NCBI GenBank assembly: GCA_964016885.1
Contig: OZ024745.1
Span: 91,574,001 to 91,638,000 of the forward strand
Direction: 5' to 3'
Length of the DNA: 64,000 bases
Origin: Eledone cirrhosa
Taxonomy: Eukaryota
Part shown: positions 1 to 64,000 of the stretch, piece by piece
Position numbering within the stretch: position 1 is the first letter of the stretch
Layout of the letters: the number at the start of each line of letters is the position of its first letter
Program-made: the position numbers and the translations under genes
Notes under the pieces: generated by a model
Seen by the model: the letters and a program-made list of their open reading frames with translations, nothing else
The model's database searches: none
What the model was told of the DNA's origin: nothing

Positions 1-3000
1 CAAACAGCTCCACTAGATACAGTAAGTTATATTACTCTGTCTGAGTATCAAACAGCTCCACTAGATACAGTAAGTTATATTACTCTGCCTGAGTATCAAA
101 CAGCTCCACTAGATACAGTAAGTTATATTACTCTGCCTGAGTATCAAACAGCTCCACTAGATACAGTAAGTTATATTACTCTGAGTATCAAACAGCTCAA
201 CTAGATACAGTAAGTTATATTACTCTGCCTGAGTATCAAACAGCTCCACTAGATACAGTAAGTTATATTACTCTGCCTGAGTATCAAACAGCTCCACTAG
301 ATACAGTAAGTTATATTACTCTGTCTGAGTATCAAACAGCTCCACTAGATACAGTAAGTTATATTACTCTGCCTGAGCATCAAACAGCTCCACTAGATAC
401 AGTAAGTTATATTACTCTGTCTGAGTATCAAACAGCTCCCCTACATACAGTAAGTTATATTACTCTGTCTGAGTATCAAACATCTCCCCTAGATACAGTA
501 AGTTATATTACTCTGCCTGAGTACCAGACAGCTCCACTAGATACAGTAAGTTATATTACTCTGTCTGAGTATCAAACAGCTCCACTAGATACAGTAAGTT
601 ATATTACTCTGTCTGAGTATCAAACACCTCCACTAGATACAGTAAGTTATATTACTCTGTCTGAGTATCAAACAGCTCCACTAGATACAGTAAGTTATAT
701 TACTCTGTCTGAGTATCAAACAGCTCCACTAGATACAGTAAGTTATATTACTCTGTCTGAGTATCAAACAGCTCCACTAGATACAGTAAGTTATATTACT
801 CTGTCTGAGTATCAAACACCTCCACTAGATACAGTAAGTTATATTACTCTGTCTGAGTATCAAACAGCTCCACTAGATACAGTAAGTTATATTACTCTGT
901 CTGAGTATCAAACAGCTCCACTAGATACAGTAAGTTATATTACTCTGTCTGAGTATCAAACAGCTCCCCTAGATACAGTAAGTTATATTACTCTGTCTGA
1001 GTATCAAACATCTCCCCTAGATACAGTAAGTTATATTACTCTGCCTGAGTATCAAACAGCTCCACTAGATACAGTAAGTTATATTATTCTGTCTGAGTAT
1101 CAAACAGCTCCACTACATACAGTAAGTTATATTACTCTGTCTGAGTATCAAACACCTCCACTAGATACAGTAAGTTATATTACTCTGTCTGAGTATCAAA
1201 CAGCTCCACTAGATACAGTAAGTTATATTACTCTGTCTGAGTATCAAACACCTCCACTAGATACAGTAAGTTATATTACTCTGTCTGAGTATCAAACAGC
1301 TCCACTAGATACAGTAAGTTATATTACTCTGTCTGAGTATCAAACAGCTCCACTAGATACAGTAAGTTATATTACTCTGTCTGAGTATCAAACAGCTCCA
1401 CTAGATACAGTAAGTTATATTACTCTGTCTGAGTATCAAACAGCTCCACTAGATACAGTAAGTTATATTACTCTGTCTGAGTATCAAACAGCTCCACTAG
1501 ATACAGTAAGTTATATTACTCTGTCTGAGTATCAAACAGCTCCACTAGATACAGTAAGTTATATTACTCTGTCTGAGTATCAAACAGCTCCACTAGATAC
1601 AGTAAGTTATATTACTCTGTGTGAGTATCAAACACCTCCACTAGATACAGTAAGTTATATTACTCTGTCTGAGTATCAAACAGCTCCACTAGATACAGTA
1701 AGTTATATTACTCTGTCTGAGTATCAAACAGCTCCACTAGATACAGTAAGTTATATTACTCTGTCTGAGTATCAAACAGCTCCACTAGATACAGTAAGTT
1801 ATATTACTCTGTCTGAGTATCAAACAGCTCCACTAGATACAGTAAGTTATATTACTCTGCCTGAGTATCAAACAGCTCCACTAGATACAGTAAGTTATAT
1901 TACTCCGCCTGAGTATCAAACAGCTCCACTAGATACAGTAAGTTATATTACTCTGTCTGAGTATCAAACAGCTCCACTAGATACAGTAAGTTATATTACT
2001 GTGCCTGAGTATCAAACAGCTCCACTAGATACAGTAAGTTATATTACTCTGCCTGAGTATCAAACGGCTCCACTAGATACAGTAAGTTATATTACTCTGT
2101 CTGAGTATCAAACAGCTCCACTAGATACAGTAAGTTATATTACTCTGTCTGAGTATCAAACACCTCCACTAGATACAGTAAGTTATATTACTCTGTCTGA
2201 GTATCAAACAGCTCCACTAGATACAGTAAGTTATATTACTCTGTCTGAGTATCAAACAGCTCCACTAGATACAGTAAGTTATATTACTCTGTCTGAGTAT
2301 CAAACAGCTCCACTAGATACAGTAAGTTATATTACTCTGTCTGAGTATCAAACACCTCCACTAGATACAGTAAGTTATATTACTCTGTCTGAGTATCAAA
2401 CAGCTCCACTAGATACAGTAAGTTATATTACTCTGTCTGAGTATCAAACAGCTCCACTAGATACAGTAAGTTATATTACTCTGTCTGAGTATCAAACAGC
2501 TCCACTAGATACAGTAAGTTATATTACTCTGTCTGAGTATCAAACAGCTCCACTAGATACAGTAAGTTATATTACTCTGCCTGAGTATCAAACAGCTCCA
2601 CTAGATACAGTGAGTTATATTACTCTGTCTGAGTATCAAACAGCTCCCCTAGATACAGTAAGTTATATTACTCTGTCTGAGTATCAAACATCTCCCCTAG
2701 ATACAGTAAGTTATATTACTCTGCCTGAGTATCAAACAGCTCCACTAGATACAGTAAGTTATATTACTCTGTCTGAGTATCAAACAGCTCTACTACATAC
2801 AGTAAGTTATATTACTCTGTCCGAGTATCAAACACCTCCACTAGATACAGTAAGTTATATTACTCTGTCTGAGTATCAAACAGCTCCACTAGATACAGTA
2901 AGTTATATTACTCTGTCTGAGTATCAAACAGCTCCACTAGATACAGTAAGTTATATTACTCTGTCTGAGTATCAAACAGCTCCACTAGATACAGTAAGTT

Positions 3001-6000
3001 ATATTACTCTGTCTGAGTATCAAACAGCTCCACTAGATACAGTAAGTTATATTACTCTGTCTGAGTATCAAACACCTCCACTAGATACAGTAAGTTATAT
3101 TACTCTGTCTGAGTATCAAACACCTCCACTAGATACAGTAAGTTATATTACTCTGTCTGAGTATCAAACAGCTCCACTAGATACAGTAAGTTATATTACT
3201 CTGTCTGAGTATCAAACAGCTCCACTAGATACAGTAAGTTATATTACTCTGTCTGAGTATCAAACAGCTCCACTAGATACAGTAAGTTATATTACTCTGT
3301 TTGAGTATCAAACACCTCCACTAGATACAGTAAGTTATATTACTCTGTCTGAGTATCAAACAGCTCCACTAGATACAGTAAGTTATATTACTCTGTCTGA
3401 GTATCAAACAGCTCCACTAGATACAGTAAGTTATATTACTCTGTCTGAGTATCAAACAGCTCCACTAGATACAGTAAGTTATATTACTCTGCCTGAGTAT
3501 CAAACAGCTCCACTAGATACAGTAAGTTATATTACTCTGCCTGAGTATCAAACAGCTCCACTAGATACAGTAAGTTATATTACTCTGTCTGAGTATCAAA
3601 CAGCTCCACTAGATACAGTAAGTTATATTACTCTGCCTGAGTATCAAACAGCTCCACTAGATACAGTAAGTTATATTACTCTGCCTGAGTATCAAACAGC
3701 TCCACTAGATACAGTAAGTTATATTACTCTGTCTGAGTATCAAACAGCTCCACTAGATACAGTAAGTTATATTACTCTGCCTGAGTATCAAACAGCTCCA
3801 CTAGATACAGTAAGTTATATTACTCTGAGTATCAAACAGCTCCCCTAGATACAGTAAGTTATATTACTCTGTCTGAGTATCAAACATCTCCCCTAGATAC
3901 AGTAAGTTATATTACTCTGCCTGAGTATCAGACAGCTCCACTAGATACAGTAAGTTATATTACTCTGTCTGAGTATCAAACAGCTCCACTAGATACAGTA
4001 AGTTATATTACTCTGTCTGAGTATCAAACACCTCCACTAGATACAGTAAGTTATATTACTCTGTCTGAGTATCAAACAGCTCCACTAGATACAGTAAGTT
4101 ATATTACTCTGTCTGAGTATCAAACAGCTCCACTAGATACAGTAAGTTATATTACTCTGTCTGAGTATCAAACAGCTCCACTAGATACAGTAAGTTATAT
4201 TACTCTGTCTGAGTATCAAACACCTCCACTAGATACAGTAAGTTATATTACTCTGTCTGAGTATCAAACAGCTCCACTAGATACAGTAAGTTATATTACT
4301 CTGTCTGAGTATCAAACAGCTCCACTAGATACAGTAAGTTATATTACTCTCCCTGAGTATCAAACAGCTCCACTAGATACAGTAAATTATATTACTCTGT
4401 CTGAGTATCAAACACCTCCACTAGATACAGTAAGTTATATTACTCTGTCTGAGTATCAAACAGCTCCACTAGATACAGTAAGTTATATTACTCTCCCTGA
4501 GTATCAAACAGCTCCACTAGATGCAGTAAGTTATATTACTCTGTCTGATTATCAAACAGCTCCACTACATACAGTAAGTTATATTACTCTGCCTGAGTAT
4601 CAAACAGCTCCACTAGATACAGTAAGTTATATTACTCTGCCTGAGTATCAAACAGCTCCACTAGATACAGTAAGTTATATTACTCTGTCTGAGTATCAAA
4701 CACCTCCACTAGATACAGTAAGTTATATTACTCTGTCTGAGTATCAAACAGCTCCCCTAGATACAGTAAGTTATATTACTCTGTCTGAGTATCAAACATC
4801 TCCCCTAGATACAGTAAGTTATATTACTCTGCCTGAGTATCAAACAGCTCCATTAGATACAGTAAGTTATATTACTCTGTCTGAGTATCAAACAGCTCCA
4901 CTACATACAGTAAGTTATATTACTCTGTCTGAGTATCAAACACCTCCACTAGATACAGTAAGTTATATTACCCTGTCTGAGTATCAAACAGCTCCACTAG
5001 ATACAGTAACTTATATTACTCTGTCTGAGTATCAAACAGCTCCACTAGATACAGTAAGTTATATTACTCTGTCTGAGTATCAAACAGCTCCACTAGATAC
5101 AGTAAGTTATATTACTCTGTCTGAGTATCAAACAGCTCCACTAGATACAGTAAGTTATATTACTCTGTCTGAGTATCAAACAGCTCCACTAGATACAGTA
5201 AGTTATATTACTCTGCCTGAGTATCAAACAGCTCCACTAGATACAGTAAGTTATATTACTCTGTCTGAGTATCAAACAGCTCCACTAGGTACAGCAAGTT
5301 ATATTACTCTGTCTGAGTATCAAACAGCTCCTTTAGATACAGTAAGTTATATTACTCTGCCTGAGTATCGAATTGCTCCACTAGATACAGTAAGTTATAT
5401 TACTCTGCCTGAGTATCAAACAGCTCCACTAGGTACAGTAAGTTATGTTACTCTGCCTGAGTATCAAACAGCTCCACTAGATGCAGTAAGTTATATTACT
5501 CTGTCTGAGTATCAAACAGCTCCACTAGATACAGTAAGTTATATTACTCTGTCTGAGTATCAAACAGCTCCACTAGATACAGTAAGTTATATTACTCTGT
5601 CTGAGTATCAAACAGCTCCACTAGATACAGTAAGTTATATTACTCTGCCTGAGTATCAAACAGCTCCACTAGATACAGTAAGTTATATTACTCTGTCTGA
5701 GTATCAAACAGCTCCACTAGATACAGTAAGTTATATTACTCTGTCTGAGTATCAAACAGCTCCACTAGATACAGTAAGTTATATTACTCTGTCTGAGTAT
5801 CAAACACCTCCACTAGATACAGTAAGTTATATTACTCTGCCTGAGTATCAAACAGCTCCACTAGATACAGTAAGTTATATTACTCTGTCTGAGTATCAAA
5901 CAGCTCCACTAGATACAGTAAGTTATATTACTCTGTCTGAGTATCAAACAGCTCCACTAGATACAGTAAGTTATATTACTCTGTCTGAGTATCAAACAGC

Positions 6001-9000
6001 TCCACTAGATACAGTAAGTTATATTACTCTGTCTGAGTATCAAACAGCTCCACTAGATACAGTAAGTTATATTACTCTGTCTGAGTATCAAACAGCTCCA
6101 CTACATACAGTAAGTTATATTACTCTGTCTGAGTATCAAACAGCTCCACTAGATACAGTAAGTTATATTACTCTGTCTGAGTATCAAACAGCTCCACTAG
6201 ATACAGTAAGTTATATTACTCTGCCTGAGTATCAAACAGCTCCACTAGATACAGTAAGTTATATTACTCTGAGTATCAAACAGCTCCCCTAGATACAGTA
6301 AGTTATATTACTCTGTCTGAGTATCAAACATCTCCCCTAGATACAGTAAGTTATATTACTCTGCCTGAGTATCAAACAGCTCCACTAGATACAGTAAGTT
6401 ATATTACTCTGTCTGAGTATCAAACAGCTCCACTAGATACAGTAAGTTATATTACTCTGTCTGAGTATCAAACACCTCCACTAGATACAGTAAGTTATAT
6501 TACTCTGTCTGAGTATCAAACAGCTCCACTAGATACAGTAAGTTATATTACTCTGTCTGAGTATCAAACAGCTCCACTAGATACAGTAAGTTATATTACT
6601 CTGTCTGAGTATCAAACAGCTCCACTAGATACAGTAAGTTATATTACTCTGTCTGAGTATCAAACACCTCCACTAGATACAGTAAGTTATATTACTCTGT
6701 CTGAGTATCAAACAGCTCCACTAGATACAGTAAGTTATATTACTCTGTCTGAGTATCAAACAGCTCCACTAGATACAGTAAGTTATATTACTCTGTCTGA
6801 GTATCAAACAGCTCCACTAGATACAGTAAATTATATTACTCTGTCTGAGTATCAAACACATCCACTAGATACAGTAAGTTATATTACTCTGTCTGAGTAT
6901 CAAACAGCTCCACTAGATACAGTAAGTTATATTACTCTCCCTGAGTATCAAACAGCTCCACTAGATGCAGTAAGTTATATTACTCTGTCTGATTATCAAA
7001 CAGCTCCACTACATACAGTAAGTTATATTACTCTGCCTGAGTATCAAACAGCTCCACTAGATACAGTAAGTTATATTACTCTGCCTGAGTATCAAACAGC
7101 TCCACTAGATACAGTAAGTTATATTACTCTGTCTGAGTATCAAACACCTCCACTAGATACAGTAAGTTATATTACTCTGTCTGAGTATCAAACATCTCCC
7201 CTAGATACAGTAAGTTATATTACTCTGCCTGAGTATCAAACAGCTCCACTAGATACAGTAAGTTATATTACTCTGTCTGAGTATCAAACAGCTCCACTAG
7301 ATACAGTAAGTTATATTACTCTGTCTGAGTATCAAACAGCTCCACTAGATACAGTAAGTTATATTACTCTGTCTGAGTATCAAACAGCTCCACTAGATAC
7401 AGTAAGTTATATTACTCTGTCTGAGTATCAAACAGCTCCACTAGATACAGTAAGTTATATTACTCTGTCTGAGTATCAAACAGCTCCACTACATACAGTA
7501 AGTTATATTACTCTGTCTGAGTATCAAACAGCTCCACTAGATACAGTAAGTTATATTACTCTGTCTGAGTATCAAACAGCTCCACTAGATACAGTAAGTT
7601 ATATTACTCTGCCTGAGTATCAAACAGCTCCACTAGATACAGTAAGTTATATTACTCTGAGTATCAAACAGCTCCCCTAGATACAGTAAGTTATATTACT
7701 CTGTCTGAGTATCAAACATCTCCCCTAGATACAGTAAGTTATATTACTCTGCCTGAGTATCAAACAGCTCCACTAGATACAGTAAGTTATATTACTCTGT
7801 CTGAGTATCAAACAGCTCCACTAGATACAGTAAGTTATATTACTCTGTCTGAGTATCAAACACCTCCACTAGATACAGTAAGTTATATTACTCTGTCTGA
7901 GTATCAAACAGCTCCACTAGATACAGTAAGTTATATTACTCTGTCTGAGTATCAAACAGCTCCACTAGATACAGTAAGTTATATTACTCTGTCTGAGTAT
8001 CAAACAGCTCCACTAGATACAGTAAGTTATATTACTCTCCCTGAGTATCAAACAGCTCCACTAGATACAGTAAATTATATTACTCTGTCTGAGTATCAAA
8101 CACCTCCACTAGATACAGTAAGTTATATTACTCTGTCTGAGTATCAAACAGCTCCACTAGATACAGTAAGTTATATTACTCTCCCTGAGTATCAAACAGC
8201 TCCACTAGATGCAGTAAGTTATATTACTCTGTCTGATTATCAAACAGCTCCACTACATACAGTAAGTTATATTACTCTGCCTGAGTATCAAACAGCTCCA
8301 CTAGATACAGTAAGTTATATTACTCTGCCTGAGTATCAAACAGCTCCACTAGATACAGTAAGTTATATTACTCTGTCTGAGTATCAAACACCTCCACTAG
8401 ATACAGTAAGTTATATTACTCTGTCTGAGTATCAAACAGCTCCCCTAGATACAGTAAGTTATATTACTCTGTCTGAGTATCAAACATCTCCCCTAGATAC
8501 AGTAAGTTATATTACTCTGCCTGAGTATCAAACAGCTCCATTAGATACAGTAAGTTATATTACTCTGTCTGAGTATCAAACAGCTCCACTACATACAGTA
8601 AGTTATATTACTCTGTCTGAGTATCAAACACCTCCTCTAGATACAGTAAGTTATATTACCCTGTCTGAGTATCAAACAGCTCCACTAGATACAGTAACTT
8701 ATATTACTCTGTCTGAGTATCAAACAGCTCCACTAGATACAGTAAGTTATATTACTCTGTCTGAGTATCAAACAGCTCCACTAGATACAGTAAGTTATAT
8801 TACTCTGTCTGAGTATCAAACAGCTCCACTAGATACAGTAAGTTATATTACTCTGTCTGAGTATCAAACAGCTCCACTAGATACAGTAAGTTATATTACT
8901 CTGCCTGAGTATCAAACAGCTCCACTAGATACAGTAAGTTATATTACTCTGTCTGAGTATCAAACAGCTCCACTAGGTACAGCAAGTTATATTACTCTGT

Positions 9001-12000
9001 CTGAGTATCAAACAGCTCCTTTAGATACAGTAAGTTATATTACTCTGCCTGAGTATCGAATTGCTCCACTAGATACAGTAAGTTATATTACTCTGCCTGA
9101 GTATCAAACAGCTCCACTAGGTACAGTAAGTTATGTTACTCTGCCTGAGTATCAAACAGCTCCACTAGATGCTGTAAGTTATATTACTCTGTCTGAGTAT
9201 CAAACAGCTCCACTAGATACAGTAAGTTATATTACTCTGTCTGAGTATCAAACAGCTCCACTAGATACAGTAAGTTATATTACTCTGTCTGAGTATCAAA
9301 CAGCTCCACTAGATACAGTAAGTTATATTACTCTGCCTGAGTATCAAACAGCTCCACTAGATACAGTAAGTTATATTACTCTGTCTGAGTATCAAACAGC
9401 TCCACTAGATACAGTAAGTTATATTACTCTGTCTGAGTATCAAACAGCTCCACTAGATACAGTAAGTTATATTACTCTGTCTGAGTATCAAACACCTCCA
9501 CTAGATACAGTAAGTTATATTACTCTGCCTGAGTATCAAACAGCTCCACTAGATACAGTAAGTTATATTACTCTGTCTGAGTATCAAACAGCTCCACTAG
9601 ATACAGTAAGTTATATTACTCTGTCTGAGTATCAAACAGCTCCACTAGATACAGTAAGTTATATTACTCTGTCTGAGTATCAAACAGCTCCACTAGATAC
9701 AGTAAGTTATATTACTCTGTCTGAGTATCAAACAGCTCCACTAGATACAGTAAGTTATATTACTCTGTCTGAGTATCAAACAGCTCCACTACATACAGTA
9801 AGTTATATTACTCTGTCTGAGTATCAAACAGCTCCACTAGATACAGTAAGTTATATTACTCTGTCTGAGTATCAAACAGCTCCACTAGATACAGTAAGTT
9901 ATATTACTCTGCCTGAGTATCAAACAGCTCCACTAGATACAGTAAGTTATATTACTCTGAGTATCAAACAGCTCCCCTAGATACAGTAAGTTATATTACT
10001 CTGTCTGAGTATCAAACATCTCCCCTAGATACAGTAAGTTATATTACTCTGCCTGAGTATCAAACAGCTCCACTAGATACAGTAAGTTATATTACTCTGT
10101 CTGAGTATCAAACAGCTCCACTAGATACAGTAAGTTATATTACTCTGTCTGAGTATCAAACACCTCCACTAGATACAGTAAGTTATATTACTCTGTCTGA
10201 GTATCAAACAGCTCCACTAGATACAGTAAGTTATATTACTCTGTCTGAGTATCAAACAGCTCCACTAGATACAGTAAGTTATATTACTCTGTCTGAGTAT
10301 CAAACAGCTCCACTAGATACAGTAAGTTATATTACTCTGTCTGAGTATCAAACACCTCCACTAGATACAGTAAGTTATATTACTCTGTCTGAGTATCAAA
10401 CAGCTCCACTAGATACAGTAAGTTATATTACTCTGTCTGAGTATCAAACAGCTCCACTAGATACAGTAAGTTATATTACTCTGTCTGAGTATCAAACAGC
10501 TCCACTAGATACAGTAAATTATATTACTCTGTCTGAGTATCAAACACATCCACTAGATACAGTAAGTTATATTACTCTGTCTGAGTATCAAACAGCTCCA
10601 CTAGATACAGTAAGTTATATTACTCTCCCTGAGTATCAAACAGCTCCACTAGATGCAGTAAGTTATATTACTCTGTCTGATTATCAAACAGCTCCACTAC
10701 ATACAGTAAGTTATATTACTCTGCCTGAGTATCAAACAGCTCCACTAGATACAGTAAGTTATATTACTCTGCCTGAGTATCAAACAGCTCCACTAGATAC
10801 AGTAAGTTATATTACTCTGTCTGAGTATCAAACACCTCCACTAGATACAGTAAGTTATATTACTCTGTCTGAGTATCAAACATCTCCCCTAGATACAGTA
10901 AGTTATATTACTCTGCCTGAGTATCAAACAGCTCCACTAGATACAGTAAGTTATATTACTCTGTCTGAGTATCAAACAGCTCCACTAGATACAGTAAGTT
11001 ATATTACTCTGTCTGAGTATCAAACAGCTCCACTAGATACAGTAAGTTATATTACTCTGTCTGAGTATCAAACAGCTCCACTAGATACAGTAAGTTATAT
11101 TACTCTGTCTGAGTATCAAACAGCTCCACTAGATACAGTAAGTTATATTACTCTGTCTGAGTATCAAACAGCTCCACTACATACAGTAAGTTATATTACT
11201 CTGTCTGAGTATCAAACAGCTCCACTAGATACAGTAAGTTATATTACTCTGTCTGAGTATCAAACAGCTCCACTAGATACAGTAAGTTATATTACTCTGC
11301 CTGAGTATCAAACAGCTCCACTAGATACAGTAAGTTATATTACTCTGAGTATCAAACAGCTCCCCTAGATACAGTAAGTTATATTACTCTGTCTGAGTAT
11401 CAAACATCTCCCCTAGATACAGTAAGTTATATTACTCTGCCTGAGTATCAAACAGCTCCACTAGATACAGTAAGTTATATTACTCTGTCTGAGTATCAAA
11501 CAGCTCCACTAGATACAGTAAGTTATATTACTCTGTCTGAGTATCAAACACCTCCACTAGATACAGTAAGTTATATTACTCTGTCTGAGTATCAAACAGC
11601 TCCACTAGATACAGTAAGTTATATTACTCTGTCTGAGTATCAAACAGCTCCACTAGATACAGTAAGTTATATTACTCTGTCTGAGTATCAAACAGCTCCA
11701 CTAGATACAGTAAGTTATATTACTCTGTCTGAGTATCAAACACCTCCACTAGATACAGTAAGTTATATTACTCTGTCTGAGTATCAAACAGCTCCACTAG
11801 ATACAGTAAGTTATATTACTCTGTCTGAGTATCAAACAGCTCCACTAGATACAGTAAGTTATATTACTCTGTCTGAGTATCAAACAGCTCCACTAGATAC
11901 AGTAAATTATATTACTCTGTCTGAGTATCAAACACATCCACTAGATACAGTAAGTTATATTACTCTGTCTGAGTATCAAACAGCTCCACTAGATACAGTA

Positions 12001-15000
12001 AGTTATATTACTCTCCCTGAGTATCAAACAGCTCCACTAGATGCAGTAAGCTATATTACTCTGTCTGATTATCAAACAGCTCCACTACATACAGTAAGTT
12101 ATATTACTCTGCCTGAGTATCAAACAGCTCCACTAGATACAGTAAGTTATATTACTCTGCCTGAGTATCAAACAGCTCCACTAGATACAGTAAGTTATAT
12201 TACTCTGTCTGAGTATCAAACACCTCCACTAGATACAGTAAGTTATATTACTCTGTCTGAGTATCAAACAGCTCCCCTAGATACAGTAAGTTATATTACT
12301 CTGTCTGAGTATCAAACATCTCCCCTAGATACAGTAAGTTATATTACTCTGCCTGAGTATCAAACAGCTCCACTAGATACAGTAAGTTATATTACTCTGT
12401 CTGAGTATCAAACAGCTCCACTACATACAGTAAGTTATATTACTCTGTCTGAGTATCAAACACCTCCACTAGATACAGTAAGTTATATTACCCTGTCTGA
12501 GTATCAAACAGCTCCACTAGATACAGTAACTTATATTACTCTGTCTGAGTATCAAACAGCTCCACTAGATACAGTAAGTTATATTACTCTGTCTGAGTAT
12601 CAAACAGCTCCACTAGATACAGTAAGTTATATTACTCTGTCTGAGTATCAAACAGCTCCACTAGATACAGTAAGTTATATTACTCTGTCTGAGTATCAAA
12701 CAGCTCCACTAGATACAGTAAGTTATGTTACTCTGCCTGAGTATCAAACAGCTCCACTAGATACAGTAAGTTATATTACTCTGTCTGAGTATCAAACAGC
12801 TCCCCTAGATACAGTAAGTTATATTACTCTGTCTGAGTATCAAACATCTCCCCTAGATACAGTAAGTTATATTACTCTGCCTGAGTATCAAACAGCTCCA
12901 CTAGATACAGTAAGTTATATTACTCTGTCTGAGTATCAAACAGCTCCACTACATACAGTAAGTTATATTACTCTGTCCGAGTATCAAACACCTCCACTAG
13001 ATACAGTAAGTTATATTACTCTGTCTGAGTATCAAACAGCTCCACTAGATACAGTAAGTTATATTACTCTGTCTGAGTATCAAACAGCTCCACTAGATAC
13101 AGTAAGTTATATTACTCTGTCTGAGTATCAAACAGCTCCACTAGATACAGTAAGTTATATTACTCTGTCTGAGTATCAAACAGCTCCACTAGATACAGTA
13201 AGTTATATTACTCTGTCTGAGTATCAAACAGCTCCACTAGATACAGTAAGTTATATTACTCTGTCTGAGTATCAAACACCTCCACTAGATACAGTAAGTT
13301 ATATTACTCTGTCTGAGTATCAAACACCTCCACTAGATACAGTAAGTTATATTACTCTGTCTGAGTATCAAACACCTCCACTAGATACAGTAAGTTATAT
13401 TACTCTGTCTGAGTATCAAACAGCTCCACTAGATACAGTAAGTTATATTACTCTGTCTGAGTATCAAACAGCTCCACTAGATACAGTAAGTTATATTACT
13501 CTGTCTGAGTATCAAACACCTCCACTAGATACAGTAAGTTATATTACTCTGTCTGAGTATCAAACAGCTCCACTACATACAGTAAGTTATATTACTCTGC
13601 CTGAGTATCAAACAGCTCCACTAGATACAGTAAGTTATATTACTCTGTCTGAGTATCAAACAGCTCCACTAGATACAGTAAGTTATATTACTCTGCCTGA
13701 GTATCAAACAGCTCCACTAGATACAGTAAGTTATATTACTCTGTCTGAGTATCAAACAGCTCCACTAGATACAGTAAGTTATATTACTCTGCCTGAGTAT
13801 CAAACAGCTCCACTAGATACAGTAAGTTATATTACTCTGTCTGAGTATCAAACAGCTCCCCTAGATACAGTAAGTTATATTACTCTGTCTGAGTATCAAA
13901 CATCTCCCCTAGATACAGTAAGTTATATTACTCTGCCTGAGTATCAGACAGCTCCACTAGATACAGTAAGTTATATTACTCTGTCTGAGTATCAAACAGC
14001 TCCACTAGATACAGTAAGTTATATTACTCTGTCTGAGTATCAAACACCTCCACTAGATACAGTAAGTTATATTACTCTGTCTGAGTATCAAACAGCTCCA
14101 CTAGATACAGTAAGTTATATTACTCTGTCTGAGTATCAAACAGCTCCACTAGATACAGTAAGTTATATTACTCTGTCTGAGTATCAAACAGCTCCACTAG
14201 ATACAGTAAGTTATATTACTCTGTCTGAGTATCAAACACCTCCACTAGATACAGTAGGTTATATTACTCTGTCTGAGTATCAAACAGCTCCACTAGATAC
14301 AGTAAGTTATATTACTCTGCCTGAGTATCAAACAGCTCCACTAGATACAGTAAGTTATATTACTCTGTCTGAGTATCAAACAGCTCCCCTAGATACAGTA
14401 AGTTATATTACTCTGTCTGAGTATCAAACATCTCCCCTAGATACAGTAAGTTATATTACTCTGCCTGAGTATCAAACAGCTCCACTAGATACAGTAAGTT
14501 ATATTATTCTGTCTGAGTATCAAACAGCTCCACTACATACAGTAAGTTATATTACTCTGTCTGAGTATCAAACACCTCCACTAGATACAGTAAGTTATAT
14601 TACTCTGTCTGAGTATCAAACAGCTCCACTAGATACAGTAAGTTATATTACTCTGTCTGAGTATCAAACAGCTCCACTAGATACAGTAAGTTATATTACT
14701 CTGTCTGAGTATCAAACAGCTCCACTAGATACAGTAAGTTATATTACTCTGTCTGAGTATCAAACAGCTCCACTAGATACAGTAAGTTATATTACTCTGT
14801 CTGAGTATCAAACAGCTCCACTAGATACAGTAAGTTATATTACTCTGTCTGAGTATCAAACAGCTCCACTAGATACAGTAAGTTATATTACTCTGTCTGA
14901 GTATCAAACAGCTCCACTAGATACAGTAAGTTATATTACTCTGTCTGAGTATCAAACAGCTCCACTAGATACAGTAAGTTATATTACTCTGTCTGAGTAT

Positions 15001-18000
15001 CAAACAGCTCCACTAGATACAGTAAGTTATATTACTCTGTGTGAGTATCAAACACCTCCACTAGATACAGTAAGTTATATTACTCTGTCTGAGTATCAAA
15101 CAGCTCCACTAGATACAGTAAGTTATATTACTCTCCCTGAGTATCAAACAGCTCCACTAGATGCAGTAAGTTATATTACTCTGTCTGATTATCAAACAGC
15201 TCCACTACATACAGTAAGTTATATTACTCTGCCTGAGTATCAAACAGCTCCACTAGATACAGTAAGTTATATTACTCTGCCTGAGTATCAAACAGCTCCA
15301 CTAGATACAGTAAGTTATATTACTCTGTCTGAGTATCAAACACCTCCACTAGATACAGTAAGTTATATTACTCTGTCTGAGTATCAAACAGCTCCCCTAG
15401 ATACAGTAAGTTATATTACTCTGTCTGAGTATCAAACATCTCCCCTAGATACAGTAAGTTATATTACTCTGCCTGAGTATCAAACAGCTCCACTAGATAC
15501 AGTAAGTTATATTACTCTGTCTGAGTATCAAACAGCTCCACTACATACAGTAAGTTATATTACTCTGCCTGAGTATCAAACAGCTCCACTAGATACAGTA
15601 AGTTATATTACTCTGTCTGAGTATCAAACAGCTCCACTAGATACAGTAAGTTATATTACTCTGTCTGAGTATCAAACAGCTCCACTAGATACAGTAAGTT
15701 ATATTACTCTGTCTGAGTATCAAACAGCTCCACTAGATACAGTAGGTTATATTACTCTGTCTGAGTATCAAACAGCTCCACTAGATACAGTAAGTTATAT
15801 TACCCTGTCTGAGTATCAAACAGCTCCACTAGATACAGTAACTTATATTACTCTGTCTGAGTATCAAACAGCTCCACTAGATACAGTAAGTTATATTACT
15901 CTGTCTGAGTATCAAACAGCTCCACTAGATACAGTAAGTTATATTACTCTGTCTGAGTATCAAACAGCTCCACTAGATACAGTAAGTTATATTACTCTGT
16001 CTGAGTATCAAACAGCTCCACTAGATACAGTAAGTTATGTTACTCTGCCTGAGTATCAAACAGCTCCACTAGATACAGTAAGTTATATTACTCTGTCTGA
16101 GTATCAAACAGCTCCCCTAGATACAGTAAGTTATATTACTCTGTCTGAGTATCAAACATCTCCCCTAGATACAGTAAGTTATATTACTCTGCCTGAGTAT
16201 CAAACAGCTCCACTAGATACAGTAAGTTATATTACTCTGTCTGAGTATCAAACAGCTCCACTACATACAGTAAGTTATATTACTCTGTCTGAGTATCAAA
16301 CACCTCCACTAGATACAGTAAGTTATATTACTCTGTCTGAGTATCAAACAGCTCCACTAGATACAGTAAGTTATATTACTCTGTCTGAGTATCAAACAGC
16401 TCCACTAGATACAGTAAGTTATATTACTCTGTCTGAGTATCAAACAGCTCCACTAGATACAGTAAGTTATATTACTCTGTCTGAGTATCAAACACCTCCA
16501 CTAGATACAGTAAGTTATATTACTCTGTCTGAGTATCAAACAGCTCCACTAGATACAGTAAGTTATATTACTCTGTCTGAGTATCAAACAGCTCCACTAG
16601 ATACAGTAAGTTATATTACTCTGTCTGAGTATCAAACACCTCCACTAGATACAGTAAGTTATATTACTCTGTCTGAGCATCAAACAGCTCCACTAGATAC
16701 AGTAAGTTATATTACTCTGTCTGAGTATCAAACACCTCCACTAGATACAGTAAGTTATATTACTCTGTCTGAGTATCAAACAGCTCCACTACATACAGTA
16801 AGTTATATTACTCTGCCTGAGTATCAAACAGCTCCACTACATACAGTAAGTTATATTACTCCGCCTGAGTATCAAACAGCTCCACTACATACAGTAAGTT
16901 ATATTACTCTGCCTGAGTATCAAACAGCTCCACTAGATACAGTAAGTTATATTACTCTGCCTGAGTATCAAACAGCTCCACTAGATACAGTAAGTTATAT
17001 TACTCTGCCTGAGTATCAAACAGCTCCACTAGATACAGTAAGTTATATTACTCTGTCTGAGTATCAAACAGCTCCACTAGATACAGTAAGTTATATTACT
17101 CTGCCTGAGTATCAAACAGCTCCACTAGATACAGTAAGTTATATTATTCTGCCTGAGTATCAAACAGCTCCACTAGATACAGTAAGTTATATTACTCTGT
17201 CTGAGTATCAAACAGCTCCACTAGATACAGTAAGTTATATTACTCTGCCTGAGTATCAAACAGCTCCACTAGATACAGTAAGTTATATTACTCTGTCTGA
17301 GTATCAAACAGCTCCCCTAGATACAGTAAGTTATATTACTCTGTCTGAGTATCAAACATCTCCCCTAGATACAGTAAGTTATATTACTCTGCCTGAGTAT
17401 CAGACAGCTCCACTAGATACAGTAAGTTATATTACTCTGTCTGAGTATCAAACAGCTCCACTAGATACAGTAAGTTATATTACTCTGTCTGAGTATCAAA
17501 CACCTCCACTAGATACAGTAAGTTATATTACTCTGTCTGAGTATCAAACAGCTCCACTAGATACAGTAAGTTATATTACTCTGTCTGAGTATCAAACAGC
17601 TCCACTAGATACAGTAAGTTATATTACTCTGTCTGAGTATCAAACAGCTCCACTAGATACAGTAAGTTATATTACTCTGTCTGAGTATCAAACACCTCCA
17701 CTAGATACAGTAGGTTATATTACTCTGTCTGAGTATCAAACAGCTCCACTAGATACAGTAAGTTATATTACTCTGCCTGAGTATCAAACAGCTCCACTAG
17801 ATACAGTAAGTTATATTACTCTGTCTGAGTATCAAACAGCTCCCCTAGATACAGGAAGTTATATTACTCTGTCTGAGTATCAAACATCTCCCCTAGATAC
17901 AGTAAGTTATATTACTCTGCCTGAGTATCAAACAGCTCCACTAGATACAGTAAGTTATATTATTCTGTCTGAGTATCAAACAGCTCCACTACATACAGTA

Positions 18001-21000
18001 AGTTATATTACTCTGTCTGAGTATCAAACACCTCCACTAGATACAGTAAGTTATATTACTCTGTCTGAGTATCAAACAGCTCCACTAGATACAGTAAGTT
18101 ATATTACTCTGTCTGAGTATCAAACAGCTCCACTAGATACAGTAAGTTATATTACTCTGTCTGAGTATCAAACAGCTCCACTAGATACAGTAAGTTATAT
18201 TACTCTGCCTGAGTATCAAACAGCTCCACTAGATACAGTAAGTTATATTACTCTGCCTGAGTATCAAACAGCTCCACTAGATACAGTAAGTTATATTACT
18301 CTGTCTGAGTATCAAACAGCTCCACTAGATACAGTAAGTTATATTACTCTGCCTGAGTATCAAACAGCTCCACTAGATACAGTAAGTTATATTACTCTGC
18401 CTGAGTATCAAACAGCTCCACTAGATACAGTAAGTTATATTACTCTGTCTGAGTATCAAACAGCTCCACTAGATACAGTAAGTTATATTACTCTGTCTGA
18501 GTATCAAACACCTCCACTAGATACAGTAAGTTATATTACTCTGTCTGAGTATCAAACAGCTCCACTAGATACAGTAAGTTATATTACTCTGTCTGAGTAT
18601 CAAACAGCTCCACTAGATACAGTAAGTTATATTACTCTGTCTGAGTATCAAACAGCTCCACTAGATACAGTAAGTTATATTACTCTGTCTGAGTATCAAA
18701 CACCTCCACTAGATACAGTAAGTTATATTACTCTGTCTGAGTATCAAACAGCTCCACTAGATACAGTAAGTTATATTACTCTGTCTGAGTATCAAACAGC
18801 TCCACTAGATACAGTAAGTTATATTACTCTGTCTGAGTATCAAACAGCTCCACTAGATACAGTAAGTTATATTACTCTGTCTGAGTATCAAACAGCTCCA
18901 CTAGATACAGTAAGTTATATTACTCTGCCTGAGTATCAAACAGCTCCACTAGATACAGTAAGTTATATTACTCTGTCTGAGTATCAAACAGCTCCCCTAG
19001 ATACAGTAAGTTATATTACTCTGTCTGAGTATCAAACATCTCCCCTAGATACAGTAAGTTATATTACTCTGCCTGAGTATCAAACAGCTCCACTAGATAC
19101 AGTAAGTTATATTACTCTGTCTGAGTATCAAACAGCTCCACTACATACAGTAAGTTATATTACTCTGTCTGAGTATCAAACACCTCCACTAGATACAGTA
19201 AGTTATATTACTCTGTCTGAGTATCAAACAGCTCCACTAGATACAGTAAGTTATATTACTCTGTCTGAGTATCAAACAGCTCCACTAGATACAGTAAGTT
19301 ATATTACTCTGTCTGAGTATCAAACAGCTCCACTAGATACAGTAAGTTATATTACTCTGTCTGAGTATCAAACAGCTCCACTAGATACAGTAAGTTATAT
19401 TACTCTGTCTGAGTATCAAACAGCTCCACTAGATACAGTAAGTTATATTACTCTGTCTGAGTATCAAACAGCCTCCACTAGATACAGTAAGTTATATTAC
19501 TCTGTCTGAGTATCAAACAGCTCCACTAGATACAGTAAGTTATATTACTCTGTCTGAGTATCAAACAGCTCCACTAGATACAGTAAGTTATATTACTCTG
19601 TCTGAGTATCAAACAGCTCCACTAGATACAGTAAGTTATATTACTCTGTTTGAGTATCAAACACCTCCACTAGATACAGTAAGTTATATTACTCTGTCTG
19701 AGTATCAAACAGCTCCACTAGATACAGTAAGTTATATTACTCTGTCTGAGTATCAAACAGCTCCACTAGATACAGTAAGTTATATTACTCTGTCTGAGTA
19801 TCAAACAGCTCCACTAGATACAGTAAGTTATATTACTCTGTCTGAGTATCAAACAGCTCCACTAGATACAGTAAGTTATATTACTCTCCCTGAGTATCAA
19901 ACAGCTCCACTAGATGCAGTAAGTTATATTACTCTGTCTGATTATCAAACAGCTCCACTACATACAGTAAGTTATATTACTCTGCCTGAGTATCAAACAG
20001 CTCCACTAGATACAGTAAGTTATATTACTCTGCCTGAGTATCAAACAGCTCCACTAGATACAGTAAGTTATATTACTCTGTCTGAGTATCAAACACCTCC
20101 ACTAGATACAGTAAGTTATATTACTCTGTCTGAGTATCAAACAGCTCCCCTAGATACAGTAAGTTATATTACTCTGTCTGAGTATCAAACATCTCCCCTA
20201 GATACAGTAAGTTATATTACTCTGCCTGAGTATCAAACAGCTCCACTAGATACAGTAAGTTATATTACTCTGTCTGAGTATCAAACAGCTCCACTACATA
20301 CAGTAAGTTATATTACTCTGCCTGAGTATCAAACAGCTCCACTAGATACAGTAAGTTATATTACTCTGTCTGAGTATCAAACAGCTCCACTAGATACAGT
20401 AAGTTATATTACTCTGTCTGAGTATCAAACAGCTCCACTAGATACAGTAAGTTATATTACTCTGTCTGAGTATCAAACAGCTCCACTAGATACAGTAGGT
20501 TATATTACTCTGTCTGAGTATCAAACACCTCCACTAGATACAGTAAGTTATATTACTCTGTCTGAGTATCAAACAGCTCCCCTAGATACAGTAAGTTATA
20601 TTACTCTGTCTGAGTATCAAACATCTCCCCTAGATACAGTAAGTTATATTACTCTGCCTGAGTATCAAACAGCTCCACTAGATACAGTAAGTTATATTAC
20701 TCTGTCTGAGTATCAAACAGCTCCACTACATACAGTAAGTTATATTACTCTGTCTGAGTATCAAACACCTCCACTAGATACAGTAAGTTATATTACCCTG
20801 TCTGAGTATCAAACAGCTCCACTAGATACAGTAACTTATATTACTCTGTCTGAGTATCAAACAGCTCCACTAGATACAGTAAGTTATATTACTCTGTCTG
20901 AGTATCAAACAGCTCCACTAGATACAGTAAGTTATATTACTCTGTCTGAGTATCAAACAGCTCCACTAGATACAGTAAGTTATATTACTCTGTCTGAGTA

Positions 21001-24000
21001 TCAAACAGCTCCACTAGATACAGTAAGTTATGTTACTCTGCCTGAGTATCAAACAGCTCCACTAGATACAGTAAGTTATATTACTCTGTCTGAGTATCAA
21101 ACAGCTCCCCTAGATACAGTAAGTTATATTACTCTGTCTGAGTATCAAACATCTCCCCTAGATACAGTAAGTTATATTACTCTGCCTGAGTATCAAACAG
21201 CTCCACTAGATACAGTAAGTTATATTACTCTGTCTGAGTATCAAACAGCTCCACTACATACAGTAAGTTATATTACTCTGTCTGAGTATCAAACACCTCC
21301 ACTAGATACAGTAAGTTATATTACTCTGTCTGAGTATCAAACAGCTCCACTAGATACAGTAAGTTATATTACTCTGTCTGAGTATCAAACAGCTCCACTA
21401 GATACAGTAAGTTATATTACTCTGTCTGAGTATCAAACAGCTCCACTAGATACAGTAAGTTATATTACTCTGTCTGAGTATCAAACACCTCCACTAGATA
21501 CAGTAAGTTATATTACTCTGTCTGAGTATCAAACAGCTCCACTACATACAGTAAGTTATATTACTCTGCCTGAGTATCAAACAGCTCCACTACATACAGT
21601 AAGTTATATTACTCCGCCTGAGTATCAAACAGCTCCACTACATACAGTAAGTTATATTACTCTGCCTGAGTATCAAACAGCTCCACTAGATACAGTAAGT
21701 TATATTACTCTGCCTGAGTATCAAACAGCTCCACTAGATACAGTAAGTTATATTACTCTGCCTGAGTATCAAACAGCTCCACTAGATACAGTAAGTTATA
21801 TTACTCTGTCTGAGTATCAAACAGCTCCACTAGATACAGTAAGTTATATTACTCTGCCTGAGTATCAAACAGCTCCACTAGATACAGTAAGTTATATTAC
21901 TCTGCCTGAGTATCAAACAGCTCCACTAGATACAGTAAGTTATATTACTCTGTCTGAGTATCAAACAGCTCCACTAGATACAGTAAGTTATATTACTCTG
22001 CCTGAGTATCAAACAGCTCCACTAGATACAGTAAGTTATATTACTCTGTCTGAGTATCAAACAGCTCCCCTAGATACAGTAAGTTATATTACTCTGTCTG
22101 AGTATCAAACATCTCCCCTAGATACAGTAAGTTATATTACTCTGCCTGAGTATCAGACAGCTCCACTAGATACAGTAAGTTATATTACTCTGTCTGAGTA
22201 TCAAACAGCTCCACTAGATACAGTAAGTTATATTACTCTGTCTGAGTATCAAACACCTCCACTAGATACAGTAAGTTATATTACTCTGTCTGAGTATCAA
22301 ACAGCTCCACTAGATACAGTAAGTTATATTACTCTGTCTGAGTATCAAACAGCTCCACTAGATACAGTAAGTTATATTACTCTGTCTGAGTATCAAACAG
22401 CTCCACTAGATACAGTAAGTTATATTACTCTGTCTGAGTATCAAACACCTCCACTAGATACAGTAGGTTATATTACTCTGTCTGAGTATCAAACAGCTCC
22501 ACTAGATACAGTAAGTTATATTACTCTGCCTGAGTATCAAACAGCTCCACTAGATACAGTAAGTTATATTACTCTGTCTGAGTATCAAACAGCTCCCCTA
22601 GATACAGTAAGTTATATTACTCTGTCTGAGTATCAAACATCTCCCCTAGATACAGTAAGTTATATTACTCTGCCTGAGTATCAAACAGCTCCACTAGATA
22701 CAGTAAGTTATATTATTCTGTCTGAGTATCAAACAGCTCCACTACATACAGTAAGTTATATTACTCTGTCTGAGTATCAAACACCTCCACTAGATACAGT
22801 AAGTTATATTACTCTGTCTGAGTATCAAACAGCTCCACTAGATACATTAAGTTATATTACTCTGTCTGAGTATCAAACAGCTCCACTAGATACAGTAAGT
22901 TATATTACTCTGTCTGAGTATCAAACAGCTCCACTAGATACAGTAAGTTATATTACTCTGCCTGAGTATCAAACAGCTCCACTAGATACAGTAAGTTATA
23001 TTACTCTGCCTGAGTATCAAACAGCTCCACTAGATACAGTAAGTTATATTACTCTGTCTGAGTATCAAACAGCTCCACTAGATACAGTAAGTTATATTAC
23101 TCTGCCTGAGTATCAAACAGCTCCACTAGATACAGTAAGTTATATTACTCTGCCTGAGTATCAAACAGCTCCACTAGATACAGTAAGTTATATTACTCTG
23201 TCTGAGTATCAAACAGCTCCACTAGATACAGTAAGTTATATTACTCTGTCTGAGTATCAAACACCTCCACTAGATACAGTAAGTTATATTACTCTGTCTG
23301 AGTATCAAACAGCTCCACTAGATACAGTAAGTTATATTACTCTGTCTGAGTATCAAACAGCTCCACTAGATACAGTAAGTTATATTACTCTGTCTGAGTA
23401 TCAAACAGCTCCACTAGATACAGTAAGTTATATTACTCTGTCTGAGTATCAAACACCTCCACTAGATACAGTAAGTTATATTACTCTGTCTGAGTATCAA
23501 ACAGCTCCACTAGATACAGTAAGTTATATTACTCTGTCTGAGTATCAAACAGCTCCACTAGATACAGTAAGTTATATTACTCTGTCTGAGTATCAAACAG
23601 CTCCACTAGATACAGTAAGTTATATTACTCTGTCTGAGTATCAAACAGCTCCACTAGATACAGTAAGTTATATTACTCTGCCTGAGTATCAAACAGCTCC
23701 ACTAGATACAGTAAGTTATATTACTCTGTCTGAGTATCAAACAGCTCCCCTAGATACAGTAAGTTATATTACTCTGTCTGAGTATCAAACATCTCCCCTA
23801 GATACAGTAAGTTATATTACTCTGCCTGAGTATCAAACAGCTCCACTAGATACAGTAAGTTATATTACTCTGTCTGAGTATCAAACAGCTCCACTACATA
23901 CAGTAAGTTATATTACTCTGTCTGAGTATCAAACACCTCCACTAGATACAGTAAGTTATATTACTCTGTCTGAGTATCAAACAGCTCCACTAGATACAGT

Positions 24001-27000
24001 AAGTTATATTACTCTGTCTGAGTATCAAACAGCTCCACTAGATACAGTAAGTTATATTACTCTGTCTGAGTATCAAACAGCTCCACTAGATACAGTAAGT
24101 TATATTACTCTGTCTGAGTATCAAACAGCTCCACTAGATACAGTAAGTTATATTACTCTGTCTGAGTATCAAACAGCTCCACTAGATACAGTAAGTTATA
24201 TTACTCTGTCTGAGTATCAAACACCTCCACTAGATACAGTAAGTTATATTACTCTGTCTGAGTATCAAACAGCTCCACTAGATACAGTAAGTTATATTAC
24301 TCTGTCTGAGTATCAAACAGCTCCACTAGATACAGTAAGTTATATTACTCTGTCTGAGTATCAAACAGCTCCACTAGATACAGTAAGTTATATTACTCTG
24401 TTTGAGTATCAAACACCTCCACTAGATACAGTAAGTTATATTACTCTGTCTGAGTATCAAACAGCTCCACTAGATACAGTAAGTTATATTACTCTGTCTG
24501 AGTATCAAACAGCTCCACTAGATACAGTAAGTTATATTACTCTGTCTGAGTATCAAACAGCTCCACTAGATACAGTAAGTTATATTACTCTGTCTGAGTA
24601 TCAAACAGCTCCACTAGATACAGTAAGTTATATTACTCTGCCTGAGTATCAAACAGCTCCACTAGATACAGTAAGTTATATTACTCTGCCTGAGTATCAA
24701 ACAGCTCCACTAGATACAGTAAGTTATATTACTCTGTCTGAGTATCAAACAGCTCCACTAGATACAGTAAGTTATATTACTCTGCCTGAGTATCAAACAG
24801 CTCCACTAGATACAGTAAGTTATATTACTCTGCCTGAGTATCAAACAGCTCCACTAGATACAGTAAGTTATATTACTCTGTCTGAGTATCAAACAGCTCC
24901 ACTAGATACAGTAAGTTATATTACTCTGCCTGAGTATCAAACAGCTCCACTAGATACAGTAAGTTATATTACTCTGAGTATCAAACAGCTCCCCTAGATA
25001 CAGTAAGTTATATTACTCTGTCTGAGTATCAAACATCTCCCCTAGATACAGTAAGTTATATTACTCTGCCTGAGTATCAGACAGCTCCACTAGATACAGT
25101 AAGTTATATTACTCTGTCTGAGTATCAAACAGCTCCACTAGATACAGTAAGTTATATTACTCTGTCTGAGTATCAAACACCTCCACTAGATACAGTAAGT
25201 TATATTACTCTGTCTGAGTATCAAACAGCTCCACTAGATACAGTAAGTTATATTACTCTGTCTGAGTATCAAACAGCTCCACTAGATACAGTAAGTTATA
25301 TTACTCTGTCTGAGTATCAAACAGCTCCACTAGATACAGTAAGTTATATTACTCTGTCTGAGTATCAAACACTTCCACTAGATACAGTAAGTTATATTAC
25401 TCTGTCTGAGTATCAAACAGCTCCACTAGATACAGTAAGTTATATTACTCTGTCTGAGTATCAAACAGCTCCACTAGATACAGTAAGTTATATTACTCTC
25501 CCTGAGTATCAAACAGCTCCACTAGATACAGTAAATTATATTACTCTGTCTGAGTATCAAACACCTCCACTAGATACAGTAAGTTATATTACTCTGTCTG
25601 AGTATCAAACAGCTCCACTAGATACAGTAAGTTATATTACTCTCCCTGAGTATCAAACAGCTCCACTAGATGCAGTAAGTTATATTACTCTGTCTGATTA
25701 TCAAACAGCTCCACTACATACAGTAAGTTATATTACTCTGTCTGAGTATCAAACAGCTCCACTAGATACAGTAAGTTATATTACTCTGCCTGAGTATCAA
25801 ACAGCTCCACTAGATACAGTAAGTTATATTACTCTGTCTGAGTATCAAACACCTCCACTAGATACAGTAAGTTATATTACTCTGTCTGAGTATCAAACAG
25901 CTCCCCTAGATACAGTAAGTTATATTACTCTGTCTGAGTATCAAACATCTCCCCTAGATACAGTAAGTTATATTACTCTGCCTGAGTATCAAACAGCTCC
26001 ACTAGATACAGTAAGTTATATTACTCTGTCTGAGTATCAAACAGCTCCACTACATACAGTAAGTTATATTACTCTGTCTGAGTATCAAACACCTCCACTA
26101 GATACAGTAAGTTATATTACCCTGTCTGAGTATCAAACAGCTCCACTAGATACAGTAACTTATATTACTCTGTCTGAGTATCAAACAGCTCCACTAGATA
26201 CAGTAAGTTATATTACTCTGTCTGAGTATCAAACAGCTCCACTAGATACAGTAAGTTATATTACTCTGTCTGAGTATCAAACAGCTCCACTAGATACAGT
26301 AAGTTATATTACTCTGTCTGAGTATCAAACAGCTCCACTAGATACAGTAAGTTATATTACTCTGCCTGAGTATCAAACAGCTCCACTAGATACAGTAAGT
26401 TATATTACTCTGTCTGAGTATCAAACAGCTCCACTAGGTACAGCAAGTTATATTACTCTGTCTGAGTATCAAACAGCTCCTTTAGATACAGTAAGTTATA
26501 TTACTCTGCCTGAGTATCGAATTGCTCCACTAGATACAGTAAGTTATATTACTCTGCCTGAGTATCAAACAGCTCCACTAGGTACAGTAAGTTATGTTAC
26601 TCTGCCTGAGTATCAAACAGCTCCACTAGATGCAGTAAGTTATATTACTCTGTCTGAGTATCAAACAGCTCCACTAGATACAGTAAGTTATATTACTCTG
26701 TCTGAGTATCAAACAGCTCCACTAGATACAGTAAGTTATATTACTCTGTCTGAGTATCAAACAGCTCCACTAGATACAGTAAGTTATATTACTCTGCCTG
26801 AGTATCAAACAGCTCCACTAGATACAGTAAGTTATATTACTCTGTCTGAGTATCAAACAGCTCCACTAGATACAGTAAGTTATATTACTCTGTCTGAGTA
26901 TCAAACAGCTCCACTAGATACAGTAAGTTATATTACTCTGTCTGAGTATCAAACACCTCCACTAGATACAGTAAGTTATATTACTCTGCCTGAGTATCAA

Positions 27001-30000
27001 ACAGCTCCACTAGATACAGTAAGTTATATTACTCTGTCTGAGTATCAAACAGCTCCACTAGATACAGTAAGTTATATTACTCTGTCTGAGTATCAAACAG
27101 CTCCACTAGATACACTAAGTTATATTACTCTGCCTGAGTATCAAACAGCTCCACTAGATACAGTAAGTTATATTACTCTGAGTATCAAACAGCTCCCCTA
27201 GATACAGTAAGTTATATTACTCTGTCTGAGTATCAAACATCTCCCCTAGATACAGTAAGTTATATTACTCTGCCTGAGTATCAAACAGCTCCACTAGATA
27301 CAGTAAGTTATATTACTCTGTCTGAGTATCAAACAGCTCCACTAGATACAGTAAGTTATATTACTCTGCCTGAGTATCAAACAGCTCCACTAGATACAGT
27401 AAGTTATATTACTCTGTCTGAGTATCAAACAGCTCCACTAGATACAGTAAGTTATATTACTCTGTCTGAGTATCAAACAGCTCCACTAGATACACTAAGT
27501 TATATTACTCTGCCTGAGTATCAAACAGCTCCACTAGATACAGTAAGTTATATTACTCTGAGTATCAAACAGCTCCCCTAGATACAGTAAGTTATATTAC
27601 TCTGTCTGAGTATCAAACATCTCCCCTAGATACAGTAAGTTATATTACTCTGCCTGAGTATCAAACAGCTCCACTAGATACAGTAAGTTATATTACTCTG
27701 TCTGAGTATCAAACAGCTCCACTAGATACAGTAAGTTATATTACTCTGTCTGAGTATCAAACACCTCCACTAGATACAGTAAGTTATATTACTCTGTCTG
27801 AGTATCAAACAGCTCCACTAGATACAGTAAGTTATATTACTCTGTCTGAGTATCAAACAGCTCCACTAGATACAGTAAGTTATATTACTCTGTCTGAGTA
27901 TCAAACAGCTCCACTAGATACAGTAAGTTATATTACTCTGTCTGAGTATCAAACACCTCCACTAGATACAGTAAGTTATATTACTCTGTCTGAGTATCAA
28001 ACAGCTCCACTAGATACAGTAAGTTATATTACTCTGTCTGAGTATCAAACAGCTCCACTAGATACAGTAAATTATATTACTCTGTCTGAGTATCAAACAC
28101 ATCCACTAGATACAGTAAGTTATATTACTCTGTCTGAGTATCAAACAGCTCCACTAGATACAGTAAGTTATATTACTCTCCCTGAGTATCAAACAGCTCC
28201 ACTAGATGCAGTAAGTTATATTACTCTGTCTGATTATCAAACAGCTCCACTACATACAGTAAGTTATATTACTCTGCCTGAGTATCAAACAGCTCCACTA
28301 GATACAGTAAGTTATATTACTCTGCCTGAGTATCAAACAGCTCCACTAGATACAGTAAGTTATATTACTCTGTCTGAGTATCAAACACCTCCACTAGATA
28401 CAGTAAGTTATATTACTCTGTCTGAGTATCAAACAGCTCCCCTAGATACAGTAAGTTATATTACTCTGTCTGAGTATCAAACATCTCCCCTAGATACAGT
28501 AAGTTATATTACTCTGCCTGAGTATCAAACAGCTCCACTAGATACAGTAAGTTATATTACTCTGTCTGAGTATCAAACAGCTCCACTACATACAGTAAGT
28601 TATATTACTCTGTCTGAGTATCAAACACCTCCACTAGATACAGTAAGTTATATTACCCTGTCTGAGTATCAAACAGCTCCACTAGATACAGTAACTTATA
28701 TTACTCTGTCTGAGTATCAAACAGCTCCACTAGATACAGTAAGTTATATTACTCTGTCTGAGTATCAAACAGCTCCACTAGATACAGTAAGTTATATTAC
28801 TCTGTCTGAGTATCAAACAGCTCCACTAGATACAGTAAGTTATATTACTCTTTCTGAGTATCAAACAGCTCCACTAGATACAGTAAGTTATGTTACTCTG
28901 CCTGAGTATCAAACAGCTCCACTAGATACAGTAAGTTATATTACTCTGTCTGAGTATCAAACAGCTCCCCTAGATACAGTAAGTTATATTACTCTGTCTG
29001 AGTATCAAACATCTCCCCTAGATACAGTAAGTTATATTACTCTGCCTGAGTATCAAACAGCTCCACTAGATACAGTAAGTTATATTACTCTGTCTGAGTA
29101 TCAAACAGCTCCACTACATACAGTAAGTTATATTACTCTGTCTGAGTATCAAACACCTCCACTAGATACAGTAAGTTATATTACTCTGTCTGAGTATCAA
29201 ACAGCTCCACTAGATACAGTAAGTTATATTACTCTGTCTGAGTATCAAACAGCTCCACTAGATACAGTAAGTTATATTACTCTGTCTGAGTATCAAACAG
29301 CTCCACTAGATACAGTAAGTTATATTACTCTGTCTGAGTATCAAACAGCTCCACTAGATACAGTAAGTTATATTACTCTGTCTGAGTATCAAACAGCTCC
29401 ACTAGATACAGTAAGTTATATTACTCTGTCTGAGTATCAAACAGCTCCACTAGATACAGTAAGTTATATTACTCTGTCTGAGTATCAAACACCTCCACTA
29501 TATACAGTAAGTTATATTACTCTGTCTGAGTATCAAACACCTCCACTAGATACAGTAAGTTATATTACTCTGTCTGAGTATCAAACAGCTCCACTAGATA
29601 CAGTAAGTTATATTACTCTGTCTGAGTATCAAACAGCTCCACTAGATACAGTAAGTTATATTACTCTGTCTGAGTATCAAACACCTCCACTAGATACAGT
29701 AAGTTATATTACTCTGTCTGAGTATCAAACAGCTCCACTACATACAGTAAGTTATATTACTCTGCCTGAGTATCAAACAGCTCCACTACATACAGTAAGT
29801 TATATTACTCCGCCTGAGTATCAAACAGCTCCACTACATACAGTAAGTTATATTACTCTGCCTGAGTATCAAACAGCTCCACTAGATACAGTAAGTTATA
29901 TTACTCTGCCTGAGTATCAAACAGCTCCACTAGATACAGTAAGTTATATTACTCTGCCTGAGTATCAAACAGCTCCACTAGATACAGTAAGTTATATTAC

Positions 30001-33000
30001 TCTGTCTGAGTATCAAACAGCTCCACTAGATACAGTAAGTTATATTACTCTGCCTGAGTATCAAACAGCTCCACTAGATACAGTAAGTTATATTACTCTG
30101 CCTGAGTATCAAACAGCTCCACTAGATACAGTAAGTTATATTACTCTGTCTGAGTATCAAACAGCTCCACTAGATACAGTAAGTTATATTACTCTGCCTG
30201 AGTATCAAACAGCTCCACTAGATACAGTAAGTTATATTACTCTGTCTGAGTATCAAACAGCTCCCCTAGATACAGTAAGTTATATTACTCTGTCTGAGTA
30301 TCAAACATCTCCCCTAGATACAGTAAGTTATATTACTCTGCCTGAGTATCAGACAGCTCCACTAGATACAGTAAGTTATATTACTCTGTCTGAGTATCAA
30401 ACAGCTCCACTAGATACAGTAAGTTATATTACTCTGTCTGAGTATCAAACACCTCCACTAGATACAGTAAGTTATATTACTCTGTCTGAGTATCAAACAG
30501 CTCCACTAGATACAGTAAGTTATATTACTCTGTCTGAGTATCAAACAGCTCCACTAGATACAGTAAGTTATATTACTCTGTCTGAGTATCAAACAGCTCC
30601 ACTAGATACAGTAAGTTATATTACTCTGTCTGAGTATCAAACACCTCCACTAGATACAGTAAGTTATATTACTCTGTCTGAGTATCAAACAGCTCCACTA
30701 GATACAGTAAGTTATATTACTCTGTCTGAGTATCAAACAGCTCCACTAGATACAGTAAGTTATATTACTCTGTCTGAGTATCAAACAGCTCCACTAGATA
30801 CAGTAAGTTATATTACTCTGTCTGAGTATCAAACAGCTCCACTAGATACAGTAAGTTATATTACTCTGTCTGAGTATCAAACAGCTCCACTAGATACAGT
30901 AAGTTATATTACTCTGTCTGAGTATCAAACAGCTCCACTAGATACAGTAAGTTATATTACTCTGTCTGAGTATCAAACACCTCCACTAGATACAGTAAGT
31001 TATATTACTCTGTCTGAGTATCAAACAGCTCCACTAGATACAGTAAGTTATATTACTCTGTCTGAGTATCAAACAGCTCCACTAGATACAGTAAGTTATA
31101 TTACTCTGTCTGAGTATCAAACAGCTCCACTAGATACAGTAAATTATATTACTCTGTCTGAGTATCAAACACCTCCACTAGATACAGTAAGTTATATTAC
31201 TCTGTCTGAGTATCAAACAGCTCCACTAGATACAGTAAGTTATATTACTCTCCCTGAGTATCAAACAGCTCCACTAGATACAGTAAGTTATATTACTCTG
31301 TCTGAGTATCAAACACCTCCACTAGATACAGTAAGTTATATTACTCTGTCTGAGTATCAAACAGCTCCACTAGATACAGTAAGTTATATTACTCTGTCTG
31401 AGTATCAAACAGCTCCACTAGATACAGTAAGTTATATTACTCTGTCTGAGTATCAAACAGCTCCACTAGATACAGTAAGTTATATTACTCTGTCTGAGTA
31501 TCAAACACCTCCACTAGATACAGTAAGTTATATTACTCTGTCTGAGTATCAAACAGCTCCACTAGATACAGTAAGTTATGTTACTCTGTCTGAGTATCAA
31601 ACAGCTCCACTACATACAGTAAGTTATATTACTCTGCCTGAGTATCAAACAGCTCCACTAGATACAGTAAGTTATATTACTCTGCCTGAGTATCAAACAG
31701 CTCCACTAGATACAGTAAGTTATATTTCTCTGCCTGAGTATCAAACAGCTCCACTAGATACAGTAAGTTATATTACTCTGTCTGAGTATCAAACAGCTCC
31801 ACTAGATACAGTAAGTTATATTACTCTGCCTGAGTATCAAACAGCTCCACTACATACAGTAAGTTATATTACTCTGCCTGAGTATCAAACAGCTCCACTA
31901 CATACAGTAAGTTATATTACTCCGCCTGAGTATCAAACAGCTCCACTAGATACAGTAAGTTATATTACTCTGTCTGAGTATCAAACACCTCCACTAGATA
32001 CAGTAAGTTATATTACTCTGTCTGAGTATCAAACAGCTCCACTAGATACAGTAAGTTATATTACTCTGTCTGAGTATCAAACAGCTCCACTAGATACAGT
32101 AAGTTATATTACTCTGTCTGAGTATCAAACAGCTCCACTAGATACAGTAAGTTATATTACTCTGTCTGAGTATCAAACAGCTCCACTAGATACAGTAAGT
32201 TATATTACTCTGTCTGAGTATCAAACAGCTCCCCTAGATACAGTAAGTTATATTACTCTGTCTGAGTATCAAACAGCTCCACTAGATACAGTAAGTTATA
32301 TTACTCTGTCTGAGTATCAAACAGCTCCACTAGATACAGTAAGTTATATTACTCTGTCTGAGTATCAAACAGCTCCACTAGATACAGTAAGTTATATTAC
32401 TCTGTCTGAGTATCAAACACCTCCACTAGATACAGTAAGTTATATTTCTCTGTCTGAGTATCAAACAGCTCCACTAGATACAGTAAGTTATATTACTCTG
32501 TCTGAGTATCAAACAGCTCCACTAGATACAGTAAGTTATATTACTCTGTCTGAGTATCAAACAGCTCCACTAGATACAGTAAGTTATATTACTCAGTCTG
32601 AGTATCAAACAGCTCCACTAGATACAGTAAGTTATATTACTCTGTTTGAGTATCAAACACCTCCACTAGATACAGTAAGTTATATTACTCTGTCTGAGTA
32701 TCAAACAGCTCCACTAGATACAGTAAGTTATATTACTCTGTCTGAGTATCAAACAGCTCCACTAGATACAGTAAGTTATATTACTCTGTCTGAGTATCAA
32801 ACAGCTCCACTAGATACAGTAAGTTATATTACTCTGTCTGAGTATCAAACAGCTCCACTAGATACAGTAAGTTATATTACTCTGCCTGAGTATCAAACAG
32901 CTCCACTAGATACAGTAAGTTATATTACTCTGCCTGAGTATCAAACAGCTCCACTAGATACAGTAAGTTATATTACTCTGCCTGAGTATCAAACAGCTCC

Positions 33001-33730
33001 ACTAGATACAGTAAGTTATATTACTCTGCCTGAGTATCAAACAGCTCCACTAGATACAGTAAGTTATATTACTCTGCCTGAGTATCAAACAGCTCCACTA
33101 GATACAGTAAGTTATATTACTCTGTCTGAGTATCAAACAGCTCCACTAGATACAGTAAGTTATATTACTCTGCCTGAGTATCAAACAGCTCCACTAGATA
33201 CAGTAAGTTATATTACTCTGTCTGAGTATCAAACAGCTCCCCTAGATACAGTAAGTTATATTACTCTGTCTGAGTATCAAACATCTCCCCTAGATACAGT
33301 AAGTTATATTACTCTGCCTGAGTATCAGACAGCTCCACTAGATACAGTAAGTTATATTACTCTGTCTGAGTATCAAACAGCTCCACTAGATACAGTAAGT
33401 TATATTACTCTGTCTGAGTATCAAACACCTCCACTAGATACAGTAAGTTATATTACTCTGTCTGAGTATCAAACAGCTCCACTAGATACAGTAAGTTATA
33501 TTACCCTGTCTGAGTATCAAACAGCTCCACTAGATACAGTAAGTTATATTACTCTGTCTGAGTATCAAACAGCTCCACTAGATACAGTAAGTTATATTAC
33601 TCTGTCTGAGTATCAAACACCTCCACTAGATACAGTAAGTTATATTACTCTGTCTGAGTATCAAACAGCTCCACTAGATACAGTAAGTTATATTACTCTG
33701 TCTGAGTATCAAACAGCTCCACTAGATACA
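1..33730. repeat. 48-bp satellite array, left domain (~700 monomers; continues beyond window start)
   Basis: Uninterrupted tandem copies of CAAACAGCTCCACTAGATACAGTAAGTTATATTACTCTGTCTGAGTAT with sparse recurrent substitutions (TCT/CCT, AGCT/ACCT, CTAG/CTAC, CCAC/CCCC) and occasional 44-bp monomers. Confidence 0.99.
33726..33730 (+). repeat. Target-site duplication ATACA, left copy (LINE copy 1)
   Basis: The satellite reads ...CTAG-ATACA then switches to TCATCATCATCA; ATACA recurs at 37427-37431 where the satellite resumes. The terminal CA is ambiguous with the (CAT)n tail, so the TSD is 3-5 bp. Confidence 0.8.
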
Positions 33731-33742
33731 TCATCATCATCA
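33731..33742 (-). repeat. (TGA)n / (CAT)n 3' tail of LINE copy 1
   Basis: TCATCATCATCA on the + strand, directly at the satellite junction. Confidence 0.9.
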
Positions 33743-33753
33743 CCGTTTTACGT

Positions 33754-33784
33754 CCGTTCTTCCACGCTAGCATGGGTTAGACGG
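33754..33784 (-). other. Predicted 3'-terminal RNA stem-loop of the LINE
   Basis: Near-palindrome CCACGCTAGCATGG (33762-33775) flanked by CCGTTCT / AGACGG, ~12 nt from the tail. A stem-loop next to the tail is the known RT-recognition arrangement in stringent-type LINEs. Function is inferred. Confidence 0.55.
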
Positions 33785-33891
33785 GTTGTCCTGTTGTGGG
33801 CAGTGTCTGGTCGGCTGACCATGCCTTGCTCATACAGGAACTGATCTGGCTTGATTTCTACAGCTGGATGCCCTTCCTAACACCAACCTCA

Positions 33892-33981
33892 TTTACAGTG
33901 AGTGCTGGGTGCTTTTTCGTGGCGCCTACACGTCCACTTTACAGTGTGGGCTGGGTGCTTTTTTGCCGTGGCACCTCCACG
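33892..33981. repeat. Imperfect ~46-bp direct repeat in the LINE 3' UTR
   Basis: TTTACAGTGAGTGCTGGGTGCTTTTTCGTGGCGCCTACACG (33892-33932) and TTTACAGTGTGGGCTGGGTGCTTTTTTGCCGTGGCACCTCCACG (33938-33981). Confidence 0.85.
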
Positions 33982-34023
33982 ACCACCTTGCGGTGGGGGG
34001 GGGGGGCATATTGTTTATATGCT

Positions 34024-37000
34024 TCAGCATGTACCCATGGGAGGTCGGGTACCCTGTATTACTGCGTGACGCCAGAAGTCACGGTCGTGTGTCATTGACT
34101 TTGAGAGGTGTAGTTGGGTAAGGTCGGCTTTTATCACCTCATCCCAAGTCATCTTGGGTCTCCCCACTCCGCGGTTTCCATCAACTTCTAGTGCTCTGCA
34201 CCTTTTTATGCAGCTGTCATCCTTCATACGCATCACATGTCCATACCAGCGTAACCGCCTCTCCTGCACGCAGCATTTGATTCCTCTTATGCTCAGTCTC
34301 TCTCTCAATTCATTTATGCTTTGTCGTTCACGTATATTACTGTTACACATCCATCGGAGCATGCAGGCTTCGTTTCTCTCTAATCTACGTAAGTCTTCCA
34401 CCTTCAGCGCCCAGGTCTCACTACCATGCAACATCGCTGTTCGGATACACGCATCATACAGTCTGCCTTTCATTCTGAGGGAGAAGCCTTTTGCAGCTAG
34501 CAGTGGTAGTAGTTCCCTAAACTTCTTCCATCCCGTTCTTACCCTAGTTATTGTACTTTCTGAGCACCCACCTCCGTTGCTAATTCGGTCACCTAGGTAG
34601 CAGAAGCTGTCTACTGTTTCTACAGGGCCCTCCCAGAGATTGGTGGTACTTGTTTCCTGTGGCTGTTTGCTTGCTGTTTCAGCACAGCTGCTGCATGTGA
34701 ATCCTACATTCTTAATTAAGCTTCCTGAGATCCCGCTACATCTCTTGTGTACCCATTGTTTGCATTTGGGGCAAAGAATGGAGTTCCTACCTACACCTTT
34801 CCTACATACTGAGCAAGGCCATTTCCCTGAGGGGATCTGGGTTCTGTTTTCTCGTCTACTTATAAGGACCTTAGTCTTTGTCATGTTGACTTTGAGGCCC
34901 TTTCTCTCTAGTCCCTGCTTCCAGGTTTGGAATTTATTCTCTAGTTCTACCATAGATTCAGCTATGAGTGCGAGGTCATCAGCATACAGGAGTTCCCATG
35001 GGCATCCGGTCTTAAACTCCTCCGTTATTGCCTGCAGGACTATGATGAACAGGAGAGGGCTAAGAACAGAGCCCTGGTGGACCCCAACCTGTACGCTAAA
35101 TTCCTCGCTATACTCATTGCCAATCCTAACTTTGCTGACTGCTCCCCTATAAATGGCTTGTACCGCTTTCACAAGCCATTCATCTACTCCTAGTTTTCTA
35201 AGAGCCCACCAGATTACTGCACGTGGAACTCTGTCAAAGGCTTTCTCAAGGTCGACAAATGCCAAGTAGAGTGGCTTACTTTTAGCTAGGTACTTTTCCT
35301 GTAATTGCCTCACAAGGAAGAGCGCATCAGTGGTGCCTTTCCCTGGTACAAACCCAAATTGCATCTCGTCTATATTCACCCGGTCCCTAATCAGCTGTGC
35401 TATAACTCTTTCTGTTACTTTCATGACCTGGTCCATCAACTTTATACCTCTATAGTTTCCTCTATCTAGTGCATCGCCTTTACCTTTGTAGCAGTTGACA
35501 ATGATGCTACTGCACCAATCTTTTGGTATGGCCCCCTCTAGTATTACCTGGTTAACGATACGTGTGGTTATAGTGTGACCTACAGACCCAGATGCCTTCA
35601 GCATCTCGGCAGCTATACCCGATGGACCGGTTGCCTTCCCTATCTTCATATCTCTGATTGCCTTACTTACTACGCTGCCGCTGACTTGTACTGCTGGTCC
35701 CTCTATAGGGTCTACTTGGGGTAGGGTCTCTTCTTCCCATGCATTCTCCTCATTTAGTAATCTATCATAATGACTCTTCCATGCATCTTTCTTCTCAGCA
35801 CTTGTGAGGGCAAGCTCACCTTTATCATTCCGGATACACTTCTCTCCAATGACATCACAACTATCTCTGACACACTGCCTCGCAATCTTGAATACCTCCT
35901 GTTTCTGGTCCTCACGTTGTAAAACATGCTTGAATTTTCTATCCTCTGCTTCCCTCCTAGCTAAGTATACTTGTCGCCTAGCTTCCCTCTTGGTCTCTAT
36001 GTAATGTACCCTGCTCCCCCCGTTCTTCCATTCTTTCCATGCCTGTCTCTTGGCCTTGACTGCTTCATCTACCTTATTGTTCCACCACCAAGTCACTCTC
36101 CTCCTGCTTGAGGTCTTACTCCAGCCACAAACCTCATCCGTCGCCTCTAGTAAGTTATTTTTTAGGAACTCCCAGTTCTCTTCTACGTTAAATGTCTCTA
36201 TCTGTTCTTCTTTACTGTCGTAGGCGTTGAGTAAAATATCTTTAAATCTGTTACTGGTTGAGGGGACTTTCAGCTTCCAGATCTTTCTTCTCCAGGTTGG
36301 CCTCTGTTTCAGGGCTCGTCTAGTTCTGACCGTGAGGTCGCTGACAACTAAGCTATGTTGGGATGTACATTCCTCACTAGGGAAGGCTTTTGTGTTTACG
36401 ACCGTCCATCTGTCACGTCCTCTGATGAGGATAAAATCTAACTGACTAGAGTGCTCCCCTGATCTATAGGTGATCAGGTGGTTGTCGGGTTTTTTAAAGT
36501 TTGTGTTACATATCGACATGTCATTGGCGTCGCAGAATTCTAGAAGTCTGAATCCTTCCTCATTCCTTGTGCCAACTCCATGGCCTCCATGTACTCTATT
36601 GAAGCCGTCGCAGTGTTTACCTACGTGTCCGTTAAAATCTCCTGCAATGATTAGGAAGTCCTTGTCGTCTGTTAGAGCAGTAGTGTGTATTAGGGACTCG
36701 TAAAACCTATCCTTAAGTTCGTCTGGCAGCCCCGATTGGGGTGCGTAAGCTGATATTATTGTGGTAATTGTCTTATTCAGGACTAGTCTGAGTTTAATGA
36801 TTCTTGCATTTACCCTGTACACTGAGATTACTTTATCTACCCACTTGTCAGCTAATAGTATACCTACACCACCCATCCCATCGTCATTTCCCACCCAGAA
36901 AAATTTGTAGCACTGGCTTTTTCCTACAAGGACTCTAGCAGACCCTCCTCTCCATCTAGTCTCTTGCACACAGCATACATCAACTTCCTTTCGCTCTAGC

Positions 37001-37143
37001 ATTTCTACGATTTCTCCTGCTCTTCCTTTCATTGAGCCTACATTGATGGTACCAACTCGGAGTTTTGGGCATTTGTCGACACTCGTAGGGGAGGGTCTCT
37101 GGGTTGGCGCTTCACGTGGGTGCTTGGTAGCTCGCAGATTCAT
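34024..37143 (-). CDS. LINE polyprotein: APE-like endonuclease + reverse transcriptase with inserted PHD-type zinc finger (1039 aa)
   Basis: APE motifs GTINV, VQETR, SAYAP, AGDFN, LDFIL, SQH. RT motifs KATGPSG, YKGKGD..NYRGI, QFGF, FVDLEKAFD, GVHQGSVLSP, LYADD (YADD at 34975-34986), GLKVN..KTK, FCYLG. RTE-type C-terminus RRLRWYGHV..GRPK..W. No internal stops. Confidence 0.97.
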   Translation of the reverse strand: MNLRATKHPREAPTQRPSPTSVDKCPKLRVGTINVGSMKGRAGEIVEMLERKEVDVCCVQETRWRGGSARVLVGKSQCYKFFWVGNDDGMGGVGILLADKWVDKVISVYRVNARIIKLRLVLNKTITTIISAYAPQSGLPDELKDRFYESLIHTTALTDDKDFLIIAGDFNGHVGKHCDGFNRVHGGHGVGTRNEEGFRLLEFCDANDMSICNTNFKKPDNHLITYRSGEHSSQLDFILIRGRDRWTVVNTKAFPSEECTSQHSLVVSDLTVRTRRALKQRPTWRRKIWKLKVPSTSNRFKDILLNAYDSKEEQIETFNVEENWEFLKNNLLEATDEVCGWSKTSSRRRVTWWWNNKVDEAVKAKRQAWKEWKNGGSRVHYIETKREARRQVYLARREAEDRKFKHVLQREDQKQEVFKIARQCVRDSCDVIGEKCIRNDKGELALTSAEKKDAWKSHYDRLLNEENAWEEETLPQVDPIEGPAVQVSGSVVSKAIRDMKIGKATGPSGIAAEMLKASGSVGHTITTRIVNQVILEGAIPKDWCSSIIVNCYKGKGDALDRGNYRGIKLMDQVMKVTERVIAQLIRDRVNIDEMQFGFVPGKGTTDALFLVRQLQEKYLAKSKPLYLAFVDLEKAFDRVPRAVIWWALRKLGVDEWLVKAVQAIYRGAVSKVRIGNEYSEEFSVQVGVHQGSVLSPLLFIIVLQAITEEFKTGCPWELLYADDLALIAESMVELENKFQTWKQGLERKGLKVNMTKTKVLISRRENRTQIPSGKWPCSVCRKGVGRNSILCPKCKQWVHKRCSGISGSLIKNVGFTCSSCAETASKQPQETSTTNLWEGPVETVDSFCYLGDRISNGGGCSESTITRVRTGWKKFRELLPLLAAKGFSLRMKGRLYDACIRTAMLHGSETWALKVEDLRRLERNEACMLRWMCNSNIRERQSINELRERLSIRGIKCCVQERRLRWYGHVMRMKDDSCIKRCRALEVDGNRGVGRPKMTWDEVIKADLTQLHLSKSMTHDRDFWRHAVIQGTRPPMGTC
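34684..34821 (-). other. C4HC3 (PHD-type) zinc-finger coding segment inside the RT of copy 1
   Basis: WPCSVCRKGVGRNSILCPKCKQWVHKRCSGISGSLIKNVGFTCSSC has C-x2-C, C-x2-C, W-x-H-x2-C and F-x-C-x2-C spacing, matching the PHD consensus. Confidence 0.85.
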
Positions 37144-37426
37144 ATTTCATCTATTGATTCAGAGTTGCTCGTGTATTCCCAGCTCATCCATCCATAACGG
37201 TGGGAAAATTGAGGGCTAGAAGGACAGTGGTGGTGGGGTAATGGCAGGGTGTGTTGGGATGCGCCAGAGGAGGAGAGAGTTAGTTAGGCAGGTAGTAGCA
37301 GCAGCAGCAGTGGAAATGGCATGCTAGGTTTGATTGGTCGAATAGACTATGGTGGTGTGTGGGGGTGGGGGGGGGAGGGAAATTGTGAGGTAGGAACTGA
37401 GGGTCGCATGGTAAATATCCAAGTTA

Positions 37427-40400
37427 ATACAGTAAGTTATATTACTCTGTCTGAGTATCAAACAGCTCCACTAGATACAGTAAGTTATATTACTCTGCCT
37501 GAGTATCAAACAGCTCCACTAGATACAGTAAGTTATATTACTCTGCCTGAGTATCAAACAGCTCCACTAGATACAGTAAGTTATATTACTCTGTCTGAGT
37601 ATCAAACACCTCCACTAGATACAGTAAGTTATATTACTCTGCCTGAGTATCAAACAGCTCCATTAGATACAGTAAGTTATATTACTCTGCCTGAGTATCA
37701 AACAGCTCCACTAGATACAGTAAGTTATATTACTCTGTCTGAGTATCAAACAGCTCCACTAGATACAGTAAGTTATATTACTCTGTCTGAGTATCAAACA
37801 GCTACACTAGATACAGTAAGTTATATTACTCTGCCTGAGTATCAAACAGCTCCACTAGATACAGTAAGTTAATTTACTCTGTCTGAGTATCAAATAGCTC
37901 CACTAGATACAGTAAGTTATATTACTCTGTCTGAGTATCAAACAGCTCCACTAGATACAGTAAGTTATATTACTCTGCCTGAGTATCAAACAGCTCCACT
38001 AGATACAGTAAGTTATATTACTCTGCCTGAGTATCAAATAGCTTCACTAGATACAGTAAGTTATATTACACTGCCTGAGTATCAAACAGCTCCACTAGGT
38101 ACAGTAAGTTATATTACTCTGCCTGAGTATCAAATAGCTTCACTAGATACAGTAAGTTATATTACACTGCCTGAGTATCAAACAGCTCCACTAGGTACAG
38201 TAAGTTATATTACTCTGCCTGAGTATCAAACAGTTCCACTAGATGCAGTAAGTTATATTACTCTGCCTGAGTATCAAACAACTCCACTAGATACAGTAAG
38301 TTATATTACTCTGTCTGAGTATCAAACAGCTCCACTAGATACAGTAAGTTATATTACTCTGCCTGAGTATCAAACAGCTCCACTAGATACAGTAAGTTAT
38401 ATTACTCTGTCTGAGTATCAAACATCTCCCCTAGATACAGTAAGTTATATTACTCTGCCTGAGTATCAGACAGCTCCACTAGATACAGTAAGTTATATTA
38501 CTCTGTCTGAGTATCAAACAGCTGCACTAGATACAGTAAGTTATATTACTCTGAGTATCAAACACCTCCACTAGATACAGTAAGTTATATTACTCTGTCT
38601 GAGTATCAAACAGCTCCACTAGATACAGTAAGTTATATTACTCTGTCTGAGTATCAAACAGCTCCACTAGATACAGTAAGTTATATTACTCTGAGTATCA
38701 AACAGCTCCACTAGATACAGTAAGTTATATTACTCTGTCTGAGTATCAAACACCTCCACTAGATACAGTAAGTTATATTACTCTGTCTGAGTATCAAACA
38801 GCTCCACTAGATACAGTAAGTTATATTACTCTGTCTGAGTATCAAACAGCTCCACTAGATACAGTAAGTTATATTACTCTGTCTGAGTATCAAACAGCTC
38901 CACTAGATACAGTAAGTTATATTACTCTGTCTGAGTATCAAACAGCTCCACTAGATACAGTAAGTTATATTACTCTGCCTGAGTATCAAACAGCTCCACT
39001 AGATACAGTAAGTTATATTACTCTGTCTGAGTATCAAACAGCTCCCCTAGATACAGTAAGTTATATTACTCTGTCTGAGTATCAAACATCTCCCCTAGAT
39101 ACAGTAAGTTATATTACTCTGCCTGAGTATCAAACAGCTCCACTAGATACAGTAAGTTATATTACTCTGTCTGAGTATCAAACAGCTCCACTACATACAG
39201 TAAGTTATATTACTCTGTCTGAGTATCAAACACCTCCACTAGATACAGTAAGTTATATTACCCTGTCTGAGTATCAAACAGCTCCACTAGATACAGTAAG
39301 TTATATTACTCTGTCTGAGTATCAAACAGCTCCACTAGATACAGTAAGTTATATTACTCTGTCTGAGTATCAAACAGCTCCACTAGATACAGTAAGTTAT
39401 ATTACTCTGTCTGAGTATCAAACAGCTCCACTAGATACAGTAAGTTATATTACTCTGTCTGAGTATCAAACAGCTCCACTAGATACAGTAAATTATATTA
39501 CTCTGTCTGAGTATCAAACACCTCCACTAGATACAGTAAGTTATATTACTCTGTCTGAGTATCAAACAGCTCCACTAGATACAGTAAGTTATATTACTCT
39601 CCCTGAGTATCAAACAGCTCCACTAGATACAGTAAGTTATATTACTCTGTCTGAGTATCAAATAGCTCCACTAGATACAGTAAGTTATATTACTCTGCCT
39701 GAGTATCAAACAGCTCCACTACATACAGTAAGTTATATTACTCTGCCTGAGTATCAAACAGCTCCACTACATACAGTAAGTTATATTACTCCACCTGAGT
39801 ATCAAACAGCTCCACTAGATACAGTAAGTTATATTACTCTGTCTGAGTATCAAACACCTCCACTAGATACAGTAAGTTATATTACTCTGTCTGAGTATCA
39901 AACAGCTCCACTAGATACAGTAAGTTATATTACTCTGTCTGAGTATCAAACACCTCCACTAGATACAGTAAGTTATATTACTCTGTCTGAGTATCAAACA
40001 GCTCCACTAGATACAGTAAGTTATATTACTCTGTCTGAGTATCAAACAGCTCCACTAGATACAGTAAGTTATATTACTCTGTCTGAGTATCAAACAGCTC
40101 CACTAGATACAGTAAGTTATATTACTCTGTCTGAGTATCAAACAGCTCCACTAGATACAGTAAGTTATATTACTCTGCCTGAGTATCAAACAGCTCCACT
40201 AGATACAGTAAGTTATATTGCTCTGTCTGAGTATCAAACAGCTCCACTAGATACAGTAAGTTATATTACTCTGTCTGAGTATCAAACAGCTCCACTAGAT
40301 ACAGTAAGTTATATTACTCTGTCTGAGTATCAAACAGCTCCACTAGATACAGTAAGTTATATTACTCTGTCTGAGTATCAAACACCTCCACTAGATACAG

Positions 40401-43400
40401 TAAGTTATATTACTCTGTCTGAGTATCAAACAGCTCCACTAGATACAGTAAGTTATATTACTCTGTCTGAGTATCAAACAGCTCCACTAGATACAGTAAG
40501 TTATATTACTCTGTCTGAGTATCAAACAGCTCCACTAGATACAGTAAATTATATTACTCTGTCTGAGTATCAAACACCTCCACTAGATACAGTAAGTTAT
40601 ATTACTCTGTCTGAGTATCAAACAGCTCCACTAGATACAGTAAGTTATATTACTCTCCCTGAGTATCAAACAGCTCCACTAGATGCAGTAAGTTATATTA
40701 CTCTGTCTGATTATCAAACAGCTCCACTACATACAGTAAGTTATATTACTCTGCCTGAGTATCAAACAGCTCCACTACATAGAGTAAGTTATATTACTCT
40801 GCCTGAGTATCAAACAGCTCCACTAGATACAGTAAGTTATATTACTCTGTCTGAGTATCAAACACCTCCACTAGATACAGTAAGTTATATTACTCTGTCT
40901 GAGTATCAAACAGCTCCACTAGATACAGTAAGTTATATTACTCTGTCTGAGTATCAAACAGCTCCACTAGATACAGTAAGTTATATTACTCTGTCTGAGT
41001 ATCAAACAGCTCCACTAGATACAGTAAGTTATATTACTCTGTCTGAGTATCAAACACCTCCACTAGATACAGTAAGTTATATTACTCTGTCTGAGTATCA
41101 AACAGCTCCACTAGATACAGTAAGTTATATTACTCTGTCTGAGTATCAAACAGCTCCACTAGATACAGTAAGTTATATTACTCTGTCTGAGTATCAAACA
41201 GCTCCACTAGATACAGTAAGTTATATTACTCTGTCTGAGTATCAAACAGCTCCACTAGATACAGTAAGTTATATTACTCTGCCTGAGTATCAAACAGCTC
41301 CACTAGATACAGTAAGTTATATTACTCTGCCTGAGTATCAAACAGCTCCACTAGATACAGTAAGTTATATTACTCTGTCTGAGTATCAAACACCTCCACT
41401 AGATACAGTAAGTTATATTACTCTGCCTGAGTATCAAACAGCTCCATTAGATACAGTAAGTTATATTACTCTGCCTGAGTATCAAACAGCTCCACTAGAT
41501 ACAGTAAGTTATATTACTCTGTCTGAGTATCAAACAGCTCCACTAGATACAGTAAGTTATATTACTCTGTCTGAGTATCAAACAGCTCCACTAGATACAG
41601 TAAGTTATATTACTCTGCCTGAGTATCAAACAGCTCCACTAGATACAGTAAGTTAATTTACTCTGTCTGAGTATCAAATAGCTCCACTAGATACAGTAAG
41701 TTATATTACTCTGTCTGAGTATCAAACAGCTCCACTAGATACAGTAAGTTATATTACTCTGCCTGAGTATCAAACAGCTCCACTAGATACAGTAAGTTAT
41801 ATTACTCTGTCTGAGTATCAAACATCTCCCCTAGATACAGTAAGTTATATTACTCTGCCTGAGTATCAAACAGCTCCACTAGATACAGTAAGTTATATTA
41901 CTCTGTCTGAGTATCAAACAGCTCCACTACATACAGTAAGTTATATTACTCTGTCTGAGTATCAAACACCTCCACTAGATACAGTAAGTTATATTACCCT
42001 GTCTGAGTATCAAACAGCTCCACTAGATACAGTAAGTTATATTACTCTGTCTGAGTATCAAACAGCTCCACTAGATACAGTAAGTTATATTACTCTGTCT
42101 GAGTATCAAACAGCTCCACTAGATACAGTAAGTTATATTACTCTGTCTGAGTATCAAACAGCTCCACTAGATACAGTAAGTTATATTACTCTGTCTGAGT
42201 ATCAAACAGCTCCACTAGATACAGTAAATTATATTACTCTGTCTGAGTATCAAACACCTCCACTAGATACAGTAAGTTATATTACTCTGTCTGAGTATCA
42301 AACAGCTCCACTAGATACAGTAAGTTATATTACTCTCCCTGAGTATCAAACAGCTCCACTAGATACAGTAAGTTATATTACTCTGTCTGAGTATCAAATA
42401 GCTCCACTAGATACAGTAAGTTATATTACTCTGCCTGAGTATCAAACAGCTCCACTACATACAGTAAGTTATATTACTCTGCCTGAGTATCAAACAGCTC
42501 CACTACATACAGTAAGTTATATTACTCCACCTGAGTATCAAACAGCTCCACTAGATACAGTAAGTTATATTACTCTGTCTGAGTATCAAACACCTCCACT
42601 AGATACAGTAAGTTATATTACTCTGTCTGAGTATCAAACAGCTCCACTAGATACAGTAAGTTATATTACTCTGTCTGAGTATCAAACACCTCCACTAGAT
42701 ACAGTAAGTTATATTACTCTGTCTGAGTATCAAACAGCTCCACTAGATACAGTAAGTTATATTACTCTGTCTGAGTATCAAACAGCTCCACTAGATACAG
42801 TAAGTTATATTACTCTGTCTGAGTATCAAACAGCTCCACTAGATACAGTAAGTTATATTACTCTGTCTGAGTATCAAACAGCTCCACTAGATACAGTAAG
42901 TTATATTACTCTGCCTGAGTATCAAACAGCTCCACTAGATACAGTAAGTTATATTGCTCTGTCTGAGTATCAAACAGCTCCACTAGATACAGTAAGTTAT
43001 ATTACTCTGTCTGAGTATCAAACAGCTCCACTAGATACAGTAAGTTATATTACTCTGTCTGAGTATCAAACAGCTCCACTAGATACAGTAAGTTATATTA
43101 CTCTGTCTGAGTATCAAACACCTCCACTAGATACAGTAAGTTATATTACTCTGTCTGAGTATCAAACAGCTCCACTAGATACAGTAAGTTATATTACTCT
43201 GTCTGAGTATCAAACAGCTCCACTAGATACAGTAAGTTATATTACTCTGTCTGAGTATCAAACAGCTCCACTAGATACAGTAAATTATATTACTCTGTCT
43301 GAGTATCAAACACCTCCACTAGATACAGTAAGTTATATTACTCTGTCTGAGTATCAAACAGCTCCACTAGATACAGTAAGTTATATTACTCTCCCTGAGT

Positions 43401-46400
43401 ATCAAACAGCTCCACTAGATGCAGTAAGTTATATTACTCTGTCTGATTATCAAACAGCTCCACTACATACAGTAAGTTATATTACTCTGCCTGAGTATCA
43501 AACAGCTCCACTACATAGAGTAAGTTATATTACTCTGCCTGAGTATCAAACAGCTCCACTAGATACAGTAAGTTATATTACTCTGTCTGAGTATCAAACA
43601 CCTCCACTAGATACAGTAAGTTATATTACTCTGTCTGAGTATCAAACAGCTCCACTAGATACAGTAAGTTATATTACTCTGTCTGAGTATCAAACAGCTC
43701 CACTAGATACAGTAAGTTATATTACTCTGTCTGAGTATCAAACAGCTCCACTAGATACAGTAAGTTATATTACTCTGTCTGAGTATCAAACACCTCCACT
43801 AGATACAGTAAGTTATATTACTCTGTCTGAGTATCAAACAGCTCCACTAGATACAGTAAGTTATATTACTCTGTCTGAGTATCAAACAGCTCCACTAGAT
43901 ACAGTAAGTTATATTACTCTGTCTGAGTATCAAACAGCTCCACTAGATACAGTAAGTTATATTACTCTGTCTGAGTATCAAACAGCTCCACTAGATACAG
44001 TAAGTTATATTACTCTGCCTGAGTATCAAACAGCTCCACTAGATACAGTAAGTTATATTACTCTGCCTGAGTATCAAACAGCTCCACTAGATACAGTAAG
44101 TTATATTACTCTGTCTGAGTATCAAACACCTCCACTAGATACAGTAAGTTATATTACTCTGCCTGAGTATCAAACAGCTCCATTAGATACAGTAAGTTAT
44201 ATTACTCTGCCTGAGTATCAAACAGCTCCACTAGATACAGTAAGTTATATTACTCTGTCTGAGTATCAAACAGCTCCACTAGATACAGTAAGTTATATTA
44301 CTCTGTCTGAGTATCAAACAGCTCCACTAGATACAGTAAGTTATATTACTCTGCCTGAGTATCAAACAGCTCCACTAGATACAGTAAGTTAATTTACTCT
44401 GTCTGAGTATCAAATAGCTCCACTAGATACAGTAAGTTATATTACTCTGTCTGAGTATCAAACAGCTCCACTAGATACAGTAAGTTATATTACTCTGCCT
44501 GAGTATCAAACAGCTCCACTAGATACAGTAAGTTATATTACTCTGCCTGAGTATCAAATAGCTTCACTAGATACAGTAAGTTATATTACACTGCCTGAGT
44601 ATCAAACAGCTCCACTAGGTACAGTAAGTTATATTACTCTGCCTGAGTATCAAATAGCTTCACTAGATACAGTAAGTTATATCACACTGCCTGAGTATCA
44701 AACAGCTCCACTAGGTACAGTAAGTTATATTACTCTGCCTGAGTATCAAACAGTTCCACTAGATGCAGTAAGTTATATTACTCTGCCTGAGTATCAAACA
44801 ACTCCACTAGATACAGTAAGTTATATTACTCTGTCTGAGTATCAAACAGCTCCACTAGATACAGTAAGTTATATTACTCTGCCTGAGTATCAAACAGCTC
44901 CACTAGATACAGTAAGTTATATTACTCTGTCTGAGTATCAAACATCTCCCCTAGATACAGTAAGTTATATTACTCTGCCTGAGTATCAGACAGCTCCACT
45001 AGATACAGTAAGTTATATTACTCTGTCTGAGTATCAAACAGCTGCACTAGATACAGTAAGTTATATTACTCTGAGTATCAAACACCTCCACTAGATACAG
45101 TAAGTTATATTACTCTGTCTGAGTATCAAACAGCTCCACTAGATACAGTAAGTTATATTACTCTGTCTGAGTATCAAACAGCTCCACTAGATACAGTAAG
45201 TTATATTACTCTGAGTATCAAACAGCTCCACTAGATACAGTAAGTTATATTACTCTGTCTGAGTATCAAACACCTCCACTAGATACAGTAAGTTATATTA
45301 CTCTGTCTGAGTATCAAACAGCTCCACTAGATACAGTAAGTTATATTACTCTGTCTGAGTATCAAACAGCTCCACTAGATACAGTAAGTTATATTACTCT
45401 GTCTGAGTATCAAACAGCTCCACTAGATACAGTAAGTTATATTACTCTGCCTGAGTATCAAACAGCTCCACTAGATACAGTAAGTTATATTACTCTGTCT
45501 GAGTATCAAACAGCTCCCCTAGATACAGTAAGTTATATTACTCTGTCTGAGTATCAAACATCTCCCCTAGATACAGTAAGTTATATTACTCTGTCTGAGT
45601 ATCAAACAGCTCCACTAGATACAGTAAGTTATATTACTCTGTCTGAGTATCAAACAGCTCCACTACATACAGTAAGTTATATTACTCTGTCTGAGTATCA
45701 AACACCTCCACTAGATACAGTAAGTTATATTACCCTGTCTGAGTATCAAACAGCTCCACTAGATACAGTAAGTTATATTACTCTGTCTGAGTATCAAACA
45801 GCTCCACTAGATACAGTAAGTTATATTACTCTGTCTGAGTATCAAACAGCTCCACTAGATACAGTAAGTTATATTACTCTGTCTGAGTATCAAACAGCTC
45901 CACTAGATACAGTAAGTTATATTACTCTGTCTGAGTATCAAACAGCTCCACTAGATACAGTAAGTTATATTACTCTGTCTGAGTATCAAACACCTCCACT
46001 AGATACAGTAAGTTATATTACTCTGTCTGAGTATCAAACAGCTCCACTAGATACAGTAAGTTATATTACTCCGCCTGAGTATCAAACAGCTCCACTACAT
46101 ACAGTAAGTTATATTACTCTGCCTGAGTATCAAACAGCTCCACTAGATACAGTAAGTTATATTACTCTGCCTGAGTATCAAACAGCTCCACTACATACAG
46201 TAAGTTATATTACTCCGCCTGAGTATCAAACAGCTCCACTACATACAGTAAGTTATATTACTCTGCCTGAGTATCAAACAGCTCCACTAGATACAGTAAG
46301 TTATATTACTCTGCCTGAGTATCAAACAGCTCCACTAGATACAGTAAGTTATATTACGCTGTCTGAGTATCAAACAGCTCCACTAGATACAGTAAGTTAT

Positions 46401-49400
46401 ATTACTCTGCCTGAGTATCAAACAGCTCCACTAGATACAGTAAGTTATATTACTCTGCCTGAGTATCAAATAGCTCCACTAGATACAGTAAGTTATATTA
46501 CACTGCCTGAGTATGAAACAGCTCCACTAGGTACAGTAAGTTATATTACTCTGCCTGAGTATCAAACAGTTCCACTAGATGCAGTAAGTTATATTACTCT
46601 GCCTGAGTATCAAACAACTCCACTAGATACAGTAAGTTATATTACTCTGCCTGCGTATCAAACAGCTCCACTAGATACAGTAAGTTATATTACTCTGCCT
46701 GAGTATCAAACAGCTCCACTAGATACAGTAAGTTATATTACTCTGTCTGAGTATCAAACAGCTCCACTAGATACAGTAAGTTATATTACTCTGTCTGAGT
46801 ATCAAATAGTTCCACTAGATACAGTAAGTTATATTACTCTGCCTGAGTATCAAACAGCTCCACTAGATACAGTAAGTTATATTACTCTGCCTGAGTATCA
46901 AACAGCTCCACTAGATACAGTAAGTTATATTACTCTGCCTGAGTATCAAATAGCTTCACTAGATACAGTAAGTTATATTACACTGCCTGAGTATCAAACA
47001 GCTCCACTAGGTACAGTAAGTTATATTACTCTGCCTGAGTATCAAATAGCTTCACTAGATACAGTAAGTTATATTACACTGCCTGAGTATCAAACAGCTC
47101 CACTAGGTACAGTAAGTTATATTACTCTGCCTGAGTATCAAACAGTTCCACTAGATGCAGTAAGTTATATTACTCTGCCTGAGTATCAAACAACTCCACT
47201 AGATACAGTAAGTTATATTACTCTGTCTGAGTATCAAACAGCTCCACTAGATACAGTAAGTTATATTACTCTGCCTGAGTATCAAACAGCTCCACTAGAT
47301 ACAGTAAGTTATATTACTCTGTCTGAGTATCAAACATCTCCCCTAGATACAGTAAGTTATATTACTCTGCCTGAGTATCAGACAGCTCCACTAGATACAG
47401 TAAGTTATATTACTCTGTCTGAGTATCAAACAGCTGCACTAGATACAGTAAGTTATATTACTCTGAGTATCAAACACCTCCACTAGATACAGTAAGTTAT
47501 ATTACTCTGTCTGAGTATCAAACAGCTCCACTAGATACAGTAAGTTATATTACTCTGTCTGAGTATCAAACAGCTCCACTAGATACAGTAAGTTATATTA
47601 CCCTGTCTGAGTATCAAACAGCTCCACTAGATACAGTAAGTTATATTACTCTGTCTGAGTATCAAACAGCTCCACTAGATACAGTAAGTTATATTACTCT
47701 GTCTGAGTATCAAACAGCTCCACTAGATACAGTAAGTTATATTACTCTGCCTGAGTATCAAACAGTTCCACTAGATGCAGTAAGTTATATTACTCTGCCT
47801 GAGTATCAAACAACTCCACTAGATACAGTAAGTTATATTACTCTGTCTGAGTATCAAACAGCTCCACTAGATACAGTAAGTTATATTACTCTGCCTGAGT
47901 ATCAAACAGCTCCACTAGATACAGTAAGTTATATTACTCTGTCTGAGTATCAAACATCTCCCCTAGATACAGTAAGTTATATTACTCTGCCTGAGTATCA
48001 GACAGCTCCACTAGATACAGTAAGTTATATTACTCTGTCTGAGTATCAAACAGCTGCACTAGATACAGTAAGTTATATTACTCTGAGTATCAAACACCTC
48101 CACTAGATACAGTAAGTTATATTACTCTGTCTGAGTATCAAACAGCTCCACTAGATACAGTAAGTTATATTACTCTGTCTGAGTATCAAACAGCTCCACT
48201 AGATACAGTAAGTTATATTACTCTGAGTATCAAACAGCTCCACTAGATACAGTAAGTTATATTACTCTGTCTGAGTATCAAACACCTCCACTAGATACAG
48301 TAAGTTATATTACTCTGTCTGAGTATCAAACAGCTCCACTAGATACAGTAAGTTATATTACTCTGTCTGAGTATCAAACAGCTCCACTAGATACAGTAAG
48401 TTATATTACTCTGTCTGAGTATCAAACAGCTCCACTAGATACAGTAAGTTATATTACTCTGCCTGAGTATCAAACAGCTCCACTAGATACAGTAAGTTAT
48501 ATTACTCTGTCTGAGTATCAAACAGCTCCCCTAGATACAGTAAGTTATATTACTCTGTCTGAGTATCAAACATCTCCCCTAGATACAGTAAGTTATATTA
48601 CTCTGTCTGAGTATCAAACAGCTCCACTAGATACAGTAAGTTATATTACTCTGTCTGAGTATCAAACAGCTCCACTACATACAGTAAGTTATATTACTCT
48701 GTCTGAGTATCAAACACCTCCACTAGATACAGTAAGTTATATTACCCTGTCTGAGTATCAAACAGCTCCACTAGATACAGTAAGTTATATTACTCTGTCT
48801 GAGTATCAAACAGCTCCACTAGATACAGTAAGTTATATTACTCTGTCTGAGTATCAAACAGCTCCACTAGATACAGTAAGTTATATTACTCTGTCTGAGT
48901 ATCAAACAGCTCCACTAGATACAGTAAGTTATATTACTCTGTCTGAGTATCAAACAGCTCCACTAGATACAGTAAGTTATATTACTCTGTCTGAGTATCA
49001 AACACCTCCACTAGATACAGTAAGTTATATTACTCTGTCTGAGTATCAAACAGCTCCACTAGATACAGTAAGTTATATTACTCCGCCTGAGTATCAAACA
49101 GCTCCACTACATACAGTAAGTTATATTACTCTGCCTGAGTATCAAACAGCTCCACTAGATACAGTAAGTTATATTACTCTGCCTGAGTATCAAACAGCTC
49201 CACTACATACAGTAAGTTATATTACTCCGCCTGAGTATCAAACAGCTCCACTACATACAGTAAGTTATATTACTCTGCCTGAGTATCAAACAGCTCCACT
49301 AGATACAGTAAGTTATATTACTCTGCCTGAGTATCAAACAGCTCCACTAGATACAGTAAGTTATATTACGCTGTCTGAGTATCAAACAGCTCCACTAGAT

Positions 49401-52283
49401 ACAGTAAGTTATATTACTCTGCCTGAGTATCAAACAGCTCCACTAGATACAGTAAGTTATATTACTCTGCCTGAGTATCAAATAGCTCCACTAGATACAG
49501 TAAGTTATATTACACTGCCTGAGTATGAAACAGCTCCACTAGGTACAGTAAGTTATATTACTCTGCCTGAGTATCAAACAGTTCCACTAGATGCAGTAAG
49601 TTATATTACTCTGCCTGAGTATCAAACAACTCCACTAGATACAGTAAGTTATATTACTCTGCCTGCGTATCAAACAGCTCCACTAGATACAGTAAGTTAT
49701 ATTACTCTGCCTGAGTATCAAACAGCTCCACTAGATACAGTAAGTTATATTACTCTGTCTGAGTATCAAACAGCTCCACTAGATACAGTAAGTTATATTA
49801 CTCTGTCTGAGTATCAAATAGTTCCACTAGATACAGTAAGTTATATTACTCTGCCTGAGTATCAAACAGCTCCACTAGATACAGTAAGTTATATTACTCT
49901 GCCTGAGTATCAAACAGCTCCACTAGATACAGTAAGTTATGTTACTCTGCCTGAGTATCAAACAGCTCCACTAGATACAGTAAGTTATATTACTCTGCCT
50001 GAGTATCAAACAGCTCCACTAGATACAGTAAGTTATGTTACTCTGTCTGAGTATCAAACAGCTCCACTACATACAGTAAGTTATATTACTCTGCCTGAGT
50101 ATCAAACAGCTCCACTAGATACAGTAAGTTATATTACTCTGCCTGAGTATCAAACAGCTCCACTAGATACAGTAAGTTATATTACTCTGCCTGAGTATCA
50201 AACAGCTCCACTAGATACAGTAAGTTATATTACTCTGCCTGAGTATCAAACAGCTCCACTACATACAGTAAGTTATATTAGTCTGCCTGAGTATCAAACA
50301 GCTCCACTACATACAGTAAGTTATATTACTCCGCCTGAGTATCAAACAGCTCCACTAGATATAGTAAGTTATATTACTCTGTCTGAGTATCATACACCTC
50401 CACTAGATACAGTAAGTTATATTACTCTGTCTGAGTATCAAACAGCTCCACTAGATACAGTAAGTTATATTACTCTGTCTGAGTATCAAACACCTCCACT
50501 AGATACAGTAAGTTATATTACTCTGTCTGAGTATCAAACAGCTCCACTAGATACAGTAAGTTATATTACTCTGCCTGAGTATCAAACAGCTCCACTAGAT
50601 ACAGTAAGTTATATTACTCTGTCTGAGTATCAAACACCTCCACTAGATACAGTAAGTTATATTACTCTGTCTGAGTATCAAACAGCTCCACTAGATACAG
50701 TAAGTTATATTACTCTGTCTGAGTATCAAACAGCTCCACTAGATACAGTAAGTTATATTACTCTGTCTGAGTATCAAACAGCTCCACTATATAAAGTAAG
50801 TTATATTACTCTGTCTGAGTATCAAACAGCTCCACTAGATACAGTAAGTTATATTACTCTGTCTGAGTATCAAACAGCTCCACTAGATACAGTTAGTTAT
50901 ATTACTCTGTCTGAGTATCAAACACCTCCACTAGATACAGTAAGTTATATTACTCTGTCTGAGTATCAAACAGCTCCACTAGATACAGTAAGTTATATTA
51001 CTCTGCCTGAGTATCAAACAGCTCCACTAGATGCAGTAAGTTATATTACTCTGTCTGATTATCAAACAGCTCCACTACATACAGTAAGTTATATTACTCT
51101 GCCTGAGTATCAAACAGCTCCACTACATACAGTAAGTTATATTACTCTGCCTGAGTATCAAACAGCTCCACTACATACAGTAAGTTATATTACTCCGCCT
51201 GAGTATCAAACAGCTCCACTACATACAGTAAGTTATATTACTCTGCCTGAGTATCAAACAGCTCCACTAGATACAGTAAGTTATATTACTCTGCCTGAGT
51301 ATCAAACAGCTCCACTAGATACAGTAAGTTATATTACGCTGTCTGAGTATCAAACAGCTCCCCTAGATACAGTAAGTTATATTACTCTGCCTGAGTATCA
51401 AATAGCTCCACTAGATACAGTAAGTTATATTACACTGCCTGAGTATGAAACAGCTCCACTAGGTACAGTAAGTTATATTACTCTGCCTGAGTATCAAACA
51501 GTTCCACTAGATGCAGTAAGTTATATTACTCTGCCTGAGTATCAAACAACTCCACTAGATACAGTAAGTTATATTACTCTGCCTGCGTATCAAACAGCTC
51601 CACTAGATACAGTAAGTTATATTACTCTGCCTGAGTATCAAACAGCTCCACTAGATACAGTAAGTTATATTACTCTGTCTGAGTATCAAACAGCTCCACT
51701 AGATACAGTAAGTTATATTACTCTGTCTGAGTATCAAATAGCTCCACTAGATACAGTAAGTTATATTACTCTGCCTGAGTATCAAACAGCTCCACTACAT
51801 ACAGTAAGTTATATTACTCTGCCTGAGTATCAAACAGCTCCACTAGATACAGTAAGTTATATTACTCTGCCTGAGTATCAAACAGCTCCACTAGATACAG
51901 TAAGTTATATTACTCTGCCTGAGTATCAAACAGCTCCACTAGATACAGTAAGTTATATTACTCTGTCTGAGTATCAAACAGCTCCACTAGATACAGTAAG
52001 TTATATTACTCTGCCTGAGTATCAAACAGCTCCACTACATACAGTAAGTTATATTACTCTGCCTGAGTATCAAACAGCTCCACTACATACAGTAAGTTAT
52101 ATTACTCCGCCTGAGTATCAAACAGCTCCACTAGATACAGTAAGTTATATTACTCTGTCTGAGTATCAAACAGCTCCACTAGATACAGTAAGTTATATTA
52201 CTCTGTCTGAGTATCAAACAGCTCCACTAGATACAGTAAGTTATATTACTCTGTCTGAGTATCAAACAGCTCCACTAGATACA
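37427..52283. repeat. 48-bp satellite array between the two LINE copies (~310 monomers)
   Basis: Same monomer with a distinct variant set (AAATAGCTTC, TTACACTG, GCTGCACT, CAACTCC, GTTAATTT, ATTACGCT). Contains internal 2736-bp and 3012-bp duplications. Confidence 0.99.
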
Positions 52284-52578
52284 TCATCATCATCACCGTT
52301 TTACGTCCGTTCTTCCACGCTAGCATGGGTTAGACGGGTTGTCCTGTTGTGGGCAGTGTCTGGTCGGCTGACCATGCCTTGCTCATACAGGAACTGATCT
52401 GGCTTGATTTCTACAGCTGGATGCCCTTCCTAACACCAACCTCATTTACAGTGAGTGCTGGGTGCTTTTTCGTGGCGCCTACACGTCCACTTTACAGTGT
52501 GGGCTGGGTGCTTTTTTGCCGTGGCACCTCCACGACCACCTTGCGGTGGGGGGGGGGGGGGCATATTGTTTATATGCT

Positions 52579-55500
52579 TCAGCATGTACCCATGGGAGGT
52601 CGGGTACCCTGTATTACTGCGTGACGCCAGAAGTCACGGTCGTGTGTCATTGACTTTGAGAGGTGTAGTTGGGTAAGGTCGGCTTTTATCACCTCATCCC
52701 AAGTCATCTTGGGTCTCCCCACTCCGCGGTTTCCATCAACTTCTAGTGCTCTGCACCTTTTTATGCAGCTGTCATCCTTCATACGCATCACATGTCCATA
52801 CCAGCGTAACCGCCTCTCCTGCACGCAGCATTTGATTCCTCTTATGCTCAGTCTCTCTCTCAATTCATTTATGCTTTGTCGTTCACGTATATTACTGTTA
52901 CACATCCATCGGAGCATGCAGGCTTCGTTTCTCTCTAATCTACGTAAGTCTTCCACCTTCAGCGCCCAGGTCTCACTACCATGCAACATCGCTGTTCGGA
53001 TACACGCATCATACAGTCTGCCTTTCATTCTGAGGGAGAAGCCTTTTGCAGCTAGCAGTGGTAGTAGTTCCCTAAACTTCTTCCATCCCGTTCTTACCCT
53101 AGTTATTGTACTTTCTGAGCACCCACCTCCGTTGCTAATTCGGTCACCTAGGTAGCAGAAGCTGTCTACTGTTTCTACAGGGCCCTCCCAGAGATTGGTG
53201 GTACTTGTTTCCTGTGGCTGTTTGCTTGCTGTTTCAGCACAGCTGCTGCATGTGAATCCTACATTCTTAATTAAGCTTCCTGAGATCCCGCTACATCTCT
53301 TGTGTACCCATTGTTTGCATTTGGGGCAAAGAATGGAGTTCCTACCTACACCTTTCCTACATACTGAGCAAGGCCATTTCCCTGAGGGGATCTGGGTTCT
53401 GTTTTCTCGTCTACTTATAAGGACCTTAGTCTTTGTCATGTTGACTTTGAGGCCCTTTCTCTCTAGTCCCTGCTTCCAGGTTTGGAATTTATTCTCTAGT
53501 TCTACCATAGATTCAGCTATGAGTGCGAGGTCATCAGCATACAGGAGTTCCCATGGGCATCCGGTCTTAAACTCCTCCGTTATTGCCTGCAGGACTATGA
53601 TGAACAGGAGAGGGCTAAGAACAGAGCCCTGGTGGACCCCAACCTGTACGCTAAATTCCTCGCTATACTCATTGCCAATCCTAACTTTGCTGACTGCTCC
53701 CCTATAAATGGCTTGTACCGCTTTCACAAGCCATTCATCTACTCCTAGTTTTCTAAGAGCCCACCAGATTACTGCACGTGGAACTCTGTCAAAGGCTTTC
53801 TCAAGGTCGACAAATGCCAAGTAGAGTGGCTTACTTTTAGCTAGGTACTTTTCCTGTAATTGCCTCACAAGGAAGAGCGCATCAGTGGTGCCTTTCCCTG
53901 GTACAAACCCAAATTGCATCTCGTCTATATTCACCCGGTCCCTAATCAGCTGTGCTATAACTCTTTCTGTTACTTTCATGACCTGGTCCATCAACTTTAT
54001 ACCTCTATAGTTTCCTCTATCTAGTGCATCGCCTTTACCTTTGTAGCAGTTGACAATGATGCTACTGCACCAATCTTTTGGTATGGCCCCCTCTAGTATT
54101 ACCTGGTTAACGATACGTGTGGTTATAGTGTGACCTACAGACCCAGATGCCTTCAGCATCTCGGCAGCTATACCCGATGGACCGGTTGCCTTCCCTATCT
54201 TCATATCTCTGATTGCCTTACTTACTACGCTGCCGCTGACTTGTACTGCTGGTCCCTCTATAGGGTCTACTTGGGGTAGGGTCTCTTCTTCCCATGCATT
54301 CTCCTCATTTAGTAATCTATCATAATGACTCTTCCATGCATCTTTCTTCTCAGCACTTGTGAGGGCAAGCTCACCTTTATCATTCCGGATACACTTCTCT
54401 CCAATGACATCACAACTATCTCTGACACACTGCCTCGCAATCTTGAATACCTCCTGTTTCTGGTCCTCACGTTGTAAAACATGCTTGAATTTTCTATCCT
54501 CTGCTTCCCTCCTAGCTAAGTATACTTGTCGCCTAGCTTCCCTCTTGGTCTCTATGTAATGTACCCTGCTCCCCCCGTTCTTCCATTCTTTCCATGCCTG
54601 TCTCTTGGCCTTGACTGCTTCATCTACCTTATTGTTCCACCACCAAGTCACTCTCCTCCTGCTTGAGGTCTTACTCCAGCCACAAACCTCATCCGTCGCC
54701 TCTAGTAAGTTATTTTTTAGGAACTCCCAGTTCTCTTCTACGTTAAATGTCTCTATCTGTTCTTCTTTACTGTCGTAGGCGTTGAGTAAAATATCTTTAA
54801 ATCTGTTACTGGTTGAGGGGACTTTCAGCTTCCAGATCTTTCTTCTCCAGGTTGGCCTCTGTTTCAGGGCTCGTCTAGTTCTGACCGTGAGGTCGCTGAC
54901 AACTAAGCTATGTTGGGATGTACATTCCTCACTAGGGAAGGCTTTTGTGTTTACGACCGTCCATCTGTCACGTCCTCTGATGAGGATAAAATCTAACTGA
55001 CTAGAGTGCTCCCCTGATCTATAGGTGATCAGGTGGTTGTCGGGTTTTTTAAAGTTTGTGTTACATATCGACATGTCATTGGCGTCGCAGAATTCTAGAA
55101 GTCTGAATCCTTCCTCATTCCTTGTGCCAACTCCATGGCCTCCATGTACTCTATTGAAGCCGTCGCAGTGTTTACCTACGTGTCCGTTAAAATCTCCTGC
55201 AATGATTAGGAAGTCCTTGTCGTCTGTTAGAGCAGTAGTGTGTATTAGGGACTCGTAAAACCTATCCTTAAGTTCGTCTGGCAGCCCCGATTGGGGTGCG
55301 TAAGCTGATATTATTGTGGTAATTGTCTTATTCAGGACTAGTCTGAGTTTAATGATTCTTGCATTTACCCTGTACACTGAGATTACTTTATCTACCCACT
55401 TGTCAGCTAATAGTATACCTACACCACCCATCCCATCGTCATTTCCCACCCAGAAAAATTTGTAGCACTGGCTTTTTCCTACAAGGACTCTAGCAGACCC

Positions 55501-55698
55501 TCCTCTCCATCTAGTCTCTTGCACACAGCATACATCAACTTCCTTTCGCTCTAGCATTTCTACGATTTCTCCTGCTCTTCCTTTCATTGAGCCTACATTG
55601 ATGGTACCAACTCGGAGTTTTGGGCATTTGTCGACACTCGTAGGGGAGGGTCTCTGGGTTGGCGCTTCACGTGGGTGCTTGGTAGCTCGCAGATTCAT
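52579..55698 (-). CDS. LINE polyprotein APE-RT with PHD insertion (1039 aa), identical to 34024-37143
   Basis: The ORF-track translation appears identical to copy 1; offset 18555 bp. Confidence 0.97.
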   Translation of the reverse strand: MNLRATKHPREAPTQRPSPTSVDKCPKLRVGTINVGSMKGRAGEIVEMLERKEVDVCCVQETRWRGGSARVLVGKSQCYKFFWVGNDDGMGGVGILLADKWVDKVISVYRVNARIIKLRLVLNKTITTIISAYAPQSGLPDELKDRFYESLIHTTALTDDKDFLIIAGDFNGHVGKHCDGFNRVHGGHGVGTRNEEGFRLLEFCDANDMSICNTNFKKPDNHLITYRSGEHSSQLDFILIRGRDRWTVVNTKAFPSEECTSQHSLVVSDLTVRTRRALKQRPTWRRKIWKLKVPSTSNRFKDILLNAYDSKEEQIETFNVEENWEFLKNNLLEATDEVCGWSKTSSRRRVTWWWNNKVDEAVKAKRQAWKEWKNGGSRVHYIETKREARRQVYLARREAEDRKFKHVLQREDQKQEVFKIARQCVRDSCDVIGEKCIRNDKGELALTSAEKKDAWKSHYDRLLNEENAWEEETLPQVDPIEGPAVQVSGSVVSKAIRDMKIGKATGPSGIAAEMLKASGSVGHTITTRIVNQVILEGAIPKDWCSSIIVNCYKGKGDALDRGNYRGIKLMDQVMKVTERVIAQLIRDRVNIDEMQFGFVPGKGTTDALFLVRQLQEKYLAKSKPLYLAFVDLEKAFDRVPRAVIWWALRKLGVDEWLVKAVQAIYRGAVSKVRIGNEYSEEFSVQVGVHQGSVLSPLLFIIVLQAITEEFKTGCPWELLYADDLALIAESMVELENKFQTWKQGLERKGLKVNMTKTKVLISRRENRTQIPSGKWPCSVCRKGVGRNSILCPKCKQWVHKRCSGISGSLIKNVGFTCSSCAETASKQPQETSTTNLWEGPVETVDSFCYLGDRISNGGGCSESTITRVRTGWKKFRELLPLLAAKGFSLRMKGRLYDACIRTAMLHGSETWALKVEDLRRLERNEACMLRWMCNSNIRERQSINELRERLSIRGIKCCVQERRLRWYGHVMRMKDDSCIKRCRALEVDGNRGVGRPKMTWDEVIKADLTQLHLSKSMTHDRDFWRHAVIQGTRPPMGTC
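53239..53376 (-). other. C4HC3 (PHD-type) zinc-finger coding segment inside the RT of copy 2
   Basis: Same Cys/His spacing as copy 1. Confidence 0.85.
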
Positions 55699-55981
55699 AT
55701 TTCATCTATTGATTCAGAGTTGCTCGTGTATTCCCAGCTCATCCATCCATAACGGTGGGAAAATTGAGGGCTAGAAGGACAGTGGTGGTGGGGTAATGGC
55801 AGGGTGTGTTGGGATGCGCCAGAGGAGGAGAGAGTTAGTTAGGCAGGTAGTAGCAGCAGCAGCAGTGGAAATGGCATGCTAGGTTTGATTGGTCGAATAG
55901 ACTATGGTGGTGTGTGGGGGTGGGGGGGGGAGGGAAATTGTGAGGTAGGAACTGAGGGTCGCATGGTAAATATCCAAGTTA

Positions 55982-58900
55982 ATACAGTAAGTTATATTAC
56001 TCTGTCTGAGTATCAAACAGCTCCACTAGATACAGTAAGTTATATTACTCTGCCTGAGTATCAAACAGCTCCACTAGATACAGTAAGTTATATTACTCTG
56101 CCTGAGTATCAAACAGCTCCACTAGATACAGTAAGTTATATTACTCTGTCTGAGTATCAAACACCTCCACTAGATACAGTAAGTTATATTACTCTGCCTG
56201 AGTATCAAACAGCTCCATTAGATACAGTAAGTTATATTACTCTGCCTGAGTATCAAACAGCTCCACTAGATACAGTAAGTTATATTACTCTGTCTGAGTA
56301 TCAAACAGCTCCACTAGATACAGTAAGTTATATTACTCTGTCTGAGTATCAAACAGCTACACTAGATACAGTAAGTTATATTACTCTGCCTGAGTATCAA
56401 ACAGCTCCACTAGATACAGTAAGTTAATTTACTCTGTCTGAGTATCAAATAGCTCCACTAGATACAGTAAGTTATATTACTCTGTCTGAGTATCAAACAG
56501 CTCCACTAGATACAGTAAGTTATATTACTCTGCCTGAGTATCAAACAGCTCCACTAGATACAGTAAGTTATATTACTCTGCCTGAGTATCAAATAGCTTC
56601 ACTAGATACAGTAAGTTATATTACACTGCCTGAGTATCAAACAGCTCCACTAGGTACAGTAAGTTATATTACTCTGCCTGAGTATCAAATAGCTTCACTA
56701 GATACAGTAAGTTATATTACACTGCCTGAGTATCAAACAGCTCCACTAGGTACAGTAAGTTATATTACTCTGCCTGAGTATCAAACAGTTCCACTAGATG
56801 CAGTAAGTTATATTACTCTGCCTGAGTATCAAACAACTCCACTAGATACAGTAAGTTATATTACTCTGTCTGAGTATCAAACAGCTCCACTAGATACAGT
56901 AAGTTATATTACTCTGCCTGAGTATCAAACAGCTCCACTAGATACAGTAAGTTATATTACTCTGTCTGAGTATCAAACATCTCCCCTAGATACAGTAAGT
57001 TATATTACTCTGCCTGAGTATCAGACAGCTCCACTAGATACAGTAAGTTATATTACTCTGTCTGAGTATCAAACAGCTGCACTAGATACAGTAAGTTATA
57101 TTACTCTGAGTATCAAACACCTCCACTAGATACAGTAAGTTATATTACTCTGTCTGAGTATCAAACAGCTCCACTAGATACAGTAAGTTATATTACTCTG
57201 TCTGAGTATCAAACAGCTCCACTAGATACAGTAAGTTATATTACTCTGAGTATCAAACAGCTCCACTAGATACAGTAAGTTATATTACTCTGTCTGAGTA
57301 TCAAACACCTCCACTAGATACAGTAAGTTATATTACTCTGTCTGAGTATCAAACAGCTCCACTAGATACAGTAAGTTATATTACTCTGTCTGAGTATCAA
57401 ACAGCTCCACTAGATACAGTAAGTTATATTACTCTGTCTGAGTATCAAACAGCTCCACTAGATACAGTAAGTTATATTACTCTGTCTGAGTATCAAACAG
57501 CTCCACTAGATACAGTAAGTTATATTACTCTGCCTGAGTATCAAACAGCTCCACTAGATACAGTAAGTTATATTACTCTGTCTGAGTATCAAACAGCTCC
57601 CCTAGATACAGTAAGTTATATTACTCTGTCTGAGTATCAAACATCTCCCCTAGATACAGTAAGTTATATTACTCTGCCTGAGTATCAAACAGCTCCACTA
57701 GATACAGTAAGTTATATTACTCTGTCTGAGTATCAAACAGCTCCACTACATACAGTAAGTTATATTACTCTGTCTGAGTATCAAACACCTCCACTAGATA
57801 CAGTAAGTTATATTACCCTGTCTGAGTATCAAACAGCTCCACTAGATACAGTAAGTTATATTACTCTGTCTGAGTATCAAACAGCTCCACTAGATACAGT
57901 AAGTTATATTACTCTGTCTGAGTATCAAACAGCTCCACTAGATACAGTAAGTTATATTACTCTGTCTGAGTATCAAACAGCTCCACTAGATACAGTAAGT
58001 TATATTACTCTGTCTGAGTATCAAACAGCTCCACTAGATACAGTAAATTATATTACTCTGTCTGAGTATCAAACACCTCCACTAGATACAGTAAGTTATA
58101 TTACTCTGTCTGAGTATCAAACAGCTCCACTAGATACAGTAAGTTATATTACTCTCCCTGAGTATCAAACAGCTCCACTAGATACAGTAAGTTATATTAC
58201 TCTGTCTGAGTATCAAATAGCTCCACTAGATACAGTAAGTTATATTACTCTGCCTGAGTATCAAACAGCTCCACTACATACAGTAAGTTATATTACTCTG
58301 CCTGAGTATCAAACAGCTCCACTACATACAGTAAGTTATATTACTCCACCTGAGTATCAAACAGCTCCACTAGATACAGTAAGTTATATTACTCTGTCTG
58401 AGTATCAAACACCTCCACTAGATACAGTAAGTTATATTACTCTGTCTGAGTATCAAACAGCTCCACTAGATACAGTAAGTTATATTACTCTGTCTGAGTA
58501 TCAAACACCTCCACTAGATACAGTAAGTTATATTACTCTGTCTGAGTATCAAACAGCTCCACTAGATACAGTAAGTTATATTACTCTGTCTGAGTATCAA
58601 ACAGCTCCACTAGATACAGTAAGTTATATTACTCTGTCTGAGTATCAAACAGCTCCACTAGATACAGTAAGTTATATTACTCTGTCTGAGTATCAAACAG
58701 CTCCACTAGATACAGTAAGTTATATTACTCTGCCTGAGTATCAAACAGCTCCACTAGATACAGTAAGTTATATTGCTCTGTCTGAGTATCAAACAGCTCC
58801 ACTAGATACAGTAAGTTATATTACTCTGTCTGAGTATCAAACAGCTCCACTAGATACAGTAAGTTATATTACTCTGTCTGAGTATCAAACAGCTCCACTA

Positions 58901-61900
58901 GATACAGTAAGTTATATTACTCTGTCTGAGTATCAAACACCTCCACTAGATACAGTAAGTTATATTACTCTGTCTGAGTATCAAACAGCTCCACTAGATA
59001 CAGTAAGTTATATTACTCTGTCTGAGTATCAAACAGCTCCACTAGATACAGTAAGTTATATTACTCTGTCTGAGTATCAAACAGCTCCACTAGATACAGT
59101 AAATTATATTACTCTGTCTGAGTATCAAACACCTCCACTAGATACAGTAAGTTATATTACTCTGTCTGAGTATCAAACAGCTCCACTAGATACAGTAAGT
59201 TATATTACTCTCCCTGAGTATCAAACAGCTCCACTAGATGCAGTAAGTTATATTACTCTGTCTGATTATCAAACAGCTCCACTACATACAGTAAGTTATA
59301 TTACTCTGCCTGAGTATCAAACAGCTCCACTACATAGAGTAAGTTATATTACTCTGCCTGAGTATCAAACAGCTCCACTAGATACAGTAAGTTATATTAC
59401 TCTGTCTGAGTATCAAACACCTCCACTAGATACAGTAAGTTATATTACTCTGTCTGAGTATCAAACAGCTCCACTAGATACAGTAAGTTATATTACTCTG
59501 TCTGAGTATCAAACAGCTCCACTAGATACAGTAAGTTATATTACTCTGTCTGAGTATCAAACAGCTCCACTAGATACAGTAAGTTATATTACTCTGTCTG
59601 AGTATCAAACACCTCCACTAGATACAGTAAGTTATATTACTCTGTCTGAGTATCAAACAGCTCCACTAGATACAGTAAGTTATATTACTCTGTCTGAGTA
59701 TCAAACAGCTCCACTAGATACAGTAAGTTATATTACTCTGTCTGAGTATCAAACAGCTCCACTAGATACAGTAAGTTATATTACTCTGTCTGAGTATCAA
59801 ACAGCTCCACTAGATACAGTAAGTTATATTACTCTGCCTGAGTATCAAACAGCTCCACTAGATACAGTAAGTTATATTACTCTGCCTGAGTATCAAACAG
59901 CTCCACTAGATACAGTAAGTTATATTACTCTGTCTGAGTATCAAACACCTCCACTAGATACAGTAAGTTATATTACTCTGCCTGAGTATCAAACAGCTCC
60001 ATTAGATACAGTAAGTTATATTACTCTGCCTGAGTATCAAACAGCTCCACTAGATACAGTAAGTTATATTACTCTGTCTGAGTATCAAACAGCTCCACTA
60101 GATACAGTAAGTTATATTACTCTGTCTGAGTATCAAACAGCTCCACTAGATACAGTAAGTTATATTACTCTGCCTGAGTATCAAACAGCTCCACTAGATA
60201 CAGTAAGTTAATTTACTCTGTCTGAGTATCAAATAGCTCCACTAGATACAGTAAGTTATATTACTCTGTCTGAGTATCAAACAGCTCCACTAGATACAGT
60301 AAGTTATATTACTCTGCCTGAGTATCAAACAGCTCCACTAGATACAGTAAGTTATATTACTCTGCCTGAGTATCAAATAGCTTCACTAGATACAGTAAGT
60401 TATATTACACTGCCTGAGTATCAAACAGCTCCACTAGGTACAGTAAGTTATATTACTCTGCCTGAGTATCAAATAGCTTCACTAGATACAGTAAGTTATA
60501 TTACACTGCCTGAGTATCAAACAGCTCCACTTGGTACAGTAGGTTATATTACTCTGCCTGAGTATCAAACAGTTCCACTAGATGCAGTAAGTTATATTAC
60601 TCTGCCTGAGTATCAAACAACTCCACTAGATACAGTAAGTTATATTACTCTGTCTGAGTATCAAACAGCTCCACTAGATACAGTAAGTTATATTACTCTG
60701 CCTGAGTATCAAACAGCTCCACTAGATACAGTAAGTTATATTACTCTGTCTGAGTATCAAACATCTCCCCTAGATACAGTAAGTTATATTACTCTGCCTG
60801 AGTATCAGACAGCTCCACTAGATACAGTAAGTTATATTACTCTGTCTGAGTATCAAACAGCTGCACTAGATACAGTAAGTTATATTACTCTGAGTATCAA
60901 ACACCTCCACTAGATACAGTAAGTTATATTACTCTGTCTGAGTATCAAACAGCTCCACTAGATACAGTAAGTTATATTACTCTGTCTGAGTATCAAACAG
61001 CTCCACTAGATACAGTAAGTTATATTACTCTGAGTATCAAACAGCTCCACTAGATACAGTAAGTTATATTACTCTGTCTGAGTATCAAACACCTCCACTA
61101 GATACAGTAAGTTATATTACTCTGTCTGAGTATCAAACAGCTCCACTAGATACAGTAAGTTATATTACTCTGTCTGAGTATCAAACAGCTCCACTAGATA
61201 CAGTAAGTTATATTACTCTGTCTGAGTATCAAACAGCTCCACTAGATACAGTAAGTTATATTACTCTGCCTGAGTATCAAACAGCTCCACTAGATACAGT
61301 AAGTTATATTACTCTGTCTGAGTATCAAACAGCTCCCCTAGATACAGTAAGTTATATTACTCTGTCTGAGTATCAAACATCTCCCCTAGATACAGTAAGT
61401 TATATTACTCTGTCTGAGTATCAAACAGCTCCACTAGATACAGTAAGTTATATTACTCTGTCTGAGTATCAAACAGCTCCACTACATACAGTAAGTTATA
61501 TTACTCTGTCTGAGTATCAAACACCTCCACTAGATACAGTAAGTTATATTACCCTGTCTGAGTATCAAACAGCTCCACTAGATACAGTAAGTTATATTAC
61601 TCTGTCTGAGTATCAAACAGCTCCACTAGATACAGTAAGTTATATTACTCTGTCTGAGTATCAAACAGCTCCACTAGATACAGTAAGTTATATTACTCTG
61701 TCTGAGTATCAAACAGCTCCACTAGATACAGTAAGTTATATTACTCTGTCTGAGTATCAAACAGCTCCACTAGATACAGTAAGTTATATTACTCTGTCTG
61801 AGTATCAAACACCTCCACTAGATACAGTAAGTTATATTACTCTGTCTGAGTATCAAACAGCTCCACTAGATACAGTAAGTTATATTACTCTGTCTGATTA

Positions 61901-64000
61901 TCAAACAGCTCCACTAGATGCAGTAAGTTATATTACTCTGTCTGATTATCAAACAGCTCCACTACATACAGTAAGTTATATTACTCTGCCTGAGTATCAA
62001 ACAGCTCCACTACATACGGTAAGTTATATTACTCTGCCTGAGTATCAAATAGCTCCACTAGATACAGTAAGTTATATTACTTTGTCTGAGTATCAAACAC
62101 CTCCACTAGATACAGTAAGTTATATTACACTGTCTGAGTATCAAACAGCTCCACTAGATACAGTAAGTTATATTACTCTGTCTGAGTATCAAACAGCTCC
62201 ACTAGATACAGTAAGTTATATTACTCTGTCTGAGTATCAAACAGCTCCACTATATAAAGTAAGTTATATTACTCTGTCTGAGTATCAAACAGCTCCACTA
62301 GATACAGTAAGTTATATTACTCTGTCTGAGTATCAAACAGCTCCACTAGATACAGTAAGTTATATTACTCCGCCTGAGTATCAAACAGCTCCACTACATA
62401 CAGTAAGTTATATTACTCTGCCTGAGTATCAAACAGCTCCACTAGATACAGTAAGTTATATTACTCTGCCTGAGTATCAAACAGCTCCACTACATACAGT
62501 AAGTTATATTACTCCGCCTGAGTATCAAACAGCTCCACTACATACAGTAAGTTATATTACTCTGCCTGAGTATCAAACAGCTCCACTAGATACAGTAAGT
62601 TATATTACTCTGCCTGAGTATCAAACAGCTCCACTAGATACAGTAAGTTATATTACGCTGTCTGAGTATCAAACAGCTCCACTAGATACAGTAAGTTATA
62701 TTACTCTGCCTGAGTATCAAACAGCTCCACTAGATACAGTAAGTTATATTACTCTGCCTGAGTATCAAATAGCTCCACTAGATACAGTAAGTTATATTAC
62801 ACTGCCTGAGTATGAAACAGCTCCACTAGGTACAGTAAGTTATATTACTCTGCCTGAGTATCAAACAGTTCCACTAGATGCAGTAAGTTATATTACTCTG
62901 CCTGAGTATCAAACAACTCCACTAGATACAGTAAGTTATATTACTCTGCCTGCGTATCAAACAGCTCCACTAGATACAGTAAGTTATATTACTCTGCCTG
63001 AGTATCAAACAGCTCCACTAGATACAGTAAGTTATATTACTCTGTCTGAGTATCAAACAGCTCCACTAGATACAGTAAGTTATATTACTCTGTCTGAGTA
63101 TCAAATAGTTCCACTAGATACAGTAAGTTATATTACTCTGCCTGAGTATCAAACAGCTCCACTAGATACAGTAAGTTATATTACTCTGCCTGAGTATCAA
63201 ACAGCTCCACTAGATACAGTAAGTTATGTTACTCTGCCTGAGTATCAAACAGCTCCACTAGATACAGTAAGTTATATTACTCTGCCTGAGTATCAAACAG
63301 CTCCACTAGATACAGTAAGTTATGTTACTCTGTCTGAGTATCAAACAGCTCCACTACATACAGTAAGTTATATTACTCTGCCTGAGTATCAAACAGCTCC
63401 ACTAGATACAGTAAGTTATATTACTCTGCCTGAGTATCAAACAGCTCCACTAGATACAGTAAGTTATATTACTCTGCCTGAGTATCAAACAGCTCCACTA
63501 GATACAGTAAGTTATATTACTCTGCCTGAGTATCAAACAGCTCCACTACATACAGTAAGTTATATTAGTCTGCCTGAGTATCAAACAGCTCCACTACATA
63601 CAGTAAGTTATATTACTCCGCCTGAGTATCAAACAGCTCCACTAGATATAGTAAGTTATATTACTCTGTCTGAGTATCATACACCTCCACTAGATACAGT
63701 AAGTTATATTACTCTGTCTGAGTATCAAACAGCTCCACTAGATACAGTAAGTTATATTACTCTGTCTGAGTATCAAACACCTCCACTAGATACAGTAAGT
63801 TATATTACTCTGTCTGAGTATCAAACAGCTCCACTAGATACAGTAAGTTATATTACTCTGCCTGAGTATCAAACAGCTCCACTAGATACAGTAAGTTATA
63901 TTACTCTGTCTGAGTATCAAACACCTCCACTAGATACAGTAAGTTATATTACTCTGTCTGAGTATCAAACAGCTCCACTAGATACAGTAAGTTATATTAC
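55982..64000. repeat. 48-bp satellite array right of LINE copy 2 (~167 monomers; continues beyond window end)
   Basis: Same monomer; variant order is collinear with 37427-50712 apart from block indels. Confidence 0.99.

What the first reader, a model, noticed from the sequence alone, without database searches (positions are those of the whole stretch)
33620..64000. LINE + upstream satellite amplified as one 13-18 kb unit with its boundary at the LINE 3' tail: candidate retrotransposon-driven satellite expansion
Seen: both LINEs share the same TSD, tail and 5' junction. Their 5'-side (right) flanks are collinear to the window end, including the private variant GCTACACT (37804 and 56359) that I did not see elsewhere. 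Their 3'-side (left) flanks already differ ~110 bp from the tail (C at 33620 vs G at 52173) and show different variant order beyond. So these are not independent insertions of the bare element, and one breakpoint of an 18.5-kb unit falls within ~110 bp of the LINE 3' end. Inference A: a read-through transcript starting far upstream in the satellite and ending at the LINE tail was reinserted at the same monomer position (giant 5' transduction), so the LINE would copy its host satellite. Inference B: DNA-level duplication (unequal exchange or break-induced replication), possibly seeded by a nick or stall at the tail. The identical tail length and the very long cDNA that A needs favour B, but the breakpoint position needs explaining either way.
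Basis: partly seen in the sequence, partly recalled or inferred. Interest (0 to 1): 0.75.

Follow-up and report, generated by a model that had tools for sequence, protein, structure and literature searches.

The report
LINE copied passively in splice-donor satellite
The two near-identical jumping-gene copies come from one insertion that was likely carried along in an ordinary head-to-tail DNA duplication, inside a 595,000-base repeat made of about 12,000 copies of a host gene's exon end and splice signal.

Summary
The two LINEs (33731-37426, 52284-55981) descend from one 5'-truncated insertion. Both junctions occur exactly twice in the genome. The copies sit in one head-to-tail duplication whose junction maps to 52174-52239: 66 bp of satellite identity, 45-110 bp beyond the tail, not at it. 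Retrotransposon-driven expansion is not supported. The unit is 2-3% of a 595-kb array that is full of LINE-free duplications of the same scale, and no exact satellite probe hit lies outside this array. In a second satellite, 13 LINE/SINE pieces in 9 tandem duplications share flanks on both sides with evenly spread breakpoints (KS p 0.93). A preprint describes the same pattern as one integration copied by host recombination. Mis-assembly could not be tested. The more unusual feature is the host. The 48-bp monomer is the last 42 bases of exon 2 of the only AFG2B/SPATA5L1-like gene found, plus its GT donor. About 12,000 copies fill a 597.6-kb intron, and only the first donor gives a protein colinear with the homolog. 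Such repeats are known from human and lancelet genes, and this scan noted them before on other DNA (up to about 2,100 copies, unchecked).

The parts
1..64000 (+). 48-bp satellite, part of a 595,430-bp array (G000:C5 about 91,529,962-92,125,391; window-extended -44038..551391) filling intron 2 (597,641 bp) of an AFG2B/SPATA5L1-like gene. Monomer = last 42 nt of exon 2 plus 6 nt of splice donor; open frame of 16 codons in phase with the exon.
33621..52239 (.). Unit 1 of the head-to-tail duplication (18,553-bp offset to unit 2)
52174..64000 (.). Unit 2 of the duplication; continues beyond the window to window-extended 65526 (end-to-end offset 13,287 bp)
52174..52239 (.). Junction interval: 66 bp of perfect satellite identity, 45-110 bp from the LINE tail
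33731..37426 (-). LINE copy 1: RTE-like, 5'-truncated, antisense to the host gene; 4 tail repeats; flanking 5-bp repeat at 33726-33730 and 37427-37431
34024..37146 (-). Open frame of 1040 aa (stop to stop): AP endonuclease, reverse transcriptase, PHD-type finger
52284..55981 (-). LINE copy 2, identical to copy 1 except for 2 more G in a homopolymer; frame 52579-55701
39047..44545 (.). LINE-free 2736-bp tandem duplication nested in unit 1
44716..49940 (.). LINE-free repeat at 3012-bp offset nested in unit 1
37801..37808 (+). Private variant shared by both units (second copy 56356-56363)

Best explanation
One 5'-truncated LINE sits twice in this satellite because it was likely a passenger in an ordinary head-to-tail DNA duplication of 13-18 kb, likely made by out-of-register homologous repair between 48-bp monomers. 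Shown: single origin of the two copies, exact tandem geometry, junction in 66 bp of satellite identity 45-110 bp beyond the tail, further nested duplications, and the array's position in intron 2 of an intact AFG2B/SPATA5L1-like gene. Inferred order: (1) a 48-bp stretch spanning the end of exon 2 and its donor was duplicated and grew into about 12,000 copies; (2) a young LINE inserted once, antisense to the gene, at a preferred target that happens to be the donor; (3) unequal exchange or break-induced replication copied it with its neighbours; (4) the units drifted by further kb-scale events. The closeness of the junction to the tail is most likely chance. Exchange versus break-induced replication cannot be told apart here. 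The gene is predicted to be spliced at the first donor.
For: The end of unit 1 (49006-52239) equals the end of unit 2 (62293-65526) with no mismatch and no spacer. Both copies share 2 substitutions absent from at least 18 of 20 other genomic copies; the nearest other copy differs at 3 sites. The array holds 16 perfect LINE-free or nested tandem duplications of at least 20 monomers, about 240 copied blocks, one per 2.5 kb, a LINE-free 12-kb tandem unit (222095-234190 to 234143-251950) and an 8.5-kb repeat unit. Control in an 18-bp satellite on C1: 13 of 15 element pairs lie in 9 head-to-tail units of 3.8-27 kb. Their shared 3' flank is 378-12,955 bp, the breakpoint position is uniform (KS p 0.93) and the nearest-edge test gives p 0.71. 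One unit holds two oppositely oriented pieces, and one LINE is a crossover chimera of two neighbours. Precedent: 10.64898/2026.09.17.752431 section 9; in-phase tandem duplications measured in 10.1101/2025.06.02.657473 (passages). Host gene: 8 exons, all 7 introns GT-AG, 774 aa, 625 of 774 identical to a homolog and colinear across the first donor.
Against: Taken alone, a junction within 110 bp of the tail has a chance of only 0.7-1.1% (1.5-2.3% for either end), and none of the 9 control units comes that close. Two of 15 control pairs were dropped because they did not resolve as tandem units (shared 3' flank 972 and 169 bp). Four older comparisons failed exact-match chaining; they were explained afterwards as older duplicates and a chimera. 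The control comes from a different satellite, and pairs were picked by proximity. The structure rests on one assembly. No RNA supports use of the first donor.
Confidence: 0.86

Rival explanations
1. DNA-level duplication, but with the junction placed by the LINE: strand exchange or branch migration between misaligned arrays stops at the 3.7-kb heterology, or a fork stalls near the G-rich 3' UTR.
For: Junction 45-110 bp from the tail; single-event chance about 1-2%. Four control units have a junction within 207-571 bp of an insert edge. The blocking of branch migration by heterology is recalled knowledge, not tested.
Against: Nearest-edge statistic over 9 control units p 0.71, and p 0.26-0.35 with this case added. 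0.25 such close junctions are expected among the 10 units.
Confidence: 0.05
2. Assembly artefact: two haplotypes of one LINE-bearing segment were joined in tandem.
For: The units are near-identical yet differ structurally, as alleles could. No listed short-read contig bridged either LINE-satellite junction, though those lists are cut and a hole proves nothing.
Against: No N gap in 864 kb. The join has only 66 bp of overlap, too little for an overlap assembler to create without spanning reads (inference). The same nested pattern runs through the whole array.
Confidence: 0.07
3. Giant 5' transduction: a minus-strand read-through RNA of 13-18 kb was reverse-transcribed and inserted, so the LINE copies its satellite.
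For: The family is young and abundant: 150 of 150 scored hits are 100% identical in protein, from 65,164 candidates. The frame is open. Independent insertions do favour one monomer phase.
Against: The insertion site would have to coincide with the RNA's own 5' end to give an exact tandem. Unit 2 carries at least 44 bp of 3' flank, with two bases that differ from the target haplotype (52240, 52269). The tail is the same length, whereas tails run 3-8 repeats in 19 of 20 other copies and none has 4. No exact satellite probe hit lies outside this array. The host gene reads the + strand, opposite to the RNA needed.
Confidence: 0.02

Closest known systems
Transposons duplicated inside satellite arrays with identical target duplications (Anoplius Gypsy x5, Porphyrio LINE x11, Cervus retrovirus x6); 10.64898/2026.09.17.752431, passages and section 9 read
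   Same: Same-strand, near-identical copies with the same junctions in a satellite, read as one integration copied by host recombination.
   Different: Only two copies here; the array is intronic, not shown to be centromeric; the junction is mapped to 66 bp.
Satellite turnover by in-phase tandem duplication: Arabidopsis mutation lines (10.1101/2025.06.02.657473, passages); unequal exchange and break-induced replication models (PMC8997354, passages)
   Same: Kilobase indels that keep the repeat phase, simple and complex tandem duplications, nested structure.
   Different: Insertions there were 1-31 units (mean 1870 bp); this unit is 13-18 kb and holds a LINE.
Minisatellites whose first unit spans an exon-intron boundary: human F7 intron 7, 6-16, CBS, LAMIN B2, PDGF (PMC1557585, abstract and passages); lancelet 'mirages' (PMC3087553, passages)
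   Same: The monomer holds the exon end plus the donor, so the donor is reiterated in the intron.
   Different: Those cited have up to about 25 copies; this array has about 12,170 units, 11,766 of 12,007 full-length units with an intact GT. No splicing data here.
Octopus RTE-clade LINE RTE-2_OV (PMC9115989, passages)
   Same: Single long ORF with endonuclease, reverse transcriptase and a zinc finger, described as rare in RTE elements.
   Different: 1109 aa and finger called C2H2 there; 1040 aa and Pfam PHD match here. Sequences were not compared.
Drosophila gigantic satellite-filled introns, kl-3 and kl-5 (PMC6508621, PMC11207136; search listing only)
   Same: An intron of hundreds of kb filled with tandem repeat.
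   Different: Here the gene is an AAA ATPase and the repeat comes from its own splice donor.

Membership tests
LINE 5' transduction (retrotransposed flank) | New copy has its 3' boundary at the element's tail | tested here: not met
   Junction at 52174-52239, 45-110 bp beyond the tail; both telling bases are consensus, so a later one-monomer gain could mimic this
LINE 5' transduction (retrotransposed flank) | New target site with its own target duplication, unlinked to the source | tested here: not met
   Exact head-to-tail tandem, no spacer; junction patterns have 2 hits, both here
LINE 5' transduction (retrotransposed flank) | Carried sequence dispersed to other loci | tested here: not met
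   5996 of 5996 exact probe hits in this array; one exact probe only
LINE 5' transduction (retrotransposed flank) | Read-through RNA from upstream | not testable with these tools
   No RNA holder listed
In-phase tandem duplication in a satellite | Head-to-tail units joined in repeat homology, phase kept | tested here: met
   66-bp identity at the junction
In-phase tandem duplication in a satellite | Like events without the passenger element | tested here: met
   LINE-free 12-kb and 8.5-kb units, 16 perfect tandem duplications
In-phase tandem duplication in a satellite | Present in cis on real molecules | tested here: inconclusive
   Only short-read contigs available
Exon-intron boundary (splice-donor) minisatellite | First unit spans the exon end and the donor of a real gene | tested here: met
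   AAA lid exon, Pfam E 3.4e-14; best solved-structure match AFG2B; 8-exon frame
Exon-intron boundary (splice-donor) minisatellite | Donor reiterated in the intron | tested here: met
   10,420 exact 9-nt donor contexts; 11,766 of 12,007 units with GT
Exon-intron boundary (splice-donor) minisatellite | mRNA uses the most upstream donor | tested here: inconclusive
   Only homolog colinearity at residues 433/434; no RNA laid on the exon junction
RTE-clade LINE | Single ORF with AP endonuclease and reverse transcriptase | tested here: met
   upstream of longer copies lies a 98-bp tandem repeat
RTE-clade LINE | Short tandem-repeat 3' tail | tested here: met
   3-8 trinucleotide repeats in 19 of 20 copies
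RTE-clade LINE | Reverse-transcriptase phylogeny groups with RTE | not tested
   No reference set fetched; the clade name is recalled and echoed by PMC9115989
Satellite born from a LINE fragment | Monomer matches the LINE | tested here: not met
   Best match 10 nt, E 0.25; monomer matches the host exon end

The most novel reading that the evidence does not exclude
The array licenses its own growth: each added unit brings a U1-type 5' splice site, so a 598-kb intron in the only AFG2B/SPATA5L1 gene is coated with about 11,800 U1 landing sites that shield the nascent RNA from early termination, while downstream in-frame donors may add 16-residue units to the protein. That would make it a functional splice-donor satellite of extreme size rather than tolerated filler. 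Against: the GT positions are not specially conserved (ranks 29 and 11 of 48) and 5 of 6 possible stop variants occur.
Probability: 0.07. Interest if true: 0.7.

Novelty: new member of a known kind. Interest (0 to 1): 0.27.

Why it matters
The reported mechanism would have mattered, since a LINE that copies its host satellite would be a new route to satellite growth, but the evidence is against it. What remains is a clean, mapped example of passive duplication, useful as a control. The host array is of more interest. About 12,000 reiterated 5' splice sites in one 598-kb intron is several hundred times the copy numbers in the two papers read (PMC1557585, PMC3087553). It makes the 'first donor wins' scanning model testable at extreme scale with ordinary RNA-seq. 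I did not establish that it is the largest in print; searches were only.

Tried and rejected
DNA search of the genome with the LINE 3' end returned nothing because common words are skipped; uninformative. Short-read contigs: no listed contig bridged either junction; lists are cut, so no evidence either way, and depth is no copy number. No RNA holder listed. Rfam scan of the 5' region of a longer copy found nothing at gathering level, so no ribozyme is claimed. The protein atlas gave no result. A LINE origin of the monomer was rejected. A coding function for the long open frames in the satellite was rejected: the frame is inherited from the exon and stop variants occur, 5 of 6 possible. Selection on the donor GT was not seen. 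Recursive splicing was rejected: 1 acceptor-donor motif in the array. Six C1 LINE neighbour sets proved independent insertions with no shared flanks, one a tandem dimer. A tail-bounded look-alike at C1:9.145 Mb proved a crossover chimera between two LINE bodies. The literature search for giant satellite 5' transduction showed no such report among 20 of 89 listed papers (titles and abstract starts only). No supplements were read.
Full report
Observation. The window is a 48-bp satellite interrupted by two minus-strand LINEs at 33731-37426 and 52284-55981. Each has a 1040-aa frame with AP endonuclease, reverse transcriptase and a PHD-type finger. They differ only by 2 nt in a G run. Exact patterns for the tail junction and the 5' junction each hit twice in the 3.0-Gb genome, both here. 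The variant GCTACACT occurs only at 37801 and 56356 in the array, and left-flank identity ends at 33620/52173. The right flanks match in pieces, not as one diagonal: offsets 18555, 15819, 12807 and 13287, with nested 2736-bp and 3012-bp repeats and 3 substitutions.

One insertion. The family is young and abundant: 150 of 150 scored hits are 100% identical in protein, from 65,164 candidates. The window copy is 5'-truncated. At least 12 of 20 sampled copies continue upstream with the same sequence, into a 98-bp tandem repeat; that this repeat is the promoter is an inference by analogy. Tails run 3-8 repeats in 19 of 20 copies, one unread, none with 4; the window copies have 4. The two copies share 2 substitutions absent from at least 18 of the 20 others. 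Same truncation, tail and private changes make a single origin secure. Same monomer phase alone would not, since 66 tail junctions in another satellite fall on one phase. Microhomology at 5' junctions of truncated LINEs is described in PMC4245944 (abstract and passages).

The junction. With DNA right of the window, the satellite before LINE 2 (49006-52239) equals 62293-65526 without mismatch, then diverges at 52240. So the structure is an exact head-to-tail duplication, and the junction lies in 52174-52239: 66 bp of identity, 45-110 bp beyond the tail. Unit 2 therefore carries at least 44 bp of the LINE's 3' flank. The two telling bases are consensus, so a later one-monomer gain could mimic this; the exact tandem geometry is the stronger argument against retrotransposition.

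The whole array. It spans 595,430 bp. All 5996 genome-wide hits of an exact 32-nt probe lie in it. It holds only these two young LINEs and one older relative (73% identity) near its left end. The LINE-bearing unit is 2.2-3.1% of it. LINE-free duplications are everywhere: about 240 copied blocks, one per 2.5 kb, 16 perfect tandem duplications of at least 20 monomers, a 12-kb tandem unit and an 8.5-kb repeat unit.

An 18-bp satellite on C1 (7.2-9.6 Mb) holds many tail-bearing insertions. In fetched parts I measured 15 element pairs. Thirteen lie in 9 head-to-tail units of 3.8-27 kb; 8 junctions overlap by 7-25 bp and one has a 157-bp unresolved gap. Shared 3' flank is 378-12,955 bp. Breakpoint position is uniform (KS p 0.93 by element, 0.90 by unit), and distance to the nearest insert edge shows no excess (p 0.71; 0.26-0.35 with this case). 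Two pairs were dropped as unresolved (972 and 169 bp). Four older comparisons defeated exact-match chaining: one set shares both flanks at 91-93%, and one is a chimera from a crossover inside two neighbouring LINEs. One unit holds pieces in opposite orientation, which one transcript ending at a tail would not explain. For the window case alone the chance of a junction within 110 bp of the tail is 0.7-1.1%, but for at least one of 10 units it is about 0.23.

Mechanism. Shown: single origin, tandem geometry, junction in repeat homology, like events without LINEs. Inferred: out-of-register homologous repair. Unequal exchange and break-induced replication both fit (PMC8997354, passages). In-phase kb-scale duplications were measured in Arabidopsis mutation lines (10.1101/2025.06.02.657473, passages). 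Same-junction transposon copies in satellites, including 11 LINEs in a bird, are already read as one integration copied by host recombination (10.64898/2026.09.17.752431, section 9). Mis-assembly could not be tested: only short-read contigs were on hand.

What the satellite is. Notes from this scan on LINE-born satellites led me to the array's ends. The monomer does not match the LINE. The left end lies in a host exon encoding an AAA lid (Pfam E 3.4e-14; best solved match AFG2B; one strong hit in the genome). The monomer is the exon's last 42 nt plus the 6-nt donor, and the last unit runs into ordinary intron. A homolog named SPATA5-like protein 1 from Argonauta hians maps to 8 exons. All 7 introns are GT-AG, the frame is 774 aa, 625 of 774 residues are identical, and the protein is colinear across the first donor; intron 2 is 597,641 bp. 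Of 12,007 full-length units, 11,766 keep the GT. The gene reads the + strand, so the LINE is antisense, and it inserted exactly at a donor copy. Repeats of this kind are known with up to about 25 copies; in F7 the most upstream donor wins (PMC1557585), and lancelet 'mirages' do not disturb splicing (PMC3087553). Unchecked scan notes list larger cases on other DNA, up to about 2,100 copies, and satellite-filled introns to 421 kb in this genome. Use of the first donor is predicted, not shown. No sign of selection on the donors was found.

Verdict. The duplication is a known kind of event. The host array is a very large member of a known kind. Interest 0.27.

Noticed in passing
L036:5803-6003 to L069 (G000:C5:91,524,776-92,136,700): Intact AFG2B/SPATA5L1-like gene with a 597,641-bp intron 2 filled by about 12,170 copies of its own exon end and splice donor.
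   Followed up: yes
L036:6077 onward (window-extended -43923..-39727): An older related LINE (73% identity, 4.2 kb, sense to the host gene) interrupts the third monomer, so only two donors precede it.
   Followed up: partly
L036:5962-6060: At one codon the satellite consensus agrees with the homolog (QTA) where this genome's exon reads QAA, so the array may keep an older exon state.
   Followed up: no
G000:C1:7.2-9.6 Mb (L101-L102, L110-L113, L120-L159): 18-bp satellite with many LINE/SINE tails at two preferred phases and strongly one orientation per phase (64 versus 2 hits): a target preference of this family, or selection by strand.
   Followed up: partly
L133:2812-3834: Longer LINE copies carry a 5' array of 98-bp repeats, here interrupted by other sequence.
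   Followed up: partly
window 52284-52900: Words of this stretch are held at shares of 0.30-0.83 by 18 runs of 15 coded organisms. Two other organisms laid show LINE 3' pieces and a 78-nt satellite piece at low depth. Relatives, contamination or transfer not told apart.
   Followed up: partly
window 34027-37146, residues 778-821: PHD-type finger after the reverse transcriptase domain; a zinc finger is called rare in RTE elements in PMC9115989.
   Followed up: partly
L069, window-extended about 551,760-552,400: A second, unrelated tandem repeat of about 40 bp in the short remainder of intron 2.
   Followed up: no
L112-L113 (G000:C1:8,882,220-8,887,438): Two young LINE copies directly head to tail with no spacer.
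   Followed up: no
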